In this document: one piece after another, positions 1 through 64,000 of the stretch
Layout of the letters: every line of letters begins with the position of its first letter
Position numbering within the stretch: position 1 is the first letter of the stretch
NCBI GenBank assembly: GCA_008632985.1
Contig: QPGO01000071.1
Location: 62,001 to 126,000, forward strand
Reading direction: 5' to 3'
Length of the DNA: 64,000 nucleotides
Origin: Psammoneis japonica
Taxonomy: Eukaryota
Notes under the pieces: generated by a model
Database searches by the model: none
Seen by the model: the letters and a program-made list of their open reading frames with translations, nothing else
Told to the model about the DNA's origin: nothing
Program-made: the position numbers and the translations under genes

Positions 1-1279
1 AAGTAGTACCCGACGAGACGACGACCAGTCCAACCGTTACAACGCCAGATACTACTACTACTACACCCAGTCCGACTCTTGTTCCAACCAAACAAACACC
101 CGAAACGACGAGTCCAACGCTTAGCCCAACAACGCCCAATAATATGGATTCAAAAACACATGCAAGTCAAGACAATACTACCGATGCTGCTGCTGAAAAG
201 TGTGCAGAGGCAAAGACGTGTACCGAATGCAAAGCCGTCCGTTTGGATGATAATTATTTATGTGCCTGGAAAAATGATACGAATGATTTGTATTCTTGTC
301 GAGTAGCAACAGCGCCCGATGAGACGACTGTCGACTGTCCAGCAGAAGCAAAAACAACAACAACCACCACGGATGCTCCCACCACGACGACACCGGCGGA
401 ATTACCAGAAACAGAGCAAAGCGAATGGACGGCCAAAAATATCTTTGTGATTATCGCCTTGTTTATTATTTTGTTTTATTTTCGAAAGCAAGCCATGGAT
501 CATGAAAATGAAGCACTCTTGGCGGCACGATTGCAGAACGCAAGACACCGACATCATGAAATGTGAGTACTATTATAAAAATGCAAAAGAGAGTGCTTTT
601 TGATTCAGGAATGTTTTTCATCTCATTCAATCTTCTCTCCTTTTTATATTTTAGTGTCCCATTGGCACTGGGAGATCCGGACAATGATGATTGGGGATGG
701 GACGATCAGGCTACTACTGGTGATGTAGAGCTTGCGTCTCTCAAACAGGCCAAGGAACACGAAGAACTCCAAATGGCAATGGCCATGTCCATGTCGTCGC
801 ACGATGAAGAAACTCAACGACGAGAAAAATCACCGTCACCGGCTCGGAAACGGTCAAGTCCACGAACCGCACCCAAACCGACAGTGGCGGGTAAGTTCAC
901 AAACAAAAGAAACGAGTATGTACTGTTATGAAACTGTCTTGCGCTGACGTGTTTCTTCTCTCCGTTTTTGTTGGTAGTACCACCACGAAGGACCAAACTA
1001 CCCACGCCACCATCTTCAATGAGACCACCTGTGCAAGGAGGACGAACAGTTGCAAAGCCAGTCGCAAAACCAAAGCCTCCACCAAGAGAGGATGATATAT
1101 TTGCCACAATGGGTTTGTCGGCTGCTCCTACCTTTGCCAAAAAGCCTGCCGCTTCTGCGCCTACTACTACAACTAGCAACACCTTGGCTGCGGCGGCTGA
1201 TTTTGCTACTTCATCATCACAAGCGGAAGATGAATGGGGAGATGATGCGGATTTGGATGATTTGCTTAATGATGAATGA
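1..1279 (+). CDS. 5'-truncated spliced type I membrane protein: Thr/Pro-rich and Cys-rich ectodomain, one TM helix, cytoplasmic tail with UIM-like helix
   Basis: Frame is open from base 3. Introns 563-654 (GTGAGT..TTAG) and 891-977 (GTAAGT..GTAG) join ORFs 144-566, 563-931 and 968-1279 in frame. TM segment IFVIIALFIILFYF; UIM-like EHEELQMAMAMSMS. Confidence 0.7.
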
Positions 1280-1404
1280 GCTGGAGGTAATAATTGTAAG
1301 AAAAGAGGTATTGGGTACACGTACGCTTTCTTAGAGACTTGTCTACAGTATCATATAGGTTTCTTTAGATTGAGAGCGAGAACATGCGTTTAACAGCCGT
1401 GCGG

Positions 1405-2007
1405 TTAAACTTCCAGATCTAAGTCTAAATCAAGCAGCTGTTTCATTTCTTGTACAAGAGCTGTCCCCAACGTTTCTTCGTGTTTTTCGTCTCCTGGTTG
1501 TGATCTCGTGTAAACCCAGTGGCCCGTCTTGGCATTGTATTCATACCGTCGTGGTCCAGACAAGGGAGAAGACCACCAGATTTGTTCATTGGGGGTTTGC
1601 TTATTGATTACCCACGTTCCATGACCAGGTATGCTCAGTGTTAGCACACCCGACGCTACTGTGACTTCGACATCGTCCATACCGGGCACCTCGTCAATCA
1701 TGTCTTCAATAGCGTCTTGAATTGCATCCAAGGTTTCATCCGCAACCTTATGGTACTCTCCGACGCTCTGAAAGAATCTCTTTTGGGTGGAAACTAGCTC
1801 TGTTCTTTCAAGGTTGTTAAAAAGTTGTACTACACACACCTCCTGTGGTGCTCCAATCCGTCTGGGTTGATTTCTGCCCAAGCTAGTGTTGCATCCTCCT
1901 AGTAGAGTGACGTAACAACGATGAGACGATTTTGTGGCGCGAGAAAGATTTTCTCTACCTGCTTTCTTTGTCAAAACCCGACAAGAGGAGCAGCGCGCAG
2001 TAAACAT
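1405..2007 (-). CDS. FXN: Frataxin/CyaY with mitochondrial presequence
   Basis: GVLTL..GTWVINKQTPNEQIWWSSPLSGPRRY frataxin signature; Arg/Ser-rich N-terminus from the ATG at 2007. Confidence 0.95.
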   Translation of the reverse strand: MFTARCSSCRVLTKKAGRENLSRATKSSHRCYVTLLGGCNTSLGRNQPRRIGAPQEVCVVQLFNNLERTELVSTQKRFFQSVGEYHKVADETLDAIQDAIEDMIDEVPGMDDVEVTVASGVLTLSIPGHGTWVINKQTPNEQIWWSSPLSGPRRYEYNAKTGHWVYTRSQPGDEKHEETLGTALVQEMKQLLDLDLDLEV

Positions 2008-2337
2008 GGCGCTGCCGGCGAGACGAATGCGAAAAGAGAAAGAGATGAATGAAAACAACCGGTGTGATGTACTGTATGATGCTCACAAACACAAACAACA
2101 AACACCCTTCGACTGACGAAGCATCATCATCATCGCGATCGCGCTGATGAGTTCGGCGTTCGCCCGGCGTCCGGTGTTTCGCGCAAAGTAACTCGGGGAG
2201 TTGGACGGAAGTTGGTTCAAATGAGACGAACTCAACTCAGTACTCTCCCTGCTCTAGCGTGAAGCTATGGTAGAAGTATCTGAAGCTCTCTAGCGAGGCG
2301 ATAGACTGCCAACTACTGCACTATTTGTATCATAAAT

Positions 2338-5300
2338 CTATTCTATTGCGACAACACAAACTCCAATGTTGTCTGTGCTCCCTCGCACATAAGCCTCTTG
2401 GGTCAGCATCTGCGCTGCTTCCTGAAATGCACCTCCTTCTTCCCATCTAATGCCGTGACTGGAATCATACTTTTGTACAACTAGAGATACCATGTCAACA
2501 GCTTCCTGATTTGTCATTACATCCCAGAGTCCATCTGAAGCCAACACGATGAAACAAGGACAGTCGACTCTTCAACGCTGGCTGAACGCCCGCAGAGATT
2601 CTTCAACTCGATTCGATCCATGGACACCACGTGCGGAACACGGGAAAGAACCGGAGCCAAGTTGGCATCTCCAATAGACCGGGTGACAGCTAGAGTACCA
2701 TTGACACGATCGATGCCACCCGACGAAGACACAAATCCACCACGTTGCTCTACCATCCTCTTTTCACTAGAATCACTTGCCACGTGATCAATAGTCAGCT
2801 GATTCGCCACAAATTCGTTCACTGTGGCAGTGTTGGAAGAGGACGCAAAGACGGCACGAGAATCACCAAGACTGGCAACGACCGCATTGGAATCTTGCGT
2901 GACAAAGAGGATGGTGGCAGTGGTACCACTCTGGTCCATCAAGCCCAACGGTGCAAACGAAACCGCCTCCAGGAAGCGATCGTGTATGTCGGCAAAGGCG
3001 TGGCCTATTTCCACTTCTACTTTGGCTTTCCAAGAGTCACCTCCTTCCTGCTTGATGCGCTCATCCAAGTCGGACAATTTGTCAGATATCTCTTCGTAAC
3101 ACGTTGAAGCAACAAACTTCGAAGCTAGATTTCCGGTGTGTCCGTCAAACATTCCGTAGTATTGGTGTGATGGATGGAGTTGAACCGCATGAAAGTCTTC
3201 CATTACTCGTCGACGTCCCTGAATATCACAGTATCCTGAAGTAGGATGAGCAGGAAGCATGGAGTGTGCATTGAGGCAGGTAGGCAACGTGCTTCTGTCG
3301 TAGTCACAAAACTTGCCGTGTCGACGAATGTTGGTGTGCTTATGACAAGATTGCCAGTCATCAAACTTCCGTCCACACTTTGGGCAAATGAACTCTTCAA
3401 CTGCTTGAGACGGACGAAAATCCATTCGGGGATCCAGCATTTGTGATTCGAGAGCATTGTGTTTCCCTGGAATCAACTCGCCGTTGACGGATGAGGTCGG
3501 AAAAGATTTGAAGTAGGGATGATCTAGAGCTTCGGCAGCAGTGAGCCGTTCGAGCGGATCCCAAGCGAGAAGTCCCCAAATCATGTGCAAAAGGGGATCA
3601 GCTGTAGAGTCAAATCCCAGTCCAAGTGGGTCGCGTGTCCGTAGAGCATGATGGAAATCTTGAATGGTGCATGATTTCTTCACCATTGCTGCATTGTGCA
3701 AGGGGTCGCCATGGCGTAATGGCCAGCTGTAGTTTTTTGCCTTGTCAGCAGACGGCACGTAGATACAAAATTGCGAAAAGGCTGCCAGATACAATGCTCG
3801 TTGAATCTCTTCGTCAGTAGCGCCCTCCTTGGCCATCTTGTTGGTCAAAAGGGCGGTTGTTCGTTGATCCACGGAGAAGACATTTGGAGTTCCGAGTAGT
3901 AATTCCAGTGCCAGAACACCAATAGACCAAGAGTCGTAACTTTGTGGCTTAACTTCGTGAAATGGAACCCACGTTGGGCTAAAAAGAGCTTCCGGTGGTG
4001 CGTACGTATCGGTTTGTTCCTTTGCCGAGGGCCCGTCGGCGTAGAGATTGCGATTTGTGAAGTCGTCAAAACCACTGGAGAAGTCACCCAGAACGCAATC
4101 CAACTCATTCGCATCCATTACCACCCGGTTTTTCCATTTAGAGCTGCCGCTTTTACGACCCTTGCACCTGAAGGAAGAGAACGATAGTAGGTTGAACGCT
4201 TGTCAGTGACGAAGGGTATCCGTACACAACAAGTCTCTGATAAATACTTACATAACCTGAAACACACCGACAGACAGAGCAAGGAAAGCTGCAATGAGTA
4301 ACCAGCATGACAGGCCAACCGAATTAATGCATTTCATCCTCTTACTCACATTTGATGGCTTGATATCCCTATGGACAATCCCATGTTCGTGCAGAAAAGA
4401 AGCGGCCTCAAGAATCTGCCTCAGAATGTTTCGAACGATGGCTCTACCCTCTGTTTTCGCCTCATTTGTTTCTCCTTCTTTGTCGGAATACCCAGCGTCC
4501 CTTGTTTTATTATCACCCGAAAATATACGCGTGCGATTAGATCTCTCATCGTCAAAGTCTGTGCGAAGGGCAACTGACGCTTCCTCTTCGGTGTCTGTCT
4601 CGTTGTTCTCACCCATGCGCAATCTGATCCAGAAAGGCGAATGTTGGTACATTAAAAAGTCTCCCGAGTTGACTGGAGTATACAGGTACGATCGAAGAGA
4701 TGCTCCAGCATCCTCGAATACAATCCACAATTCCAAGTGCTTCTTATTGTCCGTGACGAACGTCGATGGTGTAACCTCCCTGAAGAAATGGTCCACAAAC
4801 ACCGTGACATACTGGCTTCCAGATGCTTCTTGTCCCAGCAAGCTCCCAAAATATACCTCTCTCAAGCCAGCCTCCAACAAGGGGTACCCATGCTCCACCT
4901 TGAGCCTTTTCATAATGAGTGGTGCATCTGAGCATTTCTCATCACGATATTGTGCGTATCCTTGATTATTGTTGTGCTCGTTTGTTCTTGTAGAATCATT
5001 CCTTGGACATTTCCTTCTTGCACGCCAAACTTCACCATGAGATCCACCGGCAAAGGCATGATCTCCCATGCGCTCGTACTTGGCAGACGAGTCATCATCG
5101 TCATCGTCTCCACCTCGTTTGTGTCGAAAAAAGCTTGTCCTTCCGGACGCTAGAAACCATTGCCACCAAGCCTTTGCATTTTTCGAGTCGTCGTTGTTCC
5201 ATCCCATGACCATGTCATTTTCTTTGTGACACCTGTCGTTGTGGATCCTTGTTCATACATTATATCGTCCGTGTCTGGTGCAAACGAAGAAACGACTGGC

Positions 5301-6127
5301 CGGTACGCATAGTCAAAGGTGTGCTTTGGGATCAGCCCAACTCCATGTGAATCGGTTCCAGTATTCATAAGTTACATCTTCAATCATTGTATTCTTTGTT
5401 AGATCCGCATGGTCATCGAGTTGTACAGCATTCGTCTTTTCTCTCTGTTGCAACCTAATGCATTGTTGATGTATACTTGAAGCATAATCCCCGCAACCAA
5501 GTTTTCCTGTTCGTCGGACGAATCAAAGGAGAGTGGTTGACCAAACTCGGACACTGCCCCACTTTCTCTCAATTGTACTGCAACACAATCGTCGTCGTGA
5601 CTCTTTTCTTTTTCTTTTCATGATACTGCATCTTGTTCTGCTTCCTCTTTTTCTTGTCGAACCACACGTGCGATTCGTCTACACTGTTTCCACGATGCAT
5701 CCGTGCTGGATACCAAAACGAGCCACTCCTTGACCGGCAGTAGGTATTGCTCTTGTTTCTTTTCATTCCTCAAAACAGAATAAGCCACTTGTACGAGTGC
5801 CTGTTGAAATTGTTTATGGTGATGATCCAATTCATACAATCGCTGCATCCACCAAAATCGCCATGCCGAAATCACGTCGCTGTTATTGTTATTATCGTTG
5901 GTACTTTGGTCTTGTGTTTCCGAGAAAACATGACTCGGGCAACATAAAATCAAGAGCAAAAGACATGCAATCAGTAGAGAGTCATGTCTGGGACGCAAAC
6001 ACTTCATTCGACGTGGCCGCATTCGACTCTTGACAGCCCGAATCCTCGTCATGGTGGAAGCATCGCAGCGGGAGCGATAGAAATGCGGCGCAGGAAATGT
6101 TGCGCGCGATCTAAATCGTAAATTCAT
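2338..6127 (-). CDS. Ser/Thr protein kinase + C2H2 zinc finger + PP2C phosphatase fusion (intron and frameshifts; 5' end uncertain)
   Basis: [22 protein letters not shown] and YAPPE (kinase); [35 protein letters not shown] and GSTDN (PP2C), spread over ORFs 4248-5213, 2517-4124 and 2338-2547. Hydrophobic N-terminal segment in 5618-6127. Confidence 0.85.
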
Positions 6128-6326
6128 GTATCCAGACCTGAATTTTGCATAATTACTCTACGTGGAATTGTACTGAGTCCTACGTGGAACCGTGCGCCAC
6201 ACATCGAAATAGCTAGGATGATTCCATCCACAAATTCCCCCGCCTTTTTTTTTCTTTAGCAAAGAAACTGGGTTACCGGTACCGGCAAGCAAAGTAGAGC
6301 AAGCCATATAAGGCGTTCTAAAAGTA

Positions 6327-8301
6327 ATGTCAAAGCTTCCCGGAGATGATGCACTATTTTCGGTCCTGGACGAAATGTCCTCAACACAGCCAGGAAGCAA
6401 CAAGACAAAGGACCAAAACACCGTTGCAACTTTGACGTCTGTTTCTCACTGGAGACTCTTGCCGGAAATCGATGGATATCCGAGTGACAAGCAAATGGGT
6501 AGCTCCTGCATATGGAATCCATATATTGAGGTACCGACACCATCAAGTCCATCGTCGTCTGGTCTGCTCCTCCCTCCCACCAATCCAACCGTCGAAGTGT
6601 TTCGACGACGTGCCTTTGAAAAGTTCAAATCAAAATTTCAATCCAATTGGACTTCGATCCATACCATGGCAAATCAACAAGCACGAACAATGTAGAAAAG
6701 AAAGACAAGGACAATTTATGGAATGACTTGTCGGTTGTGACTATTTTGGAAAAGTGGCATTTTGCCATGAAGCTTCAGGAGCAATTTCGATTACGACAAG
6801 AAGGTCTACAACAGTTTGATCATGTTGGTACAGCAAGTGCTTCTCAAACAACAGCTACCGTGTTTGCTCAACTTGTAGCGAGACGACAAACACAGCTTCT
6901 GTTGGATCCCATTTTGATTTCGTCTTCGCTTCCGAACAACAACCACAACAACAACAATAAACGCCACAAGAGCGGAGACGGCCAAGACGACCATCATTAT
7001 CATCAACAGCACCCTACAACCGCGACTAGTTTTGAATTGCTCAAGCAAGAGATTGAATTGGATTGGACACGAGCGTGGCGCAAACATGTTGGGTCCAAGA
7101 AACGTGATGATGAGCTGCAGGAAGTCTTTAACTCGAATACGTTCCGAAAGCGCATCAAGAAACTTAATCGAGCCCTGCAGGAAGCCGCCTCTGAGTGGAA
7201 TCTACCTTTTGCTCCGATTTGCAAAGCCGCGTGGATCAAGAGGAACAATTGCATCCCCAAAAGCTGAAATCAAAGTCGATTCCGAAAATTGCGTTTGGTA
7301 CGGGCAAACACGGAGACATGGTGTCTGTGACTCATTTTGGACTCTCCTTTTACATTCTTGAAACACATTATGAAAAAGTTCAGCGTCTCTACGACCGTTC
7401 CCACCGACATATTGCTACTAGCAACAACAAAAACAGCAAGAGTATCAAGATGGTTTTGCGTGTGCACTCTTTTGCTTGTTGGCACGATATGACATGTTGG
7501 AGGGTGCCGGGTTGCAGTCGGGTCTGCATGGTGCCGTGTTTGATTTTCTCTTGACAGAGTTTGATTGTCGCATGGAGTGCTTTGCATCACCCCTCAACTG
7601 TCGGTACGAGCATTTTTGTTCAGCGTTTGGGGATACAGATGGATCCTTTGGTTCTGTTGGAGTTCTTTGATTACGATTTTGCTTTGCACGGTGGGTGCTA
7701 CCAGGCCAATCCGCCCTTTGTTTCCGATCTGATTCTTCAAATGATTCAAACCATGAATCGTCAAATGACCAAATCAAATACGAAACCTCTTATGTTTGTG
7801 GTGTTTGTTCCAGCTTGGACGGAAACAAATGGGTATCAAGCTCTCTTGTCGTCTGAATATCTGGAAGAACACGTTTCGCTCTCCCAAGCCAATCATTACT
7901 ATTTTGAGGGCACCCAACACCGTCGTCACGGCAAGAAATTCCGGGTTGCGTCCTTTGACACAACGGTCTTTTTCTTGCAAAATGAGACGGCTAAAACCAA
8001 ATGGCCCATTACGCGGGATGTGCTGAACGCGTTTCGTGTCGTCTTTGAAACCAACCCAAACGAGGAATCCAAGAGCGTCACTCGTAAATCATCAAAGATA
8101 TCCAAGTCGCTTGCCACTGCAAGTATAAACCAAGCCCAAATTCCAACGAATGAGGACCAGCCCGTCGCTCCAACCTCGCTCAATAATGAAAAGAAGAGGC
8201 GCAAGTCCAAAAAGCCACATAAAGGAAAGAAGCAAAAACGAAGAATCGTCTCGGATGAGAAGGACCAGTTGGATATCCTGAATTCACTAGGGCTAAAGTA
8301 A
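6327..8301 (+). CDS. PCIF1: PCIF1/CAPAM-like cap-adjacent adenosine N6-methyltransferase (frameshifted)
   Basis: LARYD..G.GLQ, ECFASPLN, FCSAFGDTD..FGS.G, ANPPF, FVVFVPAW and EGTQH motifs across consecutive ORFs. Confidence 0.85.
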
Positions 8302-8707
8302 AACGCAAAAGAAGTTGTGCTAGAGAGTGTGCCATAGTTAAGGAAGAATGCTCAGGCCCAAGCTCTTGTGTCTTCAGCCGCTTGCTCTACTAGCTAGGCT
8401 ACAGTAGAGAAAGAAGTTGATCTATTTTTATTGTTCCCCGCCGTCGTTGAGAAGGTGCCCATGCATTGTTGCGCGTTATCGCGCGCCGTTTCCCGCCAAA
8501 AAGTCTGTCTGTCTCTCGTCAGTACCGGTAGTGAATTACACCACCATCATGCATCGCGATTCTTCTTCTTCGCGATCGACCATGACGATAAACTCCAAAT
8601 CGACCGCAGTGAAAACGACGCGGCGACGACAGATACTGTGTAGTGGAGGCACGAGATCGAGAAATTCTTCAGGCAACTCCCAGACAGGATAGTATGAGAA
8701 ACCAAAG

Positions 8708-10200
8708 ATGATCAGGTTGGCTACGACAATTGGCATTGTGCTCTCGGTTAACGATGCGTGGTCGTTCAATTTGCCCGACTCTCGAACATATAGAGACATC
8801 GTCCCATTGACAAGGAGAGTGACCCACAGTGCTATTGCTGCTCCTTTATTCACAAGAAGTAGTAACATTCAACATACCGCAGTCGCACATACTTGGTCAC
8901 CGCAGGATCTTACCAAAGACTCTCCCGGATTTGAGCCAATTCCAGACGATGATTATGTGAAAAAGTACCAAGCAAATCCAGAGCTGTGGCCGGTGGAGTT
9001 CTTTGTAATTGCTTACCGCCGCGTGAAGAACAAAAACAGACAGACCGAGACGCAAATTTTGGTGCGAAAATCTGCCAATGGCACTAGCAAGTGGGGATTG
9101 GGCACTGGAGTTCCGGCAACGCGCTGGATGCTTTCGTCCTTGCCGCCCCCGCAGGGATACCAATGGTCAACTCCCCAGCTTGCATTTGACGCTAGCAATT
9201 TTCCTGAATTTGATCCGAATCAAGATACTTGGTCCTATCGTAAGATTGATATTTGCGAGGACGCCTTTCATTCAACAATCGAGGAAGAACCGGAATTAAA
9301 AGAGTACTCAAACAAAGTTTGGAATGAGTTGAAGAAGGAGATACAAGAATTAACCGACAAAGAAAACAATGCCCTCAACTTGTGGGAATCTACAAGATTT
9401 TCCGCGATCAAAGCTGTTGTAGACAAGGCGAATTGTATGGCAGCCATCCAGGGGACCCTCCGAATGAGCGGTCTGTTTGCACAAAAGAGCAAAGACCGTC
9501 GTTCCCGCCATGTAACCTTTGAATGCATCGATCCGACGCAGCTGGTGAAATCCATGAGAGTCTACACCATGTTTCCCCAAATGCCCTCCCCACTGCCACC
9601 GCCATCCACTTTACCCGAGGAACTACAAAGGGAGATTATGACACGAGAGGCCCGCATGACCCATTCGGGGAGAGACCCTCATCAAGACAGGTACGGACGA
9701 ATCTTTACCCACATATCCACCGCCAATGTCAGCAACACCATTCATGGCATCTATTTCACGGTGGACCTGACGAATCATTTGTCAGGACTGGATGACGTAC
9801 CGCCCGCATTTGATCTCTTTGGCGCAAGAGAATCCAAAGGGAATGGAAATCTCTCGAGGATCTCAAGGTGCTCCAGTCCGATGGAAGAACGATTAGCATA
9901 GAGATACAAAACCACATTTATTTCTGGATTCATTGTCCGGCAGCTTGTGAAAGAGGGAATCATTTCCATTACAGAATGATTACCAATACCCGAGTGCACC
10001 AGTTCTGGTCGTCCCAGTTTTGGGATCATAAAGCAAATACCACTGTTGAAGCACTGAATTGTCACACGCGGTTCATCACTGATACAGCTGACAAATGTTC
10101 AGCGTTTAGGTGCGCCGGCAAGGTGTGATTCCTCGATAACACCAGTCTGAATGCCACCACACTATAACTTTGATATCAAGATTGCCATTGACAGAGACGA
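8708..10200 (+). CDS. Hypothetical protein with signal peptide, possibly plastid-targeted; frameshift near 9830, 3' end approximate
   Basis: 397-aa ORF with normal composition; N-terminus MIRLATTIGIVLSVNDAWSF; no recognised domain. Confidence 0.6.
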
Positions 10201-10688
10201 GTGAACTCAATTGGAAAGGGCAAAGTCTGGACACAAGTCCAAACAGCTACCACAGCTAGACCAAACTCTGACTTCAACTGAACCTACACTATTACATAAC
10301 TCACTCCGTTTTCCAAGAATAGGCGCAACGGCATCAGAATCATTTCCCGATCTTTCGTTTACGATTCTTTGTGGAAACAGAGCGCTGATCCGTTGAAACA
10401 ACAAAGAGTGCACCGACTAGAGTACTACAAAGTGACGATTCGGTGTTCAGATAAGAAGAGGTGGAACAATAGATTGATTGATACATTTCGACGGTTGCTA
10501 TTGGGGTTTCATACTATGAGCTGCCCCAGAAACAGCAAGGTTCTTTGGGAACAGACACGCAATGGAAAAAGCACAACGGAGTCGTCCGTTACCGACAGCA
10601 CTGATATTTTTACCAATTGAACGTACAACGAAGTGCAACGCAAAACAGAAACGGCAGACGGAAAGGAAGTTTGACGTCATGTCCCGCG

Positions 10689-12450
10689 TTAGAGGCGCCT
10701 GTGCCTGCGCCTTCCTTCTCCTTCACCATGTACAGTCTCCCTCGAGCGTTCGCCTTTTCCACTGCTACTGCGATCCGTCCCGCTCCCGCCTTTTCCTTTC
10801 GATGAAGAGCCACTGCTACTGCGATGCACCCCGCTCCCGCCTTTTCCTTTCGATGAAGAGCCGCTGCTTCTGCGAACCATCCGGCTCCCGCCTTTTCCTT
10901 TCGATGAAGAGATCGTGAAGGGCATGGCAGATGGGCTGTACAACGGCATGTCCGAGGAATCATCCACCGGGGTTGGATTAAGTGACGGCACGATTGATGG
11001 GGCTATTGACGGAGAACTGGAAGGAATTTCGGGGGGGGTGGCAGGAGGGACTCTTGAGGGCACACTGGAAGGATTGCCTGAAGGAATGTCGGAGGGCATT
11101 GCAGAAGGGGCTCTTGACGGAGCACTGGAAGGAATTTCAGAGGGGAACGCAGAAGAGACTCTTGAGGGCACACTGGAAGGATTGCCTGAAGGAATGTGGA
11201 GGGCATTGCAGAAGGGACTCTTGACGGAGCACTGGAAGGAGTTTTGGAGGGGATTACAGAAGGGACTCTTGAGGGCACACTGGAAGGATTGCTTGAAGGA
11301 ATGTCGGAGGGCATTACTGTAGGCGCTTCTGATGGTCCAATGCAATCTGCAGAGGTCGGCGAGATTGTTCCAGTGTTATCCGGGCACGCATTCTCAAAGT
11401 TGCAACAATTATCAGGGTTTCTTTGGCAGGCTCCAGGTCCATTACACGAGTTGTCACCGATGGTTGAATTTATAGCGGCGAATTGTGGGTTTCGCCCATT
11501 GTCGATACAGGTATCTGCGGCAGTAACGTCTCCCGGATTACAACTCCCTGCCCCAATGGACCCAAGACCACGAAGTCCGTTTCTGTTACAGGTGCGAAAC
11601 CGCCGCCGTTGCAGCTGTTGGCTCCAATCTTGCCGAAACCCTCTTGTCCATTGCAGCACAGGTGAATTCACCACCGCTGTTGCAACTATTTGCTTCAATG
11701 ATTCCTTCTCCCTATAGCCCATTAGTTCGCAAACGGCTGCTCCCACAGCGTTGCAGCTTCCGGACCCAATCGTTCCAACGCCACCAGAGCCGTTGGCCTG
11801 GCAAGTGAATGACTCTCCACCATTGCAACTGTTGCTCTTGATGGTTCCATTTCCTTGGACCCATTGTTTTTGCACACAGATTCTCCTCCATCTCTTGGGT
11901 TGCAGCTCCCGGATCGAATTCTCCCGAAACCAGAAAATGCTCCGTTACGAAAACAGGTGTCGACACTACCACCATTGCAGCTGTCGGGCTCAATCTCACC
12001 ATCTCCATTGGAAAACCCGTTGCTTGTGCATACTCCAAGTGATCCACCTGTAGCAGCGTTGCAGCTCCTTGATCCTATCGTTCCGATGCCGTTGGAATCT
12101 CCGTTGCCGTTGCAAGAACCGGAAATACCTCCGTTGCAACTTTGGCTGCCAATCACACCTCTATTGATTTGGCAAGTGAAAGTTTGATTGACTTGATCCA
12201 ATGGTACGCACGAGCACTCGCCGATAATGTTCCCGTTGTTGATTAGACAACTATCCGGGTTCCCAGTGCCGCATGTTCCGAGACCGCCTGGGGTGATCGA
12301 AGTGCAGTCCAGCTGTGCACGGACCATCGTAATTGCTGGACTCAGCAAGATGAGAAACAAGCCGGCAACAACCATTTTGAAAGGAAGCAGAATGCGCGAC
12401 AATGAGGACGGCGAGCAACAGGTGCCGGCCGTTTGCTCTCATCTTTTCGG
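10689..12450 (-). CDS. Secreted Cys/Gly-rich (GxxSCN repeat) protein with PSxxPS stalk and SSKGKGG C-terminal repeats (frameshifted)
   Basis: Signal peptide, repeated IGSxSCNG..C units, PSSVPS repeats and three SSSKGKGGS units in ORFs 11722-12402, 11003-11875 and 10689-11345. Confidence 0.75.
10780..11320. repeat. Coding tandem repeats: three ~51-bp units (10780-10910) and ~60-bp PSxxPS units (11000-11320)
   Basis: gctcccgccttttcctttcgatgaagag occurs 3 times; cactggaagga recurs about every 60 bp. Confidence 0.85.
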
Positions 12451-12930
12451 AGAGGTTGCGAGAGGAGTGAGAATTTCGGTCTTGTCTTTTATGGCTTCGA
12501 CGTTGCAGGTAGAAACGCAACTGAACTTTTTTAGAATTTTTGATTGGCTGGCGTTTATATTAGTATCACATTTTTCAATTATATAGATTTAATATTTTTC
12601 TTCGTATATTTTATCAGTTACATAGACTATGGTGTAAAATGATGAATTTTTTGGCGGGCTACGAATGGGCGGGCGTTGAATTCGCGCCAGCCCAATCCGA
12701 ATTTTCAAAATGCCTGCGCGTCATAACCCGCGCCGCAGCATGCGCTTATCACAGCATTCTTGCGTGCCGATGAAATCTGAAAGCTGCGTTCATTGCCAAC
12801 GGGGAGGTGAGAAGTGAATGAATGAAGCAGCCACAACGTACATAAAAACACTCTCACTTAGGCAACAGCAGGGTAGCAAGCCAACAAAGTTTGTGGAGCC
12901 GTCGTGATTGAGTGATTGCCTGGAAGAGTC

Positions 12931-13768
12931 ATGAACGAAATCGTTGCGTTTGCTGCATCTCCAGAAATTGCAGCCGGAGCGTTTGGATTTGCTTTTGGGC
13001 TTGCTGCAGGGGCGTTTGTTGGGAAGAAAGGAACACGACCCAATTCTTTAGCAAGCGACCGAAATACCTTCCAGGTCAAACTCCACCACGACCATCAAGC
13101 GCCTTTGGAACGTCAAGACAAGTCTTCAATCCGTCGGAACTAACTTCATCGTACAATCTCATGATTTCTTCTGTAACTCCCAGGCCGATTGCGCTCGTGT
13201 CGAGTCGATCCAAGCCAGACAAGGACAACATCAATGCCCCCGTCGACAATGTGGCTCCCTTTTCCTATTTTGGAGCTGTTGCACATGATCCGCCCATGCT
13301 TACCATTGGTTTTGTCGTAAAGGCAAAGACAAAGTCATGAAGGATTCTCTCGTCAACATTATGGCTCGAAAAGAATTTGCTGTCAATATCATTCCGAGTG
13401 GTACTTGGACGCGGCAATCATGCGTGTGGAATGTTTCCGCCAGACATTGATGAATTGACGCGAGTGGACTGACCAAGGTAAACGATTGTGCCGTGGTGGA
13501 TGCGCCACGAGTTGGCGAAGCGGCAGTGTCGTATGAATGCAAACTGGAACATGTCTATCCCATCAAGAACGAAAAGGGTGACCCAACGACAGAAATTGTG
13601 CTGGCAAGGATTGTGAGGATTCACGTAGATGAAAGCGTTCTTGTGGAAAACTTTGATCCCGCAAAACCACAGGTGGATACCGCCAAACTTCGACCGGTTG
13701 GGAGATTGGGAGGAAACATCTATACAAGTCTCGGAGATACGGTCGACATCCCTAGGCCTAAAGTGTAA
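12931..13768 (+). CDS. Flavin reductase-like FMN-binding protein (DIM6/NTAB family; frameshifted)
   Basis: SVTPRPIALVSS, NVAPFSYF, PRVGEAAVSYEC and LRPVGRLGGNIY motifs. Confidence 0.88.
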
Positions 13769-14358
13769 ACACTGGTCAGTTTCGAGACTAAGAAGGCATC
13801 AAGCGTTGGCGTGTCTTTGCTTGATCCGTCATTCCGGAAACTCAGGTCGCCATTCCCTCGCTCGATAGCCTTTGGATCGAAACTCCACGTTGTTTTGCGA
13901 GTTGTACCGTTGCTCAAATACTCCATCTCTTCGTTACTCTACATTTAGACATCACGAGTGATGATTGATTGGAGCTCGTCGCTCACCACCTTAGAAGACG
14001 AAACGATTTATAAATCAGACCAAATGTACTTTATCTTATCGCCCTCGCTAAGAAGCAAAAAGGTGGTTGGAGCTCGAAAACATACTACTTGTTTCACAAA
14101 TGACATCGATCACGAAGCACTCAAAATTCGATTTCCTTGGGGCACATAGGACATTATCTGTTATCCATTGTCGAGCTCCATTTGATCGTTTCGGCCTGTC
14201 CCCCAAGCTCGCCATCCGTGTTCTCCCGACGTCGCGCCCACAGAGAACGTGTAGGTCTCACTAAGTAGATCCAAAAAGGAGTCGTCTTCAATACTCTAGT
14301 AGTGTATCTCGGTTGTATCAATGACTCTTTCTACTGAGCTGCTTCTTAGGACAAGTCA

Positions 14359-17300
14359 TCAACATTTCCGTCGCGTTCTTCGGAACTGCCGCTGACAACG
14401 TTTGAGTGAGCGAAAAGAGCGAAGAAACACCAAGCACAAAAGACCAAGCTCCTGTAGTAACAGTAGAGCTTGCCACTCATCCGCCTGGTCCATTTCCAAG
14501 GCACCATTCGAATACATCAGCTGTCGGGCAATCACCGGAGCAGGACGTTTGAGACGACCGTGCCTACCGGGTGCTATTGCGGTTGAGTAGTAGGGAAGCC
14601 ACGGTGAATCCTTTGTGAATACGGCAAAATCGTACCATAGTGCCCGTTTTGTGTCTCTCGTGTCGTTGTTTTCCTTGTAAACACCCCTACTGTACATGTG
14701 AATGCGAGGGACCATACCCGTCAATTCTCCGTAATGGCGGTTATCCTTTGTGCGAGGAGTCTCGGTTGTTATCTTGGACCACGTGATTTCTGTTGCATTG
14801 CCGTGTGGACCAACATGGATTCTTCGCATCACTCTATGGTTCTGACAATGCAAAAGAGAAGCAACGCTGACAGAAAGCGTATGTTGACTTTTATCACATG
14901 GTACGAAATCGAACTGGAGCAATCTGATATCACCCATAATTGGGAATCTCTCGACTCCAGTTACAGAGATATCACCAGGTGCGAATTCTGAAAACGGACT
15001 GCGGCCAAGAGCAATATTGAGAGCGCTGCCAAAAAGGCAGGGTCCGGTAAGATACAAATGTCCGAGGGCCAGCCCAGTCGAGGTTTGAGGATCGGGGCAA
15101 AGATTATTCATCAAATCTGGAAGGGTGTCGCGGTTCAAAACCTGGCTGACTATTCTCGACAAAGCAATTGCTATTGCTGGATGTCCGGGATAAGTTGCAA
15201 TCAAACCAGAAAGAAGACAGCTAGAGCGAATGCCTTCACGTTCAATCCTTGCACTTTGATCAACGGTTGCCAACAACCCGATCTCGTCTCGATGTAACAG
15301 TTGCTCCAACTCCAACTCCCCTTCACCAGAATAATGGACATCGTTGTCAACGTAAACCCCACCATTGATGAGAAGACATGCATATCGAAAAAGATCCGAT
15401 TTGAAGGCACCGGGTATCAACGTGTCGTAGGCTTCCAGGACAATTGATGGGAAATGCTGGGCAAGAAACGATCGAGCAGATTCGTTATCGAAGACCTTGT
15501 AGTCATAACCATCTAGGCTCTTCCACTTTTCCATCATGAGGTGAGTTTGCTGATAGGCTTTATCTGAACCATCGGGAATGGGGTCCAACGAGTACCAAAA
15601 CTGGCTTATGACTCGTGGAATCAGTTTGGAGCTACTGCCATCGCTGGTGAATGACGGGGCATTACTCACATTGACAGGAAACTCATGCCACTCCGTGGTG
15701 TCTTTCGTTGTTGTTTTGGAATCGACGTCGTCACACGTGAACAAGTGTTCACAGGAACAGGTGCAAGAAAACAGTTGGGAGCAGACACTGCAATTGCCCA
15801 TATCAATTGATCTGAGGCAAAGCTGACATTCATACTCCCAGCAAGGTACTTTTGGGAACTCATCTTTTGAGTAATGCCATTTCCCGGCTTTTCGAAAACC
15901 AGCTTGGATGTATCCAGTATGATCAGTAGGGTCATTGACTTGCATCGTTTTGTTATACAAAAGGGTAGAGCCAAAATGAGATTCCATTGGTTTCGCTTTG
16001 GGTAGGACACTTTCGGTGATTGGTGCTTCGAGGATCTCCTTGTTTGGTCTCGCATACTCTCCAACTCGGGCCCGTTGAAAGAGACGGGGGAATAGTCGCA
16101 ACGCCTCTTGTGTTCTGCTCCCAGTCGGAATCCTTGATAAAGGTTTATGCAATGATGCGTGGTCCTTCCCACAGTACCCCGTGGCCGTATAGTCAATTTG
16201 TAGAAGACCGCGCCATCCTTCTAGGTTCTTTTCAGCCCTGTGAAACACGTGCGTATCCTCAATCCATACGGTACCAGCATTTCCAAATAAAGTCTCTTGT
16301 TGCTGCGTAAAGATGTTTTGTTTTAGGTAATCCTCTGGAAGAACTTGAGATGCCATGGAGAGTGCATACTCTTCAATTAACTGTGTGTACCCTGGAACTC
16401 TCTTTCTAGTCCGACGCGATGGTCCCATGACATTTTGAGTGTAGGGAATGTAAGTGTGTGGCCCAAGTTTCGGATCGGTGGCATCCGTGAGATAGACAAA
16501 GACTTTGACAGATCGAGCTGAATTAAAGTCCTTGTGCCAAGTATCAAATGAAAACTTTGTTGTATTTCCGTCTTCGCGTGCGACGTTCATAAAGACATCT
16601 ACCGTCCGGATGACGGGCGGTGCGCCCAATAGGTCCTGCAGGACATCCAAAATAAAAGGATCATAAGCAATCTGCTGGACTTTAGCTAGTTCAAGTCCTT
16701 GGTTCAAGTCATGCAACATGAAGGTACCGTAGTATTGCTTGTCGCGTGCAACTTCTGGTGTAAGTCCCTTCAAGGTCCATCCGTGCGCCATCTCCAAAAA
16801 GTCCTTGTCCTTTAGGTCGTCGGTCAAACCATCTACCCAATCCGAACTCATGGAGCGAGGTAATACCGAAAGGCCTTTTTCTCGTAACTCCTTCAGCGTT
16901 CTGTCTTTCTCAGCCTGAACGAGTGCTGCGTTTGGAAACAATTTCGCCATTTGGTAACTCTCACCCATTGTGATATCAGAAAAGTTGTGCCTACGTAAGA
17001 GATGGCCCATTTGTTGAACTGCCTCTGTTGCTGGTTTCATACTTCCCGCTCTGGTATTCAGCAAATAGAGGAGGTTTCGGTTTTGGGCATGGTTGTTGCA
17101 AAACGGATGGTGTCCACCTAAAGCTTCCGTGACGAGTAACTGTTCTGCAAGCCAGCAAGTGTTGTTGTAATTCCAAAACTCTGAATACTTCATTTGCAAT
17201 GGTGGTGCTTCACCTGGACTGGGGTTTAGCATGTCGCGCCGGTTTAAATGGTCAAGCAATTCTCGATCGAATTCACAACGTGGCTGTTCATTGGATGCAC

Positions 17301-17385
17301 TCCCCGGCTCGACACGGAAGATTATCATGACAAAAAGCCCTATCCATACAGATTCGAGGCCGACTGTCAATGCATTGAGTTTCAT
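14359..17385 (-). CDS. Secretory membrane-anchored fusion: PhyH-like 2OG-Fe(II) dioxygenase domain + Cys linker + GT32 (OCH1-like, DxD) glycosyltransferase, copy 1
   Basis: 1008 aa; signal peptide; WHKD...GPHTYIP...GTVWIEDT..FHRA; IPRVISQFW, AFKSDLFRY, GGVYVDND, TGP.LFG; C-terminal hydrophobic segment and basic tail. Confidence 0.85.
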   Translation of the reverse strand: MKLNALTVGLESVWIGLFVMIIFRVEPGSASNEQPRCEFDRELLDHLNRRDMLNPSPGEAPPLQMKYSEFWNYNNTCWLAEQLLVTEALGGHHPFCNNHAQNRNLLYLLNTRAGSMKPATEAVQQMGHLLRRHNFSDITMGESYQMAKLFPNAALVQAEKDRTLKELREKGLSVLPRSMSSDWVDGLTDDLKDKDFLEMAHGWTLKGLTPEVARDKQYYGTFMLHDLNQGLELAKVQQIAYDPFILDVLQDLLGAPPVIRTVDVFMNVAREDGNTTKFSFDTWHKDFNSARSVKVFVYLTDATDPKLGPHTYIPYTQNVMGPSRRTRKRVPGYTQLIEEYALSMASQVLPEDYLKQNIFTQQQETLFGNAGTVWIEDTHVFHRAEKNLEGWRGLLQIDYTATGYCGKDHASLHKPLSRIPTGSRTQEALRLFPRLFQRARVGEYARPNKEILEAPITESVLPKAKPMESHFGSTLLYNKTMQVNDPTDHTGYIQAGFRKAGKWHYSKDEFPKVPCWEYECQLCLRSIDMGNCSVCSQLFSCTCSCEHLFTCDDVDSKTTTKDTTEWHEFPVNVSNAPSFTSDGSSSKLIPRVISQFWYSLDPIPDGSDKAYQQTHLMMEKWKSLDGYDYKVFDNESARSFLAQHFPSIVLEAYDTLIPGAFKSDLFRYACLLINGGVYVDNDVHYSGEGELELEQLLHRDEIGLLATVDQSARIEREGIRSSCLLSGLIATYPGHPAIAIALSRIVSQVLNRDTLPDLMNNLCPDPQTSTGLALGHLYLTGPCLFGSALNIALGRSPFSEFAPGDISVTGVERFPIMGDIRLLQFDFVPCDKSQHTLSVSVASLLHCQNHRVMRRIHVGPHGNATEITWSKITTETPRTKDNRHYGELTGMVPRIHMYSRGVYKENNDTRDTKRALWYDFAVFTKDSPWLPYYSTAIAPGRHGRLKRPAPVIARQLMYSNGALEMDQADEWQALLLLQELGLLCLVFLRSFRSLKRCQRQFRRTRRKC

Positions 17386-17799
17386 GGTTCAACAGCGTCA
17401 CTCTCTTCGAAACTATTGATCCAAACCACTAGTTCACAACACTCTCGTCTCTCGTCTCGTTTTGCCCAAGAAAAGGTGTGACGGTGTGACACAATCCTAA
17501 AAGCGAAAAGTGGCCGTCGGAAGAATGATGACGGCATGAGACTTTTCCTATTGTGGAGCTCGATATTCACCCTATTTATTTTTATTTGGCAACAAATAAA
17601 TTTCAAATGAGAGACACAAGAGCTCCAAATGGACATCATTGCGATTCCGCATAATGACAATGTCGCTGATGACTTAGGTTTTGGTTTTATCAAGGTCATT
17701 AAGGTCATTTGGACTTTTGCACGACATCGTCAAAAACCCGTTGAAAAATCGTTCGGTCTCGAAAATGAAAATGGCCGATTGCTTGGGGGACCGTTCATT

Positions 17800-20700
17800 G
17801 ACAGTTTTGCATGTGTCTGCCCGGTTGCCACAGCTGCTTCCCATGTCTCATGCATTGAAACCCTTGTGAATGTTGTGTGTTGTCAACCACACTGCTTCTT
17901 GTCTCCACCTGTGTGTGGCCTCTTTTGCTGACACAAGCAGGTGGTCTGTTTTGGGGTGTCCCATCAACAATGATTTCTCTGTTGTTGCTTTTGCTGGCTT
18001 GTTGCCTCCTCTCATTTACCCATCATGTTGTTTGACCCATGTGTGTGCCTTGCAGGAGGTTTGGGTGCACAAAAATTGTGGCTTTTGTGTCGTGGTGCAG
18101 AGAGGCCCAGCAGTTGTTGCACCCGCCCATTGTGATGATGCGCCAAGTGACTGACCTTGAGCAACTTGGAATGGAAAGCATCTCTGCAAATGGGGACATT
18201 TTGACAAATGTCAAAAAAATTTCATCTCAAACAACTGCATGCATGGGGGTGACTTTGTGAGACCAGCTCACAATGAAAAGTCTTTCAGCTCAGCCAATCT
18301 TCTTTTCAAGCCATCTTCCTCAACCTTCTTGTGTTAAAGAGCAATGGAGACATGGGTGTTCACTTGCATGTTGCAAGACATCACTCACTGGAAATTCAGA
18401 TTTGACATGTCCCATCTCTGCAATTAATCTGGAATGGGTGGTGGCAGGGTGGAAGCTCAGCTTGAAAATTTGTCGCTCCTGATGATGGCAGCATCAGCAT
18501 GAATTCGTTGTCAAAAATGCCAAAGTGCTGCTCTGCATTTTTGCTCTCCAGTCTACCAACTCTCTCCAAATTAATGACATCAAGGTAGAACCATGATTGC
18601 AGTTGCTTTGCTTGGGCATCAAAAGATTCCTTGGACCCAAGAAGCTGCTGCTCTGTGCACAGGAAAACCCAGGAACAGTGTGTGTCGTTTTCTTGAAGGC
18701 AGCTTTGAAAGCAGCCCCCCCCTGGCTGTCTCACTCTTGGTCACTTCCACACCAATTTTCTGCACTGCCACTGTCTTGCACTGCTGCAATTGGATCATTC
18801 ATTGACTTTCCCTCACTTTTCTGCGCCAGTGTGAAGTCAGAGGTGGCTGGAAATCTGGCTCTTGGTGGGTGGACACAGAATGGCACCATGTGATGTGGCA
18901 TCACAGGTGACTGAGCCAGTGCTTTCTTGCAAAACAAAAGTTCTGACACCAAACACAGCACCACAATGATCGCATCAGTGTGGCACAAGATTTGGGCTGG
19001 CTCCTGCAACAGCGCTGCAGTGGTGGCAGGTCTGTGCACTCATCCTGAGAAGCTTGCCTGCCACATCAGTTTGGAGCAAGTCCACTCTGTTAGAAGCCCT
19101 GTGCAGGCCTCTGCAAAATCCAGCACAAATTTTGACAGTGTTTGCATCATGCACATGGCAATGCACTCTCATGTTGATGTGCACACAGCATGCACTGCAC
19201 TGGTGTTGGAGCTCCCACGCACATGTTTGGTGTGTGGTTTTACTTTTTGCCAGCTCATGACCCACAAAAAACTCAATTGCTTGACTCATGTCATGCTGTG
19301 CCACACAAACATGACAAAAGAAACACAGCACTTTGTCTCTTGTCTTTGGTTTGATCCAGTGGATTGGTGGCAGCACAGGTGTGAAGAAGCACCCACCAGT
19401 GTTGACAGAGTTGACACACTGGTGCCTCATTGGGGAACAACTCTTGAGCTGCTCAGCGATGCAGTGCCTGACTGTTGGGCTGGAGCATTTGCAGCCACAG
19501 AGAGCACCATGCATGATTTGCATGAGCAAGAGTTTGTTTTCATCATGACATGGCAGTCTGATGGACATTCAAGAAAGTGGCAGAGATGCACTGCCCACTG
19601 CCACTGTTCCATGCACCTGGAGTCAGTTGCAGGTGATCTCTTTTTGAGTGCCTTCAATGCTTCACCACCTTTCACACAAGCAAGCTCAGAGATTTGCATG
19701 TCAAGCCATGCTGTGCAAATGACAACACAGCAAAGGCGCACATTGACTCAATCTTGATTGTGTGCTTTGATGGGTTCAGTGATTGGCTGAATGAAGCAGA
19801 AGGCAGGAGCAACATCACAAGTGCTTTTCTGCAAATTGCTGCCAAAAAGAATTTTTTCTTGAGAGGCAGTGGAATTGCCCCCATGTTTTGCATCCTGGAA
19901 GCAGCACAAAGGAGAGTGACAGGTCCTGCACTGACATGGGAAATCATGTGGGTGTGCTGCTGCCCTGCCAAATTGAGTTCAGTGACCCAGAGACTTGCAG
20001 CAAGAAGTCATTGCCCAGTGGGGTCTCAACCTGTGTTTTGTTGTGGTTGGGTGGAAAGATGGGAGCAACATGACAAGTGCTTTTCTGCAGAGTTGCTGCC
20101 AAAAAGATTTTTTTCTGGAGGCTGTGGAATTGTCCCCATGTTTTGCATCCTAGAAGCAGCAAAAAGGAGAATGATGGGTCTTGCAACATCAGAAATGTGG
20201 GTGTGTTGTTGCCCTGCCACATTGAGCTCAGCAACCCAGAGATTTGCAGCAAAAAGCCATTGTTGTCCAATGGAGTCAATCTGTGTTTTTTGTTGTGGTG
20301 GGGTGGAAAGACAGGAGCAACAGCACAAGTGCTTTTCTGCAGAGTTGCTGCAAAAAAATTCTTTCTGGAGGCAGTGGAATTGTCCCCATGTTTTGCATCC
20401 TGGAAGCAGCACAAAGGAGAATGATGGGTCCTGCAACATCAGAAATGTGGGTGTGTTGTTGCCCTGCCAAGAGTTGAGCTCAGCAACCCAGAGTCTTGCA
20501 GCAAGAAGCAATTGTCCAATGGGGTCAACCTGCATTTTGTTGTGGCAGGGTGGCTGTTGGTGTGTGCACTGCAGCACAGTGTGCATGTGACAGCTGTCTC
20601 GAGCTGAATGGGGTTCTCAAACATTTGGGCACTTTTCAAATTGAACCTGTTGGATTTGCTGCCCAGAACATGGCCACCACTGATGAACATCTGGCACATT

Positions 20701-21050
20701 TCAAGGGGATTGATTTAGTGCTTGAGGTTCAGAAAGCTGGGAGAGGCGGTTGAGAACAGAAGGCATGCAATGAGCAGAAGGAAGTGAGTCTTTGTGGAAT
20801 GTGCTCTCCAGCATCTGGTCACTCGCTCACTCTCCCGTTTTGTTGTTGTCAACACAGAGAAGACCTTTGGTGGCAGGGGGTCCATGAGAGGACATTTGTT
20901 ATTTTGTTCTGTTTCTGCAGACATGGCAGGTCCAGAATCATTCTCAGGGTTGCAGCCCAACATTGTGAGAGTTGATTCAGTCAATCCCATCAGCGATGAG
21001 CTTTTCCTGCAAGTCTGTTTCCTGGTGCTGCTGACAACAATGCTCGCTTG
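17800..21050. other. Hypermutated island 1 (TpA- and CpG-depleted, TpG/CpA-rich)
   Basis: Manual count gives about 11 TpA and under about 20 CpG in about 3.2 kb, while both are common in the flanking genes. Confidence 0.92.
19800..20550. repeat. Three diverged tandem copies of a ~255-bp unit inside island 1
   Basis: acaagtgcttttctgca near 19817, 20073 and 20325; each followed by ggaattg.ccccatgttttgcatcct.gaagcagca. Confidence 0.9.
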
Positions 21051-21815
21051 GAACAATTCAAGGAACTTGTAACAGTTAGAAAATTACCTCCGGCAGATGA
21101 GAGGGATCTCAACGAGCACATTCAAACCCTGGCCAATGACTGTTTGTCAAAATGGGGTAATCTACACGGAGTTGGACCGTTTCCTTCAGGAACTTCGTCA
21201 TTGGGAGCAACAAGGCGCCCTTGCAGAGTGCTTGAGTTGCTTGTCTGAGGATGCCAACGTCGACGAAGTTCAACGGTTATTAGAGGGATTTCGTGGCCAT
21301 GGTGTCATTGACTTGACACGTGCTAACGACATGGTTGATGGGGCGACAGGACTGCACGCCGTGAAATTATGAATGCCCGCAATGAAGCAGCACAGCGTGG
21401 TAACCCAGAAAGGGTGCCAGCCAGCAATTCAGGAGACTCTTCTGATAGTGAAACGGAACTGAGAAATTTGGTCTGACAATGCGAAGATAATAAATGGGCC
21501 GGAAGCTCTGCATTCTGCATTATAACTACGTAGTGAACGAACGAAAACGATTGAGTTCTTCAAGACAACTGAGTGGTACGACTACAGTTTTGTAGAGCTT
21601 TTTCCTAATGACGGTTGTATAAGGTGAAGGGGAAAGCAAAAATGCAGAGCAGGCTGTTCCCCAACCTCTACAATTTGATTATTTGCAATTGCCAATTGTC
21701 CCCACTCGGTAGATCCAAACAGGAGTCGTATTCAATACCCGTTGTGGCTCTTGGATTTATCGATGAATCTTGCTACTAAGGCGTTTCTTAATCAGCTTTT
21801 CTTGGGACAAAGTCA

Positions 21816-24800
21816 TCAACATTTCCGTCGCGTTCTCCGGAACTGCCGCTGACAACGTTTGAGTGAGCGAATATAGCGAATAAACAACAAGCACAAAAAA
21901 CCAAGCCCCTGTAGTATCAGTAGAGCTTGCCACTCATCCGCCTGGACCATTTCCAAGGCACCATTCGAATACATCGTCTCTTGGTCAATCACCGAACCAG
22001 GACGCTTGAGTCGACCGTGCCTTCCGGGCGCTATAGCGGTTGTGTAGTAGGGAAGCCACGATGAATTCTTTGTGGATACGGCAAAGTCGTACCATAGCGC
22101 CCGGTTTGTGTCTCTTGTGTCATTGTTTTCCTTGTAAATCCCGCGACTGTACATGTGGACGGGAGGGACCATACCAGTCAATTTCCCATAGTGTTGGTTC
22201 TCCTTTGTACGAGGAGTCTCTGGTGTTAACTTGGACCACGTAACTTCTGTGACGTTGCCATGTGGATCAACATGGATTCTTCGCATCACCTTTTGGCCCT
22301 TCTTACAATTGCCTCCAGAAAGAGTATGCTTGCTGTCTTGACATGGTACGAAATCGAACTGAAGCAACCTGATATCACCGATAATTGGAAATCTCTCGAC
22401 TCCAGTTACAGAGATATCTCCCGGTGTAAATTCTGAAAACGGACTACGGCCAAGAGCAATATTGACGGCGCTACCTACAAGGCAGGGTCCGGTAAGATAC
22501 AAATGTCCGAGTGTTAACACAGTCGATGTTTGAGGATCGGGGCAAAGATTGTTCATCAAATCTGGAAGGGTGTCGCGATTCAAGATCTGGCTGACTAGTC
22601 TCGACAAAGCAATTGCTAATGCTGGATGTCCGGGATAACTTGCAATCAAACCAGAAAGAAGACAGCTAGAACGGACGCCTTTACCTTCAATCCCGGCACT
22701 TTGATCAACAGATGTCAGCAACCCGATTTCGTCTTGCTGTAAAAGTCGCTCCAACTCCTCCTCTACACCAGGAAAATAGAGATCGTTGTCGACGTAAATA
22801 CCGCCATTGATGAGAAGCGACGCATATCGAAAAAGATCCGATTTAAACGCACCGGGTATCAGCGTGTCGTAGGCTTCCAGGACAACTGATGGGAAATTCT
22901 GGGCAAGAAACGATCGAGCAGTTTCGTTATCGAAGACCTTGTAATCAAAGCCATCTAGATTCTTCCATTTGTTCATCATGAGGTGCGTTTGCTGGTATGC
23001 TTTACCTGAACCATCAGGAATGGGATCCAATGAGTACCAGAACTGGATTATGACACGAGGAATCAATTTGGTGATACCGCCGTGGCGAGAGAGTGATGGC
23101 GCATTACTCACATTGACCGGAAATTCATGCCTATCCAAAGTATCTTTGGTTATTGTATTGGAATCGGTATTGTCACATGTAAACAAGTGTTCACAGGAAC
23201 AGGTGCAAGAATGTAATTGCGAGCACAACTTGCAATTGCCCAACCCCTTTGCTTTCAGGCAGCGCTGACATCCATACTCCCAACAGGGTACTTCAGGCAG
23301 CTCATCTTTTGAATAATTCCAATTTCCAGCTTTTTGAAAGCCAGCTTGGACGTAACCAGCATGATCTGTAGGGTCATTGACTTGCATCGCCTCATCGTAT
23401 AAAAGGGTACCGGCAAAATGAGACTCCAATGGTTTCGCTTTGGGTAGGACACTTTTGGCGATGGGCGATTCGAGAATCTTTTCATTTGGTTTCGCATACT
23501 CTCCAACTTGGGCTCGTTGAAAGAGTCGAGGGAACAGTCGCAACGCCTCTTGTGTTTTGTTCCCCGTCGGTATCCTTGACAGCGGTTTATGCAATGATGC
23601 GTGGTCCTTCCCGCAGTATCCCGTGGCCGTATAGTCAATTTGTAGGAGACCACGCCATCCTTCTAGATTTTTCTCGGCCTTGTGAAACACGTGCGTATCC
23701 TCAATCCATACGGTACCGGCATGTCCAAATAGGGCCTCTTGTTGCTGCGTAAAGATGTTCTGTTTTAGGTAATCCTCTGGCAGAACTTGAGATGCCATGG
23801 AGAGTGCATACTCTTCAATTAACTGTGTGTACCCTGGTACGCTCTTTTCAGTCGGATACGATGGTCCCATTACATTTTGAGTGTAAGGAATGTAAGTATG
23901 CGGTCCAAGCCTTGGATCGGTGGCATTCGTGAGGAAGACAAAGACTTTGACAGACCGAGCTGAATTAAAGTCCTTGTGCCAAGTATCAAATGAAAACTTT
24001 GTCGTATTTCCGTCTTCGCGTGCGACGTTCATAAAGACATCTACCGTCCGGATGACGGGCGGTGCGCCCAATAGGTCCTGGAGGACATCCAAAATAAAAG
24101 GATCATAAGCAATCTGCTGAACTCGAGCAATTTCAAGTCCTTGGTTCAAGTCATGCAACATGAAGGTACCGTAGTATTCCTTGTCGCTAGCCACTTGTGG
24201 TGTAAGTCCCTTCAAGGTCCATCCGTGCGCCATTTCTAAAAAGTCCTTGTCCTTTAGGTCGTTGGTCAAACCATCTAACCAATCCAAACTCATGGAACGA
24301 GGTAATACCGAAAGACCCTTTCCTCGTAACTCTTTGAGAGTCCTTTCTTTTTCAGCCTGAATGAGTTTCGTGTTTGGAAACAACGACTCCATTTGGTGAC
24401 TCTCAGCCATTGTGATTTTGGAAAAGTCGGACTTTCGCAAAAGATGTCCCATTTGTTGAACTGCCTCTGTTGCTGGCTTCATACTTCCCGCTCGGGTGGT
24501 CAGCAAATAGAGGAGGTTTCGGTTTTGGGCATGGTTGTTGCAAAACGGATGGTGTCCACCCAAAGCTTCCGTCACGAGCAACTGCTCGGCAAGCCAACAA
24601 GTATCTTTGTAACCCCAAAATTTGGTGTACCTAAATTGTAATGGTGGTGCTTTCCCTGGTGCACTCGGGTTGAGCATGCCTTTGCGATGTAAAGCGTCCA
24701 GCAAATCCGGATCGAATTCACACCGTGGTGGTTCCTTGTCGTTTCTCACTCTCGATTCGACAGAGCCAATGACAACAACAATGACAAGGACAGCTATCAT

Positions 24801-24845
24801 GTGCACAGCTTGGAGGCCGATAGACAACGTATTGAGTAGTTTCAT
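21816..24845 (-). CDS. PhyH-like dioxygenase + GT32 glycosyltransferase fusion, copy 2
   Basis: 1009 aa, collinear and highly similar to 14359-17385, including the 3' flank and upstream motifs. Confidence 0.85.
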   Translation of the reverse strand: MKLLNTLSIGLQAVHMIAVLVIVVVIGSVESRVRNDKEPPRCEFDPDLLDALHRKGMLNPSAPGKAPPLQFRYTKFWGYKDTCWLAEQLLVTEALGGHHPFCNNHAQNRNLLYLLTTRAGSMKPATEAVQQMGHLLRKSDFSKITMAESHQMESLFPNTKLIQAEKERTLKELRGKGLSVLPRSMSLDWLDGLTNDLKDKDFLEMAHGWTLKGLTPQVASDKEYYGTFMLHDLNQGLEIARVQQIAYDPFILDVLQDLLGAPPVIRTVDVFMNVAREDGNTTKFSFDTWHKDFNSARSVKVFVFLTNATDPRLGPHTYIPYTQNVMGPSYPTEKSVPGYTQLIEEYALSMASQVLPEDYLKQNIFTQQQEALFGHAGTVWIEDTHVFHKAEKNLEGWRGLLQIDYTATGYCGKDHASLHKPLSRIPTGNKTQEALRLFPRLFQRAQVGEYAKPNEKILESPIAKSVLPKAKPLESHFAGTLLYDEAMQVNDPTDHAGYVQAGFQKAGNWNYSKDELPEVPCWEYGCQRCLKAKGLGNCKLCSQLHSCTCSCEHLFTCDNTDSNTITKDTLDRHEFPVNVSNAPSLSRHGGITKLIPRVIIQFWYSLDPIPDGSGKAYQQTHLMMNKWKNLDGFDYKVFDNETARSFLAQNFPSVVLEAYDTLIPGAFKSDLFRYASLLINGGIYVDNDLYFPGVEEELERLLQQDEIGLLTSVDQSAGIEGKGVRSSCLLSGLIASYPGHPALAIALSRLVSQILNRDTLPDLMNNLCPDPQTSTVLTLGHLYLTGPCLVGSAVNIALGRSPFSEFTPGDISVTGVERFPIIGDIRLLQFDFVPCQDSKHTLSGGNCKKGQKVMRRIHVDPHGNVTEVTWSKLTPETPRTKENQHYGKLTGMVPPVHMYSRGIYKENNDTRDTNRALWYDFAVSTKNSSWLPYYTTAIAPGRHGRLKRPGSVIDQETMYSNGALEMVQADEWQALLILQGLGFLCLLFIRYIRSLKRCQRQFRRTRRKC

Positions 24846-25596
24846 GGTTGTCGCTCTCTCCTAAGAATAAAATGTGCTCGAAAAGGAAGCAAACAAGGTG
24901 CTCGAAAAAGTGGACGGTGGGTGTCCAAATGACCGCATGAGATTTTTCCTCATGAAGAGCTCGAAAAGTGAAGTATTTGTTCATACGAAAACGTATTTCT
25001 TTACAAAAGGAAAGCAGAGCTCGAATAGAGTCATTTTGATGATTCAGCACAATGACAATATCACTGCTTACTTAGGTGATAATATTGGTTCGGTTTTATC
25101 GGGGTCATTAACTGTCTGTTGGACTTTTGCGAGAACGTCCTGCTCCTGTTGCCTTGGAATGATATGACTTGTCATATCTTCTGATAATTTTCTCAACGGA
25201 TAATAATGTACTCGTGAACGGATCAGAAGAAATCAAAAGAAGTCATTTTGACGATTCAGCACAATTATCGGTTATTTCGATTTGTGTCAAGGTCATTTTT
25301 GGACTTTGCACGATCGTCCTGCCGCACAATGTTTTTATGTAAGTCAAGATATATCATAAAATTCTCAACTGAAATTATATACGGGCATGAATCTTATCAT
25401 AAACAATGTTTATTAATGGTCGTATAAAGAACATTAACATTCACGGCCCACTTTTGCTGCGTTGCACGAAATCTTCGCGTCGTTGGTACAATTCCACGTA
25501 GATTTCTACGCGGACCGTCATTTTGAGGCACACGGCACTCTTTTCTGCCGGTCACTTGTGCCGTCGCATTGGCGTTGAGAGAGAAACGTTGCAACC

Positions 25597-26519
25597 ATGT
25601 CGAACGACACCAGCAACGGTAGCAGTAGCAGTCCACCTCCACAAGACAGCAAGGACGAAGAAAAGAAGCGTTTAGCGGAATTGGAAAAACAAGCCGTCGC
25701 CGAAGCCACCGCGTCTGCCGATGAGTCGTACGTACCGTCACCGTCACTCTTGAATGCCCCAACGGCAGAGCCTCTTCTCAAGCAAGTGGACGGTCCCAAA
25801 TTAAGTGTATACGAGGGAAAGGAGAGTGTCTATGCCGGACGAGCCGTGCCTGTGGCGCTTCGAGGACGGTTGGATGTTCCCATTCACGTGACGGCACCCG
25901 GATCGGTCGTGGAGTATACGGTGGAATCGAAAAATTATGATTTGGGATTTGGAATTACGGCAGAACGAGAAGAAGGAACGACGATTGTGAAGGTAAGGCG
26001 GGATGGAATTTGTTTATAAGTGTTTTTATGTGAATTACAGCATCATAACTCACCTCTCTCTCTTTTTTTCTTGTTTAGGACTTGTCTCGCGTCGACGCAC
26101 ACAAGGCTCCCGTGACGGGCAAGTTTCTCGTGGGCGCCGTACCGTGCATGTTGGTGTTTAGCTTTGACAATGAATATTCGTGGCTCCGTGAAAAGGAAGT
26201 CACCTATCGCGTAACCGTCACACCACCCGGTGTCGACATGATTGTGGCCGGTCGTCGCCGTCGTTGCAAGGCGTGTCTGGTGGCCGTGGAGGAGGATTTG
26301 AAATCGGCCTCGACGCGTTTGACCAAGACGGCGCAACAAAAATCAAACCTGACGAGTCAAGTGGAACAAGCGGAAAAGGCGTTGGTGGAATTGAAAAAGA
26401 GTTTGGATGTTGCCACAACGGAGGAATCGTGGTTGAAAACAAGAGTGGCGTTGCGAGAGGATCAATACAAGCAACTCAAACACAGACTTGATGTGGGATG
26501 GGAGGATGAAGAATCATAA
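25597..26519 (+). CDS. GOLD-domain protein with C-terminal coiled coil
   Basis: Intron 25993-26078 (GTAAGG..TTAG); YDLGFGI and LVFSFDNEYSWLREKEVTY GOLD signature. Confidence 0.85.
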
Positions 26520-26612
26520 ATTGTGTGTGTTTGACGCAATTAAGAATCTCTCTCATTACAATACTGTAGTTTCAAATGTATATCATTTTTTTATTGTTCG
26601 TTCCATGTCAAG

Positions 26613-28053
26613 TTATTTGCCACCCGTCAATTCATTGTAGGTGCGTACGAGAGCTTCGAGAAAGGTTTTGTTTTCTTCTTCGGTACCAATCGTTACCCGA
26701 ATGCATTCGTTGCAGTGCAATTCACTTCCCCTGTAGCGCGTCACCACTCCCCCGTCCGCCATCTGCAAAAACGAAAAGAAAAAATAGAGATGATCACGTG
26801 AGGCTTTTGCGCTCAAATCAAAAATACACAGAATCAGTAACACGATATTACAAACGCACCGCTTTGTACACTTCCTGTGCCTTTTGTTTCATGGAAAACA
26901 AGACAAAATTCGAGTCGGACGGATACACCTTGACGACAAAGTCCAGCGCGGCAAGTTGGGCCATGACGATTTCACGCTGTTCCAAAATGGACGCAATGTT
27001 GCTTTTCAATACATCAATGCTTTTTCCAAAGGCATTCAAGGCCACTTCTTCGGTGAGGGCATTGACATTGTAGGGTGCCTTGACATTATTCAAAAGCTGA
27101 ATGACATCGGGTGCACCGATGCAAAAGCCACAACGGATACCGGCCAAGCCAAACGCTTTCGACAAGGTTTGCAGCACGACCACATTAGGATACTTGTGTA
27201 CCAATTCCAACGCCGTGCCGCGGGTGGAAAAGTCAACATAGGCTTCATCGACCACCACAATTCCGTCATAGCGAGACGTAGCGAGCCTTTCCACATCCTC
27301 CAAGGGAATGGCCTTGGCGGTGGGATTGCCTGGGCTGCAGACAAACATGAGTTTGGTATTGGGAGTGACGGCATGGAGCATCTAAAATAGAAAAAGAAGA
27401 GTAAAGTTTGTTGGTAAGAACCGAGACAATAAAGCCAAAAACTCCGCAAGTTTCATCAACACACTCTCTCTTCACACAAGCATACAACATACCTCTGGTA
27501 TTTGCAAATCAAACTCGGGTGTCAATGGCACATTGACAATTTCCACGTCATTGACCTTGGCACAAACCTTGTACATGCCATAGGTGGGTGGTGTCGTCAT
27601 GATATTGTCTACACCGGGCCTACAAAAAATACGCATCAACAAATCAATCGCCTCGTCGGACCCAACACCGACAAAGACGTTGGCCGGTGTCAAACCAAAT
27701 CCACGGTATTGACAAAAGGCCTCTTTGAGGGGAACTTGGTATGGATCGGGATACCGTTCGAGCGTATTGTGATTGTCGTAGGGGTCCAACGAATTGGTGG
27801 GAAGTGATGTGGGACCATAGGCATTTTCGTTGGCATCCAACAAGACACCGCTGGAATAATCATCGCGGGCACAACGATACGGAGCCAAGGACAAAATGTT
27901 GGGACGTGCCAATCGAGCAGCGACACTCTGACCTTCTTGTTTCTTTTCTTCACAACTGCTACTGCTCATGGTTGTTGTTGTTGTTAGTCCTGAAGTTGAT
28001 GATAACAACACCAATAGAATCGTTGTTGCAAAAAAGTTAATCTTGATCGGCAC
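26613..28053 (-). CDS. HIS5: Histidinol-phosphate aminotransferase (start uncertain)
   Basis: LDANEN, RYPDP, GSDEAID, CSPGNPT, VDEAY, TLSKAFGLAGIR and RVTIGT; introns 27382-27492 and 26763-26859. Confidence 0.95.
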
Positions 28054-28751
28054 TCTCCCTCTCCCGATGGATTGGATGGTGGTTGATGCAAATGCTCAGT
28101 CGACGCGATGCTTCTTTCTTTGAAACGAGAGTGACAACTCGACTTCCACTTCAACATGTGCGTGTTTCAATGAGAAGCAAACGTGGTCCTTGTTGGTGCA
28201 AATACGCCGTACAATTCTACTTGGGTCGCGTTTCTGTGGATGAGTGGTGGGAGATTAACGTAGCTGTTTAGTACATTGTACGTGATGACATCATGTCGTG
28301 TACGACTCGGTGTCGGCACGCGTCATGCATCGGGGTTGTCAGTGCGCACAATTCGCGCGCTTGTCACGGCTGCGCGACAGACCATCAGAGCGTGCGAAAC
28401 CGACCAAGGCCTGACAACAATAGAGCGCTTGTTTTCAAACGAGATACATACTGCTGTAGTAACCTTACAAGCACTGCAAACAACTGCGGGGCTATCTGTC
28501 TATTACATGTACTACTTTGTTTTTATCAACAAATGCCAAAGGCGAGCCACAGCTTGTGCGTTCCATTTTAGCTCCGTTTTCCGTTTGTTGTCGTGTGTTT
28601 GAGTTTCGCGCCAAAAGTGCATTTTGTGTTTTTGATTCGGACAAGAACGGCAAAGTGGCAGTCGCTTCAAGCATTTAGACGCATGATACCACAAAGATGA
28701 AGGCCAAGGATTTGACATCCTGGCACGAGAGTGGTGGCTAACCAGGCCTGC

Positions 28752-29753
28752 TCATCCTTTTCTTGTGCGGATCAATCCATCTTTTTCGGCTCGCACCACA
28801 CACGCTTTTAAAGATTCCTTGAAAGAATCGGTTTTTCGGCATTTTCCTGCTTGATTGAGCATGGCTCCATTCTCGTCTAGTGTCATGGAACAGTGTTGAA
28901 TGGCACACACGGCAGCAATCACTGGTTCGTTTTGTTTCGCTTTGCTCGAGAGTGTTGTAGATTTGACGGGCGCAAACACAAATGGCTTTCCCACAACTCC
29001 AAGCTGCCCCTCACCACCTTTGCCAAAGGTATATACATCTCGCTGGTTTGCCGAAAGCACAACCGTATGATCGCCTCCAAGACTCACGTCTCGAATCTCG
29101 CATGAACCGCTGCTACCGTCCTTCATGGTGTCTTGGAGAAAGGTATTCAACACAAACTCGTTGCGCCATATACGACCTCCATCTCCCCAGGTATATCCTG
29201 CAGCACCGCCACTGGACGATCCCAATCCCAGCTGTTGCCAACGATCGCATCCCGCCACGTATAATTTCGTTCTCGAAACATCCAAAATAGCCGAGTGACC
29301 ACTCTCGGACAAGCCTCCGACATGGGCTCGCAGAGCGACACTGTCTATAGAAACTGGATGCGGTGTAATAATGGACGCCTTTCCTTTTGTTGTTGTTCGT
29401 CCAAGTTGACCCATAGAATTGCTGCTTCCCCACGAATAGGCAACGCCATCGGCGGTAATGCCAATCGAGTGTTTGGCACCATTTCGTGCTTGCGCCACAT
29501 GAACAAAGGACGGTTGTTGCTTCACGGCGGGATTCTTGTCCGATGACGAAGACATTTCACTCTTGTATTTTGCAGTGCAATGGTGGTGGTAATAATACTC
29601 GAGCCATTGTGATGTTTTCCACAGAGACGCATCATCATCATGTTGGCGGCACTTTTGCATATTACCGGTTGGATCAACGACTGACGCAGATTTTTCTGGC
29701 CGTCGCCCGTCTAGCAGACACACAAAAACGAAAAATCGCGATCCAAGACCCAA
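28752..29753 (-). CDS. RCC1-repeat protein (true start probably downstream of 29753)
   Basis: GAKHS..DG.AYSWGS.N.MGQLG and GGDHT...VYTFGKGGEGQLG repeats. Confidence 0.85.
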   Translation of the reverse strand: MGLGSRFFVFVCLLDGRRPEKSASVVDPTGNMQKCRQHDDDASLWKTSQWLEYYYHHHCTAKYKSEMSSSSDKNPAVKQQPSFVHVAQARNGAKHSIGITADGVAYSWGSSNSMGQLGRTTTKGKASIITPHPVSIDSVALRAHVGGLSESGHSAILDVSRTKLYVAGCDRWQQLGLGSSSGGAAGYTWGDGGRIWRNEFVLNTFLQDTMKDGSSGSCEIRDVSLGGDHTVVLSANQRDVYTFGKGGEGQLGVVGKPFVFAPVKSTTLSSKAKQNEPVIAAVCAIQHCSMTLDENGAMLNQAGKCRKTDSFKESLKACVVRAEKDGLIRTRKG

Positions 29754-30351
29754 CGGATGAAGCGCTCACATTTTTGCCGTCATTTTCATTCTCACAACAT
29801 TTTGCACAAAGACACAATGTACATTCAAGTCAATCCCCGGCAACCAGAGGATAATCCCCGAGATCTCCTTTGGATTATTGCAAAAAGAAAACTCAAGAAC
29901 GAGGACAAGATTGTTCTCTCGTCCGAGGTGGACCATTTCTGCTAGCGTTTCTCGAAACGATCTACCGATACGCATTGGTGGATACAATTACCTTGCTACC
30001 CATTCTCATTATTCTCAATTCACTGCTACTTTTGACTGTTCTTGAAGAGTTTGAAATGATGGAGTAAAGATTGGCAAGATTCGCTGTAATTGTCAAGCGC
30101 AAAATACCCATCCGGATGGATGCTTGGATCAGGGGAAACAAACGCAATGCAACGTGGTTTTGACAGCGGCGCCATTCCAACTCTACCGCAAAGTGATCAA
30201 TAGCGATCCCACGCATGCATCAAGAATGCAATATTGCGATACTTTTCACCTTCAATTAACAAAAAGGACCTCTTGTTTGTTGTTACTATTGAAATCTAAC
30301 TAAACCTATTCACAAAATTTTGCCGTGCTCCGCAAGCTTCCCATTCATGGA

Positions 30352-32093
30352 TTAATAACATCTGTTGGAATCAGATTGACTCGTGCTGGAATCGTCTGAC
30401 GGTGTTGGCGTATCGATAGCCAACTCGTCTTGGTTATTGTTTCCACTACGCTTTTGTTTCCAATCGTGCCATTTTCCCTTTAACCAATAGACAAAGAGTT
30501 CGGTGCCATTTCCATAAATCATGTAGGCTACCCATCCACTGAGAGCACCGTAATGAGTCTTGCCCAAGGCTACAATCACCATGGCTGTAATGACGGCAAT
30601 TACTGCATTGGTACGGAGCGACATTGGTGGTGGCGGCCGTGGTCCGACGTGTTGTTGTTGTTGTTGTTGTTGCGCCTCGCTGTTGTTTTTGTTTGAATCG
30701 GATACCAACAGTATAAAGCCTGTAGTTGTCAATCCCTGTCCTGCAATCGACAGCATGATACCAAGCACGGCATCGGGAATGGCATCAAACAATGTCAAGA
30801 CGGACGCTCCAAAAAAGATGGCCAAGAGGATTTTCCACGATCCCAAAAACACAACAGACGCTCCGTGTCGTGCTCCTAGTCGGTGTTGTCCAGCCAAACC
30901 ACCCGCCCCGTGACAATTGGGCATGGAACCAAAGGGACAAAGCAACAGATTCATGAGTCCGACACTAATGCTGACATCGCGTCGTGACACAACCGCGTCG
31001 TTGCTATTGCTGCCAACATTGGGCCTTCGTTTCTCGGGATAGAGGGAATGCGCCAGACAGCAAACCGAAATGACGGAATTGAGTGTGGTGAGCGGCAACT
31101 GCGGAATGGCTCCCTCGAGTAAGCCCACTTTGAAATCGTACCCCGTCACATCCTCAAGGGCCCAGACGGCAATGGGCGCACCAAACAAGGTCAGTGGCAA
31201 GTCGTACTGGCCATTGGCATTGTCGGTAGTGGCCAATTCGACAGCGGCAAAGACGATTCCCACCAAGAGCAAAAACAAACCAACGGGATAAAACTGGCGT
31301 CTACCACGTCCACAACAACAGCAACACCATATCCAGTCCCAAAACCCTCTAGGACGATCCTCTTGTTGTTGTTGTTGCATTTCTTCCTCTTGTTGCTGCT
31401 GCTTGGAGGTTCTCGTAACCAATACAAGCATAGCACAGCAAGGATAATAGCGAGAACAATACAATCGGCTTGATCAGCCCATCCCAGCGCCGCCACCGTC
31501 ACAATACCCTTGGTAGCTAACCGCAGCCCAACACCCACTTGCAATCCACTAACGACAGGTGATGGTATGATTATGTTTACCAACTCAATCAATTGCGACA
31601 AACCCAACAATACCATGAGAATCCCCATCCACAAACCGGCCGTTGTGACTTGCTCACGCGTCAATTCTTCTGCCAGTGCCACGGCCGCAATGGACTTCAT
31701 GGGTTGTACCGGCATGGGTACATCCCACATGTAGCCCGTAATGACATTGGACAGTCCGGCAAAAAATAGAGCTGGTGTCAAGTAAATGCTACGTTCGCGG
31801 GCCAAGGCCACCACGAGCGGAATGAGCGTACCCAAATCACCGCAACTGCCGGAAATTTCCTTGAGTGTTAGCTGAGACCACAGTGTTTTGGAGCGACGAA
31901 TAAACCATTGAATGGGATGATAATCACAATTTCGATTGTTTTCTTGTGATAATTCTTGCTCTGTCGTGGCTGTATCGTCTTCCAGAGGACAACAATCAGC
32001 GAGAACATTATGATTAGTGGAAGCACAAACGGCGGCGCTGTTGTTGTCGTCGTCGTGTGCTTGCTCAGGATCGGTTTGTTTCAGCGACTCCAT
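30352..32093 (-). CDS. Molybdate transporter, MOT1 family (frameshift near 31390)
   Basis: SGSCGDLGTLIP, PMPVQPMKSIAAVA, PQLPLTTLNSVISV and MPNCHGAGGLAGQHRLGAR motifs. Confidence 0.92.
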
Positions 32094-32299
32094 AGCTCTA
32101 GAGAGTATCTTTCGAGTATAGATTTATGCTCACTTGTGTGTTCAACAATACTACAGTAACAACATGAACACGCCGTCGACAAACTTCCCACGCCAAGATG
32201 AATTAGACGCAATAGTCTAGTTTCGATTGCTGCGGGAAGTTTGTGGGTGGCGTGAGCTGTTTGGAGTGTGTGAATGCGGTACGATTTGGGCGTGCGCGC

Positions 32300-33400
32300 T
32301 TCTTCCAGACTTGCAAATTCAGCAGTCAGCCAGCCAGCCAGATCAGATCAGTCAGTTTTCAGCAGTTCATTAGCACTCTCCATCACGAACAATGAGTTCA
32401 ATGAAAACAACAGTTTTGGTGTGTTTCCGGCCCTCTCCAAAAGCTTTGCAGTGCCACGCCACCATGTGCAAAGCACGCTAAGGACCCGTCCCCCTGCGCT
32501 GTTTGGCGGTGCACCCCCCCAGTCACTGTGAGAATGATGGCACAACCGAAAAATGGCATCTTTCATCACAGTTTGAGAAAAATCATGTCACACACTGCAG
32601 ACTGTGTCCCAAACTTTTTTGTGGCAGTGTCGGTGCCAAGTGGAACCTTGCCGGCTCCTGGCATTGTGCAAGTTGTGGCAGAGGGTCAGGAAGAAGAGAA
32701 AGACACTGCAGCTCTGCTGCACTTGAAAAAGGCTGACGCTCACAACATGATGACCATGCATGCCTGTGGTGGACCCAAGAGACAAGATCCTGTTCAACGA
32801 CCAATGCCGTTGTGGCAGGAGCACTCTGTTGGTGCTTTCCGGGACATCGTGCATCGTGCCATCTCCCAATTGTTCATGGAAGAATGGAAAGAGATCAAAG
32901 GTAAATGTCAGATGCAAGAATTGCACAAACATTGGCAAGACTGTCAGGTGCAACAACAACAAGACTCTGCCGCTGATCTTTTGTCATTGTGGTTCGAGCC
33001 CATGCAATTTGACAGTGACCCCACCAACGCCATTCAGTTTGCTTCTGCGTGATTCAATCTGGAACCCATTCCCAAGCCTCACATGATGGCAATCCATGGC
33101 ATGCAGCATCTTTCCTTGCAAGAGTCAGTGGCCAAAGATGGAGCGTGCATCAGAGAGACTCAAGGGTTGCAGCTTGCTTTTTGACTGTCCACAAGGTTTA
33201 ACTTGTGACACATTGAGGATGGCCTGGACAAGTGGCAAACATTGCGTTTGCTTGGATTGGCTTTCCAACCAACAACAGACAGAAGGCACTCCTTCACAGT
33301 CTTTCCAATCATTTTGAAACCAAACACAATTCACCTTGGACGCCACACGTTAGTGTCGCATGTGGGAATCCCGAATGCGACTTGCATGTGCGCGGCATGG
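32300..33400. other. Hypermutated island 2
   Basis: TpA nearly absent from about 32500 to 33340; TpG/CpA excess; composition returns to normal by about 33420. Confidence 0.85.
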
Positions 33401-33525
33401 TTGATTATTTTTCTGGGAATCCGTCTCTACTTTCGAAACAACGACGCATCCAGGCCGTGTCTCTTAGGAGTACACAAGGAAAATTGGCAGATTGGAAAGA
33501 GGTGTACCGAGTAGAAGTATTGTGA
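32535..33525 (+). pseudogene. Decayed 2H-phosphoesterase (cyclic phosphodiesterase-like) gene
   Basis: LSLWFEP, an in-frame TGA, then KPHMMAIHG, which reverts to EPHVTVIYG when CG and TA are restored. Second motif PHVSVACGNPE; 3' end VSLRSTQG looks unmutated. Confidence 0.65.
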
Positions 33526-33665
33526 ACAGAAATAACCTGATTTTGTTGATTCTGTTATGTTGTGAGAAATACTCAGACTTTTGCCCTCTATAACGAACTA
33601 GTAGCAAAGTAGGGTTTCCTTTGAATCGAGTGGGAGCAATATATGTACAATCGTTGTTCTTTCGC

Positions 33666-34421
33666 TTACAAGAGCCTACTTTTTGGACCAGACCTGTTTT
33701 CAATCAAGCCGTAGTTTCGTTGCAAGAGCAAGTGTTGTAACTCTGTGCTGTGTTCCAGAGACACAACTAAAAAGGCCGAAATCCACAAAGGATCGATTGC
33801 TGTGCCTAGTTTGTTGTATAACGATAGGAATGTCTTTGCCTCTCTTTGTCCTTGTTCATCCCACCAAGATGAAAAGAGGACCTCTCGTCCCCGCTCAAGC
33901 GCCAACTCTAGTCCGTCATTGATTACAAGTGAATCTACTAGTTGACTGCTGGAGAAGTCACACGTTTCACACTCGTCAGCACCACAAGGATAGAACAAGT
34001 TCCGATTCCGTGGCCATGCGTATTCGAATCGATCGCCCAATGGCCATACCGAAACGGCCTCGCCCCATTGGGAAGCATCTTGAACAGAAAAAGTCGCAAT
34101 GTGTCCAGTAGAAGGACGAACCATGTAACCGTTTAGTTGTTTTTCCAGGCACTCAAAGTACTCTGTGGAGTGAGGATCGTCATAGGTGCCGGGTATTAGC
34201 AAATCGGGCCTTGGGTGACAAATCTGGAAGTCTTTGTTGTTTGCCCAATCATGTCCGCGATACAAACATTTACCCTTTGAAACAGCGTATCGAAATGTTT
34301 CTGGAGTACAGTTGCAAATCAGGTCCGCTACCTCGTCAAGCGAATGTTGCTGTCGCAGCGAAAGAATGGCGGACAACACAAACGAAGCTCCTGCTCGTCG
34401 TGACACGAGCATGGCAACCAT
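33666..34421 (-). CDS. Hypothetical protein
   Basis: 251-aa ORF with normal composition (LYRG, RPSTGHI, WG..VSVWPLG); family not recognised. Confidence 0.65.
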   Translation of the reverse strand: MVAMLVSRRAGASFVLSAILSLRQQHSLDEVADLICNCTPETFRYAVSKGKCLYRGHDWANNKDFQICHPRPDLLIPGTYDDPHSTEYFECLEKQLNGYMVRPSTGHIATFSVQDASQWGEAVSVWPLGDRFEYAWPRNRNLFYPCGADECETCDFSSSQLVDSLVINDGLELALERGREVLFSSWWDEQGQREAKTFLSLYNKLGTAIDPLWISAFLVVSLEHSTELQHLLLQRNYGLIENRSGPKSRLL

Positions 34422-36469
34422 GCCATGAAATCAGAACAATGTTTGTTTTAGAATTTATTGTCAAGCATGAGACACTTTCATATTTCAATTGCGAAGCAAC
34501 CAAGGCGGCGACGCGGCGGCGAACAATGAACAATCCTGATGCATGCTTTTGACCGGATGCCGGTTGTACCGTATGTCGCCTGCTGGTTGCTGGCATGGAG
34601 TGCAGGACAGACGGTGATGGGGTGAAGAAACAAGAAACTAATTGAACTAACAGGTTCCTTTGTGGTTGAGTTTCAGGGCACATCTATCAGACAAGCTGCT
34701 CTGCTAGAGACCTGGCAATGGCACAATGGCTCACACTTTGGAGGCCCCACTGGGAGGCAGAGTGAAGAGAGAGAGTGGCACCAAAAAAGTCTCAGCGGAT
34801 GTGCCATTCCCACTTGAGATGCTGCAAGCAGCGTGTGAGCATGGTGAGACTGAACTGGACAACTGTGCATTGGATCTGGCCAAATTGTGCCAGGAAGCAT
34901 GCACCATGAAAACACAAACCAAAATCAATCATGCTGATTTGGACAACATTGCTGCCGACCGTCCCTTGTCTGCCATTTGCACAGGAACAGAGAAACACAA
35001 CTGGACACAACCAAGAAAAAGGCCGTTGCACTTGATGGCAATGCTGAAAACTCTGCAGCAGTGTCTTGGGATGACACATTCTTGCAGAATTGGACAAAAC
35101 GCCTGGCTCTGCATGCTACAGAGATTGAAGGTGGCACAAAAACATTGAAGCTGTGATGCTCCAATGTGCAAAGAATGCTGCTCACCAAGACCAACAACAC
35201 CTGGGAACTGCCACAGCATCCCAAATCAAAGTGGATTGCCCCTGCAGCCTCTGACACCATGCATGCCATCAGCAAACATGCTGGCAGTGCACACAAGAAG
35301 TTCAAGAGCCATCTTGAAGGAGGGGTCAAGTTTCACAAGGAAGACTTTGACATCATCCTTGGTGCTCATTTAGACTCCACTGAGTCATGGAAGATGTGCC
35401 ATTCCCACTTAGATGCAGGAATCTTTGTCAAAAAGCAGGTGGCGGTGCTCAGCAGAAGAAAAATGTGATTTTCTAGAAGCTGCCTCAGAGAGGAGAAATG
35501 GGCCTTGCAGAGAGAGGGGTGCTGAAGAGAGGAAATGAGCTCCAGGGTGGAGTGGCGCCAGGGGGGCAGAACTTGTTGCTCAGAGGAGAAGCGCCAGGCA
35601 ACAGTCAGCAGACAAAGCAGGAGGGGAGCCACCAAAACAGCAAGCAGCACAAAGCACCCACCTTTTGCAGCTGAGGCAGCCAGTCAGCATGGACCCACAT
35701 TCTGTCCTGTGAATGTCTTGGAGCTTTCTTGCATGGTGCACTTTGGTTGATGGGGGGTGAGTTGGTGCCAGGGGCAGGCAAGCCATGAGCCGGAGGAGTG
35801 GGGAGCTTTGGAGAGCAGCTGCATTGTCATTGGCCATTTGCACTGCTCAGGAGGAGGGTGAGGCAGTTTTTGATGTCACAGGTTCTTGGAGTTGGATGCC
35901 CACAATGTTGCCAACTTTCCAAAGTTCTGCAGGGAAAGGAAAGAAGGAAAGAAGGACATTGTGGACAGCAAGCTGATGCCTGTTGGGTTCAAGATGTTGA
36001 CAATGGTGTTCTGGGCCTGCCTCTTTGGCAGGGGTGCTGGTGTGATGCAAACACCGCAAACATTAACAGCAGCTTCTTGGCATGGTTTTCATGTGGTGTG
36101 GCAATGTCTGACAAGGGCAAAAAAGGCATTGAGGTGGTCTGCAGATGACTGGGCAGCATGGAAGGGTGGGTCAGAAGCATCAATGTCAGCCACAATCCAG
36201 AGGGCATGGTCATGCAGGGGGAAGCAAATTGGTGCAATGTGGGAGGCCATGATGGGCAGGGATGGCACCACCCACCGGGTGTCTTTGGCATGGTCAGTGA
36301 AGCTTCTTGAGGGAGGAAGGTGTGCTGGCAGAGATGGGCTTGCATCTGCAAATGGGACAGGATGAAGTGGAGACATCCATTGTCCATTGTCACAATTTGT
36401 AAAGTGTGAGATGGGATGCTTGGGCCAGTCTTGCATGTGGAAGCATGCAGGCACTGGCCCAGAAGCAGA

Positions 36470-37014
36470 AGATGTGCAGTTTCTGCTGGAAGGGAGTTTG
36501 ACTTCACACTTGCAGTGTCTTGTCTTTTGGGGGAAGTGGAACAGTGCAGAGAGACAGGATTTGTTTTGACATTTTTGTGTCAGTCCACGTTGCCACATTT
36601 TTCACTCCTGCAGCAGGAAAAGCCAGAGCTGACCTTTTTTTTAATGGCAGAGAATGGTTGGATGTTTCAATGAAATCCCAGTCTGCTGTTTTGTCGCCCA
36701 CTTCTTTGTCTTTGCTGCAATTGGAACCAAGATGTTCTTCTTTGGGCAGATGCAGTTTTCTCAAGATAAAGCAATCCTCCTTCATCAACAATGTTGAGCT
36801 GCTCTAGGCACTTGATGCAGTGCTGTTCATGAGTGGGGACATCCGCCACCTTGGCAAGCATGGTTTTCTCAACAAAAACTTCAGACAATTGATCCGGAGA
36901 CAACTCACATTCAACGGCTCATTCCTCAATGCATTCATCACCAATGGCTCCCAAGTGCATGGTGATTTGTCTGCCAACAGCCAAGCAGGTTGCAGGAAGG
37001 TGAAAGAGAAAGAT
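36470..37014 (-). pseudogene. Hypermutated 3' fragment and 3' flank of the 43-46 kb membrane-protein gene family
   Basis: SPDQLSEVFVEKTMLAKVADVPTHEQHCIKCLEQLNIVDEGG aligns with SPDQLSEILVEKTMLAKAADIPIHEQYRIKYQEQLDIIDEGG; DNA aligns with about 44630-45143. Confidence 0.95.
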
Positions 37015-40000
37015 GGGCTTCCTGTGGGCCTCTGCCAAGGTGAAGCTGCACCCTGTCAACAAAAAAAGCAGCACCCTCACTTGGATTGGACAGCTCAGGT
37101 GACAATGCAGAGCACTCTTCATTGGATCCCAATGCATGAGATTTGTCAGCACCTGGAAGCATTTTGTGCACAGAGACATCTTTGTCTTTTTCTTTGGACA
37201 GAGATCTGTCTTGGTCACAGTCATTGTCATCTGATCCATGAGATGCATTGTCCTGCAAATCCATGTCAGGAAAATCACATGAGCCTCATGCCGCATTGCT
37301 GGGAGATTCAACCAAGATGACAGCAAGGGTGCACATGGGGGAGCCAGTGCCAGCAATGATGACAGGAGTGTCGCGGGAGGTGCCAACACCTGCGGTGTGC
37401 ACCTCACAGGATGATGATGACCAGTTCTCATGCTCCCTTTGGTGACTGAGAAGCGACACTGAGGCTTGGGACAGTTTGCCCAAATCAGACAAAGATGCAT
37501 CCACACAACCAATGGTGTTGGACCTGTGGCAACAATGGTGATGACAAATCTCATGTGTTGAGATCCAAATGGGGGGGNNNNNNNNNNNNNNNNNNNNNNN
37601 NNNNNNNNNNNNNNNNNNNNNNNNNNNNNNNNNNNNGTTGAGGGCAACTGTGCTGATTCATTTGAAATTGGTTTGCCGAGTGAGCATGGGTCGTGACTTT
37701 AAAAAATGTGGTTCACCATGGGACAAGCAGACAGAGCAAAGGCAACATCATGGTTGTTTGTCACCCCTGAAATGCACACATTCAGTGATGCACAAATGCA
37801 CTGCATTTGAAACTTGGGCGAGGTTGTTCGAATGGAACATGTTTCAAAATCAGAGGATGAAGAATGCAGACAAATCTTTTTTTTTTGCATTGGCTGGAAG
37901 AAGAAAAGGAAATAAAAGGCAACCTGATTTGTGATGGTCAACCTGGCAACACCACACACACAACCATCAGCAGAGCTTTGCAAAAGCATGCTGCACAACA
38001 AACAACAAAGAAAGCATGACAACTGTGGTGCAGAGGCAAATCAACACAGCTGAGAGAATGGCTGATGATGACAAGGTGGGTGGCAACATCATCAAGGTGA
38101 GAGACCATGTCAAAGAAAAGGTGTTTCTCAGCATCACATGTGTGTTTCATGCAAGGCAGCCAGAGGAAACAGGCATGTTGTGTGCAAAGACTTTGCCCAG
38201 AACTGTGAGCCAATGCTGGTGGATGGCACGCTTTTAGAGCTTCCAGAGGTGCAACAAATTTCATGCCTGCATTTCCTGTGGATGAAGATGAGACAAGCCA
38301 GGTTGCATCAGCCAGGAGCAGCTGGCAATGAAGTGATCAAATGCTCATCAGGCTCAGCAGGACAGGTTCTTTCATGGCAAGTGTGTCTGGTCAATGTTGA
38401 CAAATGAGGAGAAACACCTTGTTGTCATGTCATCCCCAGCTGTGCAGCACTTTGTGCTTGCTGCAAGAAGAACAGCTGCACATCTTGCTGTCACCAAAAC
38501 AATTCCAGGGTCATTTGTCATGCCCAACATTGCATGTGGTGCTCTGTGGCTGCCCTGTTGCAACCTGTTGCAAGACAAAATTGTTTGAAGAAGAGCCTCT
38601 CTGATGACATGAGGATGTGCACGTCATGTGCCAAAGCATTTGCACACATGCTTCTCAAGAACAACTTTGATGTGTGGTGTGCAGAGCACAAGAGCAACAA
38701 CACACCAGACAGCACTTTGAGGTCAGACTGTGACATGGAGGTCAAGAACAAAGGAAACCCAACTGGAAGGGCGGACTTGTGTGAAAGCATCCCACCATGA
38801 CCAGCCATTGCAGAGGAGCACAAGAGGATGCAAACAACAAATTGAGCATGTTCACCTTGTTGAAGAGAGACCCAGAAGAGCAGATGGAACAAGGAATGGT
38901 GCAGGAGCCAGTGGACTAGCTCAAGAGTGATGGGTGAAGAGGATGATGCTGCAATCTTGGGAGGGAAAGTCTGGCACTGAGCAAGAAGCTCCACACAGGT
39001 GTTGTTGGATGGTTTCCGTCAATTTGATGCAGACAAATCTGGCAGCTTGACCAAGAGGGAGTTTCTGAAACTGGTTTCTGGAATTGATTAAAAACTTCAA
39101 CAGTCACACCAACCAACCCCCTGGCTCCCACCTCATTGGACAGTGCTCAAGCGCAGCATTTGGTGCAGTGGATGGACACCCTCTAGAACCCAAAGTGGGT
39201 GCCAGCATGCATCGCCATGCCAGAAAAGATTTGTCCTCTGCTGCTGTGAAAGGAAACTGGTGGCAGCGCGCTTGCATTTGGCGTGCAGTGCACCCTCCAA
39301 TGTGCACCTGTGAATGCATGCAGGTGTTGTCATGGGTGAGAAAAAAGCATCTGAATTAATGCCTTCAGTGAAAAGAACATTGTGCTGCTCACCGAATTGT
39401 TCGGAAAAGACAAGTTCATTGCATCGTGACGTGACAAAGAGGAAAACACATGGACCAGCCATTGTGCAAGGAGTGCCACTGCTGCAATGCTTGTCATGAT
39501 CCTCTCCACTTGCCACAAACAGAAAAAGATGCGCAACACGATTGCGCACTGCCTTGCTGCAAACAACGAACAAGTGCTGTGGCAGGATGGAGGCTGCGAA
39601 CGCTGTGAGACTGACGATCCCCGTCAAGCGCAAGCCCTCGGCACTTTCATGAGTGTCTCTCTGATGATCCATGACTTTTTTGGATGAAACATTTGCCATG
39701 GGATCATTGCTTTGTCCTTTTCGTAATCTGCAAGCCTCCATTTCCGCTTCCTTGAAGTTGATGTCATCACTGTTGAGAGAATTGCACTTTTGCTTCAACA
39801 CAAAGTCAGTGTGCTCTCCTTGATGAGTGCAAAACAGGCATTTTGTGCACAAAGCATTGTTCCATTGCACTTGCAGCATTCAAAACCTGGCATTTCCGTT
39901 GCCGCAGGCTCATCATGTCGAGGATGCTGGACATCAGACGACCAACGCAATGATCTCAAAGAGTGACTTTTTTTTCCTTCCACGGCCAATCATTTCAAAC

Positions 40001-40377
40001 CAACGAGATTTGAATGAACACTTTGTAGAGTGTTAGACAAGACTGCCAAGTGTGAAGCTTCAGATCATTGCAGTCACAGAGTGGCAGGCCTCCAAGTTTG
40101 ATGCGCCATTGCGGACAGCCGACAGGCAGCGTGTTTTTGTTTTTTGTGTGTTTTGGCAGGTTTTTGGAATTTTTTTGAAGATTGACAAATCACCGGACGA
40201 CGGCCAGCACATGGTGGCGAATTTCAGACCGTCAGCGTTCCCGCAGTTCACAGATTCACTGAGCGATTGCAGATGAATGAACAGCTCGACCTTGGAAGCT
40301 GTGAAGCTGCGTTGTCATCCCAACCGCTTTGACAGCTCACCCCGACCTTGTGCCACAACAAGCTCTGTTTCTTTACA

Positions 40378-40704
40378 ATGAACGACGATGCGAACGATCG
40401 CTTTCGGTTCGGCTCTCGCGAAGGACTCGATCGGCCTGACCTTCGAAACAAGATCAACGACATCCTTTTGCATGACTGGGATCCCATCGGCGCAATGGGC
40501 TTTTTCGATGACGTTGACTGTGGTGCCGTTCGAGATGAGCACCGGGATCATGTCCCCGACGTCTTGCGCTTGTTGCAAAGCAGAGGGAACGAGCAGCAGA
40601 TGTGTGAGCTGCTGCACCAAATTGGAAAGGACTGGTGGAGAGAGGATGCACAACCGGAAGACCACACGGTGGTGGCACAAAAGCTTGTTGCATTGATGGA
40701 GTGA
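40378..40704 (+). pseudogene. Small WDPIG...DEY-type protein gene with Tyr codons apparently converted to His/Cys
   Basis: ILLHDWDPIG...RDEHRDHVPDVLRLL resembles a WDPIGV...DEYDxY motif I recall from small bacterial-type hypothetical proteins; no Tyr and no TpA in the ORF. Confidence 0.55.
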
Positions 40705-43013
40705 GGTCAAGAACGTCATGTCCCGGAGAAGTGCGCCAGCAAAAACATGGGTTTGTCACACAGTGGCATGGTGTTTCGGCACGAGCATGTGATTTCTTTT
40801 CGCACACTTTGTTTTCGTTGCTTTGGTTGCACACAGCGATTCGTGAAACAAAGTCGTAAACCATGCCGTTCCGTGCAGCTTTGTCTCAGTGGTTTTTCTT
40901 GTGTTGGATTACAGTCACAGCAGCATGCCCGAAACAACCCGGCAATGTGTGCTTGACAACTCCAAAAATGCCCTTGCTGGAACAAACCACCACGACGCTG
41001 CAAAAACCTCGTCCTTCGCAGCACCAGCAGCGTCTGTTTCGTCGATTGTTGCCTCGATGGGGTTTGGTGGCAACCAGCAGTCGTGCAAAGACACAATTGC
41101 ATGTGTCGTGAAAAATGCAATGTCCCGCATCATGCTGCGTTTGCTTTTCTCCTCTCCATTTTCTGGGAACACCACAGCAACATTCGCAAGGGACTGGAAG
41201 CCAAGAGAAAAAGTGCAATCATGGCCACCAATGGCAGCCACAATGGCCATCCTATCCAGAGAACTGGAAAAACTGGAAGCCTCAGCAAAGCAAGCAGCAA
41301 CAATCATTGCTCAGAGGGCAAGCATGAGCCAGTCACCCTGAAAACTCGTTGACATGTCGTGCACAGTTTCTCAAGAACTGGGCACCGCATTCATGGATGA
41401 TGGTGCTGCTGTGAAATGTCTGGGGCTGGCTTCCACTGTTTCCAACAAGGCCTTGACTTTGGGCTTCAAATTCTGACAGAAAATTGAAAAACAGATGAAG
41501 CCAGCTGCCAGCACATGTGCACTGGCCAGGTTCATCAGATTGCCCTGACATTGTGGGCAACCTGTGGCCGCTCCAGACTGCCAAGGCAAATGTGCGAGCG
41601 TTGCAGCAAGAGACCTTGCAAGATTTCCTTTTGGTGATGTTGAATTGCCCGCTTGACAGTTGTTGGCAACAGGGGCACAGTTGAAAGTGGATCACCAGTC
41701 TTTTCCTTTTTCTTTGTCAAACTTTTGGCTGGCACCTTGGCAAGCAGTGAAAAAGTGAAGGCAGCTTGTCAAGCCCCTGGGTTGTCACAGATGTTGCTTT
41801 CACTGTCATGATGGACAAACACAGAAACAAGGTTTTGGTGCTTTGCAGTGGTGTTGGCTTGCCAGATGATCTGTGGAGTGACGTTGAGGTTGTCATGATG
41901 TGGCGAAAATTGATCTTGTCCATCCTTGGTTGCCAGATGTTCCACTGCTGGCCATGATGAACAAAGCCAGAAACAATGATTTCATTCCTTGCAGCAGTGC
42001 TGAGCTTGCCATGTTTCTACAGAGGGTGGCTCAATTTGTCATGATGATGACAGCTCTTGTTGATCTGTGCACATGTTTGCTTTGTTGTGAGCGCAGCAAT
42101 GAAGATTCCATGTGGCTCTTTTTGAAAGAGCCATGCCATGGAGGAGAAGCAAACAATCTGAGCAAGCCTGGTGCCTGTCTCTGCATCATCTGTCTGATGC
42201 ATTGTGTGTGCACAGGTGCACATTGTTGGATGTGTGAGGTTGCCACAGAGGGGCCTCGCTGTCTGCCAAAGAGCACAGCATCACTGGCTCTGGTGTTGGC
42301 ACCTCCTTTAGATCTTCTCACAACTTTGTTTCATGCAAGCTCTTGAGGGCAGCAGCATGAGTGTGTTGAAGGCAGGAGGGAAACTGCAATGAGGATGGCA
42401 ACCATGGCACAGCAATTTTAAAAGTGGCAGCCAGCCAGAGTTGAGGGACCCCAAGGTGTCACAGTGGTGGACCCAGGGTGTGGGAGAGGTCAGGGCAGCA
42501 GCACCAGCAATGAAGGATCCACATCACATGCTGGCCACAAAGCCATGGTCATCAGCCATGGTTGTCATGAGGGTTTGAATGGGGAGGCACAATGAAAGAT
42601 CAAACATCTTGAGAACATCCAATGAATGAACCAGCTGTGCGCCCCTGATGCCCAGAACAAAGGACAGTCCGACCCAAATCTGGCTGGACAAGAGAGGCTT
42701 AGATCAGTCACTTTGAGCATTCCATGACTGACTCCTTCTGTTGTCACACTTGTTGGACGTGCAGCTCTGCCTCTGCCACAACAATCAAATCGAGTCTGCA
42801 ATGCAAAGAAGAAATCTTTCTTCGCAACAGATCTTGAGGAACTGCAGTTTCTACTGCAAGAAAGTTGCACTGCGCGCTCACGGTTTTTTTTGGGGGGGGG
42901 GGGGGGGGGAGGCCCAGTAGCAGCTCTACTCTGGAAGAGCAGTCCACGTCGCTGCTTACAGGAAAAAGTGCAACTCGATAAGTCTGCATTGATAGACATT
43001 TCTAGAAAATCCT

Positions 43014-43979
43014 CTAGTCTGACTTTTTATCACCCACTTGTTCGTCTTCGCCGTAACCAGAACCAAGATATTCTTCTTCGGGTAGACGCAGTTCCTCCAG
43101 ACGAAGCGATCCTCCTTCTTCAATGATGTCGAGCTGCTCTTGGTACTTGATACGATACTGTTCATGGATAGGGATATCCGCCGACTTTGCAAGCATGGTT
43201 TTCTCGACGAGGATTTCCGACAATTGATCCGGAGACAACTCGTATTCAAGGGTTCGTTCCTCAATGCGCTCGTCACCAATGGCTCCCGTGTACATGATAA
43301 TTCTGCCAACGGCCGAGTAGGTCGAAGTAATGTGAAAGAAAAAGATTGTAAAAGCCACAGTAATTGGTAACGCCACTTGCCAGGCAGCCAAGACGTAGAA
43401 GAAGAGGTTGATCCAAATGTAGTAAATGTAAACGCTTAACATTCCAAGACGAACGGGAAGGGCCACGGCGTAGATAAAAATAGAACTTCTCAAGAGGAGA
43501 TGAGCGTTCTTTTCACTAATTTTGACCATGAGAGCCCATGCCGTCAGAATAGCCAACAAAGAAAGGAGAGAGACAATTGTTCCAAGGCAGAGAAACAAAC
43601 CTGCCCAAAATGCAACGGTATCAATGTCTCTTGTTTCCAAGGCCGTGCGAGCCTTTTCGGTTGGACGAGACGGACTAAACAAAACGGAGAGCTGGGAACC
43701 GAGCAAAAGCGTCATCATTGTGGAAAGCGATGCAAAGCGACTAGTAAAGAGCGAAATAATCTCTTTTCCATTTGATTTTCCATAAAGGATGTGCAACCTC
43801 CATTTGTCGGTCAATTCCACGCCGTAGAACGTATCCGCAACACGTTCGAGGGTCTGAAATAGATAGCCACTCCAGGCATGTCGTGCCCCATGAGGCGGTT
43901 CCTCGGTATCAGGGTCCAACATGCTGGCCCGATGCGAACGCGACGACACATGGTTCGCAGATGTCATTGCGCCGTACAT
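43014..43979 (-). CDS. Multi-pass membrane protein of unknown family, copy 1
   Basis: About 321 aa from MYGAM; 4-5 hydrophobic helices and an acidic tail; paralog adjacent. Confidence 0.8.
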   Translation of the reverse strand: MYGAMTSANHVSSRSHRASMLDPDTEEPPHGARHAWSGYLFQTLERVADTFYGVELTDKWRLHILYGKSNGKEIISLFTSRFASLSTMMTLLLGSQLSVLFSPSRPTEKARTALETRDIDTVAFWAGLFLCLGTIVSLLSLLAILTAWALMVKISEKNAHLLLRSSIFIYAVALPVRLGMLSVYIYYIWINLFFYVLAAWQVALPITVAFTIFFFHITSTYSAVGRIIMYTGAIGDERIEERTLEYELSPDQLSEILVEKTMLAKSADIPIHEQYRIKYQEQLDIIEEGGSLRLEELRLPEEEYLGSGYGEDEQVGDKKSD

Positions 43980-44810
43980 TGTCTGGATGCAAGAACGACG
44001 AGAGCAAAAGATATTCACAATAGGACACCATCAAAACGATGCGCAGATTCATGGGAAAAGTCAAAACAGTGTGCTTCATGATATGGGTGAATCCCGCTCC
44101 AGGGTGAGTCCGTTCATGTGCAAGACTGAAAAATCTTGAATGACAAGAATGAACTGAAATTTACTTGAAGTTCGCGAGTTTTGGTGGCGACTTTCAGTCG
44201 TGCAACGACAATGGTGTAAATACCGGTATCTGCTCTTTCGAAAACCAATATTCAAATTTTATCTCGGGAGTGTTTTTTACGCACTTTGTATTCTGGCACT
44301 GCAGCAGTGAATAACGCCTGGGGCCGTCGAAATCGGAGGAGTGGCGGCAGGGCCGCAGTTGCAGGCCCCATGCACGATTTTATAGGAGGCCCTGTCACAG
44401 CAGCAATTGACACATTGGACCAGGTCCCGGTGTTGCGGGCTCGGCTACCGTACACACGGATCACTTTGAGCCCTCTATGACTATATGGCTTGTTCTGTTG
44501 TTATTAATACGTCATTGTTGGAGGCGTGGCGCTCTCTGCCTCTACAACAGCCATCAAATTGAGTCTGCACAAAATGCACAAGAAGAAATCTTTCTTTGGT
44601 GGATATACTGAGGAACTCCTGCAAGAAAGTTGGACTACGCACCCGCGGTGTCTTTTTTATGGGGGGTTGTGGAAGATCAAAGAGAGACAGGATTTGTTTT
44701 GGCATTTTTGTCCGTCCACGTCGCTGCATTTTTTACTCCTATGTAGGAAAAACTAGAGCTGACCATTTAAAAATTTATAGCAGACAACGGTTAGATATTT
44801 CTAAAAAATC

Positions 44811-45777
44811 CTAGTCTGACTTTTTATCACCCACTTCTTCGTCTTCGCCGTAATCGGAACCAAGATATTCTTCTTCGGGTAGACGCAGTTCCTCGAGACG
44901 AAGCGATCCTCCTTCATCAATAATATCGAGCTGCTCTTGGTACTTGATACGGTACTGTTCATGAATGGGGATATCCGCCGCCTTGGCAAGCATGGTTTTC
45001 TCGACAAGAATTTCAGACAATTGGTCCGGAGACAGCTCGTATTCCACGGTTCGTTCCTCAATGCGCTCGTCACCCATGGCTCCCGAGTGCATGATAATTC
45101 TGCCCACGGCCGAGTAGGTTGTAGAAATGTGAAAGAAAAAGATTGTAAAAATCACCGTTATGGGTAACGCCACTTGCCATGCAGCCAAAACGTAGAAGAA
45201 GAGGTTGATCCAAATGTAGTAAAGGTAGACGCTTAAAATCGCAAGTCGAACGGGAAGGGCGGCGGCGTAGATAAGAACAGAACTTCTCAAGAGGAGATGA
45301 GAATTCTTTTCGCTAATGACAATCATGAGAGACCATGCCGTCAAAATAGCCAACAACGTAAGGACAGAGATGACTGTTCCGAGGCAGAGAAACAAACCTG
45401 CCCAGAACGCAACGGTATCAATGTCTCTTGTTTCCAAGGCCGTGCGTGCTTTTTCGGTTGGACGAGACGGACTAAACAAAACAGACAGTTGGGAACCGAG
45501 CAACAGAGTCGTCATGGTGGAAAGCGATGCAAAGCGTTGAGTAAAGAGTGCAGATAAGCTCTTTTCCATTGGATTTTCCATAAACAATGTGTAATCTCCA
45601 TTTATCGGTCAATTCCACGCCCCAGATCGTATCGCCAACACGTTCGAGGGTCTGAAACAGATAGCCACTCCAGGCATGTCGTGCTCCATGAGGCGGTTCC
45701 TCTGTATCAGGTTCCAACATACTGCCCCGATGTGAACGAGACGACACATTTTTCGAAGACGCCATTGCGCCGTACAT
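44811..45777 (-). CDS. Multi-pass membrane protein, copy 2 (1-bp frameshift near 45550)
   Basis: ORFs 45472-45852 and 44811-45587 together are collinear with copy 1. Confidence 0.8.
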
Positions 45778-46152
45778 TGTCTGGATACAAGAACGAAGAG
45801 AGCAGAAGATGTTTACAGTACATAGAGTTGCACCATCAAAAAACGAAAACATGTCTCATCTCTCATCTTCAATCTTCAGGATCGCGGTGCGCATTTTTTT
45901 GGAGTTTAACCGACACCTCCGGGTTTGCTTATGTCATCATTACGTCACGATGTCATGTCGTCTCTAAGTATCTTTTTTGCGCAAAATCTGCGCATCACTC
46001 ATCCAACTGCTCATGTCACGCACATCACAACGCGACGATGCTTCCTGCCTGATTGCATCCATCCACAATCCACAACTTCGCGGTAGTCAAAAACGGCCTT
46101 GTGTGTATCCTTTGCGCTCTGGATAGTGTGTCTCATATATCTCACTAAAACC

Positions 46153-47298
46153 ATGTTGTCGACTCGAATGTCTCGTATGGCTGTTCGCCACCACCCTCGT
46201 TTCATGCGTCGTCCTTCTCCTCGCATGCTTTCCACGGCTACGACTGCTTCGTCATCATCAAGTCGCACTACTACGAGTGCAGCAACAGCAGTGGCGGCTG
46301 CAACGCTCCTTGCCACTACCGTAGCGGTGCAACACAACAACAACAAGACCCTTCTTGAGGCTGTACCCACCAGTGGGGATGTTCTCATGTATGCACCCAT
46401 CAAGGAGCCGTCGACCGGTATTATGTTTCCTGTAAGCGAGTGTGCTTCTGTGCTCGAATAGATTTTAACGCGTATCTTTGCTCAAGTTCTTGTTTTGCTG
46501 CTACTATAGGGGCTCTGCAATGGACTCACCTTTGTGGGATGCGGTGTTCGTGTCAAGTACGGCTTCGTCAAGGTATGTCGATATTAGAATGAGTGTGAGA
46601 CTTGCCATGAGAAAAGACAGAGCGTGTTTGTTTCATGAAGTTGCATACTGCATTCGGTGTTATCCGATGCTTGCTTGTGCATGGTGTGCTTGGTTGTCTG
46701 ACGTATCACCTTACACTCGTATAAAATCGTTTTTTTTATTCGATTTAGGTTTACGCAGTTGGAACGTACATGGATCCTCTCGCCATGTCTGCCATCAAGG
46801 GCATGGGTGAAAAAGCCATTCAAGAGGCTCTGTTGGATCCCATGTATCCCCGTACGATCCGCATCGTCATGGCCCGTAATCTGTCTATTGAAAAGTACAC
46901 GGCAGCCATTGTGGAAGCCCTCGAGCCTCGTATGAATGGGCAAGACCTGGACAAGTGAGTGTTGAGTGTGTGAAAGAACTTTCGTAGCCCCATCATGAGT
47001 CGCACTTTTTTTGTGTCACTCAAAACACTCACTCTGTTTTTGCGCCACTTTCTTTTTTTTAAATTTCAGATTGGAAGAATTCAAAAAGCTCAACCCTCCC
47101 GTGGACTTGATTCAGGGTGCCGAAATGGAAATGACGATTCGTGGTGATGTCATGCTGTACCGAAACAGTGCCGGTGGTGTGGGACAAATCAAATCCGATG
47201 TCTTTTGCCGTGCCCTGTGCGATGTCTATTATGGAAACGATGCGGTTTCTCCTCCTCACAAAAAGGCAGTCTTGGAGGGGATTCCAAACATGAAATAA
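46153..47298 (+). CDS. Chalcone-isomerase-fold (FAP-like) protein with mitochondrial-type presequence
   Basis: Introns 46432-46509, 46573-46748 and 46955-47069 give EPSTGIMFP..GCGVRVKYGFVKVYAVGTY...CRALCDVYYGNDAVSP. Confidence 0.88.
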
Positions 47299-47743
47299 TA
47301 GTCAAAGTAGAGCCAGTGATTATTGTGTAGGATCAAGAGAATGCAATGTTTACGAAAGCTGGTTAAGGTTGACGCGACTTGCCTTATTAGAGCTTTACCT
47401 GCTTTACCTCTTTTTTTTATAGAACTTTGTTGCGCACCAAATAATTCATGAGCGAAAACGATTCGCCATTCGTCGTCATACCATAGTTGTCGTTGTCTAC
47501 TTATCGATTCTGCTTTGTCACTCTTTCTCTTGCCGATTCCGATGACCTCATCCAGAAGAAAAAGTTGTCATAGCTAATTCCTTCCTCTGCCGCGTTATTT
47601 TGTTTGCTGCACGGATAATACACTAAATTCCTAGAGAATGTCTATTGTGAACAAGCGGGAAAAAGAGCATGAACACAGTTCTTAACAGTTACATAGTTGC
47701 CTACCGGTTGTAAACAGCACCCCCTTGGCCCAGATTTTTCCCT

Positions 47744-49978
47744 TTAGTAGTGGTGATAAGGAACGGCGGGCCCACTACTTGTATAAAGGGAGTATGCGGG
47801 GAGTTTTAATGTGAAGCTTCCAACATAAAAAGCTGTGTCGTCAAAGATATCGAACGGTGCTTCTGCATCGTCCCGTAGCACTGGCGAGAGCTGGACTTGT
47901 CCAAAAGCTCCGCTGAACTCGTTTGTGCCACCCGTAATGCCGAGGTATCCGCCAATTTCATCATAGATTTCACCAGCAGCATTGAAGCTATTTCCCGTTT
48001 CATCATTGTACGTGAATTCACACCGTCCACCACCTGGAAATTCGTTGGAGCCATCGTTGTATTGCAATCGGAGGCAGTCACCAGTTATCGAACCAATGCT
48101 GTTGTTGTTGTATCAAAAAGGGACGAGTTGGCAAAGATGAAGAGCACGCCAACTTCTGTTGTAGATTCGATACCATTGGCTAAGTTTAGAGCGAAGTAGG
48201 GTGGCTAGCAAGCAAATAAGACGGATTGTGAGACCTTCATACTGTCATTTACTGTTGTTTGGAAAATATTACCAGGTACAAAGAAAGATAACTCACCTGA
48301 ATAAACTCCATCTCAATCTTGCGAACACTGACTCCGCCATACTCCTCTTCATACTCATACTCATAGTGGTAGTCATAATCTTTGTGGTAGTCGTAGCCGT
48401 ATCGTAGCCGTCGTCCTTGTACTCATGTCCAGAACCGGAACCACCCTTCTTGCCACCTGAACCACCTTTGCCACCCTTCTTGCCCGATGAACCCTTGCCT
48501 TCATATCCATCATCATATCCGTAGTCATGGTAATCGTACCCTTTACCCTTGGCATACTCGTACCCCTTCCCTTTGGCATATTCGTATCCTTTACCCTTGG
48601 CATACTCGTATCCTTTTCCTCCGTAACCTTTGCCTTCATAGCCTTTGCCCTTGGCGTACTCGTATCCTCCGTAACCTTTGCCCTTGGCGGACACGTATCC
48701 TTTCCCTTCATATCCTTTACCCTCATATCCTTTACCCACAGAGTACTCGTATCCTTTTCCTTCATATCCTTTACCCTTTGCGTACTCGTAACCCTTGCCT
48801 CCATATCCTGTACCCTTGGCGTACTCGTATCCTTTTCCTTCGTATCCCTTGGCGGGCGCGTATCCTTTTCCTTCGTAACCTTTTGCTTCATATCCTTTGC
48901 CCTTGGCGTACTCGTAACCCTTGCCTTCATATCCTGCACCCTTGGCGTACTCGTATCCTTTTCCTTCGTATCCCTTGGCGGACACGTATCCTTTTCCTTC
49001 GTAACCTTTTGCTTCATATCCTTTACCCTTGGCGTACTCGTATCCTTTTCCTTCGTATCCCTTGGCGGACACGTATCCTTTTCCTTCGTATCCTTTTGCT
49101 TCATATCCTTTGCCCTTGGCGTACTCGTAGCCCTTGCCTTCGTAGCCCTTGCCCTCGTATCCTTTTCCTTCGTAACCTTTTGCTTCATATCCTTTGCCCT
49201 TGGCGTACTCGTAGCCCTTGCCTTCGTATCCTTTGCCCTTGGCATACTCGTATCCTTTTCCTTCGTAACCTTTTGCTTCATAGCCTTTGCCCTTGGCGTA
49301 CTCGTAGCCCTTGCCTTCGTATCCTTTGCCCTCATAGCCCTTGCCTTTAGCAAGCTCGTAACCCTTGCCTTCGTATCCCTTTCCTTTGGCGTACTCGTAG
49401 CCCTTGCCTTCGTATCCTTTGCCCTTGGCATACTCGTATCCTGTGCTTTCATAGCCTTTGCCTTTAGCAAGCTCGTAACCCTTGCCTTCATAACCTTTGG
49501 CATACTCGTAACCCTTGCCTTCATAACCTTTGGCATACTCGTAACCCTTGCCTTCATAGCCCTTTCCTTCATATCCTTTACCCTTCGCGTATTCATACCC
49601 ATTGCCCTTGGCGTACTCGTAGCCCTTGCCTTTTCCAACATCACCGTATCCGTCGTAACCTTTGCCTTCATAGCCCTTTCCTTTGGCATACTCGTAGTAC
49701 TTTCCGTCATACCCTTTACCCTTGGCGTATTCATACGCCTTGCCCTTAGCATACTCGTAGCCCTTGCCTTTTCCTTCGTAATAACCTTCATCATAACCAC
49801 CGTAATCGTTATAGTGCTTAGCGTCTGAGCTGGACCCTTTCTTTCCAAGGGAACGGCGGCCTTGTTCGGGTTCTTCAATTGTGGCTGAATCACTTACTTT
49901 CGCATCATCCAAAGCCACGCAGGCTGTGATGCTTGCTACAATAATAGCAGCTCCAGCGAATCTTGACGCAATCTTCAT
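47744..49978 (-). CDS. Secreted Tyr/Lys/Gly-repeat (GKGYE) protein with C-terminal dirigent/AOC-like domain (intron about 48205-48296, frameshifts)
   Basis: Signal peptide, RRSL site, dozens of KGY units, then GYLGITGGTNEFSGAFGQV in ORF 47744-48067. Confidence 0.75.
48490..49790. repeat. Coding minisatellite of 15-21 bp units (GKGYE / YAKGKGYE)
   Basis: Repeated cccttggcgtactcgta and ccttgccttc units. Confidence 0.95.
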
Positions 49979-50619
49979 TGGCGTATTCTAAAGGTAAAAC
50001 AAGCAAGAGAAAAATGCTTAAGATTGAAATTCCTCTAAAACATCAACAATTGTACCGCTTGAAGCCAAAGCACCGAAAATACAACAGATCAACTACTACG
50101 AGCGCCGTTGATGATAAAACCAAAGAGCTACCCACTACTTTCGAGCTGAATCGTCTAAAGGCTTCCTAACTTACATTGCTTCTTGTTTGAGAGTGAGGGT
50201 GTGTCGGCGGGACGAAAGGATGAATGGAGTGTCTTTTGTGTGTCTCGATTCGAGGACTGCAAGAATTGTGAGCGTTGAAATCAGTCGAGCGCACCAAGAC
50301 GTTGGGCAGAAGCGTTGGGCGCGGCCGTTGAGGCCGTTGAGCTTATGCTTCTATACATGAATGATACCCGTCGCATGGCCAAAAATCTTTATGATAGTAA
50401 TCATTATTGCATAGAACATGAAACATAATGTCGGAAGATTTCTTTACTTTGAACGGATACATGCATTGATTGTATGACGTGCAGACGCGCACCTCCGCAC
50501 AGAAATAAAAGCAAACGCCACGCGGGCGGGCGCGCGACACGCAACACAACATGTGTGTAGAGCAAGTGTAGAGTTCGTGTGCTCCCAACGTAGACGACTC
50601 TAGAGTTTTGTCACCCTGC

Positions 50620-51950
50620 GGTGCGTCTCCCAGCTAGCTAGAGATTGTGTTCAATGAGAGAAGAGATTGTTTTAGGTCAAATCGTAGTGACAGGCTTTGT
50701 CAGAGATGGCATGGATCATGCCACTGCCCACGAGACAGTGGTGGTTGTTCTGCGAAGTCATCCTCAAGCTTGTCAAAAATGTTCTCAGCTTTTTTTTGCA
50801 AAAGCTGCCATTCACAAAAGACTCAGACAGGCAAAACCCATCACGAGTGCCTTTGTCACATGTGAACTTGTTGGGGCAGAGCTGGGGTGGGTGGTGGGCT
50901 GGGACCCTTCGCCTCTCTGGCCAAATGTGTCTTTGTGACAGCACCCCCCCAACTTTTGGAGTGAAAAGTGGCACACAGTGTCATCAGAAGATTGCTCCAC
51001 ATGTGTGTGCATTTGGCATGCAAATGGCATGCTCTGCAGATGTGCACCTCTGCACAGAAGCACTGGGCACATGGTGCACAACATGCGCCGCTGCGCGCCA
51101 CATGCTGGAGTTTGCGTGCTCTCTCTCACACTCTCCAGGCTGGCTGGAGTTTGGCTGCCCTGCATCACATCTCCTGGCTGGCTGGACATTGTGTTCAACA
51201 ACAAAAGAGATTGTTTTGGCAGGTTAAAATCACAGTGACTGGCTTTGTCCAAGATGGCCAGGGTGTCATTGCGAGCGGTTCTGTGCATGAAAAATCGAGG
51301 AAGCACGAGCCAAAAAAGGGCAACGGCGCGCAACTCTTGTTGTGCAGCATTGTCAACATGTTGACAGTCACCAATTTTTGAGCTTGTCAAGACATTTTCA
51401 GTGTGTTTTTGCAAAGACTCAAAAGACTCTGACAGGTGAATCCTATCACAAGGGTCCACAGCTTGGGGCAGTGCTGGTGCTGGTGCTGGTGATGGGCCAG
51501 GAGGCACAAGTGGATGGACTGGAGCATTTTTCTCAATGTTGGAACTGTCATGGCAGCTTGTGCAGACTTTTTTGGAAAAAAATGATAAAGCCATCCTTGC
51601 CATTTGTGCAATGACGGAAGTGCACATGTTGGCACCAGACTTTGACAGAACATTTTGTTTGTGCATGTGTGGTTGGAAGGAAAAGCTGGTTGAAATTCTT
51701 TGCAGTCATGGCATTGATACCGGGAACCAGGGTGAGTGAGTCAGAAGGGGGAAGGGGCTGATGCAATCGCCAAATGGCATTAAGTCAGACACAACACTGA
51801 GCAGCGGCAACAGGTGATTGACCAGGGCCCTGGCCTTGTCCCTGTTTCAAGTAGTCGTTCTCCACAGGCCTGCAATGGTTGTCACCATCTCACCATGACA
51901 TGACTTTCAAGGATGCTGTCATTTAACAGTTTGGGTAAAATGAGGTGTGC
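50620..51950. other. Hypermutated island 4 with a diverged internal direct repeat
   Basis: TpA nearly absent from 50700 to 51700; attgtgttcaa..aagagattgtttt at about 50644 and 51188; agcttgtcaa...aaaagactc.gacagg at about 50767 and 51381. Confidence 0.88.
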
Positions 51951-52074
51951 ATTTTGTTGTAAATGAAAACGATTTCCTAGGGATTATCTGTTCCCTGCCA
52001 AAAACAAGATTGTATTCTAACATCTTCTCAGCATCACCGGATCCTCATCGTGAATGAGTCTGTGTCACTCTCTT

Positions 52075-53689
52075 CTAATCCTTCAAGGCGGGAATGCAAT
52101 TGTTGGGGTGTTGCTGTCCATGGAGACCCTTCAATTTGTAATCACGAATGTTTTCAATTGTAGTGTTCACGATGGCGTCAACTGCCTCCTGAGTAAAAAA
52201 TGCCTGATGCGCCGTCAGAACTACCTTGTTGTCGCCAAGCAACGCCACAAGATCGGGATCCTTGACGCTTCGTGCCGACCAGTCCTGAAAGAAGTATTCG
52301 GCTTCATTTTCGTAAACGTCCATGCCTACGCCGCCAATGATTCCCGTCCGAAGTCCCTTCAACAGCGCCTTGGTATCAACAAGTCCACCACGGCTCGTGT
52401 TGATGAGAATGACGCCCTTCTTTAGTTTCGTGAGAGCCTCGTCGTTGATGGTGTGGCGAGTCGGGGGAATAAGAGGCATCATGAGAAAGAGAACATCGGA
52501 CTGAGCAAAAATCTCGTCTTTGGAGACGTACGTGGCGCCCTTTTGTTTGAGTTCTTCATTCTCAAACACATCATAACACAAGAGTTTGGCTCCAAAGCCC
52601 AGTACAATGTTGCACAGCAAGGCGCCGATCTTTCCTGTTCCCATCACTCCGACTGTCTTGCCGTGAATATCCATGCCCATGAGGCCCGAGTCAAGGGTAA
52701 AGTTGGCCATCTTGACCCTATTGTTGGCCTTGGTAATCTTGCGGTTCACCGCCATGAGAAGCGAAATGCCCATTTCCGCCACGGCATAGGGCGAATAGGC
52801 CGGAACACGGGCAATCGTCATGCCGTAGGCACGAGCAGCCTTGGTATCGACACGATCAAAGCCGGCACACCGCATGGCGACAAGCTTGACGCCAAGGTGC
52901 GAAAGACGCTGCAGCACCTCGGCGTTGGCTGAATCGTTGACGAAAAGACAAACCGCATCGTAGCCGGCAGCAAAGGTGGCGGACTGTTCCGATAGACGGT
53001 CGGTGGTAAAGTCCATAACGATTTGAAACTCTCCATCGTTTTCTTCGTTGAAGGCTTTGATGGCTGGTTTGAAGCCTTCTGTTACCCAACTGGTAGCATC
53101 AAAACACATGACGCGACAAACAGAAGCATCATCGCTGTCGCTCCCGCTGGTATGTTGTCCCTTGACTTGAGAAAGGAGACCGCGGAGAGACTTGGAGCCC
53201 GTCCTCAACTCGGTTGCAAGAGTTTGCATAAATTGTAAGCAAACGCTGGTTCGGTCGAAATGAGACTTCGAAGGTCCTCTCCCTCCAAGAGCCAACCTTG
53301 GTGTCACCGACGGCAGAGACTGTGGCAAACGCCGTAGATCCTTCAATAATGGTGTGCAGGAGTCCCGTGATGCGTCCTCTGCCCTGAATCGTATCCACAA
53401 CCACAGACAAGTCGCGAATCTCCTCCGACGTGGCCATGCTTTTGCCTGCAAAGCTTTTTCGCCGATCCTGGAATGTCTCTCCCTCGGCACTCATCTTGGT
53501 ACGCTGTAGCTTACCAGATTCCAAAAGAATGAGCTGCAACACTTCTTCGCCTTCTCTTTGCAACATATGGCCGTCGGGTACCTCGGCCGAGACCATTTTG
53601 GAAGCAAGAGCCTCCATCATACTATCCGGCGCATCGTGGAACCAGCGGGAGGCCTTGAGCAACTTGATGGCTTCGCTATTCGTGCTCAT
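52075..53689 (-). CDS. D-lactate (D-2-hydroxyacid) dehydrogenase with N-terminal cyclic-nucleotide-binding-like domain (frameshifted)
   Basis: RCAGFDRVD, VPAYSPYAVAE, GVMGTGKIG, INTSRGGLVD, DVYENE and TAHQAF; N-terminal WF...LQREGE..LILLESGKL...FATVSA. Confidence 0.88.
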
Positions 53690-54299
53690 CTTGACTTGCT
53701 GCGTTTGATGAAAGACGACCAAACGTTATGAATGGGCAGACAAGAACGAAGAACACGACGTATACGTGCGAGAAGAAGTTCACTACCTGCCTGCTGGTAG
53801 TGAGAATAATCTTCTCGAAGGACAAAATGTGAGAGAAAGATTCGCCACGTCATGAAAAAAAAAAATACACCCGGTATTTTAAATTAGTATTAAGTACGTA
53901 TAAACGAATATGAACCATGCGATCAAAAGGATTAAAAATCGAATCAAGAATCGTGGCGAACGCTTGCCATGGCGGTGGTGCAATAAGATAATGAGAAACT
54001 TTAGAGGTGATAGAGCGCTGATTTGTGGATCGAAAACAAGCGAGAGAAGGAAACGAAAAGAAATCTGCTCGCTTTTGAAGCATGACGGTCGCAAGCAAAC
54101 GAAACAACCCGCCAAAATCAAATCCGCGACCGCGAGTCCCGTGACGCGATGTGAGTCCACAAACCGCGGAATGCAATGCGCGATCACAAAAAGAAAATGA
54201 AACGCGGATGATGGAAACGTGCTTCGCAAACTGCTTCCATAAAAAAATGATTGTGAGCTGAACGGCAGTCCGGACGAAAAACGATTCAAATCTCAAAAG

Positions 54300-55860
54300 A
54301 TGTATTCACCACGTTTTAGCTCGATGGAAAGCATCGGCACTGGTTTGACAGCATACAACAAAAAGCTGGCACAAAAGCGCGTCAAGCGAGGCGAGTGCAC
54401 CAAGTGTGGCACAAAAACTCACAAGGTGAATTTCATTGGAATCAAGACAGCCCTCACTATAGAGGGACAGGCATTATATGGAAAGTGTTTAATATGCCAT
54501 CCTCTGTCACCAGAGGATTACTCTCGAGGGTTTCCCGCGAGTGCAACACCGCCCATGACAAGCGAATAGTCCAAAAGAAGGCGTGGCTCGATTCCGATAG
54601 GGGCCGTCCATTATGCTGCTTCGTAATGCGTCCGAAAGACACCGAGCAAAAGGTTAAAAGTGACACAACTAGAACTTCTACAAGACCGCCTGCAAGTAAC
54701 AACAATAGGAATTCGGCGAAGCGACTGAAGCGAGGAGAGCCCACTGCCGATAAGCGTGACACAAATACAAAGGAAAAGGCGGAAGCGCTTCTCGTACAAG
54801 GACAGGACTTTCACGAAAACCGCTTGTCATATAGCTGCGAGAATAGCTCCTCATATAATCACATGTCTCAGCAGATGATTTCTTCGACTGTTGGAAACTC
54901 CTCCGCGCAAGCAGATACAAAAGGCGTGTATTCTGACGTAACCGACAAAGCTGATAACCGAAGCATTGCGCTGCCACCAATGGAAGCAGAAGGTTACCCC
55001 GCAAGAAACATAAAATCACAACGGCACCTGCAAACCGTGAAACGACGCGGGAAGTACGCTAGCCACCCCCCGGATCAACCATCGATTCAACCACTTATCG
55101 AGAAATCGACACAAGACTGTTCAAGAGTCATGTCGCCAACCGACGCAGACAAAAAGAAAGACAAGCTTAGCCTGGCACAGAGGCGAATAAATCGAGGGGA
55201 GTGCCCTACATGTGGAAGAAAAACGCACAGAGAAAACTTTTTCGGACGGAAACAGCGCTTAGTGTGAAGGGACAAGTCTTGTATGGGAGGTGTTTGATAT
55301 GCAACCCCGTGCAATCGGTTTCACGTCCACCGAACAGCCACGGTGTCCCACAAAGTCTAGAGGTTATAAGAAGGCTGCATGATATTGATTCAGATACATT
55401 GGTGTCCGAGATCACCCTTGACTGCCAACTTGTTCAGGGCGCGAGGCATAGTGGCAGTCGGCCGCCAAGAGAAAATAGAATTGATGGTGACAACAATCGA
55501 GACATTGACTTCTTCCAGAAGAGAGACAACAAACTTCACCCTAGACCAATGATGTTTGCAGAAGAAAGTGACGGTGATTGGCGTCCGGCTAGCAGGCGGA
55601 CTCCCCAGCCCCCGCAAAGTCACACGAGAATTTACCTGTGAGCCACGCTATTGTTCCGATCCGTCCCACGCGGGCTTGCCTCCGACGTGTGACTATGGGT
55701 GATACCAAATGGGTACCAGGACAAAGTTGTCGGTTTGCTTTCGTCTGAATTTCAATAGGATGAAGATATTCCGATGAAACCGGAGTATCTTACAAAAATT
55801 AGAGATCACCTTTCGTTGTTTACGCGAATCAACTTTGTGAGGATGACGCTTCGTTCAATG
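54300..55860 (+). CDS. Protein with two CxxCG.KTH...G.CLIC.P Zn-finger-like modules (frameshifted; 3' end uncertain)
   Basis: RGECTKCGTKTH..ALTIEGQALYGKCLICHP and RGECPTCGRKTH..ALSVKGQVLYGRCLICNP. Confidence 0.7.
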
Positions 55861-55899
55861 ATGCCCCTACTGGTAAAGGTCTCGTTGGGGAGACAGGAA

Positions 55900-56559
55900 G
55901 GGGCGTCCGCTATCCATTGTTAGTGCCAGAGGGCCTGCTTGGCAGAGAAGCAAGTGGCGATCAATGTAATCGACGAATGACGTTCAAGCCAGTAACGGAG
56001 CTGCGAGCTGCGACAATCTCATCATCTGCATAGAGAATAGTCCATCGGCTCGGAGCTTTATCCTCCTTGCCCCGTACAGTGTATTGAGAGTCATTTCCTT
56101 TTCATCCCACAAGAGGTTGTCACCATCAATGTCAATCGTGGGCAAAAATGGAAGCAATTCGACAACCAAGGACATTTCTCCTCTTGCTAGATAAAAAGTG
56201 ATAATTTCTTTGTTGGGCATGTAGCCACCAAACAAGCTTCCAACAATCGGTAAATTTGCCACGGCCGAACTAAACACAAGCTCAAATTGTCCATCCAAGA
56301 GGCTTGGGTCAATTTTATTACGTGGATCCTCTTCCAAACGTTCCAGCATTCAAATAACACTCGGAGCTTTCACAGAACGCTCTGTTGCACATTGGCGAAG
56401 CAGAGCGGAGGGGTCTTCTTCGGGAGTCGAGTCAACAGCCTTGCGTGCTGACATACGCTTTAAAGGCGACATGTTATTGAATGAGAAGCCCATAACACTT
56501 GATGTTAACTGGAAAAGGTGGGAAGCAACCGCCAGAAGTATCGTCGTCGTGTAACTCAT
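55900..56559 (-). CDS. Probable plastid protein, PAP/fibrillin-like (frameshifted; 3' end approximate)
   Basis: Signal peptide ending VMG-F followed by a basic transit-like segment; LERLEE...LLDGQFELVFSS motif. Confidence 0.55.
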
Positions 56560-57746
56560 GATGGATGTGAAAAAATTGAAAAAATGAATGGGTGAATGGG
56601 CGAATCTTTCGGTCGCGCGTCAGAATCGCGCGGGCAATTTCATTCTCCCTCCAACGTTCGTACTTCGTGCGTCGATGTCGGAACCGACCATGACGCAACT
56701 GCCAAACCCAAAACAGCTCGCCGGTCTAAACGATTTTTTGTACCTGAACAATGTTGTGTTACATCATGTTTCATCAATTCATGAGCCTTGTAATCTCAGA
56801 AGCATCATCTATATCCTCTGAACCTGATCCTATTTGAAAGACCTTTGACGAAAGCGATTGGGAGTAGGCACAGCGAACCGCGACACCAGCGCCGTTGCAC
56901 CTCTTGCCACACAGCAAGTCACTCAAGACGAAACGAAATCAGGACATTCGACATCCATGGATCTAACTAAGAATCGATTTCAACTATCTTGGGGACGAGA
57001 GTATTCTTTTTTTGTTTCTCGACGAGAACTTGTGCGATTGTCACGTCCCTCAAACTATGTCGGACTGCAAGTCAGCACAAACTACATGGGGTACGTTTTG
57101 AAATAGAATGTTGTTATATCGCATGCGAGCAACCCGTCCGTTGTGTGCTAGAATCTTTTAAAGATTCTCGGCCGAAAGGCTGCCCCATGCCACCGGAAAT
57201 CAATTCGTGATGCCATAGAAAATCCCTGTGTTGTTTTTGCTTTTGAGAAACTCTGTGTTTCGTGGATTTCATCATTTGCAACTGAGATTCGCTGGCATAC
57301 TCACAATACATTCTCTCTTTTCAGTAAAGCTGTACTCTGAATGCCTTCATTGTTTAATTCTCTCCGCCTTATGCACACAATATCAAGAGCAAAATGCCTC
57401 TACTCGGACCGGATGATGTCGGAGAAATAGAGTTCATACCCAGATGAAACTAGTCCAGTTCCCTCAGGCAACGGTTTCGTTTTATAAGATGTAGTTACTG
57501 CAGTGAAGTGGTGAATTGAGGAACTAACTCTACTCTAGCTACAGTAGACTAAGAGTAAGCCGCTACGCAAAGGAGTTTAGCACCGGGTACTAGTAAGGGC
57601 AAGCGGCCAGACGGTGATACTCGGAAAGTGGATGGCTGGTGTCAACAACAAGTTCTCATTTTGGATTTCCCATTTCAACACACGAGAGCGAAGCAATACA
57701 CATCATCCACCATCGTTCCATCTTTGAAGAAAGAACATCAATCATC

Positions 57747-57998
57747 ATGACACGCTGCGAGAACTGCAACAAGCATCTGGAGTCCAAGCGAGAGATTGTG
57801 AGCCACTTGGAGAAGGAGCACAACGTTCATGTACGAATGGGCGAAGATTCGCATTTGGTGTACTGCAACGATTGCCACAAGTACCTGGGCAGAAAGGCAA
57901 CGTGTTTCAATGATACAAAGCGGGTCTTGGAGAAGCATCTCGCCAAGTGCCATGACGTCCAGATGCACGAAGGTACCATGGAATTCGAAGAGCAGTAG
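57747..57998 (+). CDS. 83-aa protein with two C2H2-like zinc fingers
   Basis: CENC..HLEKEH and CNDC..HLAKCH. Confidence 0.75.
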   Translation: MTRCENCNKHLESKREIVSHLEKEHNVHVRMGEDSHLVYCNDCHKYLGRKATCFNDTKRVLEKHLAKCHDVQMHEGTMEFEEQ

Positions 57999-58485
57999 GT
58001 TTTGATTGGAGGGGGGTTGCGATTTAAAGAGACGAATCGGAACACGACCAAGAGCTGCTAGATGAAGAGGTAATTCATGTAAATGCACATAGCTCTGACT
58101 TATAAAATCCTCGTCATGTGAGTTTGACTCGTTTCGCATACAGGAAAGATCAATGGCGGTCTTCAACTGTTGCGAAAAAACTTTGGTTCATACTCTCGTC
58201 ATTCGTGATGATGGTGATAAATAGACTGGGACGTAAGAGTTGTGCAAAAATCGTGTAGAGGACATGTCTATCGATTCGGTTTGTACTGTACTATCTCAAA
58301 CGAGCTTCGCCGAAATGAAGATAAATCTTCTCTTACAAAAATCTGTGCACCCCGATGGTTCCTCTTTTTCGTTCTTTCGCTGCAACCGCTCTAGTACGGG
58401 ACCCTTCAACGCAAAATACTGAACAGAACACTGGGAAACGGCATCTATCCCGGGAACTTTCAATCTCTGTCATCGGTCGGTGGCA

Positions 58486-58821
58486 TTAATTCTTCTCGGT
58501 CTTCTGCTCTTTGCTGCCCATCGACATCTTGTTTGCTTTCTTCTTTAGCTTCTCAGTTTGTTCCATAAAATACGGCGTCAAATGACCGAGACCAGCGAAA
58601 TATAATCCCACAACGAAAAATGATCCCATTGCACCGACACCAATGTATAGATCTTTGTCACTCCCAGTGTTAACTTCTTCCTTGATTCCTCGAGGCGCAC
58701 GCTGTGATGCACCCGTCGACCCGAAGCGGCATTGAAGCATCCGACCATTCCTTGACATCGGCGCTTGACAAAGCGGAGCTGTACTCCGCACTGTCGTTCT
58801 CAATACCACTTGTCCAATCAT
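58486..58821 (-). CDS. Small single-TM protein with mitochondrial-type presequence
   Basis: Arg-rich acid-free N-terminus, TM LYIGVGAMGSFFVVGLYFAG, Lys-rich tail. Confidence 0.55.
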   Translation of the reverse strand: MIGQVVLRTTVRSTAPLCQAPMSRNGRMLQCRFGSTGASQRAPRGIKEEVNTGSDKDLYIGVGAMGSFFVVGLYFAGLGHLTPYFMEQTEKLKKKANKMSMGSKEQKTEKN

Positions 58822-58898
58822 TGCAATGAAGTGCTTAACGACTGTTCTGCCTCTCGCTGTGATGAAGTTGCGAGGGACCACACCAACATGCTGCGACT

Positions 58899-59105
58899 TG
58901 GGGGAAGACTCCAGCCAGCTGCTGGCTGAAAAAAGTCTGCTCGTCAGTGCGTTTGGGGGTTTTGCCAGTACAATTTTTATGTACGCAAAAGATGTCGAGT
59001 CTGTCCAGCGCTCGCCAAACCCCCTAACGCACAGATTGACAGACTTTATCAGTACAATTTCTACACAAGATTCTTCAGCCAGCAGCTGGCTGGAGACTTC
59101 CCCCA
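58899..59105. mobile_element. 207-bp MITE-like element with 32-bp TIRs and 4-bp TSD (GACT)
   Basis: TGGGGGAAGACTCCAGCCAGCTGCTGGCTGAA (58899-58930) matches the reverse complement of 59074-59105 with one mismatch; GACT at 58895-58898 and 59106-59109. Confidence 0.85.
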
Positions 59106-59109
59106 GACT

Positions 59110-61080
59110 GACGACTGACCAATTTTTGCTGAATTGCCAGCGCGCGCGAGAAAAGGGCCAACCACGTCATCGCATGCCCGCGATGCCACTACAGACCATC
59201 CACATGCCATGACATTGAACCAGTCGACAGCACACAGAAGCCGGCTGCGGTGTTGGCCCAACAGCCACCATCGGCAGTGTCAGGCCTCATCACAAACCAA
59301 ACTGCTTCAGCGCCTGATTTTGTTCTCCTCCTTGCAGCACTCACCCAAAATTGATCTCTCTCTGAGAGGCTCTGCTGATGCTTTTTCCAACCAGTGCGCC
59401 AGTCTTGCTGTGCGCTGCCATGCGCTCTTTTTTTGCTGTGTTGGAGAGAAGTTTGTGGACCTTCCATCTGGTCAGTGCATGAATTTCTGCCACATGGGTC
59501 ATGCCCCCTTGTTTGCACTTCCCAGCATTTCATCATGAGCGAGTCAGGCGCGCGCAAACATTGTTCTCTGGAGGGCAGTGTGAGAGGCAGCCATTGTGTC
59601 ACTCTCTGGACCATGTAGAAGAAACATTTCAGTCACTTTCATTTCATTTGTTTGGCATTGCCATGCATGGACACCATGTCTCTGGTGTGTGACAGCAAGC
59701 ACTTGCTTTCTGCGCAGCCCATGGGGGTGTCCTCTGCCAAAAAAGTGTTTGCTGTTGTTGTGCTGGCTGCTGTCCTCACGCAAGCAGCCCCTCCATTGAT
59801 GCTCCTTGTTGGCCATCTTGGCAGTCTCTTGTGTGTTCGTTTTAATGTTTCAACATCCTTTTCCACCCAAGTGAGTCACAACCTGGCCACACAGTGGCGC
59901 CACCTGGCTGTGTGCATGAAAGCTGAAATGTTTCACATCTCTGGCAGATGTGCCCAAGCAACCACATGAATGAGCATGTGCGAATGACAACAGACAATTT
60001 GTGCACCTCTGCCCAACTGCCACCACACTGGGCTTTGCTCATCACATTTCACAATTTGCAGCTCAGGTTCTTCCACACCACCTGCTTCTTTCTCAATGTT
60101 GACCAAGAGATTGTCTCAAATGACTGGCAGGCAAAGGGAGAAAGAGAGAGGCACATGGTGCCAAAAAAGGAGCAGCTGGAGTCTGCAGGCAGGATGAAAA
60201 AAAAGAGCTTGACAAGGACATCTGGCTTTGACCTTCTTGAAAGCAGTCTTGAGTGTGCAAGACCAGCTCATTGCTCATTTCAGGAGGAGATCATCTCCTC
60301 CTGTCGGGTGTGTGTTGTGACAATTGTCTTTTTGGAAACCCTGGCATCATTGCAACTGTCAAAACAACTTTGAGAGAGAGAGAGAGAGAGAGAAATGCCA
60401 GCACAGGTCTGCCCAACAAGAAAGTGGTGCCAAAGCTGTTTTGTGAAATCATGTTCTGGCATCTTCCACCAAGGGAAAATTGTCACATGGTCGTGTCTGA
60501 TCTCAGCTGACCGGCGCCCTGGCACAAAATGTCAAATGGGGCAAGCAGTGCCAGAGAGAGTGCCAGAGCTTCAGCTTCTCAAGTTCCTCAGCAAGAAGGC
60601 TTTCTGCCAGGGCCTGCAAGTTGGGGTGAGGCACAAAAGCTGAGACAAGACTTCATCACCAGGGTGCTGGGAACCCTGTCCTGGAACATTTTTGTGAGAT
60701 GTTTCCCAACAGCAGCATTGGAAGAGCAGACTTTGATTGGCAACAATGTGAAAGACATGTGCATCACATGCAACATGTTGCTGTTGTTGCATGCGCCACA
60801 TGTTTTTACTCCAAAGCAAGATGAAGGGACTGCCTGTCACACCTCCCTGTGTGCTGAGCAAGGGCTGAAAGTTGCATCTCTGTTGGAGCAGCACCCAATT
60901 GTCTTCCCTCCCCCCACACCCTCAATTCAACCACCCTCTCATCACACAATTCATCATTTGCCATTGTGTTGCAGGCAGTCTTTCGAATCAACAATCAACT
61001 GTAAATGTGCAGATGACAGACAATTTCAAGACCAAAGATGTCCCTGAAAACTGGCCTGCCAACTGAGGAAGAATGGCTTC
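59110..61080. other. Hypermutated island 5
   Basis: Very few TpA and CpG over about 1.9 kb; TpG/CpA-rich; includes a (GA)n run at about 60372-60393. Confidence 0.9.
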
Positions 61081-61218
61081 TTCTAGCAGAATTAGTCTTC
61101 TTTCTAGCTAGTGGAGACTACGTGCCATGATCTTGCCAATTAAAATTATGATTGCATTTCAAAAAGTAAGGCAGGCCTAAAAAGCTGATGGGCAACAATG
61201 GCACACTCTAGCTAGGAC

Positions 61219-61526
61219 CTTGCTTGTGCCACAGACCGTGCAGTGTCACGCTTACGAAGCGTGCTGTGCTCACCGGAAAAGAAAGCTCTAGAGTCTAGTC
61301 GAAAGGGTTCCTCAGTTCTTGTGTGTTTTTATAGCTACTTGTTAGGGCCCTAGTAGAAGATTCTACAACTGTCTTGCTTGTGCCACAGACCGTGCAGTAT
61401 CACGCTTACGAAGCGTGCTGTGCTCACCGGAAAAGAAAGCTCTAGAGTCTAGTCGAAAGGGTTCCTCAGTTCTTGTGTGTTTTCATAGCTACTTGTTAGG
61501 GCCCTAGTAGAAGATTCTAGAACTGT
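61219..61526. repeat. Two-copy 154-bp tandem direct repeat with 3 differences
   Basis: cttgcttgtgccacagaccgtgcagt starts at 61219 and 61373. Confidence 0.95.
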
Positions 61527-61620
61527 CCTCGAATAGACTACCGGAGTCTCGGTGATTCAACCGCTCCCACTTTTCTCTTTGAAGTTCTGCGAGCCTTGCG
61601 CATAATATGTGTTTAGATCT

Positions 61621-62181
61621 CTATGCGTCGTGCTTGACAGCCCTCCAATAAGGTTCTCTTCTTGAGTTCGAAATCTTGGTGGTGTATGATCGTTTAAATC
61701 TCATAGGAGCTCCCTCCCCTGATTTGACATTGCCATCGATAAACACCTTTTCCTTTTTCTTTTCTGGTTGATCAACTCTTTCCGCTTTTTCTTCCTTTCC
61801 TTCGTCCTTTGCAATTTTTCTCAAAATGTTACAGATATAAAGGTACACTCCGGCGCTCGTCATTGTGATCATTATGGCTAGGCCTGCCTGCCAATCGCCA
61901 AAATCTTCTTCTGGCGGAGGCAGTGTTGCGACGTCACTACTGAGTGGTCGTGCATGCAGAGGCACCACGCGTCGTCGTTGTTGTTGTGAGAGCAGACGAC
62001 TCGATGATCCCGTCATGCTAAAGGATCGTACTTGCGACCTCAGCAACGGTGCGCTCCTGACAGCTGCTTGTTGCATCGATGGCATACAGAGTGCTCGTAT
62101 CTGTGGTGTCGTCGTCATTCTTGCACCCATCATAACGCGAACTCGTCCGGACGCCAATTTTGTGACTGCGTTTCGAAACAT
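61621..62181 (-). CDS. Single-TM protein with long mitochondrial-type presequence
   Basis: MFRNAVTKLASGRVR...RSFS; TM LAIMITMTSAGVYLYICNIL; charged tail. Confidence 0.65.
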   Translation of the reverse strand: MFRNAVTKLASGRVRVMMGARMTTTPQIRALCMPSMQQAAVRSAPLLRSQVRSFSMTGSSSRLLSQQQRRRVVPLHARPLSSDVATLPPPEEDFGDWQAGLAIMITMTSAGVYLYICNILRKIAKDEGKEEKAERVDQPEKKKEKVFIDGNVKSGEGAPMRFKRSYTTKISNSRREPYWRAVKHDA

Positions 62182-62399
62182 AGCGTAAGCTGCTTCTTAT
62201 ATCTATCTATCGAGAGGTCTGTATTATCCGTGTTGCAAAACCTAGTTGATATATCGTTGATGCTGCGCATATGCTGATTTATTTCGTGTTTTTTATGCCT
62301 TGACAGATGTTGCGAGAAAGCTGGGTTCGCAAATGCGGCCATCATCTTGAGTTTCTGTGCGCGAAACAGATGCCGTCAACCAGCTGTGTTCTTCAGCGA

Positions 62400-64000
62400 A
62401 CCCAAGGGTGTCACAGTGACATCGGAGTTGAAGGAGCCACGTCACGGCGAACTTCTCAAAAATCGAATACTTCGATTAGATTCTGACTGCATGTACCATG
62501 TACGACACATGCTCCACTGACTAGAGCCAGGCAGCAGAGCACTTGCTGCTTGTGCTGGCACAGGAGCACAGGGCCCATTACAACCCTGTGCCACCTTAGC
62601 TACTCTGCTGGCAGCTTCTATATAAAGAGCTGCTCTCTCATGAGAGTCAAGAGAGCTGGCGCCAGACTGCAGCAAAGCCTCTCTGCACAGCCATGTGCGC
62701 TCATCTCAGGGCTCTCTGCTCTTGCTGGCACAACAGCTCATTCCCAAATGAGGTCATGAAGTTGCAATGAGTGAGTAGATTCAAAAATGTCACATCAGAA
62801 ATGACAAACTCCATGCTGGTGTGTGCCACACAGCACAACACAAAAAAAGAGCTCCTTGGTCCTCGAGCACAGCACTCACCCCCCCCCCCCCCCCCGGCCA
62901 AGACAAATGCACAAAGGGCACATCATCACATTGCGCCAACTTGTCCTTGGTGTCCTGCTTCTTCCACAACTTCATCTGTGCCCCCCCTTGTGTGAGCAGA
63001 CTGGCGGGCTGCGGCACAGATTTTCTGTTTTTGCCGCCACAAACAAGCGTCCTTCATGCTCTTTTTTGCACCACTGTCCAATTGTGCACAGCAGCCAGAG
63101 TCATGTGCAAGGGTCAAGTGCAGTGTGCTTTCATCCCAGGTGCAAAAACAATGCACAATCTGTGCAGATGTCAGATGCCATGTCTGTCCTTCTTCTGTTG
63201 TGCCATGCATTTTGTGCGAGCAATCATGGCTGCTGGCTTTCTCCCCAATTTTTTTGTTTTGCTTCTTTTCTCAGGTTTGTTTCTTGTTTTGTGAGGTGCT
63301 GCCAGCTGTCACTCTCATTGCTTGGATCTGATGTCAATGCTGCATCAAGCCAAATGCCAAGCACTGATCATCATCATCTGACATTGGAGCACATGCTTTC
63401 AGACTGTTCACATGACTTGTTCATTTTGTTGCCACCATTGCAATGTGGCTCACTTTTTTTCATGCACAAAAACACCTTTGTTGCTTCCCATCCATCCATG
63501 CTGCAAAAAGCATTTCAGCATGAGTGCAAGTGTGAGCTGTTTTGGTTGGCACAGCAAAGCCAATCACAGAGAGAGCTCAAGATTCTGGCAACTAAGTTGA
63601 TGAGGAAACGGGTGCAGATGATGAAATGGAGGCAAAGCCCTCACAACACCTTTCACAATTCAGCATTGGTGCCATCATGCAGTGGGAAAACATTGATGCT
63701 CCATGCCGCTGCAACAAAGCCATGTGTCTGCTTGTCCTGGATTGCAGGAAGGGACCCAAGCGATTCTCATCTTGATGAGTTCTTTGCTTTGACTCCATTT
63801 GATCCTTCTGCAGAAGATGCCCGCAATGAAATCTTGTCTTGCATTGCTTGGGAAAGAGGTGACAGAGAGCTGCAGAGGTTTGTTTGATTTAAGGAAAATG
63901 AAGCTGACTTTGAGGAGGTTGGCTTGGCAGGTGGCTGACAAGAAGCCAACACAATCAAGCAGTGCTTCTTGTGGATGAATCAAATGTGGCCCCATGCAAC
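62400..64000. other. Hypermutated island 6 (runs off the window)
   Basis: TpA and CpG nearly absent after about 62800; poly-C at about 62879-62895; Tyr-free Cys/His-rich ORFs. Confidence 0.9.

Follow-up and report, generated by a model that had tools for sequence, protein, structure and literature searches.

Six blocks poor in TpA and CpG

The 64-kb window, by which we mean the whole stretch of DNA analysed here, contains six blocks poor in TpA and CpG, an observation first made in a sequence-only reading and confirmed here. A two-state HMM on TA+CG density across the 64-kb window called islands totalling 15,472 bp (24.2% of the window), and adding one TA-free stretch that has kept its CpGs brings this to 16,714 bp (26%) in six blocks, in line with the earlier estimate of six islands over about a quarter of the window. 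Island borders are resolved to approximately 100 bp and required minor corrections to those proposed before: island 6 starts at 62624 rather than at 62.4 kb, and island 3 ends at 42851.

Island 1 (17793..21044) is flanked on both sides by unconverted tandem glycosyltransferase paralogues. It has 11 TA against 125 expected, exactly the approximate count given earlier, with 18 CG against 179 and 767 TG+CA against 483, and no Pfam match was found among its 18 open reading frames (ORFs) of at least 90 amino acids. In island 2 (32508..33340; TA 2 observed to 32 expected, CG 15 to 46), TA becomes sparse at about 32281, some 230 bp ahead of the CpG-poor zone. Island 5 (59273..61083; TA 4 to 70, CG 19 to 100) is TA-free from about 59191, with an unconverted high-copy MITE directly left of this point, and its TA-poor zone starts 80–210 bp before the CpG-poor zone; the starts of 32.3 and 59.1 kb previously assigned to islands 2 and 5 agree with the onset of these TA-poor zones. 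A weak coding-like signal is present in island 2 at 32508–33100 on the forward strand, and no homologue was found for the ORF at 32405–33049.

Island 3 (34649..42851) is composite, its three parts together holding 29 TA where 313 are expected. The HMM splits it at 39897–41138, a TA-free stretch of normal CpG content within a CpG-kept segment at 39391..41390 (TA 7 to 77, CG 95 to 110). An assembly gap of N lies within the island at 37578–37636. Island 4 spans 50686..51923 (TA 6 to 48, CG 21 to 68), and island 6 (62624..64000; TA 3 to 53, CG 14 to 76) continues beyond the window end. We read the islands as non-genic blocks between normal genes, made up of gene fragments in decay, one or more genes of bacterial type and a good deal of sequence that cannot be recognised. 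None of the 83 island ORFs contains a Pfam domain (two matches at E = 0.016 and 0.031 being noise), and none of the three ORFs tried has relatives in IMG/VR.

A shared, GC-neutral dinucleotide signature

Observed/expected (o/e) ratios inside the islands are 0.03–0.08 for TA and 1.69–2.00 for TG/CA, and those for CG are 0.10–0.31 in all but one 2-kb CpG-kept segment; the background has 0.52–0.74 for TA, 0.88–1.03 for CG and 1.2 for TG/CA. Relative to background density, the depletion corresponds to Poisson tails of 6e-12 to 3e-54 for TA and of 1e-7 to 2e-68 for CG, the CpG-kept segment excepted (P = 0.08), and the islands pooled hold 55 TA against approximately 644 expected. The proposal of a common signature thus holds for TpA loss in all blocks, while for CpG loss it fails in the one 2-kb segment. 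In all eight segments the deficit of TA+CG equals the excess of TG+CA, and GC content is 0.48–0.50 inside the islands compared with 0.46–0.48 outside, which bears out the earlier claim of GC neutrality. Their GC neutrality, and RIP indices that point in the wrong direction, hide a quarter of this sequence from standard annotation.

The background itself, with a TA o/e of already 0.52–0.64 and TG/CA at 1.2, might suggest ordinary neutral decay, in which a genome-wide mutation bias becomes visible only where selection is absent. Yet four introns retain a TA o/e of 0.57 and a CG o/e of 1.05, the remaining non-coding background retains 0.64 and 1.01, and synonymous TA and CG are kept in two background paralogues described below. 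The sequence-only reading had named beforehand a continuous TpA distribution as evidence against itself; counts per 200 bp are instead bimodal, with modes at 0–1 and 7 and a trough at 3, and this bimodality, along with the sharp borders, also argues against neutral decay, which we regard as very improbable indeed.

No similarity between islands was detected by blastn, tblastx or purine/pyrimidine-coded 28-mers. This agrees with the little sequence likeness noted earlier and, the islands being mutually unrelated, with the view that no single repeat family passed the signature on. The k-mer spectra of the islands correlate at 0.95–0.97 with those of background converted in silico, compared with 0.70–0.73 for the raw background.

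Conversion of resident sequence in place

The direction of change was seen directly for about 1.4 kb of the 16.7 kb and is read from composition for the remainder. In island 3, a pseudogene fragment at 36483..37014 on the reverse strand comprises the C-terminal part and 3′ flank of a member of a diatom-specific gene family, and is 79% identical to 44616–45143 and 78% identical to 42999–43346. Both of these matches lie in two intact, unconverted paralogues on the same strand (42999..45587; ORFs 43014–44018 and 44811–45587), which share 89% identity over 1031 bp, have a TA o/e of 0.60–0.61 and a CG o/e of 1.13, and both keep synonymous TA and CG. The family has 30 homologues, and all three that carry a species name are from diatoms.

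Changes in the fragment were polarised with the two intact paralogues and 22 homologues. Among sites common to both intact copies, 12 of 13 TA became CA or TG in the pseudogene (7 CA, 5 TG) and 17 of 20 CG became TG or CA, and the control dinucleotides were largely retained (TG 12/14, CA 12/13, GC 12/13). Transitions make up 45 of the 50 changes on the island branch; 21 of these 45 are A>G or T>C, 14 of them at TpA. The consequences are visible in the protein: the motif QY.I.YQ.QL, present in 19 of 22 homologues and both background copies, reads QHCIKCLEQL in the island, and outgroups have Tyr and Arg where the pseudogene has His, Cys or a stop (CGA to TGA). With its stop and frameshift, the pseudogene bears no sign of selection.

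A similar record is found in the CpG-kept segment, where a 108-amino-acid ORF (40378..40704, forward strand) belongs to a bacterial-type small-protein family (WDPIG...DEYxxYVP) with 21 homologues at E ≤ 1e-3 in phmmer; membership was confirmed at 258 of 374 candidate bacterial stretches. The ORF contains no Tyr, and reads His at two columns where 16/16 and 15/16 homologues have Tyr. Support for a foreign origin comes from this one ORF, and one other target is the host gene fragment.

A tandem repeat of about 250 bp × 3 in island 1 (19800..20553; TRF 3.0 copies, 85%) is an internal witness that conversion postdates duplication. Its copies carry TG in one and CA in another at 5 of 49 YR columns, whereas the other column classes have 2 discordant columns in 160 (Fisher p = 0.0085 for TG-versus-CA discordance at YR columns), and one column reads TA/TG/TG. 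The polarised pseudogene, the Tyr-to-His ORF and the discordant tandem copies together sustain the earlier proposal that the signature was imposed: resident sequence was converted in place after its arrival, within sharp borders. Location or chromatin state, to which the sequence-only reading ascribed the signature, would be a candidate cause.

Sharp borders, together with an ORF from a mostly bacterial family, could also be expected if the composition were native or selected, as in foreign viral or bacterial DNA that avoids TA and CG or avoids nuclease sites. We consider this exceedingly unlikely, as conversion reached a host gene fragment, and conserved Tyr codons too, once they were already in place, the stop and frameshift of the pseudogene give no hint of selection, and the island spectra match converted host background.

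A sequencing or assembly artefact, for example miscalls at modified bases, might be suspected from the scaffold gap inside island 3. The pseudogene copy, however, also carries indels and transversions, and the islands recur in independently assembled contigs, with 1–17 differences. These contigs (X1) derive from a public DNA run at a depth of about 52–64, which may share the source sample of the assembly; they cover 30 of 30 bins of 44001–64000 and span island borders, and three of them differ from the window by 17, 1 and 1 letters. The islands are therefore not an artefact of one assembly, with the proviso that X1 is possibly the same sample, and an artefactual origin is scarcely credible.

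Strand symmetry and context of TpA loss

Counts of TG versus CA over 25–108 island windows are binomial (var(z) 0.88–1.07), so that TpA conversion is strand-symmetric, both strands having been struck site by site. Survival of TA depends strongly on context: one RTAY remains of 199 expected (0.5%), compared with 29 of 98 YTAR (30%) and 7–8% in the mixed classes. The target is duplex DNA, attacked at individual sites with RTAY preferred, and this strong preference over YTAR is a constraint that any candidate deaminase must reproduce.

A>G change next to a 5′ U/T, on both strands, is also what ADAR-like hyper-editing of double-stranded RNA might leave behind if edited copies were then reverse transcribed and integrated. 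The triplet favoured by ADAR is UAG, yet UAG-type contexts survive best here: NTAG accounts for 19 of the 55 residual island TAs, and YTAR is the best-preserved class. There are no strand-specific patches, TG versus CA showing no overdispersion; no reverse transcriptase domain occurs in any of the 83 island ORFs, TA loss is near total and exceeds partial editing, and one target includes the 3′ flank of a gene. We therefore judge RNA editing to be a very unlikely source of the islands.

Independence from duplication

Several features invite comparison with a RIP-like, duplication-triggered process, in which a RID-related DNMT4 would lead to deamination of the cytosines of duplicates as in fungi. 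CpG>TpG transitions are present, a duplicated gene fragment lies in island 3 and tandem repeats in island 1, and RID-related DNMT4 genes of unknown function have been reported in 31 of 60 diatom species (PMC9998398). Against this, linked paralogues escaped conversion although they are 85.5% identical over 3056 bp in one case and 89% identical over 1031 bp in another, and so did a 200-bp MITE of very high copy number and, 700 bp from island 4, a Tyr-rich gene of highly repetitive sequence. Most island bins have an X1 k-mer depth of 52–77, the level of the flanks. Furthermore, A>G change is beyond the reach of a cytosine methyltransferase, and TpA is destroyed here, not created. With duplicates and MITE untouched, RIP itself is rejected as the process at work, and a RIP-like variant is improbable.

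TpA and CpG loss are two processes

The segment at 39391–41390 is depleted of TA (P = 1e-24) with CG near normal, and is the sole island stretch with a period-3 signal; it probably represents a later insertion into island 3. Because these 2 kb have lost their TAs and kept their CpGs, the two losses are separable, and they represent two separate processes.

Polymorphism indicates that CpG decay continues. One X1 contig has 14 differences in the 1238 bp of island 4 compared with 3 in 1682 bp of flank, a hint of a raised mutation rate that islands 5 and 6, with one differing letter each in their contigs, do not share. In island 4, 8 of the 14 differing sites are CG<->TG/CA, in both directions, and one is TA<->TG; among the 26 differences listed for the background, 4 are CG<->TG/CA (p = 0.011). 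Surviving island CpGs are enriched in G+C flanks, with GCGC 4.4-fold over-represented.

Interpretation

Taken together, we favour, with a probability of about 0.7, a TpA hypermutation akin to that of Bigelowiella natans acting in a probable diatom, with methylation-type CpG decay on top. A mutational process turned TpA into TpG or CpA (A>G on either strand) nearly to completion within sharp borders; it acts on duplex DNA, preferring RTAY over YTAR, and independently of duplication. Loss of CpG to TpG/CpA is a second, slower and ongoing process inside the TpA-free zones, presumably driven by cytosine methylation of silenced DNA. By analogy with B. natans, the TpA component would involve a DNA adenine deaminase, triggered by foreignness or silencing and serving in defence.

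More tentatively, diatoms and chlorarachniophytes, two distant SAR lineages, might possess a common enzyme that edits adenine at TpA in duplex DNA, best at RTAY, leaving a heritable defence mark that rapidly and irreversibly scrambles newly acquired or silenced DNA, including bacterial and viral sequence and decayed duplicates, to which methylation then adds a slower CpG decay. If this speculative scheme were true, the CpG content of an island would date its arrival; and because conversion removes TAA and TAG from all six frames, long open frames would accumulate in the islands as in a reservoir. Even short of this, finding such a footprint at saturation in a probable diatom would mean that more than one species harbours the process; comparison of island-bearing with island-free lineages might then lead to the enzyme, and the uncoupling of TpA from CpG loss may give a time order of insertion, editing and methylation.

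Comparison with known systems

Deamination of 5-methylcytosine causes CpG decay in vertebrate genomes and methylated transposons. The islands resemble such decay in the conversion of CpG to TpG/CpA, in an extent that varies between islands (o/e 0.10–0.93), in the concentration of island 4 polymorphism at CpG (8/14) and in the G+C flanks of the surviving CpGs, but it offers no explanation for the loss of TpA. APOBEC and ADAR enzymes, which restrict retroelements and viruses in animals and whose substrates are single-stranded DNA or double-stranded RNA, leave strand-biased clusters in TC/WRC or UAG-type contexts. Their deamination of invading nucleic acid produces a context-specific transition footprint, a feature also seen in the islands, whereas the footprint here is strand-symmetric, TpA-specific and strongest at RTAY.

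RIP is triggered by duplication (roughly at least 400 bp at 80% identity or more), mutates all copies and is restricted to C>T, mostly at CpA, thereby creating TpA. Here, by contrast, duplicates of 85–89% identity are spared, A>G dominates the TpA half and TpA is erased. What the islands have in common with RIP and with the TpCpG hypermutation of repeats in Microbotryum/Pucciniomycotina, as reported (PMC3318451), is a region-limited, near-saturating set of dinucleotide-ruled transitions that inactivates DNA, with CpG as a target in the basidiomycetes.

The closest parallel is described in B. natans, where silent NCLDV and virophage DNA integrated in the genome is hypermutated specifically at TpA (Mettrop et al., bioRxiv 10.64898/2026.01.13.699255); a full-text literature search for TpA-directed hypermutation returned no report beyond this species, and none in diatoms. 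In two viral regions of B. natans, 230 of 231 mutations were A>G or T>C, all 230 at TpA, and mutation-accumulation lines had a de novo mutation rate raised about 1000-fold; an ADAT2-like adenine deaminase acting on DNA was proposed, not shown, by its authors (10.64898/2026.01.13.699255). As in the islands here, A>G/T>C at TpA yields TpG or CpA by strand in discrete regions of an otherwise normal nuclear genome; targets there include sequences not derived from eukaryotes, as may hold here for the ORF of bacterial type. The TpA half of the signature most likely reflects a process of this kind. There are differences as well. Our host is a probable diatom (Stramenopila) rather than a chlorarachniophyte (Rhizaria), the loss of TpA has reached saturation (o/e 0.03–0.08) compared with a reported Rho of 0.45 and many TpA kept in the B. 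natans NCLDV region, and CpG is lost, 'CpG' having 0 occurrences in the preprint (10.64898/2026.01.13.699255). The 83 ORFs here gave no match to viral or transposon domains, and a host gene fragment is among the targets; the rule of RTAY over YTAR is seen in the islands here. The TpA half thus already has a precedent in a 2026 preprint, to which the present islands add CpG decay.

Islands nearly devoid of TpA in a diatom-like background

Over the whole window, TpA stands at an observed/expected ratio (o/e) of 0.45 and TpG/CpA at 1.33-1.35. A two-state HMM on TA+CG density in the 64-kb window separates six islands from the background: island 1 (17793-21044), island 2 (32508-33340), island 3 (34649-42851, interrupted by 39897-41138, which is CpG-normal but TA-free), island 4 (50686-51923), island 5 (59273-61083) and island 6 (62624-64000). 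Inside the islands, o/e is 0.03-0.08 for TA, 0.10-0.31 for CG and 1.69-2.00 for TG/CA, compared with 0.52-0.74 for TA and 0.88-1.03 for CG in the background; measured against background density, the shortage of TA in the islands has a Poisson probability between 6e-12 and 3e-54. The TpA/CpG-poor islands described in the sequence-only reading are thus upheld with slightly corrected coordinates, and its approximate count of 11 TpA in island 1 is exact. As that reading also held, the islands are close to GC-neutral (GC 0.48-0.50 inside versus 0.46-0.48 outside) and mutually dissimilar, with nothing shared by blastn, tblastx or purine/pyrimidine-coded 28-mers. Counts of TA in 200-bp bins have two modes, at 0-1 and 7, with a trough at 3, and so do not form the continuum that would have refuted it. 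A 59-N scaffold gap at 37578-37636 lies within island 3, whose stated length is therefore approximate.

A public DNA run, X1, yields contigs (k-mer depth ~52-64) that cover 30 of 30 bins of 44001-64000. One 2922-bp contig spans island 4, with 17 letters differing from the window, and those that run over the right border of island 5 and the left border of island 6 differ at one letter each. As these contigs bridge island borders, the islands are not an assembly artefact; X1 may share its sample with the assembly, so what it adds is a second assembly, not a second organism.

Among the background ORFs are genes for unremarkable eukaryotic proteins, including frataxin, PP2C/kinase, PCIF1-WW and RCC1 proteins, a MOT1 molybdate transporter, a 2-hydroxyacid dehydrogenase and two DXD glycosyltransferases, and the host is probably a diatom. 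A background gene family lacking Pfam domains has 30 homologs, and the three that carry species names belong to the diatoms Attheya, Extubocellulus and Thalassiosira. The best homolog reaches only 57-60% identity, which means that the host's own proteins are absent from the set searched and speaks against Bigelowiella natans as the host. Seven metagenome loci of this diatom family (24 kb in all) contain no islands, but so small a sample carries no weight. The MOT1-type transporter (30352-32093, minus strand) occupies two ORFs that overlap in different frames (30352-31464 and 31191-32093), a sign of either an intron or a frameshift. At 10759-11315, ORFs matching DUF7640 and PT repeat contain coding tandem repeats (51 nt and 107 nt), and a tandem repeat of 154 bp x 2 (61219-61527; 98% identity, TA/CG normal) lies ~140 bp beyond the right end of island 5. 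Rfam gave no match in the window.

Directed conversion in place

The islands arose by directed conversion of TA and CG to TG or CA in place. Island 3 contains a pseudogene segment (36483-37014) with 78-79% identity to two intact background paralogs (44616-45143 and 42999-43346). In a three-way alignment, 50 changes fall on the island branch versus 6 and 18 on the background branches, and 45 of the 50 are transitions in all four directions (A>G 11, T>C 10, C>T 11, G>A 13). Among dinucleotides common to both background copies, 12 of 13 TA and 17 of 20 CG read TG or CA in the pseudogene, and the controls are largely retained (TG 12/14, CA 12/13, GC 12/13). The direction of change is given by 22 homologs: the motif QY.I.YQ.QL is present in 19 of them and in both background copies, and the pseudogene has QHCIKCLEQL. 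One CGA (Arg) codon now reads TGA, and the reading frame is broken.

In a tandem repeat of island 1 (250 bp x 3), copies disagree as TG against CA at 5 of 49 pyrimidine-purine columns, whereas columns of other classes show double transitions in only 2 of 160 cases (p=0.0085); in one column the state TA/TG/TG persists. Such TG versus CA differences between copies indicate that the same ancestral site was resolved independently after duplication. At the scale of whole islands, 2-, 3- and 4-mer spectra correlate at 0.97, 0.96 and 0.95 with background sequence randomly converted at TA/CG, versus 0.73, 0.72 and 0.70 with raw background. Furthermore, the TA+CG deficit matches the TG+CA excess in all eight island segments (deficit/excess 276/284, 61/62, 386/368, 85/100, 120/118, 89/98, 147/131 and 112/110).

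Conversion is strand-symmetric. In island windows of 150-600 bp, TG versus CA counts are binomial (var(z) 0.88-1.07), so hits on the two strands are independent at each site and form no strand patches. Whether a TA survives depends strongly on its flanks: 1 site is observed against 199 expected at RTAY (0.5%), 7-8% survive at RTAR and YTAY, and 29 of 98 expected (30%) survive at YTAR, with TTAA alone enriched 7.3-fold among surviving TA. If TA were regenerated from CA/TG, every class would stand at 21-25%; the flank dependence is therefore a property of the process itself. This flank rule also differs from that of ADAR, which prefers UAG.

Targeting independent of duplication

The process is targeted rather than genome-wide. 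Contigs of a second run, X2, skip four GT..AG introns of 78-234 nt (window 46431-47070 and 57089-57324), which shows that this run, labelled 'DNA?', behaves as a transcriptome; its cover is absent over bins inside islands 4-6 and also over 48.0-50.7 kb, which is not evidence on expression. Across four introns with RNA support (607 nt), o/e is 0.57 for TA and 1.05 for CG; in background outside long ORFs it is 0.64 for TA and 1.01 for CG.

Nor does the process depend on duplication. The tandem DXD-motif glycosyltransferase paralogs of 1008 and 1009 aa (14359-17385 and 21816-24845, both minus strand) are offset by 7457 bp with island 1 between them, share 85.5% identity over 3056 bp and have normal TA and CG, as do the two background paralogs at 89% identity over 1031 bp. 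A MITE-like element of ~200 bp (58902-59100), with terminal inverted repeats of ~30 nt, reaches X1 k-mer depths of 3,600 (bin mean) to 31,000 versus ~55 for single-copy sequence; it is unconverted at TA/CG, though it abuts the left edge of island 5. A highly repetitive Tyr-rich ORF of 561 aa (48293-49978, minus strand), 700 bp from island 4, is likewise unconverted. It has no Pfam match. A hydrophobic leader at its N terminus precedes YEGKG / YEYAKGKG repeats (Gly-Lys-Tyr-Glu) that extend over hundreds of residues and account for a local TA o/e of 1.6 and a strong strand skew; the product may be secreted and have a structural or adhesive role.

Separable losses of TpA and CpG

Loss of TpA and loss of CpG are two separable processes. 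The segment 39391-41390 has 7 TA versus 77 expected, with 95 CG versus 110 expected. Across island segments, CpG o/e ranges from 0.10 to 0.93 and TA o/e is uniformly 0.03-0.08, and at several island borders the TA-poor zone outreaches the CpG-poor zone by 80-230 bp. Of the 173 differences between the window and X1, 40 were listed and classified: 14 lie in island 4, where 8 are CG<->TG/CA changes running both ways and one is TA<->TG, and 26 lie in the background, where 4 are of the CpG type (p=0.011). GCGC is enriched 4.4-fold among surviving island CpGs. These patterns fit a fast, saturating TpA conversion followed by a slower CpG decay that is still under way, and with this order the CpG-kept segment would be a younger insert nested in island 3. 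No convincing terminal repeats surround it.

Island content and a bacterial-type ORF

None of the 83 island stop-to-stop ORFs of at least 90 aa has a credible Pfam match, and no period-3 signal was found in islands outside 39.3-41.7 kb. Ten of 94 island windows were flagged by a codon model whose training set was converted host genes, and the pseudogene described above, a positive control, is one of them. The power of this model is modest: in test windows it picks the true frame with score >8 in 41% of cases.

The CpG-kept segment is the only island stretch with a period-3 signal and harbours a 108-aa ORF (40378-40704, plus strand). Although a word-based search with island ORFs 40378-40701 and 32405-33049 found no homologs, phmmer recovered 21 for ORF 40378-40704, four with E<=1e-10, the closest at 36-48% identity. 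They define a widespread family of ~90 aa in Bacteroidota and other bacteria (ILxxDWDPIG ... DEYxxYVPxVLRLL) that has no Pfam or NCBIfam model. The Tyr columns of DEYxxYVP (conserved in 16/16 and 15/16 homologs) are His in the island ORF (DEHRDHVP), which has no Tyr at all versus 1-8 per homolog; like the pseudogene and the tandem repeat, this ORF thus records mutation in place. Of 374 candidate stretches in bacterial genomes, 258 proved to belong to the family; those listed, 80 in number, come mostly from Bacteroidota and have 26-42% identity. A single protein of 2368 aa (P0031) contains 14 matching stretches. This mostly bacterial distribution suggests that the DNA carrying the ORF may have been acquired horizontally. 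In IMG/VR, the three island ORFs tried had no relative, and the small-protein family yielded only seven weak loci.

Comparison with known hypermutation systems

Fungal-type RIP does not fit, either in its trigger, since duplicates are spared here, or in its chemistry. For the CpG half, spontaneous deamination of 5mC is the simpler reading, with methylation as the putative driver; a study of DNA methyltransferases in diatoms places the RID-related DNMT4, of unknown function, in 31 of 60 diatom species (PMC9998398), which leaves an enzymatic route open.

For the TpA half, a full-text literature search returned nothing relevant besides a 2026 preprint on B. natans (Mettrop et al., bioRxiv 10.64898/2026.01.13.699255). 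It reports that 231 of 302 new mutations in mutation-accumulation lines fell in two integrated viral regions, at ~6e-7 mutations per site per generation; 230 of the 231 were A>G or T>C, all of those on TpA, and its authors suggest that foreign sequence is countered by an ADAT2-like deaminase that works on DNA. The preprint mentions neither CpG nor diatoms. Three of six listed features of the B. natans signature match the TpA half here, namely A>G/T>C on TpA, both products TpG and CpA, and confinement to discrete regions. With regard to a further feature, foreign origin of the targets, the islands hold one ORF of a mainly bacterial family but also a fragment of a host gene. The present islands are saturated for TpA loss and overlaid by CpG decay. 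By this likeness, adenine-deaminase chemistry would underlie the TpA conversion, silencing or foreignness may trigger it, and it may serve in defence. We regard the finding as real, strong and informative on mechanism: the islands represent a second, distant algal lineage with a kind of hypermutation described only very recently.

Follow-up and report, generated by a model that had tools for sequence, protein, structure and literature searches.

TpA dinucleotides are nearly erased from six islands in a stretch of the genome of the diatom Psammoneis japonica, and the few that survive carry a context bias that is real and, in the pooled islands, far beyond chance. The islands are probably the end state of a process that converted TpA in place by transition, following a rule set by the base 3' of the adenine, and we infer its agent to be an enzyme aimed at silent chromatin.

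TA-poor islands

The window analyzed here is a stretch of 64,000 nt (GenBank assembly GCA_008632985.1, contig QPGO01000071.1, positions 62,001-126,000 of the forward strand), and its segmentation yields six TA-poor islands that total 17.0 kb (Table 1). Island 1 holds 11 TpA and 27 CpG, against approximately 135 and 183 expected at background density. Between 18001 and 21000, observed/expected ratios per 500-bp window are 0.00-0.09 for TA, 0.00-0.17 for CG and 1.8-2.1 for CA/TG; outside the island they are ~0.4-0.8, 0.7-1.3 and 1.0-1.4, respectively. The gene at 14359..17385 starts ~320 bp from the island edge, and the two genes that flank the island, both unmutated, are 88-91% identical in DNA over the blocks found. 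Island 3 includes an assembly gap at 37578-37636.

Table 1. Positions of the islands and associated features within the window.
Feature	Position	Strand	Description
Flanking gene of island 1	14359..17385	-	1008 aa, glycosyltransferase DXD region, unmutated
Island 1	17706..21068	.	3363 bp, TA- and CG-erased, between two tandem paralogous genes
Three tandem copies inside island 1	19790..20560	+	~250 bp each, mean column identity 87%
Tandem paralog of the 14359..17385 gene	21816..24845	-	1009 aa, unmutated
Island 2	32224..33402	.	6 TpA survivors: 4 YTAR, 1 mixed, 1 RTAY
Island 3	34713..42845	.	8133 bp, largest; 27 survivors: 16 YTAR, 11 mixed, 0 RTAY
Mutated gene fragment ('after' copy) in island 3	36440..37060	+	'before' copies 44573-45190 and 42960-43390; alignment A2
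Sub-island within island 3	39500..41000	.	TpA lost (6 left), CpG kept (77; obs/exp 0.65-1.02)
Island 4	50688..51715	.	3 survivors; mutated copy 50930-51310 of unmutated neighbor 50380-50760
Island 5	59064..61000	.	4 survivors: 1 YTAR, 3 mixed
Island 6	62631..63997	.	reaches window end; 3 survivors: 2 YTAR, 1 mixed

Across the islands, ~628 TpA and ~655 CpG were lost (~1283 together) and ~1300 CpA/TpG were gained, a balance which indicates that nearly all changes were transitions. The sub-island of island 3 lost its TpA and kept its CpG, which suggests that TpA is erased more rapidly than CpG decays. Within the CpG decay itself, GCGC seems exempt.

Context of the surviving TpA

The 11 survivors of island 1 within 17800-21050 comprise TTAA (three), TTAG (two), CTAG (one), TTAC (two) and one each of CTAC, TTAT and GTAG; the originally reported counts of 6 YTAR, 5 YTAY or RTAR (mixed) and 0 RTAY are thus exact. 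On its own, this island is weakly beyond chance, with a probability of 0.014-0.042 for no RTAY among 11 and of 0.003-0.034 for at least 6 YTAR, depending on the prior. TTAA, TTAG and CTAG had also been said to make up most survivors of an 'island 3', which we take to be the largest island (34713-42845); there the statement holds, as they account for 16 of 27, or 59% (TTAA 6, TTAG 6, CTAG 4).

The bias extends beyond the island in which it was discovered. Islands 2-6 together contain 24 YTAR, 18 mixed and 1 RTAY survivors (n=43; p from 6e-4 to 6e-14), and the six islands pooled contain 54 survivors, 30 YTAR, 23 mixed and 1 RTAY, a distribution that rejects five null priors (p from 8e-5 to 3e-17). 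Each prior stands in for the TpA contexts that the islands had ancestrally, and the expected classes among these only 54 survivors are 8.1/28.6/17.4 from all background, 11.3/29.2/13.5 from background outside long ORFs, 17.0/26.6/10.4 from an island Markov model and 13.5/27/13.5 under uniformity. A prior in which the survivors are new TpA arising from island CpA/TpG predicts 11.5/28.9/13.5 and is likewise rejected (p=6e-10). Separately, A at +2 is enriched among survivors, with odds ratios of 1.8-3.0 inside the +1 classes (p 0.003-0.2), which is only suggestive.

Before and after copies

Two paralog pairs record the change directly. In pair A2, a partial member of a host gene family within island 3 (36440..37060) is aligned with its copies at 43.0 and 44.8 kb; in pair A3, the segment at 50930-51310 is aligned with its neighbor at 50380-50760. 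The 43.0- and 44.8-kb paralogs, the 50.4-kb neighboring copy and the genes flanking island 1 are all unmutated. Purine/pyrimidine-coded identity of the island 3 fragment to its 'before' copies is 91-94%, compared with 78-79% in four letters. Every TpA class occurs in the 'before' copies of the two host-derived pairs and has been lost from the 'after' copies, and the pairs show that the conversion took place in situ.

None of the 15 TpA that the well-aligned block of A2 had ancestrally is left; 14 underwent exactly one transition and one a transversion. Per base, A:T>G:C changes in the A2 aligned block affect 14 of 30 TpA positions, 3 of 49 ApA, 1 of 28 CpA and 1 of 53 GpA, and there may be low-level activity outside TpA. 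The original prediction of weaker activity at AA is not borne out by these numbers: the extra AA>AG and TT>CT changes do exist, making up 5 of the 7 non-TpA A:T>G:C changes of A2, but the ApA rate is not in excess of the other contexts (Fisher p=0.36). AA/TT in the islands stands at 0.96 of background. Composition residuals (AA/TT 0.90 and AG/CT 1.10 of model expectation) point toward AA activity but are confounded by ancestral composition, and such activity is not shown by them. GA/TC is at 0.96 of model expectation, with no marked loss of TpC.

Neither strand is preferred. Runs tests give z from -1.7 to +1.5, and the share of TG per island is 0.48-0.54. Among the sequencing runs listed, one DNA run and no RNA run contain the stretch. 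Contigs assembled from the DNA run differ from the window at 211 positions; of the 40 listed, 12 lie in island 1 (unpolarized), of which 3 have TpA on one side, including a TTAA at 18335, and 3 have CpG, and these differences, which come from contigs only, are uninformative on ongoing activity.

A rule set by the base 3' of adenine

In our model, the A of either strand is an independent target whose rate depends on the 3' base alone. With any of four priors, this additive scheme accounts for all ten 4-mer classes (deviance 3.5-4.9, 6 df); a context-free null model gives deviances of 34-78 with 9 df and is rejected by likelihood ratio (p from 2.5e-6 to 5e-16). Integrated hazards by the base 3' of A are ~3.0 for T, 1.9 for C, 0.9 for G and 0.3 for A, and both 3' pyrimidines rank above both purines in the bootstrap with P=0.89-1.00. 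The fit indicates that TpA was lost several times faster with a pyrimidine after the A, and faster with G than with A.

The direction of change at asymmetric sites agrees with the model. The predicted product is found at a ratio of 4:2 in A2 and 6:1 in A3, or at 10 of 13 sites together (one-sided p=0.046). Part of this had been read from A2, the 36.7-kb alignment, as RTAR mostly becoming RCAR; three of five such sites are indeed RCAR, but two are RTGR, so 'mostly' is thin. Island-wide, (YTGY+RCAR):(YCAY+RTGR) is 1195:839 inside islands and 2059:1722 outside (Fisher p=0.0017), with all six islands above the background ratio, although the test leans heavily on a single 4-mer, CTGC/GCAG. Because the islands are richer in G+C than the model predicts (49.1% versus 46.7%), part of this island-wide signal may reflect ancestral composition. 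Splitting the island 4-mer gains into TpA- and CpG-derived parts was rejected as unsound proof, since island flank composition differs from the model.

The model fit, the rejection of the null and the products at 10 of 13 sites support the A of 5'-TAY as preferred target, as originally proposed. By sequence, 'A of TAY' and 'T of RTA' are one identical rule, and the attacked base is not distinguished by it. The rank of TAT and TAC is conflicting. Survivors put TAT below TAC, all four hits at unambiguous ATAC/GTAT sites of both pairs fall on the TAC side, and island 4-mer gains are +111 for ATGC and +56 for ACAC. Four CTAG and one TTAG are mutated in the pairs, and one more mutated site reads TTAG in one unmutated copy and ATAG in the other; the four CTAG and the TTAG indicate that YTAR is not immune.

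Proposed process

The islands probably record a process in which TpA is converted by transition to TpG or CpA in place, while CpG decays to these dinucleotides as well. Two targets are present in every TpA, the A of either strand, each attacked at a rate that follows its own 3' base; hits are shared evenly between the strands, and each site is independent of the next. RTAY is erased first, YTAY and RTAR become mainly YTGY and RCAR, and YTAR, TTAA above all, is the slowest to go; a site once hit is no longer TpA and is hence immune. The expressed paralogs and the adjoining duplicate are spared, which points to targeting by region rather than by repetition.

As the agent we tentatively favor an adenine deaminase that acts on DNA and whose substrate pocket takes Y-A-Y, as in TadA-type enzymes; it would turn A into hypoxanthine, read as G, and this candidate falls somewhat short of being probable. 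No deaminase is found among the scanned ORFs of the window.

Contents of the islands

The islands of this window contain no recognizable transposon or viral domain. Stop-to-stop frames of at least 90 aa lying at least 70% in islands give no Pfam match at E<=0.01 (0 of 83), and the 19 such frames of at least 90 aa in island 1 have no Pfam domain. Defense against mobile DNA is thus not demonstrated in this window. The 248-aa frame of the CpG-retaining sub-island has no relatives in an exhaustive HMMER search of 1.84 billion representatives, and Rfam and tRNA scans of the window return nothing.

The six islands have no similarity to one another detectable by BLAST. Four-letter BLAST of the islands against the window is limited to the 36.5-kb pair and internal repeats. 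Purine/pyrimidine-coded BLAST finds these again, adds the 50.4/51.0-kb pair and reveals no hidden partner of island 1; hundreds of further coded matches at 75-80% were discarded as noise of two-letter statistics.

Alternative explanations

The strongest alternative, which we nevertheless regard as unlikely, is an attack on thymine. In silent DNA, a TET/JBP-type dioxygenase would mark the T of 5'-RTA as 5hmU, perhaps 5fU, whose occasional pairing with G would give T>C, and the flank rule would reflect a preference of the dioxygenase for a purine before T. The rule being symmetric, 'T of RTA' fits the survivors and the model equally well, and TpA loss coincides with CpG decay of the 5mC type in the same blocks. 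5hmU pairs normally with A, and 5fU also gives transversions; the changes here are almost purely transitions. According to passages of PMC11572971, a TET/JBP homolog of dinoflagellates makes 5hmU on repeats and transposons, where it overlaps 5mC and aids silencing, and earlier work cited there found thymine replaced preferentially in TA and TC. This thymine-directed mark resembles the present pattern in its TpA preference, but it is described in those passages as an epigenetic mark, with no mutational trace reported there, and its second preference, TpC, is not visibly affected here (GA/TC 0.96). The literature searched holds no report of 5hmU in diatoms. Far less probable is that the bias was inherited, either because the source DNA of the islands, mobile or foreign, had TpA only in TTAA, TTAG and CTAG or because the survivors are selected motifs. 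Ancestral sequence is lacking for island 1 and most others, and the islands are richer in G+C than the background model, as such an origin would allow; yet six mutually dissimilar islands share the same bias, all five priors reject it, the two host-derived pairs had every TpA class before the loss, and the survivors obey a two-term additive law that would be unexpected from motif selection.

Two further mechanisms would put the adenine change in repair or in RNA. A Y-family polymerase resembling Pol eta, filling gaps during repeated repair of methylated silent DNA and placing G opposite T at WA, is very improbable as the source. CpG deamination in the islands would supply the mismatches that trigger repair, but the sub-island lost TpA with its CpG kept, so that CpG lesions are not needed. 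WA includes AA, yet ApA is not erased (AA/TT 0.96 of background; 3/49 versus 14/30 at TpA). Somatic hypermutation leaves a large share of transversions at A:T, and here they are nearly absent, both by mass balance and at the TpA of A2 (1 of 15). A twofold bias of A over T is described for that system (PMC6423074, in part); no strand bias or patchiness occurs here. The parallel originally drawn with Pol eta in somatic hypermutation fails on these points: ApA persists, 14 of 15 TpA are single transitions, and the strands are equal without runs. The least likely of the explanations, to the point of being nearly dismissible, is ADAR-like A-to-I hyperediting of double-stranded transcripts, fixed by reverse transcription. 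An RNA duplex is open to editing on either strand. ADARs prefer a 5' U, with a hot spot at 5'-UAG for wild-type ADAR2 (PMC10661471); however, TAG is the second most spared context here (0.9 versus 1.9-3.0). The blocks also lie in place with sharp edges beside unmutated genes, the local duplicate and the gene fragment are not retro-copies, and TG and CA products are interleaved site by site on one DNA strand, a pattern that editing of a single RNA strand cannot produce.

Comparison with known systems

The nearest precedent is Bigelowiella natans, in which A>G and T>C changes occur almost exclusively, and only at TpA, in NCLDV and virophage sequences that have integrated (Mettrop et al., bioRxiv 10.64898/2026.01.13.699255, main text). 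The preprint reports 231 de novo TpA mutations, a rate raised ~1000-fold in some mutation-accumulation lines and a long-term trace of TpA depletion with CpA and TpG enrichment in clustered 1-kb windows, and its authors favor an adenine deaminase (10.64898/2026.01.13.699255). The two systems share near-exclusive transitions, confinement to TpA with TpG and CpA as products, and restriction to particular regions. B. natans is a chlorarachniophyte (Rhizaria) whose rate was measured live, whereas in this diatom the end state alone is seen. Erasure here is nearly complete (TA obs/exp 0.00-0.09) and coupled to CpG decay, and, unlike the targets in B. natans, the islands contain no recognizable viral or transposon domain. 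Nowhere in its main text does the preprint use the terms 'context', 'trinucleotide' or 'tetranucleotide'. Among the matches listed in a literature search on diatom TpA/CpA and transposable elements, none has both 'diatom' and 'TpA'.

TadA-derived editors offer a parallel in behavior. ABE3.1 has the motif YAC, early ABEs prefer YAC, and ABE8e-YA, a TadA-8e variant, accepts YA with YAY above YAR (PMC7056309, PMC12528748, in part). As a statement that the process works like TadA, the original parallel agrees with our hazards (T 3.0, C 1.9, G 0.9, A 0.3). Both yield A>G in DNA, by deamination of A in the editors, with a pyrimidine required 5' of the A and one favored 3', as far as these sources describe the editors. 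They are engineered bacterial tRNA enzymes that act on single-stranded DNA opened by Cas9 and also accept a 5' C; in the islands, however, the 5' base is strictly T, and CpA is a stable product rather than a target. The resemblance is thus one of behavior only.

Repeat-induced point mutation (RIP) of ascomycetes is likewise a source of dinucleotide-specific transitions in silent or repeated DNA, with genes spared and a resulting dinucleotide skew (PMC2621366, in part). RIP creates TpA from CpA and affects both members of a duplication (PMC2621366), and the reverse is seen here. TpA common to two unmutated paralogs reads TpG or CpA in the island copy, and the 43.0-, 44.8- and 50.4-kb copies, together with the genes flanking island 1, have remained intact.

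Implications of the flank rule

TpA-directed hypermutation has been reported once before, for an unrelated alga, in a preprint of 2026 that identifies no enzyme and gives no flank context in its main text. The rule described here, TAY well above TAR with TTAA most resistant, strands independent and transitions only, narrows the search for an enzyme: spectra like those of ADAR and Pol eta are excluded by it, whereas the geometry of a TadA-type pocket agrees with it. APOBEC and AID signatures were identified by quantitative flank rules of this kind. The rule also supplies an oligonucleotide assay for candidate proteins (TAT/TAC versus TAG/TAA), predicts the codons and signals that silenced DNA loses first, and allows hypermutated DNA to be recognized and dated in other genomes.

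A wider scheme, which we consider speculative and rather doubtful, would derive a DNA adenine deaminase, guided by chromatin and with a pocket for T-A-Y, from the tRNA wobble-adenosine deaminases, which to our knowledge always meet U33-A34. It would be a genome-defense mutator, a 'reverse RIP' common to diatoms and chlorarachniophytes, distant SAR algae, with weak side activity at VAC. If this were true, silent DNA would be disarmed as Tyr, Ile, Leu and stop codons and TATA-like signals are erased along with TpA, and the VAC side activity would create new CpG in the CGC context, which would explain the exemption of GCGC.

TpA-poor islands and their surroundings

Two-state segmentation using TpA alone defines six islands, which total 17,007 bp and contain 54 TpA and 270 CpG; the 46,947 bp outside them contain 1,889 TpA and 2,553 CpG. 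Across 18001-21000, observed/expected ratios in 500-bp windows are 0.00-0.09 for TA, 0.00-0.17 for CG and 1.8-2.1 for CA/TG. By arithmetic from the counts, the islands have lost ~628 TpA and ~655 CpG and gained ~1300 CpA/TpG, a balance that closes with transitions alone. Island 1 contains a threefold tandem repeat of ~250 bp, and the two genes flanking it share 88-91% identity in the blocks detected. None of its 19 long frames matches a Pfam domain, and none of 83 frames in the window's islands encodes a recognisable mobile-element or viral protein.

Islands and associated features
Feature	Position	Strand	Remark
Island 1	17706-21068		TpA segmentation
Island 2	32224-33402		TpA segmentation
Island 3	34713-42845		TpA segmentation
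Island 4	50688-51715		TpA segmentation
Island 5	59064-61000		TpA segmentation
Island 6	62631-63997		TpA segmentation
Tandem paralogous gene flanking island 1	14359-17385	minus	unmutated
Tandem paralogous gene flanking island 1	21816-24845	minus	unmutated
Tandem gene copies ~1.8 kb apart	43014-44018, 44811-45587	minus	no Pfam family
Hypermutated fragment of that gene family	36483-37014		in island 3
Island 3 pair, island copy	36440-37060		two unmutated paralogs
Island 4 pair, island copy	50930-51310		
Island 4 pair, neighbour	50380-50760		unmutated
248-aa frame	39136-39879	minus	
Assembly gap	37578-37636		59 N, in island 3
561-aa ORF	48293-49978	minus	degenerate 24-39-nt repeats (families D1-D3)

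Flanking context of surviving TpA

The original prediction listed 11 TpA surviving in 17800-21050 and noted an excess of YTAR; the list is exact, with 6 YTAR, 4 YTAY, 1 RTAR and no RTAY. Island 1 alone is weak evidence (P of no RTAY among 11, 0.014-0.042; P of at least six YTAR, 0.003-0.034). Islands 2-6, an independent replication within the window, hold 43 survivors (24 YTAR, 18 YTAY or RTAR, 1 RTAY), and the p value of their context bias varies with the prior between 6e-4 and 6e-14. Since most of the background is coding sequence, in which YTAR is avoided (it contains stop codons on both strands), five priors were applied. The prior taken from island CpA/TpG flanks is the null for survivors being new TpA of later origin. 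Over all six islands (30 YTAR, 23 mixed, 1 RTAY), the context bias is confirmed and highly significant at the scale of the window.

Expected classes of the 54 survivors under five priors (mixed, YTAY or RTAR)
Prior	Expected YTAR/mixed/RTAY	p
All background	8.1/28.6/17.4	3e-17
Background outside long ORFs	11.3/29.2/13.5	3e-10
First-order Markov, island composition	17.0/26.6/10.4	8e-5
Uniform	13.5/27/13.5	1e-7
Flank classes of island CpA/TpG	11.5/28.9/13.5	6e-10

TpA 4-mers ranked by falling survival relative to background
4-mer	Island/background count	Rank
TTAA	13/64	1 of 10
TTAG/CTAA	12/132	2
CTAG	5/86	3
TTAC/GTAA	9/257	4
CTAC/GTAG	8/264	5
TTAT/ATAA	4/279	6
CTAT/ATAG	2/200	7
GTAC	1/160	8
ATAC/GTAT	0/332	listed after GTAC
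ATAT	0/115	last in list

These counts are described by a four-parameter model in which the two adenines of each TpA, one per strand, are hit independently with a hazard set by the 3' base alone, so that the log-survival of xTAy is -(k[y] + k[complement of x]). Over the ten classes, whichever of four priors is taken, this additive model has a deviance of 3.5-4.9 on 6 df, and a context-free model one of 34-78 on 9 df. The k values fitted under the all-background prior are T 3.0, C 1.9, G 0.9 and A 0.3; every prior gives this order, and both pyrimidines exceed both purines in the bootstrap (P=0.89-1.00). The fit supports the predicted target, the A of TAY, which on the other strand would equally be the T of RTA, the two being indistinguishable by sequence. 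The order of T and C is in conflict: survivors indicate that TAT-bearing sites are lost first, whereas the before/after pairs point to the TAC side, which took the hit at all four unambiguous ATAC/GTAT sites. The gain of ATGC in the islands exceeds that of ACAC. YTAR is slower to mutate, not immune, as four CTAG and one TTAG are mutated in the pairs, together with a site that reads TTAG in one unmutated copy and ATAG in the other. The +2 position may have a weak effect: A follows in 48% of survivor half-sites over all islands and 27% in the background, an excess that holds within every +1 class (odds ratio 1.8-3.0).

Direction and nature of the changes

The model predicts that YTAY becomes YTGY and RTAR becomes RCAR, and two before/after pairs bear on this. 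In the island 3 pair, whose two unmutated paralogs agree with each other, four asymmetric sites changed as predicted and two oppositely; in the island 4 pair, detected via purine/pyrimidine-coded BLAST, the counts are six and one. Jointly, 10/13 products follow the prediction (one-sided p=0.046). The ratio of YTGY+RCAR to YCAY+RTGR is 1195:839 in the islands and 2059:1722 outside (Fisher p=0.0017), and is above background in all six islands; it counts as support only, because CTGC/GCAG weighs heavily in it and the islands are richer in G+C (49.1%) than the model simulated on background sequence predicts (46.7%).

In the well-aligned block of the island 3 pair, all 15 ancestral TpA are altered, 14 by one transition and one by a transversion, and none became CpG. 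Per base, A:T>G:C changes affect 14/30 at TpA, 3/49 at ApA, 1/28 at CpA and 1/53 at GpA; C:G>T:A changes affect 20/43 at CpG and 4/108 elsewhere. A weaker activity at AA, also proposed, is not borne out (ApA 3/49 versus 2/81, p=0.36). Island counts relative to the simulated model do run in that direction (AA/TT 0.90, AG/CT 1.10, AAC 0.82, AGC 1.35, CAA 0.84, CAG 1.22), but ancestral composition would account for these residuals equally well.

Neither TG nor CA predominates among the products, and the two are interleaved (runs z -1.7 to +1.5); their order gives no sign of a processive single-strand scanner or of transcription or replication asymmetry. The paralogs and the neighbouring duplicate are unmutated; targeting is therefore regional rather than homology-based, unlike in RIP. 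Within island 3, the stretch 39500-41000 is down to 6 TpA and retains 77 CpG at near-normal density, so the two decays can be separated, with TpA probably disappearing more quickly. This stretch may be a younger insertion; the 248-aa frame overlapping it has no relatives among 1.84 billion representatives. CpG decay also depends on flanks: in the islands minus 39400-41100, GCGC survives at 0.92 of background density and the other nine CpG 4-mers at 0.11-0.36, and CGC/GCG stands at 2.07x model expectation in the islands. Either G/C flanks shield the methylated C, or CAC>CGC makes new CpG.

Candidate agents

The changes in the islands match the TpA-only A:T>G:C hypermutation measured in Bigelowiella natans (bioRxiv 10.64898/2026.01.13.699255); the words 'context', 'trinucleotide' and 'tetranucleotide' are absent from that preprint's main text. 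The kind of process is known from one preprint, and what is new here is its occurrence in a diatom, the near-complete erasure and the quantified flank rule.

The suggested parallel with Pol eta fails. Its hotspot is WA (TW on the template), and somatic hypermutation shows a strand bias that favours A over T twofold (PMC6423074), but the islands spare ApA, lack strand bias and contain almost no transversions, making a route of this type unlikely. An ADAR-like route is likewise unlikely, since the described 3' preference is the reverse of the islands' (wild-type hot spot 5'-UAG, 5'-GAC disfavoured; PMC10661471). The first-choice candidate would be an adenine deaminase with a Y-A-Y pocket. So far as is known, tRNA wobble deaminases always encounter U33 ahead of A34. 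Their action at position 34 is described in a review. The predicted TadA parallel holds for the motif hierarchy: a single A48E change yields YAY > YAR (PMC12528748), as in the islands, which, unlike that motif, require T as the 5' base. Second choice is a thymine modification of the 5hmU type, which would act on the T of RTA, equal in sequence to the A of TAY. In dinoflagellates, a TET/JBP homolog produces 5hmU; the mark overlaps with 5mC, transposons are enriched in it, and earlier findings placed it preferentially at TA and TC (PMC11572971).

Further observations

The window's gene organisation is eukaryotic, compact and nearly without introns. Its genes include a kinase-PP2C fusion, an RCC1-repeat protein, a MOT1 transporter and a D-2-hydroxyacid dehydrogenase, whose named best relatives are all diatom proteins at 63-71% identity (Seminavis, Fistulifera, Nitzschia, Amphora, Cylindrotheca, Ditylum, Mayamaea), which places the window in a diatom. 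At 18335-18336, the surviving TTAA is TG in a contig of the one sequencing run that covers the region, and 17987 and 19739 are TpA in the run's contigs and TG or CA in the window; these differences (18336, 17987, 19739) may be alleles. The 561-aa repeat ORF has no match in a Pfam search. Within the window, TpA is over-represented here alone (observed/expected 1.2-1.7), and the ORF shows strong GC and AT skew.

Follow-up and report, generated by a model that had tools for sequence, protein, structure and literature searches.

A short stretch of the Psammoneis japonica genome contains a dead gene lying in a free-standing island from which TpA has almost vanished. The segment 32981-33522 is the relic of a member of a diatom protein family with a predicted 2H phosphoesterase fold, closest to that of the Arabidopsis cyclic phosphodiesterase (CPDase). 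The damage forms a plateau bounded by two edges and does not fade from a source on the 5' side. We favour, at slightly better than even probability, a reading in which silencing fell on a gene-sized domain holding a dispensable old paralog, and in which this paralog was afterwards eroded by decay of CpG and by an A>G mutator specific to TpA. Coordinates refer to the window, the whole 64,000-nucleotide stretch that was analysed (assembly GCA_008632985.1, contig QPGO01000071.1, positions 62,001 to 126,000). The genome is 91.4 Mb in size, and 255.5 kb of the contig, labelled C72 here, was included in the analysis.

Homology of the window to the family is confined to 32981-33522, where it runs through three frames with E-values down to 3e-34 (1.7-kb target). 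A search of the same genome identifies two paralogs, L003 (PHATAIYG ... PHNSIAY) and L004 (PHVTVHYG ... PHLSLAY), which answers the question, raised when the sequence alone was read, whether an intact paralog exists. Both motifs are intact in both paralogs and their TA observed/expected ratios are normal (0.58 and 0.41). In L003 the frame shifts at 1850-1860, just before the second motif, which is probably an assembly indel. With L003 as the query, 84 relatives were found among 159 candidates, and the named ones are from diatoms (Thalassiosira, Attheya). The alignment includes 85 of the 92 database homologs, the seven of fewer than 200 residues being left out. The nearest homolog of the window copy is 44% identical to it. 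Protein searches with the window sequence itself gave no close relative (0 of 344 and 0 of 18 candidates), no Pfam family and no usable Atlas match, and no ortholog of the window paralog was found in the protein and homolog searches.

Two HxT/S motifs define the 2H phosphoesterases. In 67 aligned proteins of the diatom family H109, T111 and H198 are invariant and S200 is present in at least 90%. The Pfam family PF13563 scores above its cut-off in one of the 14 pieces and proteins scanned (P0078, 30 bits against 27), is below threshold in seven and is absent from six, including both window pieces. Sequence searches of the PDB with the family gave nothing significant; only the fold search matched. 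The fold was assigned from an intact homolog, P0006, the relic being aligned to the family and not itself folded. The predicted model of P0006 (pLDDT 84.5, built on 67 aligned sequences) has 29 PDB matches at E<=0.001; among those listed are CPDase, Usb1, LigT, AKAP18 and similar proteins, and the best structural match is Arabidopsis Appr>p CPDase (PDB 1jh6/1fsi, E 4e-7, target TM 0.77). The diatom family thus resembles plant-type CPDase in its fold match and its two HxT/S motifs. It differs from the Arabidopsis enzyme in being only 12-15% identical and in lying below the Pfam cut-off in 13 of the 14 pieces and proteins scanned, and the window copy differs from a working CPDase in that the Thr of the first motif is gone and the frame is broken. 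The alignment to the diatom family, the two genomic paralogs and the 2H result of the family fold search bear out the earlier proposal that this is a host-type 2H gene and not a transposon gene. The enzyme family itself is ordinary.

The window copy is divergent. A quick tree was built from 45 rows, the three genome copies and 42 of the 92 database homologs; in it the masked window copy has a branch of 3.0, compared with a median of 0.38, and no supported place. Between the window and L003 the first, second and third codon positions match at 85, 118 and 52 of 176, and 46 of 83 conserved columns are kept as against 21 of 93 variable columns. The codon-position pattern points to an old paralog that was long under selection, not to a recent duplicate.

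The eight codons at 33077-33100 (cct cac atg atg gca atc cat ggc, PHMMAIHG) are as the sequence-only reading gave them. In the 85 homologs the columns of this first motif hold H (84), T, A or S (44, 23 and 10), T (84), A (82, with V in one), I (78) and Y (84). The Thr of 84 of 85 homologs has become Met at 33086, a CG>TG-type change, and the equally conserved Tyr has become His at 33095, a TA>CA-type change. The proposed ancestral motif PHVTVIYG is over-corrected, since the Ala at 33089 is native; the reading supported by the family is PH(T/A)TAIYG. That homologs might natively show the observed residues had been named as grounds for abandoning the idea, and this is the case for the Ala but not for the Thr and Tyr columns. 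The premature TGA is real and its derivation from CGA is plausible, but the family column holds Arg in only 16 of 85 homologs (Lys in 31, Phe in 12). The suggestion that HVSVACG (33346-33366) was once HVSVAYG agrees with the family, in which the Cys column is Tyr in 84 of 85. Two frame changes and the start of homology at 32981 had been overlooked. An 80-nt intron at 33137-33216, which would join the frames, was rejected because its 26 codons align to the family. The lost first-motif Thr, the stop at 33050 and the two frame changes together make this a dead gene, a pseudogene. The lost Thr and, plausibly, the stop are CpG-type changes; the frameshifts are not.

Table 1. Features in and around the TpA-poor island (window coordinates).
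Feature	Position	Strand	Description
MOT1-type molybdate transporter (left neighbour)	30352..32123	-	divergent; normal TA/CG
Single-copy fold-back	32166..32257		40-nt arms, -43.5 kcal/mol, z -7.1; keeps TA and CG
TpA-poor island	32281..33350		two-state segmentation; 4 TA and 28 CG in 1070 bp
Open frame, 149 codons	32534..32980	+	in register with the 2H domain; no Tyr
Relic of diatom CPDase-like 2H phosphoesterase domain (predicted fold)	32981..33525	+	frames 32981-33136, 33138-33215, 33217-33525
Premature TGA	33050..33052	+
First 2H motif	33080..33097	+	H-M-M-A-I-H; family H-(T/A)-T-A-I-Y
First frame change	33134..33138	+	one extra base near 33137; placed by eye; no X1 gap
Second frame change	33213..33217	+	two family columns missing, near 33216; no X1 gap
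Mixed edge zone	33341..33404		7 CG and 1 TA kept; homolog-supported conversions at 33361 and 33397
Second 2H motif	33346..33363	+	H-V-S intact; next Tyr column (84/85) is Cys at 33361, TA>TG-type
Unmutated 3' end of the gene	33405..33525	+	TA 7, CG 6; conserved Tyr kept at 33406
Open frame, 254 codons (right neighbour)	33666..34430	-	convergent; no Pfam match; normal TA/CG
Tandem-repeat gene, 564-codon frame	48293-49987	-	Tyr/Gly/Lys/Glu-rich; hydrophobic N-terminus; no Pfam match; TA-rich

One contig of X1, a public run, reaches from 30500 to 34311 and shows only one gap, at 31404; nine of its 11 differing letters were listed, and none of those nine falls within 31552-33689. It shares the premature stop and both frame changes with the window. 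The lesions are therefore not peculiar to assembly GCA_008632985.1, with the proviso that X1 may be the source sample and consists of contigs, which drop rare variants, so that an intact second allele may have gone unseen. The depth of the X1 contig over the locus equals that of the flanks (contig depth is not copy number). The apparent frameshift at 31404 in the molybdate-transporter frame is an assembly indel, both X1 and X2 contigs inserting a G. In run X2, whose type is guessed to be DNA, contigs cover 30500-32232 and 33549-34509 and none covers the island; this resembles the neighbours' transcripts and is not used as evidence.

The depletion of TpA is close to complete. Between 32481 and 33340 there are 2 TA where 34.2 are expected (Poisson P 9e-13) and 18 CG where 47.4 are expected (P 9e-7), and the minimum among 38,086 overlapping 860-bp background windows is 14 TA. 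TpA is entirely absent from 32481-32860, and the 288 codons within the island include no Tyr. In the coding DNA of 63 family loci (of 66, three having fewer than 350 aligned bases) the TA observed/expected ratio is 0.34-1.01, with a median of 0.60, compared with 0.07 in 32981-33400; the CA+TG ratio is 1.78 in the relic and at most 1.39 among the same 63 loci. Across the island region the ratios are 0.03-0.07 for TA and about 1.8 for CA+TG, a bounded TpA depletion with CpA and TpG enrichment. The last 121 bp of the gene (33405-33525) are normal, with expected counts of 4.8 TA and 6.7 CG, as had been noticed for the last 120 bp or so.

The share of CA+TG among YR steps is 0.54-0.57 up to 32300 (background 0.61), forms a plateau of 0.75-0.96 over 32300-33300, is 0.72 in 33300-33400 and is 0.52-0.55 past 33400. 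The edges of the island are at about 32281 on the 5' side and 33340-33400 on the 3' side, where CpG reappears from about 33340 and TpA from about 33405. For the 3' edge, ramps of 50-200 bp fit no better than a step, or slightly worse, the difference being less than 1 log unit for TA and 0.8-2.2 for CG on few sites. Loss of CpG is deeper in the 3' part (6 against 26.5 expected in the 480 bp of 32861-33340) than in the 5' part (12 against 21 expected in the 380 bp of 32481-32860; halves compared, Fisher P 0.058). The mutator had been said to fade over about 100 bp. A mixed zone of about 60 bp does exist inside the coding sequence, but it follows a plateau of about 1 kb. Spreading from the 5' side, which had been read from the same pattern, is not supported: the island has its own 5' edge, the molybdate-transporter gene upstream is unmutated and CpG loss is deepest at the 3' end.

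The mutator accounts for part of the decay. The invariant Thr and Tyr columns are altered as conversion of CG and TA to CA and TG predicts, which upholds the signature first proposed. Among 83 columns conserved in at least 80% of the family, the window keeps 50 and changes 33, but only six of the changes are of mutator type, 27 are not, and neither frameshift is. The intact L004 breaks 28 of the same 83 columns (family median 4), which indicates that the changed columns of the window are not all decay. As a test of direction the reversals are weak: single mutator-type reversals restore a family residue in 10 of 122 cases, other transitions in 8 of 159 (P 0.33) and transversions in 25 of 711 (P 0.026), with a nearest homolog only 44% identical. 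The direction of mutation would therefore rest mainly on composition and a few invariant columns.

The 5' part of the island is less clear. Its 149 codons have no homolog in protein, Pfam or Atlas searches, and the 5' frames are shared by none of the 85 aligned family proteins and none of the 66 family loci. A top HMMER match to the N-terminal part, P0087, was dropped as a tandem repeat of a weak 38-residue match. The open frame was rejected as proof of coding, such a frame being expected by chance at about 4.2-6.5% of positions in island DNA and its purine periodicity not being unusual. The frame may be non-coding, and the 5' 700 bp of the island could be foreign DNA. No second copy, terminal repeats or transposon domain were found there in the genome, Pfam, fold-back/repeat and motif searches, and an N-terminal extension of the gene is mildly favoured over foreign DNA.

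The island stands between genes of normal composition. Its 5' edge is 158 bp from the molybdate-transporter frame, and the right neighbour separates it from an 8.2-kb TpA-poor block (34706-42917). Across 33526-34560 there are 42 TA where 41 are expected and 52 CG where 57 are expected, so the island is free-standing, with about 1.35 kb of normal DNA between it and the block. Relatives of the right neighbour were found in none of 48 metagenome stretches, and none of the 66 family loci matches the neighbours of the window copy. Each paralog has TA-poor blocks within a few hundred bases and yet is clean, which indicates that nearness to an island is not enough. The TA-rich 1.7-kb tandem-repeat gene, whose product may be a cell-wall protein, is untouched, which indicates that internal repetition is not enough either. 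A tandem pair of closely similar membrane-protein frames (43014-44030 and 44811-45855, minus strand) has normal TA and CG although the two are duplicates beside the large block.

Whole-genome DNA searches for a repeat partner returned only the locus itself or noise at the level of controls, and two degenerate motifs blind to the CA/TG/TA/CG state found no partner in the genome; these searches are not exhaustive, and absence of a match does not show rarity. In a collapsed-alphabet search of the 255.5 kb the best non-self matches did not surpass those of three control queries. Some other islands of the contig do have partners in the same alphabet, for example 3.6 kb at 77%.

A fold-back lies just outside the 5' edge of the island, between it and the start of the molybdate transporter (Table 1). 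It is the second strongest of 7245 windows, and Rfam gives sub-threshold matches only, among them a miRNA-like one. Hairpins were rejected as a general feature of island edges: of 32 edges, 1 has a hairpin at z<=-5 and 3 have one at z<=-3, compared with 0.3% and 3.9% of random places. These counts are a weak, after-the-fact hint. The strongest fold in the 255.5 kb is a near-perfect hairpin upstream of the window (C72 ~33,490-33,550, contig coordinates), which lies within a short local duplication about 950 bp apart.

The window contains six stretches that are nearly TpA-free (2-5 per kb, compared with 40) and also poor in CpG. In the 255.5 kb of the contig that were analysed there are 16 TpA-poor islands, covering 41% of the bases, and the one studied here is the smallest. 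Surviving TA lies in a YTAR context in 4 of 6 cases in the studied island, in 214 of 481 in other islands and in 873 of 5671 in the background; this preference, common to the studied and the other islands, indicates that the same process made the large blocks. At 30 other island edges, pooled, TA is step-like (4.0-4.8 per 100 bp outside and 0.2-0.6 inside), a step that is partly built in because the edges were defined on TA, and CG forms a ramp from 6.6 to 2.5. Within the large block, X1 and the window have CA/TG swaps at 34947-34948 and 35602-35603 and differ as TG/CG, CG/TG and CA/CG at 35363, 36055 and 36062. The same YR sites have been resolved differently between two haplotypes or strains, which indicates that the process was active after their split. 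A small TA-poor island at 50686-51923 includes short local duplications, and its end lies about 150 bp away from the intact gene of a D-isomer 2-hydroxyacid dehydrogenase (52075-53490). The island C72:161374-168137 is TA-poor yet CG-rich (72 CG per kb) and has about 5 kb in common, at 77%, with a more CG-eroded island of C72 (10740-30488); this pair is suited to dating the TpA and CpG processes.

According to the reading that we favour, an old third paralog of the 2H cyclic-phosphodiesterase family became dispensable, two intact paralogs being present, and a gene-sized domain between two intact genes would have been silenced. Within this domain CpG would have been lost by C>T change, as expected from methylated cytosine, and TpA by a TpA-specific A>G mutator; both processes end in CA and TG. 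This domain would begin in the promoter region and keep a plateau until some 120-180 bp short of the stop codon; the active neighbours probably set its limits. The mutating enzyme may be an adenine deaminase, as the authors of a study on Bigelowiella natans hypothesise, and the order of events is likewise conjectural. A version of the spreading from the 5' side that the sequence-only reading proposed has a foreign or mobile insert at 32281-32980 as its starting point; from there the process would have extended 3' into the 2H gene, weakening as it went. We consider this improbable, if still worth weighing. The 5' codons match nothing and are absent from the family proteins and loci, stop-free runs of their length occur at 6.5% of island positions, TpA is missing from 32481-32860, the 3' edge has its 60-bp mixed zone and gradient leakage is documented for fungal repeat-induced point mutation (RIP; PMC2973834). 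Against an insert, the searches found no second copy, terminal repeats or transposon domain, the 5' frame runs without a stop in register with the 2H domain, and CpG loss is weaker in the 5' half within a profile that is flat for about 1 kb.

A partial duplication would leave two sharp edges such as these, one of which falls within the coding sequence, and some other islands of the contig have partners. A RIP-like process would have struck both copies of a former duplication of the 1.07-kb segment, whose ends the edges would mark, before the partner was lost or was collapsed in the assembly. This nevertheless seems quite unlikely: no partner was found in the 255.5 kb or in the genome searches, there is one X1 contig at flank depth (which is not copy number), the tandem-repeat gene is untouched, and the target of nucleocytoplasmic large DNA virus (NCLDV) origin in B. 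natans is single-copy (10.64898/2026.01.13.699255). The island and the 8.2-kb block that lies 1.35 kb to its right could also belong to one silent domain, the island being an outlier of the block and the gene between them having been protected by selection or transcription. The half of the island closer to the block has lost the most CpG, and 41% of the 255.5 kb is TA-poor, but 33405-34560 is normal in TA and CG, and since this includes a non-coding gap and the 3' end of a dead gene, selection on one frame would not have kept it so. We regard this explanation as very unlikely. Native composition of a divergent gene, or an assembly error, is scarcely credible. There is at least one indel error nearby, at 31404, and the 27 of 33 changed conserved columns that are not mutator-type come near the 28 of the intact L004. 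This reading is largely refuted by the X1 contig, with its same stop and frames, by the depletion, with no Tyr in 288 codons, and by the family loci, the TA ratio of 0.07 being far under their minimum of 0.34.

TpA-only hypermutation, characterised by a mutation rate raised about 1000-fold, has been measured in B. natans (Mettrop et al., bioRxiv 10.64898/2026.01.13.699255, 2026 preprint). There, as it would in the present case, TpA becomes TpG or CpA, locally and within bounds, and the process is able to act on single-copy silent DNA. The measured targets there are integrated giant-virus and virophage DNA of 25-186 kb, compared with a native 1-kb diatom gene here, and the 2H domain is not of the foreign or viral kind, belonging to a diatom family with two genomic paralogs. 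In B. natans TpA is lost only in part (Rho 0.45), with no CpG loss described, whereas here TpA loss is near saturation and CpG is lost as well. The deaminase proposed there, as a hypothesis, is of ADAT type. Among coding sequences depleted in TpA and enriched in CpA+TpG, the preprint also names 24 Pfam families that probably come from the host, and this table of host-type domains may bear on the novelty of the present case.

Fungal RIP (PMC2973834, PMC4943192) is likewise a hypermutation specific to a dinucleotide; it can introduce stops and ruin host genes that are present in a single copy. Its direction is from CpA to TpA (PMC2973834), opposite to the loss of TpA and gain of CpA seen here. 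Leakage of RIP needs an adjacent repeat and shows a documented gradient (PMC2973834), whereas here no adjacent repeat was found and there is a plateau; leakage is nevertheless the closest precedent for hits on single-copy host genes. In the diatom Phaeodactylum tricornutum some protein-coding genes carry small-RNA-associated methylation (PMC4247016), a possible route by which a native gene could be marked like a transposon; no hypermutation is described in the accessible part of that paper. In the open literature searched we found no report of TpA hypermutation in diatoms, which does not establish its absence from print.

The present case adds a free-standing single-gene island with intact paralogs as controls. 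It suggests that the TA-erasing process can pick a single native gene without an adjoining transposon. A further and doubtful idea is that of a gene-level kill switch: a guided adenine mutator, probably linked to small RNA or methylation, aimed at one native single-copy gene without a repeat or foreign DNA. It would cover the promoter to near the 3' end and make the loss irreversible, and the fold-back at the 5' edge could be a trigger or a boundary. A 1-kb locus with two intact paralogs lends itself to comparing methylation, small RNAs and strains. For TpA hypermutation the question is whether targets are chosen by foreign origin, repetition, adjacency to repeats or silence. A native, old and apparently single-copy island between untouched genes argues against the first three and for a silent state or a guide.

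What the first reader, a model, noticed from the sequence alone, without database searches (positions are those of the whole stretch)
36470..37014. Near-saturating TpA to CpA/TpG hypermutation (opposite to RIP) shown by a decayed local gene copy
Seen: 36678-37014 aligns with intact 44811-45143. By manual alignment all 15 TpA of the intact copy are CpA (9) or TpG (6) in the island copy. Twelve of these TpA are also present in the other intact paralog (43014-43345), which sets the direction of change. About 20 of 23 CpG are also changed, nearly all to TpG/CpA, while other positions are mostly conserved. Examples: ttCGcCGTAatCGg to ttTGcTGCAatTGg; ggTActtgaTACGgTAc to ggCActtgaTGCAgTGc. Established: CpG loss is the usual 5mC-deamination signature, and fungal RIP creates TpA from CpA. 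Neither explains removal of TpA. Inference: a second, region-targeted mutator causes A to G (T to C) changes at TpA, possibly an undescribed genome-defence or silencing-linked system.
Basis: partly seen in the sequence, partly recalled or inferred. Interest (0 to 1): 0.97.

Follow-up and report, generated by a model that had tools for sequence, protein, structure and literature searches.

The report
TpA- and CpG-erasing hypermutation islands
In gene-free stretches of this probably diatom genome almost every TA and CG has been mutated to CA or TG, and the loss of TA points to a targeted DNA mutator that has not been described.

Summary
In the island copy (36678-37014) all 15 TpA of intact paralog A are CpA (9) or TpG (6), and 12 of the 15 are also TpA in paralog B. 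20 of 23 CpG are changed, against 20 of 256 other sites.

The copy lies in one of six islands, about 27% of the window. There TA falls from 3.85% to 0.33% of dinucleotides and CG from 5.55% to 1.51%, while CA and TG gain what is lost. The four YpR steps sum to 0.2433 in islands and 0.2430 outside.

The change is mutation in place:
- Nearly all excess divergence is transitions.
- Tandem copies inside an island differ by adjacent CA/TG double changes.
- Contigs of a public DNA run carry the island sequence.

TpA loss is separate from CpG decay:
- A 2-kb sub-region keeps its CpG but has no TA.
- Differences from the DNA run are CpG transitions, never TpA.
- Surviving TAs fit a strand-wise motif, T-A-Y (= R-T-A).

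The enzyme is unknown. Ten paper searches found no description. I rate it real, a new variant of RIP-like silent-DNA hypermutation, and of high interest.

The parts
36483..37014 (-). Hypermutated pseudogene copy: the last 112 codons (36678-37014) plus about 195 bp of 3' flank of the local membrane-protein gene family.
   Evidence: BLAST, alignment A1 and codon view. 15 of 15 TpA and 20 of 23 CpG are changed. There is an internal TGA, two indels, and the stop TAG has become TGG.
44811..45852 (-). Intact paralog A, the reference for the ancestral state. Its reading frame runs over two ORFs, 44811-45587 and 45472-45852.
   Evidence: ORFs. Normal TA and CG content. Homologs.
43014..44018 (-). Intact paralog B (334 aa), the outgroup that sets the direction of change.
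   Evidence: 18 homologs; the closest named one is a diatom transcript, 51% identical.
34649..42927 (.). Main island, free of TA and poor in CG, which holds the pseudogene copy. It carries 31 TA and 146 CG in 8279 bp, and a run of N at 37578-37636.
   Evidence: Covered by X1 contigs at the same word depth as the flanks.
39150..41250 (.). Sub-region of the main island that is TA-free (0-2 per 300 bp) but keeps CpG (7-24 per 300 bp). Most CpG differences between the window and run X1 lie here.
17676..21077 (.). Island between two 85.5%-identical glycosyltransferase paralogs (14 TA and 27 CG in 3402 bp). It holds a 250-bp x3 tandem array at 19798-20553 whose copies differ by 6 adjacent CA/TG double changes.
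32300..33350 (.). Short island with edges sharp to within 150 bp.
50640..51924 (.). Island. Its segment 50995-51280 is a mutated copy of 50440-50730 at its own edge, and shows the same TA-to-TG/CA and CG-to-TG/CA differences.
59054..61093 (.). Island (7 TA and 32 CG in 2040 bp).
62622..64000 (.). Island that runs off the end of the window (4 TA and 14 CG in 1379 bp). Its 360-aa open frame has no relative among 1.84 billion representative proteins.

Best explanation
Shown: the islands are ordinary DNA of this genome (probably a diatom's) that has been hypermutated in place by transitions at the two self-complementary pyrimidine-purine steps. CpG and TpA both end as CpA/TpG.

Inferred: two processes are superimposed.
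1. The familiar decay of methylated CpG by 5mC deamination. It is slow and still in progress.
2. A separate and faster, or earlier, A:T-to-G:C process that is specific for TpA. It acts on each strand on its own, with the motif 5'-T-A-Y-3' (equivalently 5'-R-T-A-3'). It runs almost to saturation and is confined to the same gene-free domains.

Inferred with less weight: the TpA process is enzymatic and tied to silent chromatin. I see two candidate routes.
- A thymine modification such as TET/JBP-type oxidation to 5hmU/5fU, which then mispairs with G. My odds are about 0.3.
- Deamination of adenine in T-A by a TadA/ADAT-like deaminase. My odds are about 0.3.

The trigger looks regional rather than set off by duplication.
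For: Direction and specificity
- 15 of 15 TpA are changed by one transition each, and 12 of the 15 are shared with paralog B.
- Bases in TpA changed at 12 of 23, against 5 of 114 at other A/T.
- 6 of 6 Tyr codons became His or Cys, two of them at invariant positions.

Mutation of normal DNA in place
- The four YpR steps sum to 0.2433 in islands and 0.2430 outside.
- The island copy is 93.4% identical to A in purine/pyrimidine space, against 79.4% in nucleotides. A against B is 94.8% in that space.
- Three tandem copies inside an island differ by 6 adjacent CA/TG doubles.
- A second pair, island against edge, shows the same changes.

Not an assembler artefact
- Contigs of DNA run X1 cover the island at word depth about 55-60, as in the flanks.

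Separate from CpG decay
- 39150-41250 has 7-24 CpG but 0-2 TA per 300 bp.
- 40 of the 107 X1-window differences are shown. They make 30 events inside the island: 18 single CG/TG or CG/CA changes, 5 CA/TG doubles, 7 others and 0 TA/CA or TA/TG.
- CpG outcomes in the copy come in strand runs (7 runs against 12.7 expected; my hand calculation on the list). TpA outcomes do not.

Sequence motif
- Of the 54 TA left in the islands, 1 is RTAY, 23 are mixed and 30 are YTAR. Yet 934 of 3733 island CA/TG sit in the R..Y context.
- A strand-wise multiplicative model gives escape factors TAA 0.72, TAG 0.45, TAC 0.145 and TAT 0.057. It fits (deviance 15.4 on 12 df, p 0.22) and beats a context-free model (likelihood-ratio p 9e-16).
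- In mixed contexts the polarised outcome follows the model in 10 of 13 cases.

Not triggered by duplication as such
- Paralogs A/B (82% identical) and the glycosyltransferase pair (85.5%) are untouched.
- So are a TA-rich tandem-repeat gene and a 98%-identical 154-bp tandem.

Precedent for a TE-targeted thymine mark
- In dinoflagellates TET/JBP enzymes make 5hmU. It is enriched on repeats that also carry 5mC and silences them, and older work found a preference for TA and TC (passages of PMC11572971).
Against: - Only one comparison (532 bp) has an outgroup. The second pair and the tandem copies are not polarised.
- The context model assumes the islands began with the composition of the non-island DNA.
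- Some remaining TAs are new rather than survivors. In the copy, one came from CG and one from TT.
- No TA/CA or TA/TG difference is seen between the window and X1, so nothing shows the TpA process is active today.
- X1 may be the very sample the window was assembled from, so it does not exclude an artefact of sequencing chemistry.
- The excess of strand runs at CpG rests on 24 events (z about -2.4). It is not seen in the CA/TG order of whole islands (z from -1.73 to +0.47).
- No genome is held, so no deaminase, TET/JBP or methyltransferase gene could be sought.
- The one diatom examined for it carries 5mC but no 6mA, and eukaryotic 6mA sits at ApT, not TpA (passages of bioRxiv 10.1101/2024.10.28.620566). 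This weighs against a 6mA route.
- The diatom assignment rests on one named homolog at 51% identity.
Confidence: 0.72

Rival explanations
1. Only one process exists. Dense cytosine methylation and its repair in silent chromatin cause both losses, with TpA falling as a side effect, for example through error-prone patch repair around deaminated 5mC.
For: TpA and CpG loss share the same islands and almost the same edges. A published study links CpG methylation state to nearby mutation; I saw only its abstract in a search listing (PMC3409255).
Against: A 2.1-kb sub-region is TA-free with near-normal CpG. Non-TpA A/T sites beside mutated CpGs are almost untouched (5 of 114). TpA loss has its own T-A-Y motif. 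TpA outcomes do not follow the strand runs of the CpG outcomes.
Confidence: 0.08
2. A replication-error or mismatch-repair signature. Late-replicating, poorly repaired heterochromatin accumulates context-specific T-to-C and CpG C-to-T transitions without any dedicated enzyme.
For: Both changes are transitions and both are confined to gene-free domains. Islands differ from X1 more densely than the flanks: 35 of the 40 shown rows fall in 8.3 kb of island. From recall, not from any call: mismatch-repair-deficient tumours combine CpG C-to-T with T-to-C signatures.
Against: Loss is near saturation (TA 0.33% against 3.85%) while other T/A sites changed at about 4%. That needs a rate ratio far beyond any repair-deficiency signature I know of. 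Edges are sharp to within 150 bp.
Confidence: 0.08
3. RNA-level editing followed by reverse transcription. The islands would be retrocopies of hyper-edited transcripts, by ADAR- or APOBEC-like editing.
For: The pseudogene copy is 5'-truncated and includes the 3' flank, as retrocopies do.
Against: A-to-G (6) and T-to-C (9) changes, and C-to-T (8) and G-to-A (13), are interleaved on one strand. No poly-A/T tract lies at the copy's end. No reverse transcriptase is found in 86 island ORFs. The whole 8.3-kb domain is affected, including the sequence between genes. Tandem copies were mutated independently after they were duplicated.
Confidence: 0.04
4. An artefact of sequencing chemistry or of assembly, such as modified bases misread as the other pyrimidine or purine.
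For: Heavily modified DNA can be miscalled by some platforms (established knowledge). X1 may be the same sample as the assembly (note).
Against: Logan's separate contigs of X1 reproduce the island at normal depth. The island copy also differs from A by transversions and indels, as a true old paralog would: 93.4% in R/Y space against 94.8% for A against B. X1 and the window differ at 107 places, so they are not one and the same consensus.
Confidence: 0.04
5. Selection or foreign origin. The islands would be functional or imported DNA that must avoid TA and CG, for example to evade a nuclease or TA-targeting transposons.
For: Dinucleotide avoidance by selection is known in phages, and earlier notes of this scan describe CA/TG avoidance there.
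Against: A decayed copy of a resident gene shows the conversion directly. The YpR sum equals that of the host DNA. TTAA, the piggyBac target (recalled, not from a call), is the best-retained TA context (14 of 54). Island frames have no homologs and no codon periodicity.
Confidence: 0.03

Closest known systems
Repeat-induced point mutation (RIP) of filamentous fungi, dependent on RID (a DNMT4-type enzyme)
   Same: It is a heritable hypermutation made only of transitions. It runs close to saturation, is confined to particular DNA segments, destroys gene copies and leaves a dinucleotide signature. Diatoms carry DNMT4 enzymes related to RID whose function is unknown (passages of PMC9998398).
   Different: RIP changes C to T, mainly at CpA. 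It therefore creates TpA and lowers GC. Here TpA is destroyed by A:T-to-G:C changes and GC stays at 0.48-0.50. RIP hits all copies of a duplication, whereas here the 82-85% identical paralogs are intact. The chemistry cannot be cytosine deamination.
CpG decay by deamination of 5-methylcytosine in methylated repeats
   Same: The CG-to-TG/CA half of the signature matches, as does its continuing polymorphism: 18 of the 30 island events against X1. CpG-context methylation at a retrotransposon is reported in the diatom P. tricornutum, as preliminary data (passage of PMC2806351).
   Different: It does not touch TpA, and it leaves TpA-free but CpG-rich stretches unexplained.
5-hydroxymethyluracil made by TET/JBP enzymes in dinoflagellates
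   Same: It is a thymine modification placed on repeats and transposons that also carry 5mC. It silences them and was reported to prefer TA and TC (passages of PMC11572971). It would be a chromatin-targeted mark on the T of TpA.
   Different: It is a different lineage. No mutational footprint (T to C) is described there. Nothing shows that this organism has 5hmU or such an enzyme.
Adenosine deaminases: ADAR hyper-editing, and TadA/ADAT acting on U33-A34 of tRNA
   Same: They give A-to-I changes, read as A to G, with a 5' U/T neighbour. From recall: TadA's natural site is U-A-C, which fits T-A-Y, and a trypanosome ADAT2/3 can also deaminate C in DNA.
   Different: These enzymes act on RNA. ADAR is an animal enzyme and prefers a 3' G (recalled). 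No natural deaminase of adenine in genomic DNA is known, and none could be sought here.
Eukaryotic N6-methyladenine (AMT1 pathway)
   Same: It is a symmetric mark on a self-complementary A/T dinucleotide.
   Different: It marks ApT, not TpA. It goes with active transcription, shows little mutagenic footprint, and was absent from the one diatom tested (passages of bioRxiv 10.1101/2024.10.28.620566).

Membership tests
Fungal RIP | C-to-T / G-to-A transitions with a CpA preference, giving an excess of TpA and a fall in GC | tested here: not met
   TpA is depleted about 12-fold (0.0033 against 0.0385) and island GC is 0.48-0.50 against 0.46-0.48 outside. In the copy, 0 of 37 CA/TG became TA.
Fungal RIP | Triggered by duplication, with all copies mutated | tested here: not met
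   Paralogs A and B, the glycosyltransferase pair, an internally repetitive gene and a 98%-identical tandem are all unmutated. Identities of 82-85% may lie below a trigger threshold, so this test is not decisive.
Fungal RIP | Dependence on a RID/DNMT4 enzyme and on the sexual phase | not testable with these tools
   No genome is held. DNMT4 is reported in 31 of 60 diatom species (passage of PMC9998398).
5mC-driven CpG decay | CG-to-TG/CA transitions confined to methylated DNA | tested here: inconclusive
   The CG-to-TG/CA changes are present: 19 of 23 in the copy and 18 of 30 island events against X1. Methylation itself could not be measured.
5mC-driven CpG decay | It accounts for the whole signature | tested here: not met
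   TpA loss occurs where CpG is retained and has its own flanking motif.
ADAR/APOBEC editing of retroelements | One change type per strand in each element, and a retroelement origin | tested here: not met
   The four transition types are interleaved. 0 of 86 island ORFs match any Pfam family, reverse transcriptase included.
TET/JBP thymine hydroxylation (dinoflagellate type) | 5hmU at TpA/TpC on silent repeats, made by a TET/JBP dioxygenase | not testable with these tools
   Only the TpA specificity and the restriction to gene-free domains are consistent. Neither the base nor an enzyme could be examined.

The most novel reading that the evidence does not exclude
This organism has a dedicated, chromatin-targeted DNA-editing system that no one has described. 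It recognises the T:A pair in 5'-R-T-A-3' / 5'-T-A-Y-3' and converts it to C:G, either by modifying thymine or by deaminating adenine in double-stranded genomic DNA. It would work beside cytosine methylation as a second, faster arm of genome silencing or defence. This would be the first natural A:T-to-G:C genome-defence mutator. In effect it is a mirror image of RIP, and a natural counterpart of engineered adenine base editors.
Probability: 0.45. Interest if true: 0.95.

Novelty: new variant of a known kind. Interest (0 to 1): 0.86.

Why it matters
All known hypermutation systems that cells turn on their own silent DNA, on transposons or on viruses rest on cytosine deamination: RIP, 5mC decay and APOBEC. 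A near-saturating, dinucleotide-specific A:T-to-G:C process would be new chemistry for genome defence.

It would imply an unknown mark or enzyme acting on TpA, which could be of use as a natural A:T-to-G:C editor of DNA.

It would also explain how a large share of such a genome (27% of this window) can be turned into sequence that is unique and free of TAA and TAG stop codons. Such sequence confuses gene callers with long false ORFs, hides its own origin, and erases repeats from k-mer and repeat analyses.

Finally, it gives diatom epigenetics a concrete and testable question beyond 5mC, including a possible role for the orphan DNMT4/RID-like enzymes or for TET/JBP-like enzymes.

Tried and rejected
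- Whole genome: none is held, so no genome-wide spectra and no search for enzymes.
- RNA genes: Rfam and tRNA scans of the window found nothing.
- Extending the pseudogene copy past 37014: a transition-tolerant alignment scored 78.5 against a shuffle maximum of 76.5, so it is not significant. A 67-bp purine/pyrimidine match, 37817-37883 against 45502-45567, stays unconfirmed.
- Strand-coordinated runs over whole islands: the CA/TG order gave z from -1.73 to +0.47, like normal DNA. No signal.
- Spreading of the island into the 3' flank of paralog B (42700-42850): the A and B flanks are too diverged and too rich in indels to count. Suggestive only.
- Lag of CpG loss behind TpA loss at the 11 island edges: CG falls more gradually, but the edges were defined on TA, so the comparison is biased. 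I do not use it as evidence.
- Origin of the islands:
  - 0 of 86 ORFs of 90 aa or more match Pfam.
  - There are no homologs for the frames 40378-40701, 39133-39879 or 62805-63884.
  - Purine/pyrimidine 3-periodicity is low: median 1.34 against 2.64 in genes, with a weak signal only at 40800-41550 and 18751.
- Relatives: the first metagenome scan found nothing. The second gave 8 loci of 1.2-7.3 kb, none with a TA/CG-free island. The TA-free tail of L007 is ordinary, visibly G+C-rich, CpG-rich sequence.
- Expression: no RNA holder is listed. Run X2 has no cover over the island bins while it covers the flanks. A part without cover is no evidence.
- Taxonomy: the Atlas search did not help.
- Earlier findings of this scan: none for this genome. 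The only word matches are phage cases of CA/TG avoidance, which are unrelated.
- Literature: ten searches found no description of TpA-to-CpA/TpG hypermutation. Only open-access papers and bioRxiv are covered. No supplementary files were opened.

Full report
**1.

Self-BLAST aligns 36483-37014 with 44616-45143 (79.4% over 535 positions) and 36665-37014 with 42999-43346 (78.4% over 352). I aligned the three copies and counted the changes by script.

In the coding part, 36678-37014 against 44811-45143:
- All 15 TpA of intact copy A are changed at exactly one base: 9 to CpA and 6 to TpG.
- 12 of the 15 are also TpA in copy B.
- 20 of 23 CpG are changed: 12 to CA, 7 to TG and 1 to TA.
- Only 20 of the other 256 sites differ.

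Taking sites where A and B agree as ancestral, bases inside TpA changed at 12 of 23, against 5 of 114 transitions at other A/T (Fisher p 9.8e-8). Bases inside CpG changed at 16 of 37, against 3 of 83 (p 2.1e-7).

Normal paralogs behave differently. A against B keeps 33 of 43 TA, and the two glycosyltransferase paralogs keep 91 of 117. Their transition/transversion ratios are 1.1 and 1.4, against 7.0 for the island copy.

Distant homologs polarise the change independently. All 6 Tyr codons (TAY) are now His (2) or Cys (4), and two of them are invariant in a 17-sequence alignment. The stop TAG is TGG, and a CGA has become an internal TGA. The copy is a dead pseudogene.

**2. The copy sits in one of several islands**

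In 1-kb bins, TA observed/expected falls from about 0.35-0.7 to 0.02-0.17, and CG from about 0.6-1.35 to 0.05-0.5. CA/TG rises to 1.7-2.05.

Six segments show this: 17676-21077, about 32300-33350, 34649-42927, 50640-51924, 59054-61093 and 62622-64000. Together they cover 17.6 kb, or 27% of the window. Their edges are sharp to within 150 bp or less. They fill spaces between genes, while other intergenic spaces are normal.

The organism is a eukaryote with compact genes that appear to lack introns. The closest named relative of the paralog family is a diatom transcript at 51% identity. I therefore treat it as probably a diatom, on thin evidence.

**3. It is mutation in place**

- *Composition.* Island dinucleotide frequencies are TA 0.0033, CG 0.0151, CA 0.1107 and TG 0.1143. 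Outside the islands they are 0.0385, 0.0555, 0.0759 and 0.0730. The four pyrimidine-purine steps sum to 0.2433 inside and 0.2430 outside. The islands therefore have exactly the composition that host DNA would have after turning TA and CG into CA/TG.
- *Transitions only.* In a purine/pyrimidine alphabet, which is blind to transitions, the island copy is 93.4% identical to A. That is about as close as A is to B (94.8%), although the copy is only 79.4% identical in nucleotides.
- *Independent hits in tandem copies.* Three 250-bp tandem copies inside island 17676-21077 differ by 6 adjacent CA/TG double differences. One of these lies beside an indel. Such doubles are expected if each copy resolved the same ancestral TA or CG on its own.
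- *A second pair.* Comparing 50995-51280, inside an island, with 50440-50730, at its edge, shows the same TA-to-TG/CA and CG-to-TG/CA differences.
- *Read support.* Contigs of public DNA run X1 cover the island at the same word depth (about 55-60) as the flanks. X1 may be the sample the assembly came from. This rules out an assembler error but not a chemistry artefact. X1 and the window differ at 107 places in 12 kb, so they are not one and the same consensus.

**4. TpA loss is its own process**

- *A TA-free stretch that keeps CpG.* Sub-region 39150-41250 has 7-24 CpG per 300 bp but only 0-2 TA.
- *Polymorphism is at CpG only.* 79 of the 97 substitutions that tallies between X1 and the window are transitions. 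One search shows 40 of the 107 differing places, and they make 30 events inside the island. These are 18 single CG/TG or CG/CA differences (13 with CG in X1, 5 with CG in the window), 5 CA/TG doubles, 7 others, and no TA/CA or TA/TG difference. CpG decay is thus still running, mostly in that sub-region. TpA loss was complete before the two sequences diverged. I infer that the TpA process is faster or earlier than CpG decay.
- *Strand pattern.* In the copy, the CpG outcomes come in strand runs: CG to TG at 36707-36751, then CG to CA at 36818-36982. That is 7 runs against 12.7 expected, z about -2.4 by my hand calculation on the list. The TpA outcomes alternate. This is a weak signal, and whole islands do not show it.
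- *A flanking motif.* Of the 54 TAs left in the islands, 1 is RTAY, 23 are mixed and 30 are YTAR (14 of them TTAA). Yet 934 of 3733 island CA/TG lie in the R..Y context, so the survivors are not simply new mutations.
- *A strand-wise model.* I fitted a model in which each strand escapes independently according to the base 3' of its A. The escape factors are TAA 0.72, TAG 0.45, TAC 0.145 and TAT 0.057. The model fits the 16 tetranucleotide counts (deviance 15.4 on 12 df, p 0.22) and beats a context-free model (likelihood-ratio p 9e-16). It assumes the islands began with normal composition.
- *A check on the model.* The model predicts which base pair changes in mixed contexts. The polarised events agree in 10 of 13 cases.

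**5. What the islands are, and what triggers the process**

I found no sign of coding origin in the islands:
- None of 86 island ORFs of 90 aa or more matches Pfam. Long ORFs are expected anyway where TAA and TAG cannot occur.
- Three island frames have no homologs.
- Codon periodicity is low.
- Word depth in X1 is about that of the flanking DNA (55-107 per bin), apart from one spike at 38010-38410.

Their origin is therefore erased, and a transposon origin is unproven.

Duplication as such is not the trigger. The 82-85% identical paralogs are untouched, and so are a TA-rich internally repetitive gene (48293-49978) and a 98%-identical 154-bp tandem just outside an island. The pseudogene copy has the same orientation as A and B and about the same purine/pyrimidine distance. 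It looks like a third member of the tandem array that was swallowed by a silent domain. That is inference.

**6. Mechanism**

What is shown is a set of region-confined transitions at CpG and at TpA, with separate kinetics and separate context rules. The CpG half is most simply 5mC deamination. That is established knowledge, and CpG-context methylation at a diatom retrotransposon is reported as preliminary data in PMC2806351 (passage).

For TpA I see two candidate chemistries, both inferred.

*(a) Modification of thymine.* In dinoflagellates, TET/JBP enzymes make 5hmU. The mark is enriched on repeats that also carry 5mC and silences them. Older work found it preferentially at TA and TC (passages of PMC11572971). 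From recall, further oxidation to 5-formyluracil mispairs with G and gives T to C.

*(b) Deamination of adenine.* From recall, TadA/ADAT enzymes act on U33-A34, and bacterial TadA acts on U-A-C, which fits T-A-Y. A trypanosome ADAT2/3 can also deaminate C in DNA.

A 6mA route looks unlikely. Eukaryotic 6mA sits at ApT, goes with transcription, leaves little compositional footprint, and was absent in the one diatom tested (passages of bioRxiv 10.1101/2024.10.28.620566).

**7. Comparison with what is known**

The process works like RIP in outcome: targeted, heritable transition hypermutation that kills gene copies. It fails RIP's defining signature, which is C to T at CpA, gain of TpA and loss of GC. 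It also appears to fail RIP's duplication trigger.

Diatoms do have RID-related DNMT4 enzymes of unknown function (passages of PMC9998398). That is a lead, not a test.

The process is not ADAR- or APOBEC-type editing of retrocopies, because the four transition types are interleaved on one strand.

**8. Novelty and limits**

Ten full-text searches found no description of TpA-to-CpA/TpG hypermutation. They cover open-access papers and bioRxiv only, and I opened no supplements.

The limits of this report:
- Only one comparison has an outgroup.
- There is one 64-kb window and no genome.
- There are no RNA or modification data.
- The sequencing run may not be independent.
- The taxonomic assignment is thin.

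I rate the phenomenon as real (about 0.9). I give about 0.72 to a distinct, targeted TpA mutator. I class it as a new variant of the known kind "hypermutation of silent DNA", with a fair chance that the chemistry behind it is categorically new.

Noticed in passing
window 48293-49978: A long minus-strand ORF built of degenerate 15-126-bp tandem repeats. It is unusually TA-rich (TA o/e 1.09-1.35) and has no Pfam match. It lies only about 650 bp from island 50640-51924, yet it is not mutated.
   Followed up: partly
window 14259-17293 and 21703-24738: Two 85.5%-identical paralogs of about 1008 aa with a DXD glycosyltransferase domain flank island 17676-21077. The A/B/pseudogene array shows the same layout of tandem paralogs with an island beside them.
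   Followed up: partly
window 40378-40704 (+): A 108-codon ATG-to-TGA frame inside the TA-free, CpG-rich sub-region. It has no Tyr, 5 His and 2 Cys, and no homolog was found. It may be a recently inactivated gene whose Tyr codons were converted.
   Followed up: partly
window 61219-61527: A 154-bp unit repeated twice at 98% identity. It contains TA and CG and lies about 130 bp outside the edge of island 59054-61093. A young duplication that is not hypermutated.
   Followed up: no
window 38010-38410: Word depth in run X1 rises to about 422, against about 60 around it, with several loose contig ends at 38086-38131. This is a multi-copy element inside the island.
   Followed up: no
window 42886-42909 and 37578-37636: A run of about 24 G lies in the 3' flank of paralog B, just inside the right-hand edge of the main island (TA-defined at about 42850). 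A 59-N assembly gap lies inside the island.
   Followed up: no
islands generally (e.g. 62805-63884, 18915-19754, 50815-51705): TAA and TAG cannot occur in TA-free DNA, so the islands carry many open frames of 90-360 aa on both strands (86 of 90 aa or more). Gene callers would report these as orphan proteins.
   Followed up: yes
islands, GCGC: GCGC is the one CpG context that is hardly depleted in the islands: 39 found, a survival ratio of 0.88 against 0.13-0.38 for the others. It might be unmethylated, or be made anew from GTAC by hits on both strands.
   Followed up: no

Follow-up and report, generated by a model that had tools for sequence, protein, structure and literature searches.

TpA erasure with CpG retention in a 2-kb block of a diatom-like genome

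The window analysed here, the whole 64-kb stretch of DNA from a diatom-like host, contains domains from which TpA has been almost completely erased. Within a large domain of this kind, a block of about 2 kb (39200..41190) has lost its TpA and still carries CpG near the background level. Since TpA has been rewritten in this patch without the usual loss of CG, we regard the two decays as separate processes.

The explanation that we propose, and in which we place about even confidence as a whole, comprises two processes of different speed. A DNA-level process acting in sharply bounded domains would convert nearly every TpA to CpA or TpG, through A:T to G:C transitions which are restricted to the TpA step and hit both strands. 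A second, slower process in the same domains would turn CpG into TpG or CpA, most simply because 5-methylcytosine is deaminated where repeat chromatin is methylated, and we infer methylation as the cause of this decay. In 39200-41190 the fast TpA process would be complete and the CpG decay barely begun, and the block most likely became hypermutated later than its flanks. It would bear a small gene in a dead copy, with its two invariant tyrosine codons rewritten to histidine. By analogy with the proposal made for Bigelowiella natans, the enzyme would be an adenine deaminase which acts on DNA and prefers a 5′ T.

TpA-erased domains of the window

Six TpA-erased domains occupy ~27% of the window and have edges that are sharp at 100-bp resolution. 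Their observed/expected ratio (o/e) for TpA is 0.03-0.08, compared with 0.58 in the background. The 8.2-kb domain at 34661..42900, which harbors the block, is sharply delimited and shows an o/e of 0.06 for TpA, 1.83 for CpA and 1.74 for TpG. The others lie at 17681..21060 (CpG o/e 0.14, with tandem repeats of ~250 bp), 32281..33400 (partial CpG decay, o/e 0.48), 50641..51780 (CpG o/e 0.29), 59061..61080 (CpG retained in the left 500 bp and decayed in the remainder) and 62641..64000 (CpG o/e 0.18), the last continuing past the window end. The tandem repeats inside domains were mutated after their duplication. CpA and TpG reach an o/e of 1.7-2.0 in the islands, and mass balance is kept: the fraction of pyrimidine-purine steps is 0.234-0.254 in the islands and the block versus 0.242 in the background. 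A tyrosine-rich repeat gene at 48.3-50 kb keeps its TpA (o/e 1.09-1.35). The surviving TpA of the islands occurs mostly in the YTAR context, which suggests that the process favours RTA and TAY over YTAR contexts.

All six islands show saturated TpA erasure, while the extent of CpG decay varies from nil to almost total: CpG o/e is 0.14-0.48 for the six domains taken whole, 0.12-0.48 among the island flanks and other domains, and rises to 1.11 within the block. CpG decay was never seen without TpA erasure. When the sequence is divided into 200-bp windows, CpG is normal in 13 of the 72 that are low in TpA; only 4 of the 223 with normal TpA are low in CpG, and each of these falls within an island or on the edge of one. 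The claim of the initial annotation that TpA loss runs independently of CpG decay, or faster, is borne out by these values.

Fungal RIP, which would produce TpA gain and CpA/TpG loss, was discarded as a candidate on the basis of the TpA o/e of 0.06 and the CpA/TpG o/e of 1.7-2.0. None of the 84 island ORFs has a Pfam match, and no viral or transposon protein was recognisable among them. Open frames are uninformative in the islands because TAA and TAG cannot occur there; 31 ORFs of at least 60 aa overlap 39000-42000.

Mutation spectrum from tandem-gene copies

One island target is a host tandem duplicate, and it allows the mutation spectrum to be calibrated. The segment 36483..37014 (minus strand) is a hypermutated copy, in situ, of the 3′ part of a tandem gene and its downstream flank. 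It is in place and in register beside two intact paralogs on the same strand, at 43014..44018 (334 aa, without Pfam match) and 44811..45587, which serve as ancestral references; the ancestral state was taken at sites where both agree. The intact copies are ~90% identical to each other and neither is hypermutated, which means that being duplicated does not suffice to trigger the process.

The conversions at TpA and CpG, and their direction, can be read off this comparison. All 13 ancestral TpA were lost in the island copy (7 to CA, 5 to TG and 1 to AA), as were 18 of 20 ancestral CpG (11 to CA, 6 to TG and 1 to TA), and CpA and TpG were retained at 12 of 13 and 12 of 15 sites, respectively. Transitions account for 45 of the 51 differences. 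Identity of the island copy is 65-77% in plain letters and 93-95% when the sequences are coded as purines and pyrimidines. As judged from these alignments, TpA loss is mutational in origin. Somatic hypermutation of the Pol eta/WA-motif type, with A:T hits at both AA and TA, was rejected, since ApA is kept at 15 of 19 sites and TpA at 0 of 13.

The CpG-retaining block

Counted over 39200-41250, the block holds 7 TpA where 82.4 are expected (P = 9e-27) and 96 CpG where 112 are expected (CpG o/e 0.76); the TpA expectation derives from the non-island background rate of 0.0402 per step. Its core, the TpA-free run 40376..40856, contains 36 CpG (o/e 1.11) and no TpA against 19.3 expected (Poisson P = 4e-9). 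The asymmetry of the two decays is evident from a comparison with the remainder of the 34661-42900 island. TpA does not differ (7 versus 21, p = 1.0), while CpG amounts to 96 per 2051 bp in 39200-41250 versus 46 per 6050 bp in the remainder (Fisher p = 1e-26). CpG loss of the 5mC type is nearly absent from the block and present in the flanks.

All counts of the initial annotation proved correct: the TpA at 40374 is followed by the next only at 40857, and 11 of the 36 CpG fall in 40381-40440. The neighbouring stretches that it had described as similar are so, with 0 TpA and 16 CpG in 40040-40370 and 0 TpA and 15 CpG in 40915-41200. The CpG-retaining block, from ~39200 to 41190, is slightly wider than first annotated. 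The expectation that it would isolate a novel component holds in one part: the TpA component is seen here alone, but it is not wholly new in view of the 2026 preprint on B. natans.

The right edge is sharp, with a CpG at 41185 and the next at 41347. A search for a target-site duplication or terminal repeat at the block edges found neither, and an insertion thus has no positive evidence in its favour. CpG density culminates at 40100-40600 (6-10 per 100 bp), just upstream of and over the start of an ORF, and is lower in the shoulders on both sides, where an o/e of ~0.5-0.8 indicates that decay is already partial. A peak at the 5′ end of the ORF which falls on both sides is a shape that also fits an unmethylated, promoter-like patch.

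A decayed gene within the block

The ORF at 40378..40704 (plus strand, 108 codons) belongs, in decayed form, to an unnamed family of small proteins with the motifs WDPIG and DEYxxYVP. Its similarity to 21 proteins is significant at E<=1e-3, and 4 of these reach E<=1e-10; identity amounts to 32-49% across ~85 residues. The family includes bacterial and phage-contig relatives (26-48% identity), and searches of the ORF against Pfam, NCBIfam and PDB returned no match. The translation (40378-40701) contains LLHDWDPIG..DEHRDHVP and has no tyrosine among its 108 residues.

Tyrosine-to-histidine changes, which the initial annotation had expected from TAY codons turned into CAY, are observed at the DEYxxY motif. 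The codons CAC CGG GAT CAT (40540..40551, plus strand) encode His-Arg-Asp-His, and both histidines (CAC at 40540-40542, CAT at 40549-40551) stand where tyrosine is found in 13 of 13 homologs of the alignment. Homologs with native histidine and without TpA would have told against the interpretation; all 13 carry tyrosine at both sites. With its homologs and with histidine at both near-invariant tyrosine positions, the ORF is the remnant of a real gene and a decayed rather than an intact member of its family.

Order of the two processes

Simple decay arithmetic gives a product of rate and time of 2.47 for TpA and 0.15 for CpG in the block (ratio ~16), and of 2.45 and 1.97, respectively, in the flanks. 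The TpA:CpG rate ratio is at least ~16.

Variation was examined against the contigs of run X1, the one DNA data set found to contain this sequence. The window shows 155 differences from them; the 40 listed reach no further than 40044, and their polarity was inferred. Among the 20 island differences listed, 10 oppose CpG to TpG/CpA and none opposes TpA to CpA/TpG. Within the block, 3 of the 6 differences listed are of the CpG versus TpG/CpA type, with the decayed form in the window, which suggests that CpGs of the block are decaying at present. Contig depth rises to 83-103 between 38.8 and 40.7 kb versus ~60 elsewhere, and a loose end at 39861 runs on into sequence with TpA and CpG. Together, depth and loose end hint at a second copy of part of the island.

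Alternative explanations

The CpG profile can be accounted for in another manner, which we consider possible but rather unlikely. The whole 8.2-kb domain would be equally old, and 39200-41190 would be differently marked rather than younger, its CpGs being kept unmethylated in the manner of a CpG island around the ORF's promoter and 5′ end. Its CpGs would survive because they are unmethylated, and a 5mC-independent TpA hypermutation would act across the entire domain. The position of the CpG peak at or upstream of the ORF start, with its lower shoulders, speaks for this account, as does the absence of an insertion signature at the block edges. In addition, the other TpA-erased stretches which retain CpG (32.4-33.4, 51.2 and 59.2-59.6 kb) adjoin genes at domain edges, and PMC5124317 describes methylated repeat blocks side by side with unmethylated gene regions in diatoms. 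However, the in-block differences from X1, although small in number, suggest raised CpG mutation, the shoulders are partly decayed already, and an open promoter would be odd for a gene in which both invariant tyrosines have been destroyed. We lean towards a block that is probably younger than its flanks over one that is unmethylated.

Other accounts modify the chemistry or deny the hypermutation of the block. It is improbable, in our judgement, that one deaminase has two activities (A at TpA and C at CpG, as some ADAT2 enzymes reportedly show on DNA), with the C activity much weaker or dependent on an extra cue and the block representing an early state. Such an enzyme would explain why low CpG is practically confined to the islands and why CpA/TpG is the common end product of both conversions, and amphioxus ADAT2 is cited in bioRxiv 10.64898/2026.01.13.699255 as an editor of both A and C in DNA. 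The same source reports 230 of 231 mutations at A:T in the hypermutable regions of B. natans, hence no C activity, and CpG methylation of repeats, known in diatoms (PMC5124317), explains CpG decay without a new activity. We give very little credence to a block that was never hypermutated and holds a functional or horizontally acquired gene, natively TpA-free and with its CpGs under selection. The frame open for 108 codons and the bacterial and phage-contig relatives would agree with this; the histidines at both sites contradict it, open frames carry no weight where TAA and TAG are impossible, and the absence of TpA with retention of CpG spans 2 kb, of which the 327-bp ORF is a small part. It is equally hard to believe in ADAR-like A-to-I hyperediting of double-stranded transcripts (5′ U preference), followed by reverse transcription and re-insertion. 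The 5′ T neighbour and the A>G outcome are of the ADAR type, and this route is also raised in the Discussion of bioRxiv 10.64898/2026.01.13.699255; yet the mutated gene copy lies in register beside its intact counterparts and includes the downstream flank, TpA>CpA (7) and TpA>TpG (5) are about equal, domain edges are sharp, and tandem repeats were mutated after duplication. A DNA-level TpA process overlaid by slower CpG decay remains our preferred explanation.

Implications

The chances appear balanced that diatoms, like B. natans, possess a domain-targeted, TpA-specific DNA hypermutation system which does not depend on cytosine methylation and whose removal of TpA outpaces CpG decay at least ~16-fold. 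If true, such a system would amount to a genome-defence chemistry spread widely among SAR (Stramenopiles-Alveolates-Rhizaria) eukaryotes and mirroring the RIP of fungi, and the 39.2-41.2 kb block would be a natural substrate on which the TpA process has acted alone. Within a single locus, the block separates this process from ordinary CpG decay and shows that TpA erasure needs no completed CpG decay and possibly no CpG methylation. Localised TpA-specific hypermutation has so far one report, from a rhizarian alga (bioRxiv 10.64898/2026.01.13.699255). The same signature, here saturated, in a diatom-like genome implies that the process would be widespread and that the enzyme search could be moved to a manipulable species.

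For annotation, the loss of TAA and TAG makes open reading frames in the islands meaningless. Decayed island genes carry Tyr>His/Cys and Arg>Cys/His/Gln/Trp changes, which gene finding and homology searching ought to take into account. Diatoms are ecologically dominant and some species are genetically manipulable.

Comparison with known systems

Fungal RIP converts C to T mainly at CpA, so that TpA is gained and CpA/TpG removed. The domains described here resemble its products in that near-saturating, dinucleotide-specific transitions kill duplicated or foreign DNA in place, domain by domain. Chemistry and outcome are opposite, however, as TpA is destroyed and CpA/TpG created. Adenine deamination by ADAR, ADAT and TadA enzymes yields A>G with a preferred 5′ U/T and normally serves RNA. 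Outcome and 5′ T neighbour agree with our observations, whereas in the islands it is genomic DNA that has been altered permanently, in situ and in both strands. Decay by 5mC deamination accounts for the loss of CpG to TpG/CpA in the island flanks and the other islands, but it cannot remove TpA and is nearly absent from the block despite complete TpA loss.

The closest likeness is found in B. natans. Of the 231 mutations that two integrated viral regions acquired in mutation-accumulation lines, 230 were A>G or T>C, all reported on TpA, and the G/C>A/T rate of these regions was only 3.9e-9 (bioRxiv 10.64898/2026.01.13.699255). The targets are integrated NCLDV and virophage DNA (Mettrop et al., same preprint), and 'CpG' occurs 0 times in its main text. 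Both systems display A:T>G:C transitions confined to TpA, giving TpG or CpA depending on the strand, in bounded regions; here, 12 of 13 ancestral TpA became CpA or TpG, CpA/TpG were mostly kept, and the background around the bounded domains is normal. The process in B. natans is independent of G:C>A:T mutation, and the same would hold here if the CpG loss of the flanks and other islands is a separate process, as it may be. They differ in host (a chlorarachniophyte versus a diatom-like stramenopile) and in degree, the active NCLDV region having a Rho of 0.45 while erasure is saturated here (TpA o/e 0.03-0.08). Targets are viral there, whereas here 0 of 84 island ORFs match Pfam and the targets include a host tandem duplicate. 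Furthermore, CpG decay is heavy in the present domains, with an o/e of 0.76-1.11 in the block only, and our evidence is the state of the sequence rather than ongoing mutation. Read in this manner, the window would represent TpA hypermutation of the B. natans kind in another lineage, overlaid by a slower decay of CpG.

TpA-erased islands of the window

TpA-erased domains were delimited as stretches with at most two TpA per 300 bp. Six of them occupy about 17.3 of the 64 kb: 17681-21060, 32281-33400, 34661-42900 (the large island), 50641-51780, 59061-61080 and 62641-64000, with observed/expected ratios (o/e) for CpG of 0.14, 0.48, 0.30, 0.29, 0.25 and 0.18, respectively. The TpA o/e falls to 0.03-0.08 in these domains while CpA and TpG reach 1.7-2.0, against a background of 0.58 for TpA and 0.98 for CpG, and the TpA edges are sharp at a resolution of 100 bp. 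The summed fraction of pyrimidine-purine steps (TA, CG, CA and TG) stays at 0.234-0.254 in the islands and in the sub-block described below, versus 0.242 in the background, as expected if TA and CG were merely converted to CA and TG.

A search for transposon or viral proteins in the islands gave no Pfam match among 84 stop-to-stop ORFs of at least 90 aa, and an Rfam search yielded 0 matches. An assembly gap of 59 N (37577-37636) lies inside the large island and adjoins a stretch of high contig depth at 37.5-38.8 kb; it probably marks a multi-copy element left unbridged by the assembler.

The 51 TpA that survive in the six domain cores are strongly biased to YTAR. The counts are T 27, C 13, G 8 and A 3 on their 5′ side and A 22, G 17, C 9 and T 3 on their 3′ side; in the background, 63% of the 5′ neighbours are G or A (chi-square p = 2e-9 and 4e-5 for the island bias). 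The process would then prefer RTA/TAY contexts, unless the survivors arose anew from CpA or TpG. Residual CpG in the islands outside 39200-41250 is enriched in GCG and CGC (5′ G in 57/140, 3′ C in 56/140, versus about 0.21 in the background), possibly because the methyltransferase, or the decay, favours certain flanking bases.

A CpG-retaining sub-block

Within the large island, one sub-block combines complete TpA erasure with retained CpG. The initial annotation had described a TpA-free run with more than 30 CpG at 40376-40856, and the counts bear this out: the bounding TpA stand at 40374 and 40857 with none between, and the run holds 36 CpG, 11 of them within 40381-40440. Its neighbours are alike, as had been claimed, with 0 TpA and 16 CpG at 40040-40370 and 0 TpA and 15 CpG at 40915-41200. 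On the densities of the non-island background of the window (0.0402 TpA and 0.0546 CpG per step), 40376-40856 should hold 19.3 TpA (Poisson P = 4e-9). Over 39200-41250, 7 TpA are seen versus 82.4 expected (P = 9e-27), and 96 CpG versus 112 expected.

The rest of the large island (34700-39199 and 41251-42800, 6050 bp) holds 21 TpA and only 46 CpG. The two parts therefore differ in CpG (Fisher p = 1e-26) and not in TpA (p = 1.0). The CpG o/e is 0.12-0.16 in the flanks and 0.76 over the sub-block as a whole, whose core reaches 1.11. The CpG-retaining block extends from about 39200 to 41190, with a sharp right edge and a maximum of CpG density at 40100-40600. Searching its edges for an insertion signature yielded only short matches at chance level. 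The observation is confirmed: 39200-41190 has undergone TpA-specific hypermutation to completion, with CpG decay still at its very beginning.

Direction of the mutations

Segment 36483-37014 of the island duplicates the 3′ part of a tandem gene together with its downstream flank; two intact copies of that gene, 43014-44018 (-) and 44811-45587 (-), adjoin the island. The segment shares 65-77% plain identity with them, and 93-95% when letters are reduced to purine and pyrimidine. The ancestral state was taken from sites at which both intact copies agree (323 of 351 aligned columns; columns 275-632 of the alignment). All 13 ancestral TpA are lost from the island copy (7 to CA, 5 to TG, 1 to AA), as are 18 of 20 ancestral CpG (11 to CA, 6 to TG, 1 to TA), while 12 of 13 CpA and 12 of 15 TpG are retained; transitions account for 45 of the 51 differences. 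These aligned copies show that the loss is mutational, and in which direction it runs. Since the island copy is in place and in register with its tandem relatives, the mutation acted on the DNA in situ, on both strands.

Other repeated segments support this. In the 17.7-21 kb island, 2-3 adjacent CA/TG swaps distinguish the members of each pair of tandem repeats of about 250 bp, and TA/TG, CA/TG and CA/CG swaps separate a 111-bp segment lying across the edge of the 50.6-51.8 kb island from its copy inside that island. Swaps of these kinds are expected from the independent resolution, in two copies, of one ancestral TA or CG. Duplication alone is not the trigger, because both intact tandem copies are untouched, although they are about 90% identical (28 of the 351 aligned columns differ).

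A decayed small-protein gene in the sub-block

Open frames mean little here, since TAA and TAG cannot occur: 31 ORFs of at least 60 aa overlap 39000-42000. The homologs of one of them, 40378-40704 (+), nevertheless mark its frame as a real gene remnant. An exhaustive HMMER search returned 21 proteins at E<=1e-3, four of them at E<=1e-10; identity is 32-49% along a stretch of about 85 residues. A word-index protein search with the ORF gave no match, and neither did Pfam or NCBIfam. Pfam searches with 14 family members gave only chance-level matches (E>=0.047), and the best hit of a PDB profile search (E 0.023) is not meaningful. Most members are bacterial proteins of about 90 aa or proteins from short metagenome or transcriptome contigs; among the 10 best matches, the nearest relatives come from the latter. 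No further copy of the domain was found within the window. The WDPIG/DEYxxY domain also occurs as 14 matched stretches in a 2368-aa protein annotated to an electric ray (homolog P0001) and as 5 in a sea-cucumber protein (P0008). For an uncharacterised domain whose other carriers are small bacterial and protist-like proteins, this is an unusual distribution.

The initial annotation had proposed that TAY codons of this ORF became CAY, and that changes be tabulated against an intact paralog or ortholog. The tabulation could be made with protein homologs; DNA relatives reach only 26-48% identity (7 loci in a search of viral contigs) or 30% (1 locus in a metagenome search with a narrower alignment), none close enough, so the comparison stayed at the protein level. 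Where the window reads DEHRDHVP, with His codons CAC (40540-40542) and CAT (40549-40551), the DEYxxYVP motif has Tyr at both positions in 13 of 13 aligned homologs. Both His of the ORF thus replace a conserved Tyr, as proposed, and native His was found in none of these 13. In nine more domain copies compared by eye (P0002, P0003, P0004, P0012, P0018), Tyr occupies the first position in all nine and the second in seven. The gene is most plausibly dead, or at any rate released from protective selection.

Order and separability of the two decays

The window was surveyed in 318 windows of 200 bp, those with 0-1 TpA being scored as TpA-low. Among 72 TpA-low windows, 41 are CpG-low, 18 intermediate and 13 CpG-normal. 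Only 4 of the 223 TpA-normal windows are CpG-low; three of these straddle island edges and one (18401) lies inside an island. The counts imply that CpG decay never occurs without TpA erasure, whereas TpA erasure, saturated in all six domains, is also seen where CpG has not decayed. They agree with the earlier proposal that TpA loss runs faster than, or independently of, CpG decay. The sub-block had also been expected to isolate the TpA component. It is the clearest example, with 7 of the 13 TpA-low, CpG-normal windows, but not the sole one, as the other 6 lie in three other islands.

A second genome copy is available in a public DNA run (X1), which carries 85% of the sampled words of 34500-43500; no RNA run is among the matches listed. 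Aligned to 28000-47000, its contigs show 155 differences, of which 40, all at or before 40044, are listed. The 20 listed differences that fall in the island comprise 10 of CpG versus TpG/CpA (CpG in the window in 3, in X1 in 7), 4 that form two adjacent CA-versus-TG pairs, and 6 others; none is TpA versus CpA/TpG. Both pairs (34947-34948 and 35602-35603) read CA in the window and TG in X1, which is consistent with two lineages having each resolved one ancestral TA or CG independently. Of the 6 listed in the sub-block, 3 are of the CpG type, with the decayed form in the window. In this partial view, among the listed differences, CpG decay still segregates, sub-block included, and TpA erasure is fixed.

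Simple exponential decay from background densities gives products of rate and time, arithmetic on counts rather than measured rates, of 2.47 for TpA and 0.15 for CpG in the sub-block (ratio about 16), and of 2.45 and 1.97 in the flanks. We favour a kinetic reading, to which we give roughly even chances: the sub-block entered the hypermutated state later. That it is instead an unmethylated patch appears somewhat less likely. The interpretation of the initial annotation is supported.

The depth of X1 contigs is 2-4x baseline at 37.5-38.8 kb, indicating a repeat, and 83-103 versus about 60 elsewhere at 38.8-40.7 kb; a loose end at 39861 runs into sequence containing TpA and CpG. These are hints that the sub-block has another copy or a junction elsewhere.

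Other genes of the window

The window is eukaryotic; among its products are a PP2C/kinase, a protein with RCC1 repeats, a MOT1 transporter and a PCIF1-type protein. A 2-hydroxyacid dehydrogenase shares 65-71% identity with diatom proteins (Seminavis, Fistulifera, Nitzschia, Amphora and others), and on this ground the organism is called diatom-like. The PCIF1-type protein, 7555-8301 (+), carries an NPPF motif and in this resembles a cap-specific adenosine N6-methyltransferase. A Dictyostelid AID/APOBEC-like deaminase model (DAAD) also matched it, below the cut-off (E 0.0075); this reading was set aside because of the NPPF methyltransferase motif and the PCIF1 domain, no deaminase motif being seen, and the match is probably noise.

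Tandem duplicates at 14359-17385 (-) and 21816-24845 (-), with about 7.45 kb spacing, encode proteins of about 1008 aa with a DXD glycosyltransferase domain. They are 88-91% identical over 300-nt segments, flank the 17.7-21 kb island on both sides and are themselves unmutated. A very Tyr-rich 561-aa protein, 48293-49978 (-), contains dozens of KGYE/GKGYEYAKGKGYE repeats and has no Pfam match; its hydrophobic N-terminal stretch is likely a signal peptide. With a TpA o/e of 1.09-1.35, this gene is an internal control, ordinary genes being untouched by the TpA process.

Comparison with known systems

Mutation-accumulation lines of Bigelowiella natans are reported to have gained 302 nuclear mutations, 231 of them within two integrated viral regions, one from a giant virus and one from a virophage; 230 of the 231 are A>G or T>C, all on TpA as reported, at a rate of about 6e-7 per site per generation, and the G/C>A/T rate in the giant-virus region is given as 3.9e-9 (10.64898/2026.01.13.699255). 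By our calculation, the reported 231 mutations, 3132 generations and 6169+2300 TpA amount to a rate of roughly 1e-5 per TpA per generation, at which TpA would be gone well before CpG decays. CpG does not occur in the main text of that preprint; a supplementary figure on other dinucleotides may bear on this point. Diatom methylation is reported to be mainly CpG and concentrated on repeat blocks adjoining unmethylated gene regions (PMC5124317), and methylation of this kind would be the simplest source of the CpG decay.

The literature searched yielded no report of TpA hypermutation in diatoms, or anywhere beyond the B. natans preprint. Fungal RIP is the nearest classical analogue, but it runs the opposite way, as it creates TpA. 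The TpA process belongs to a kind known so far from a single preprint; in this window it is saturated and occurs in another eukaryotic lineage.
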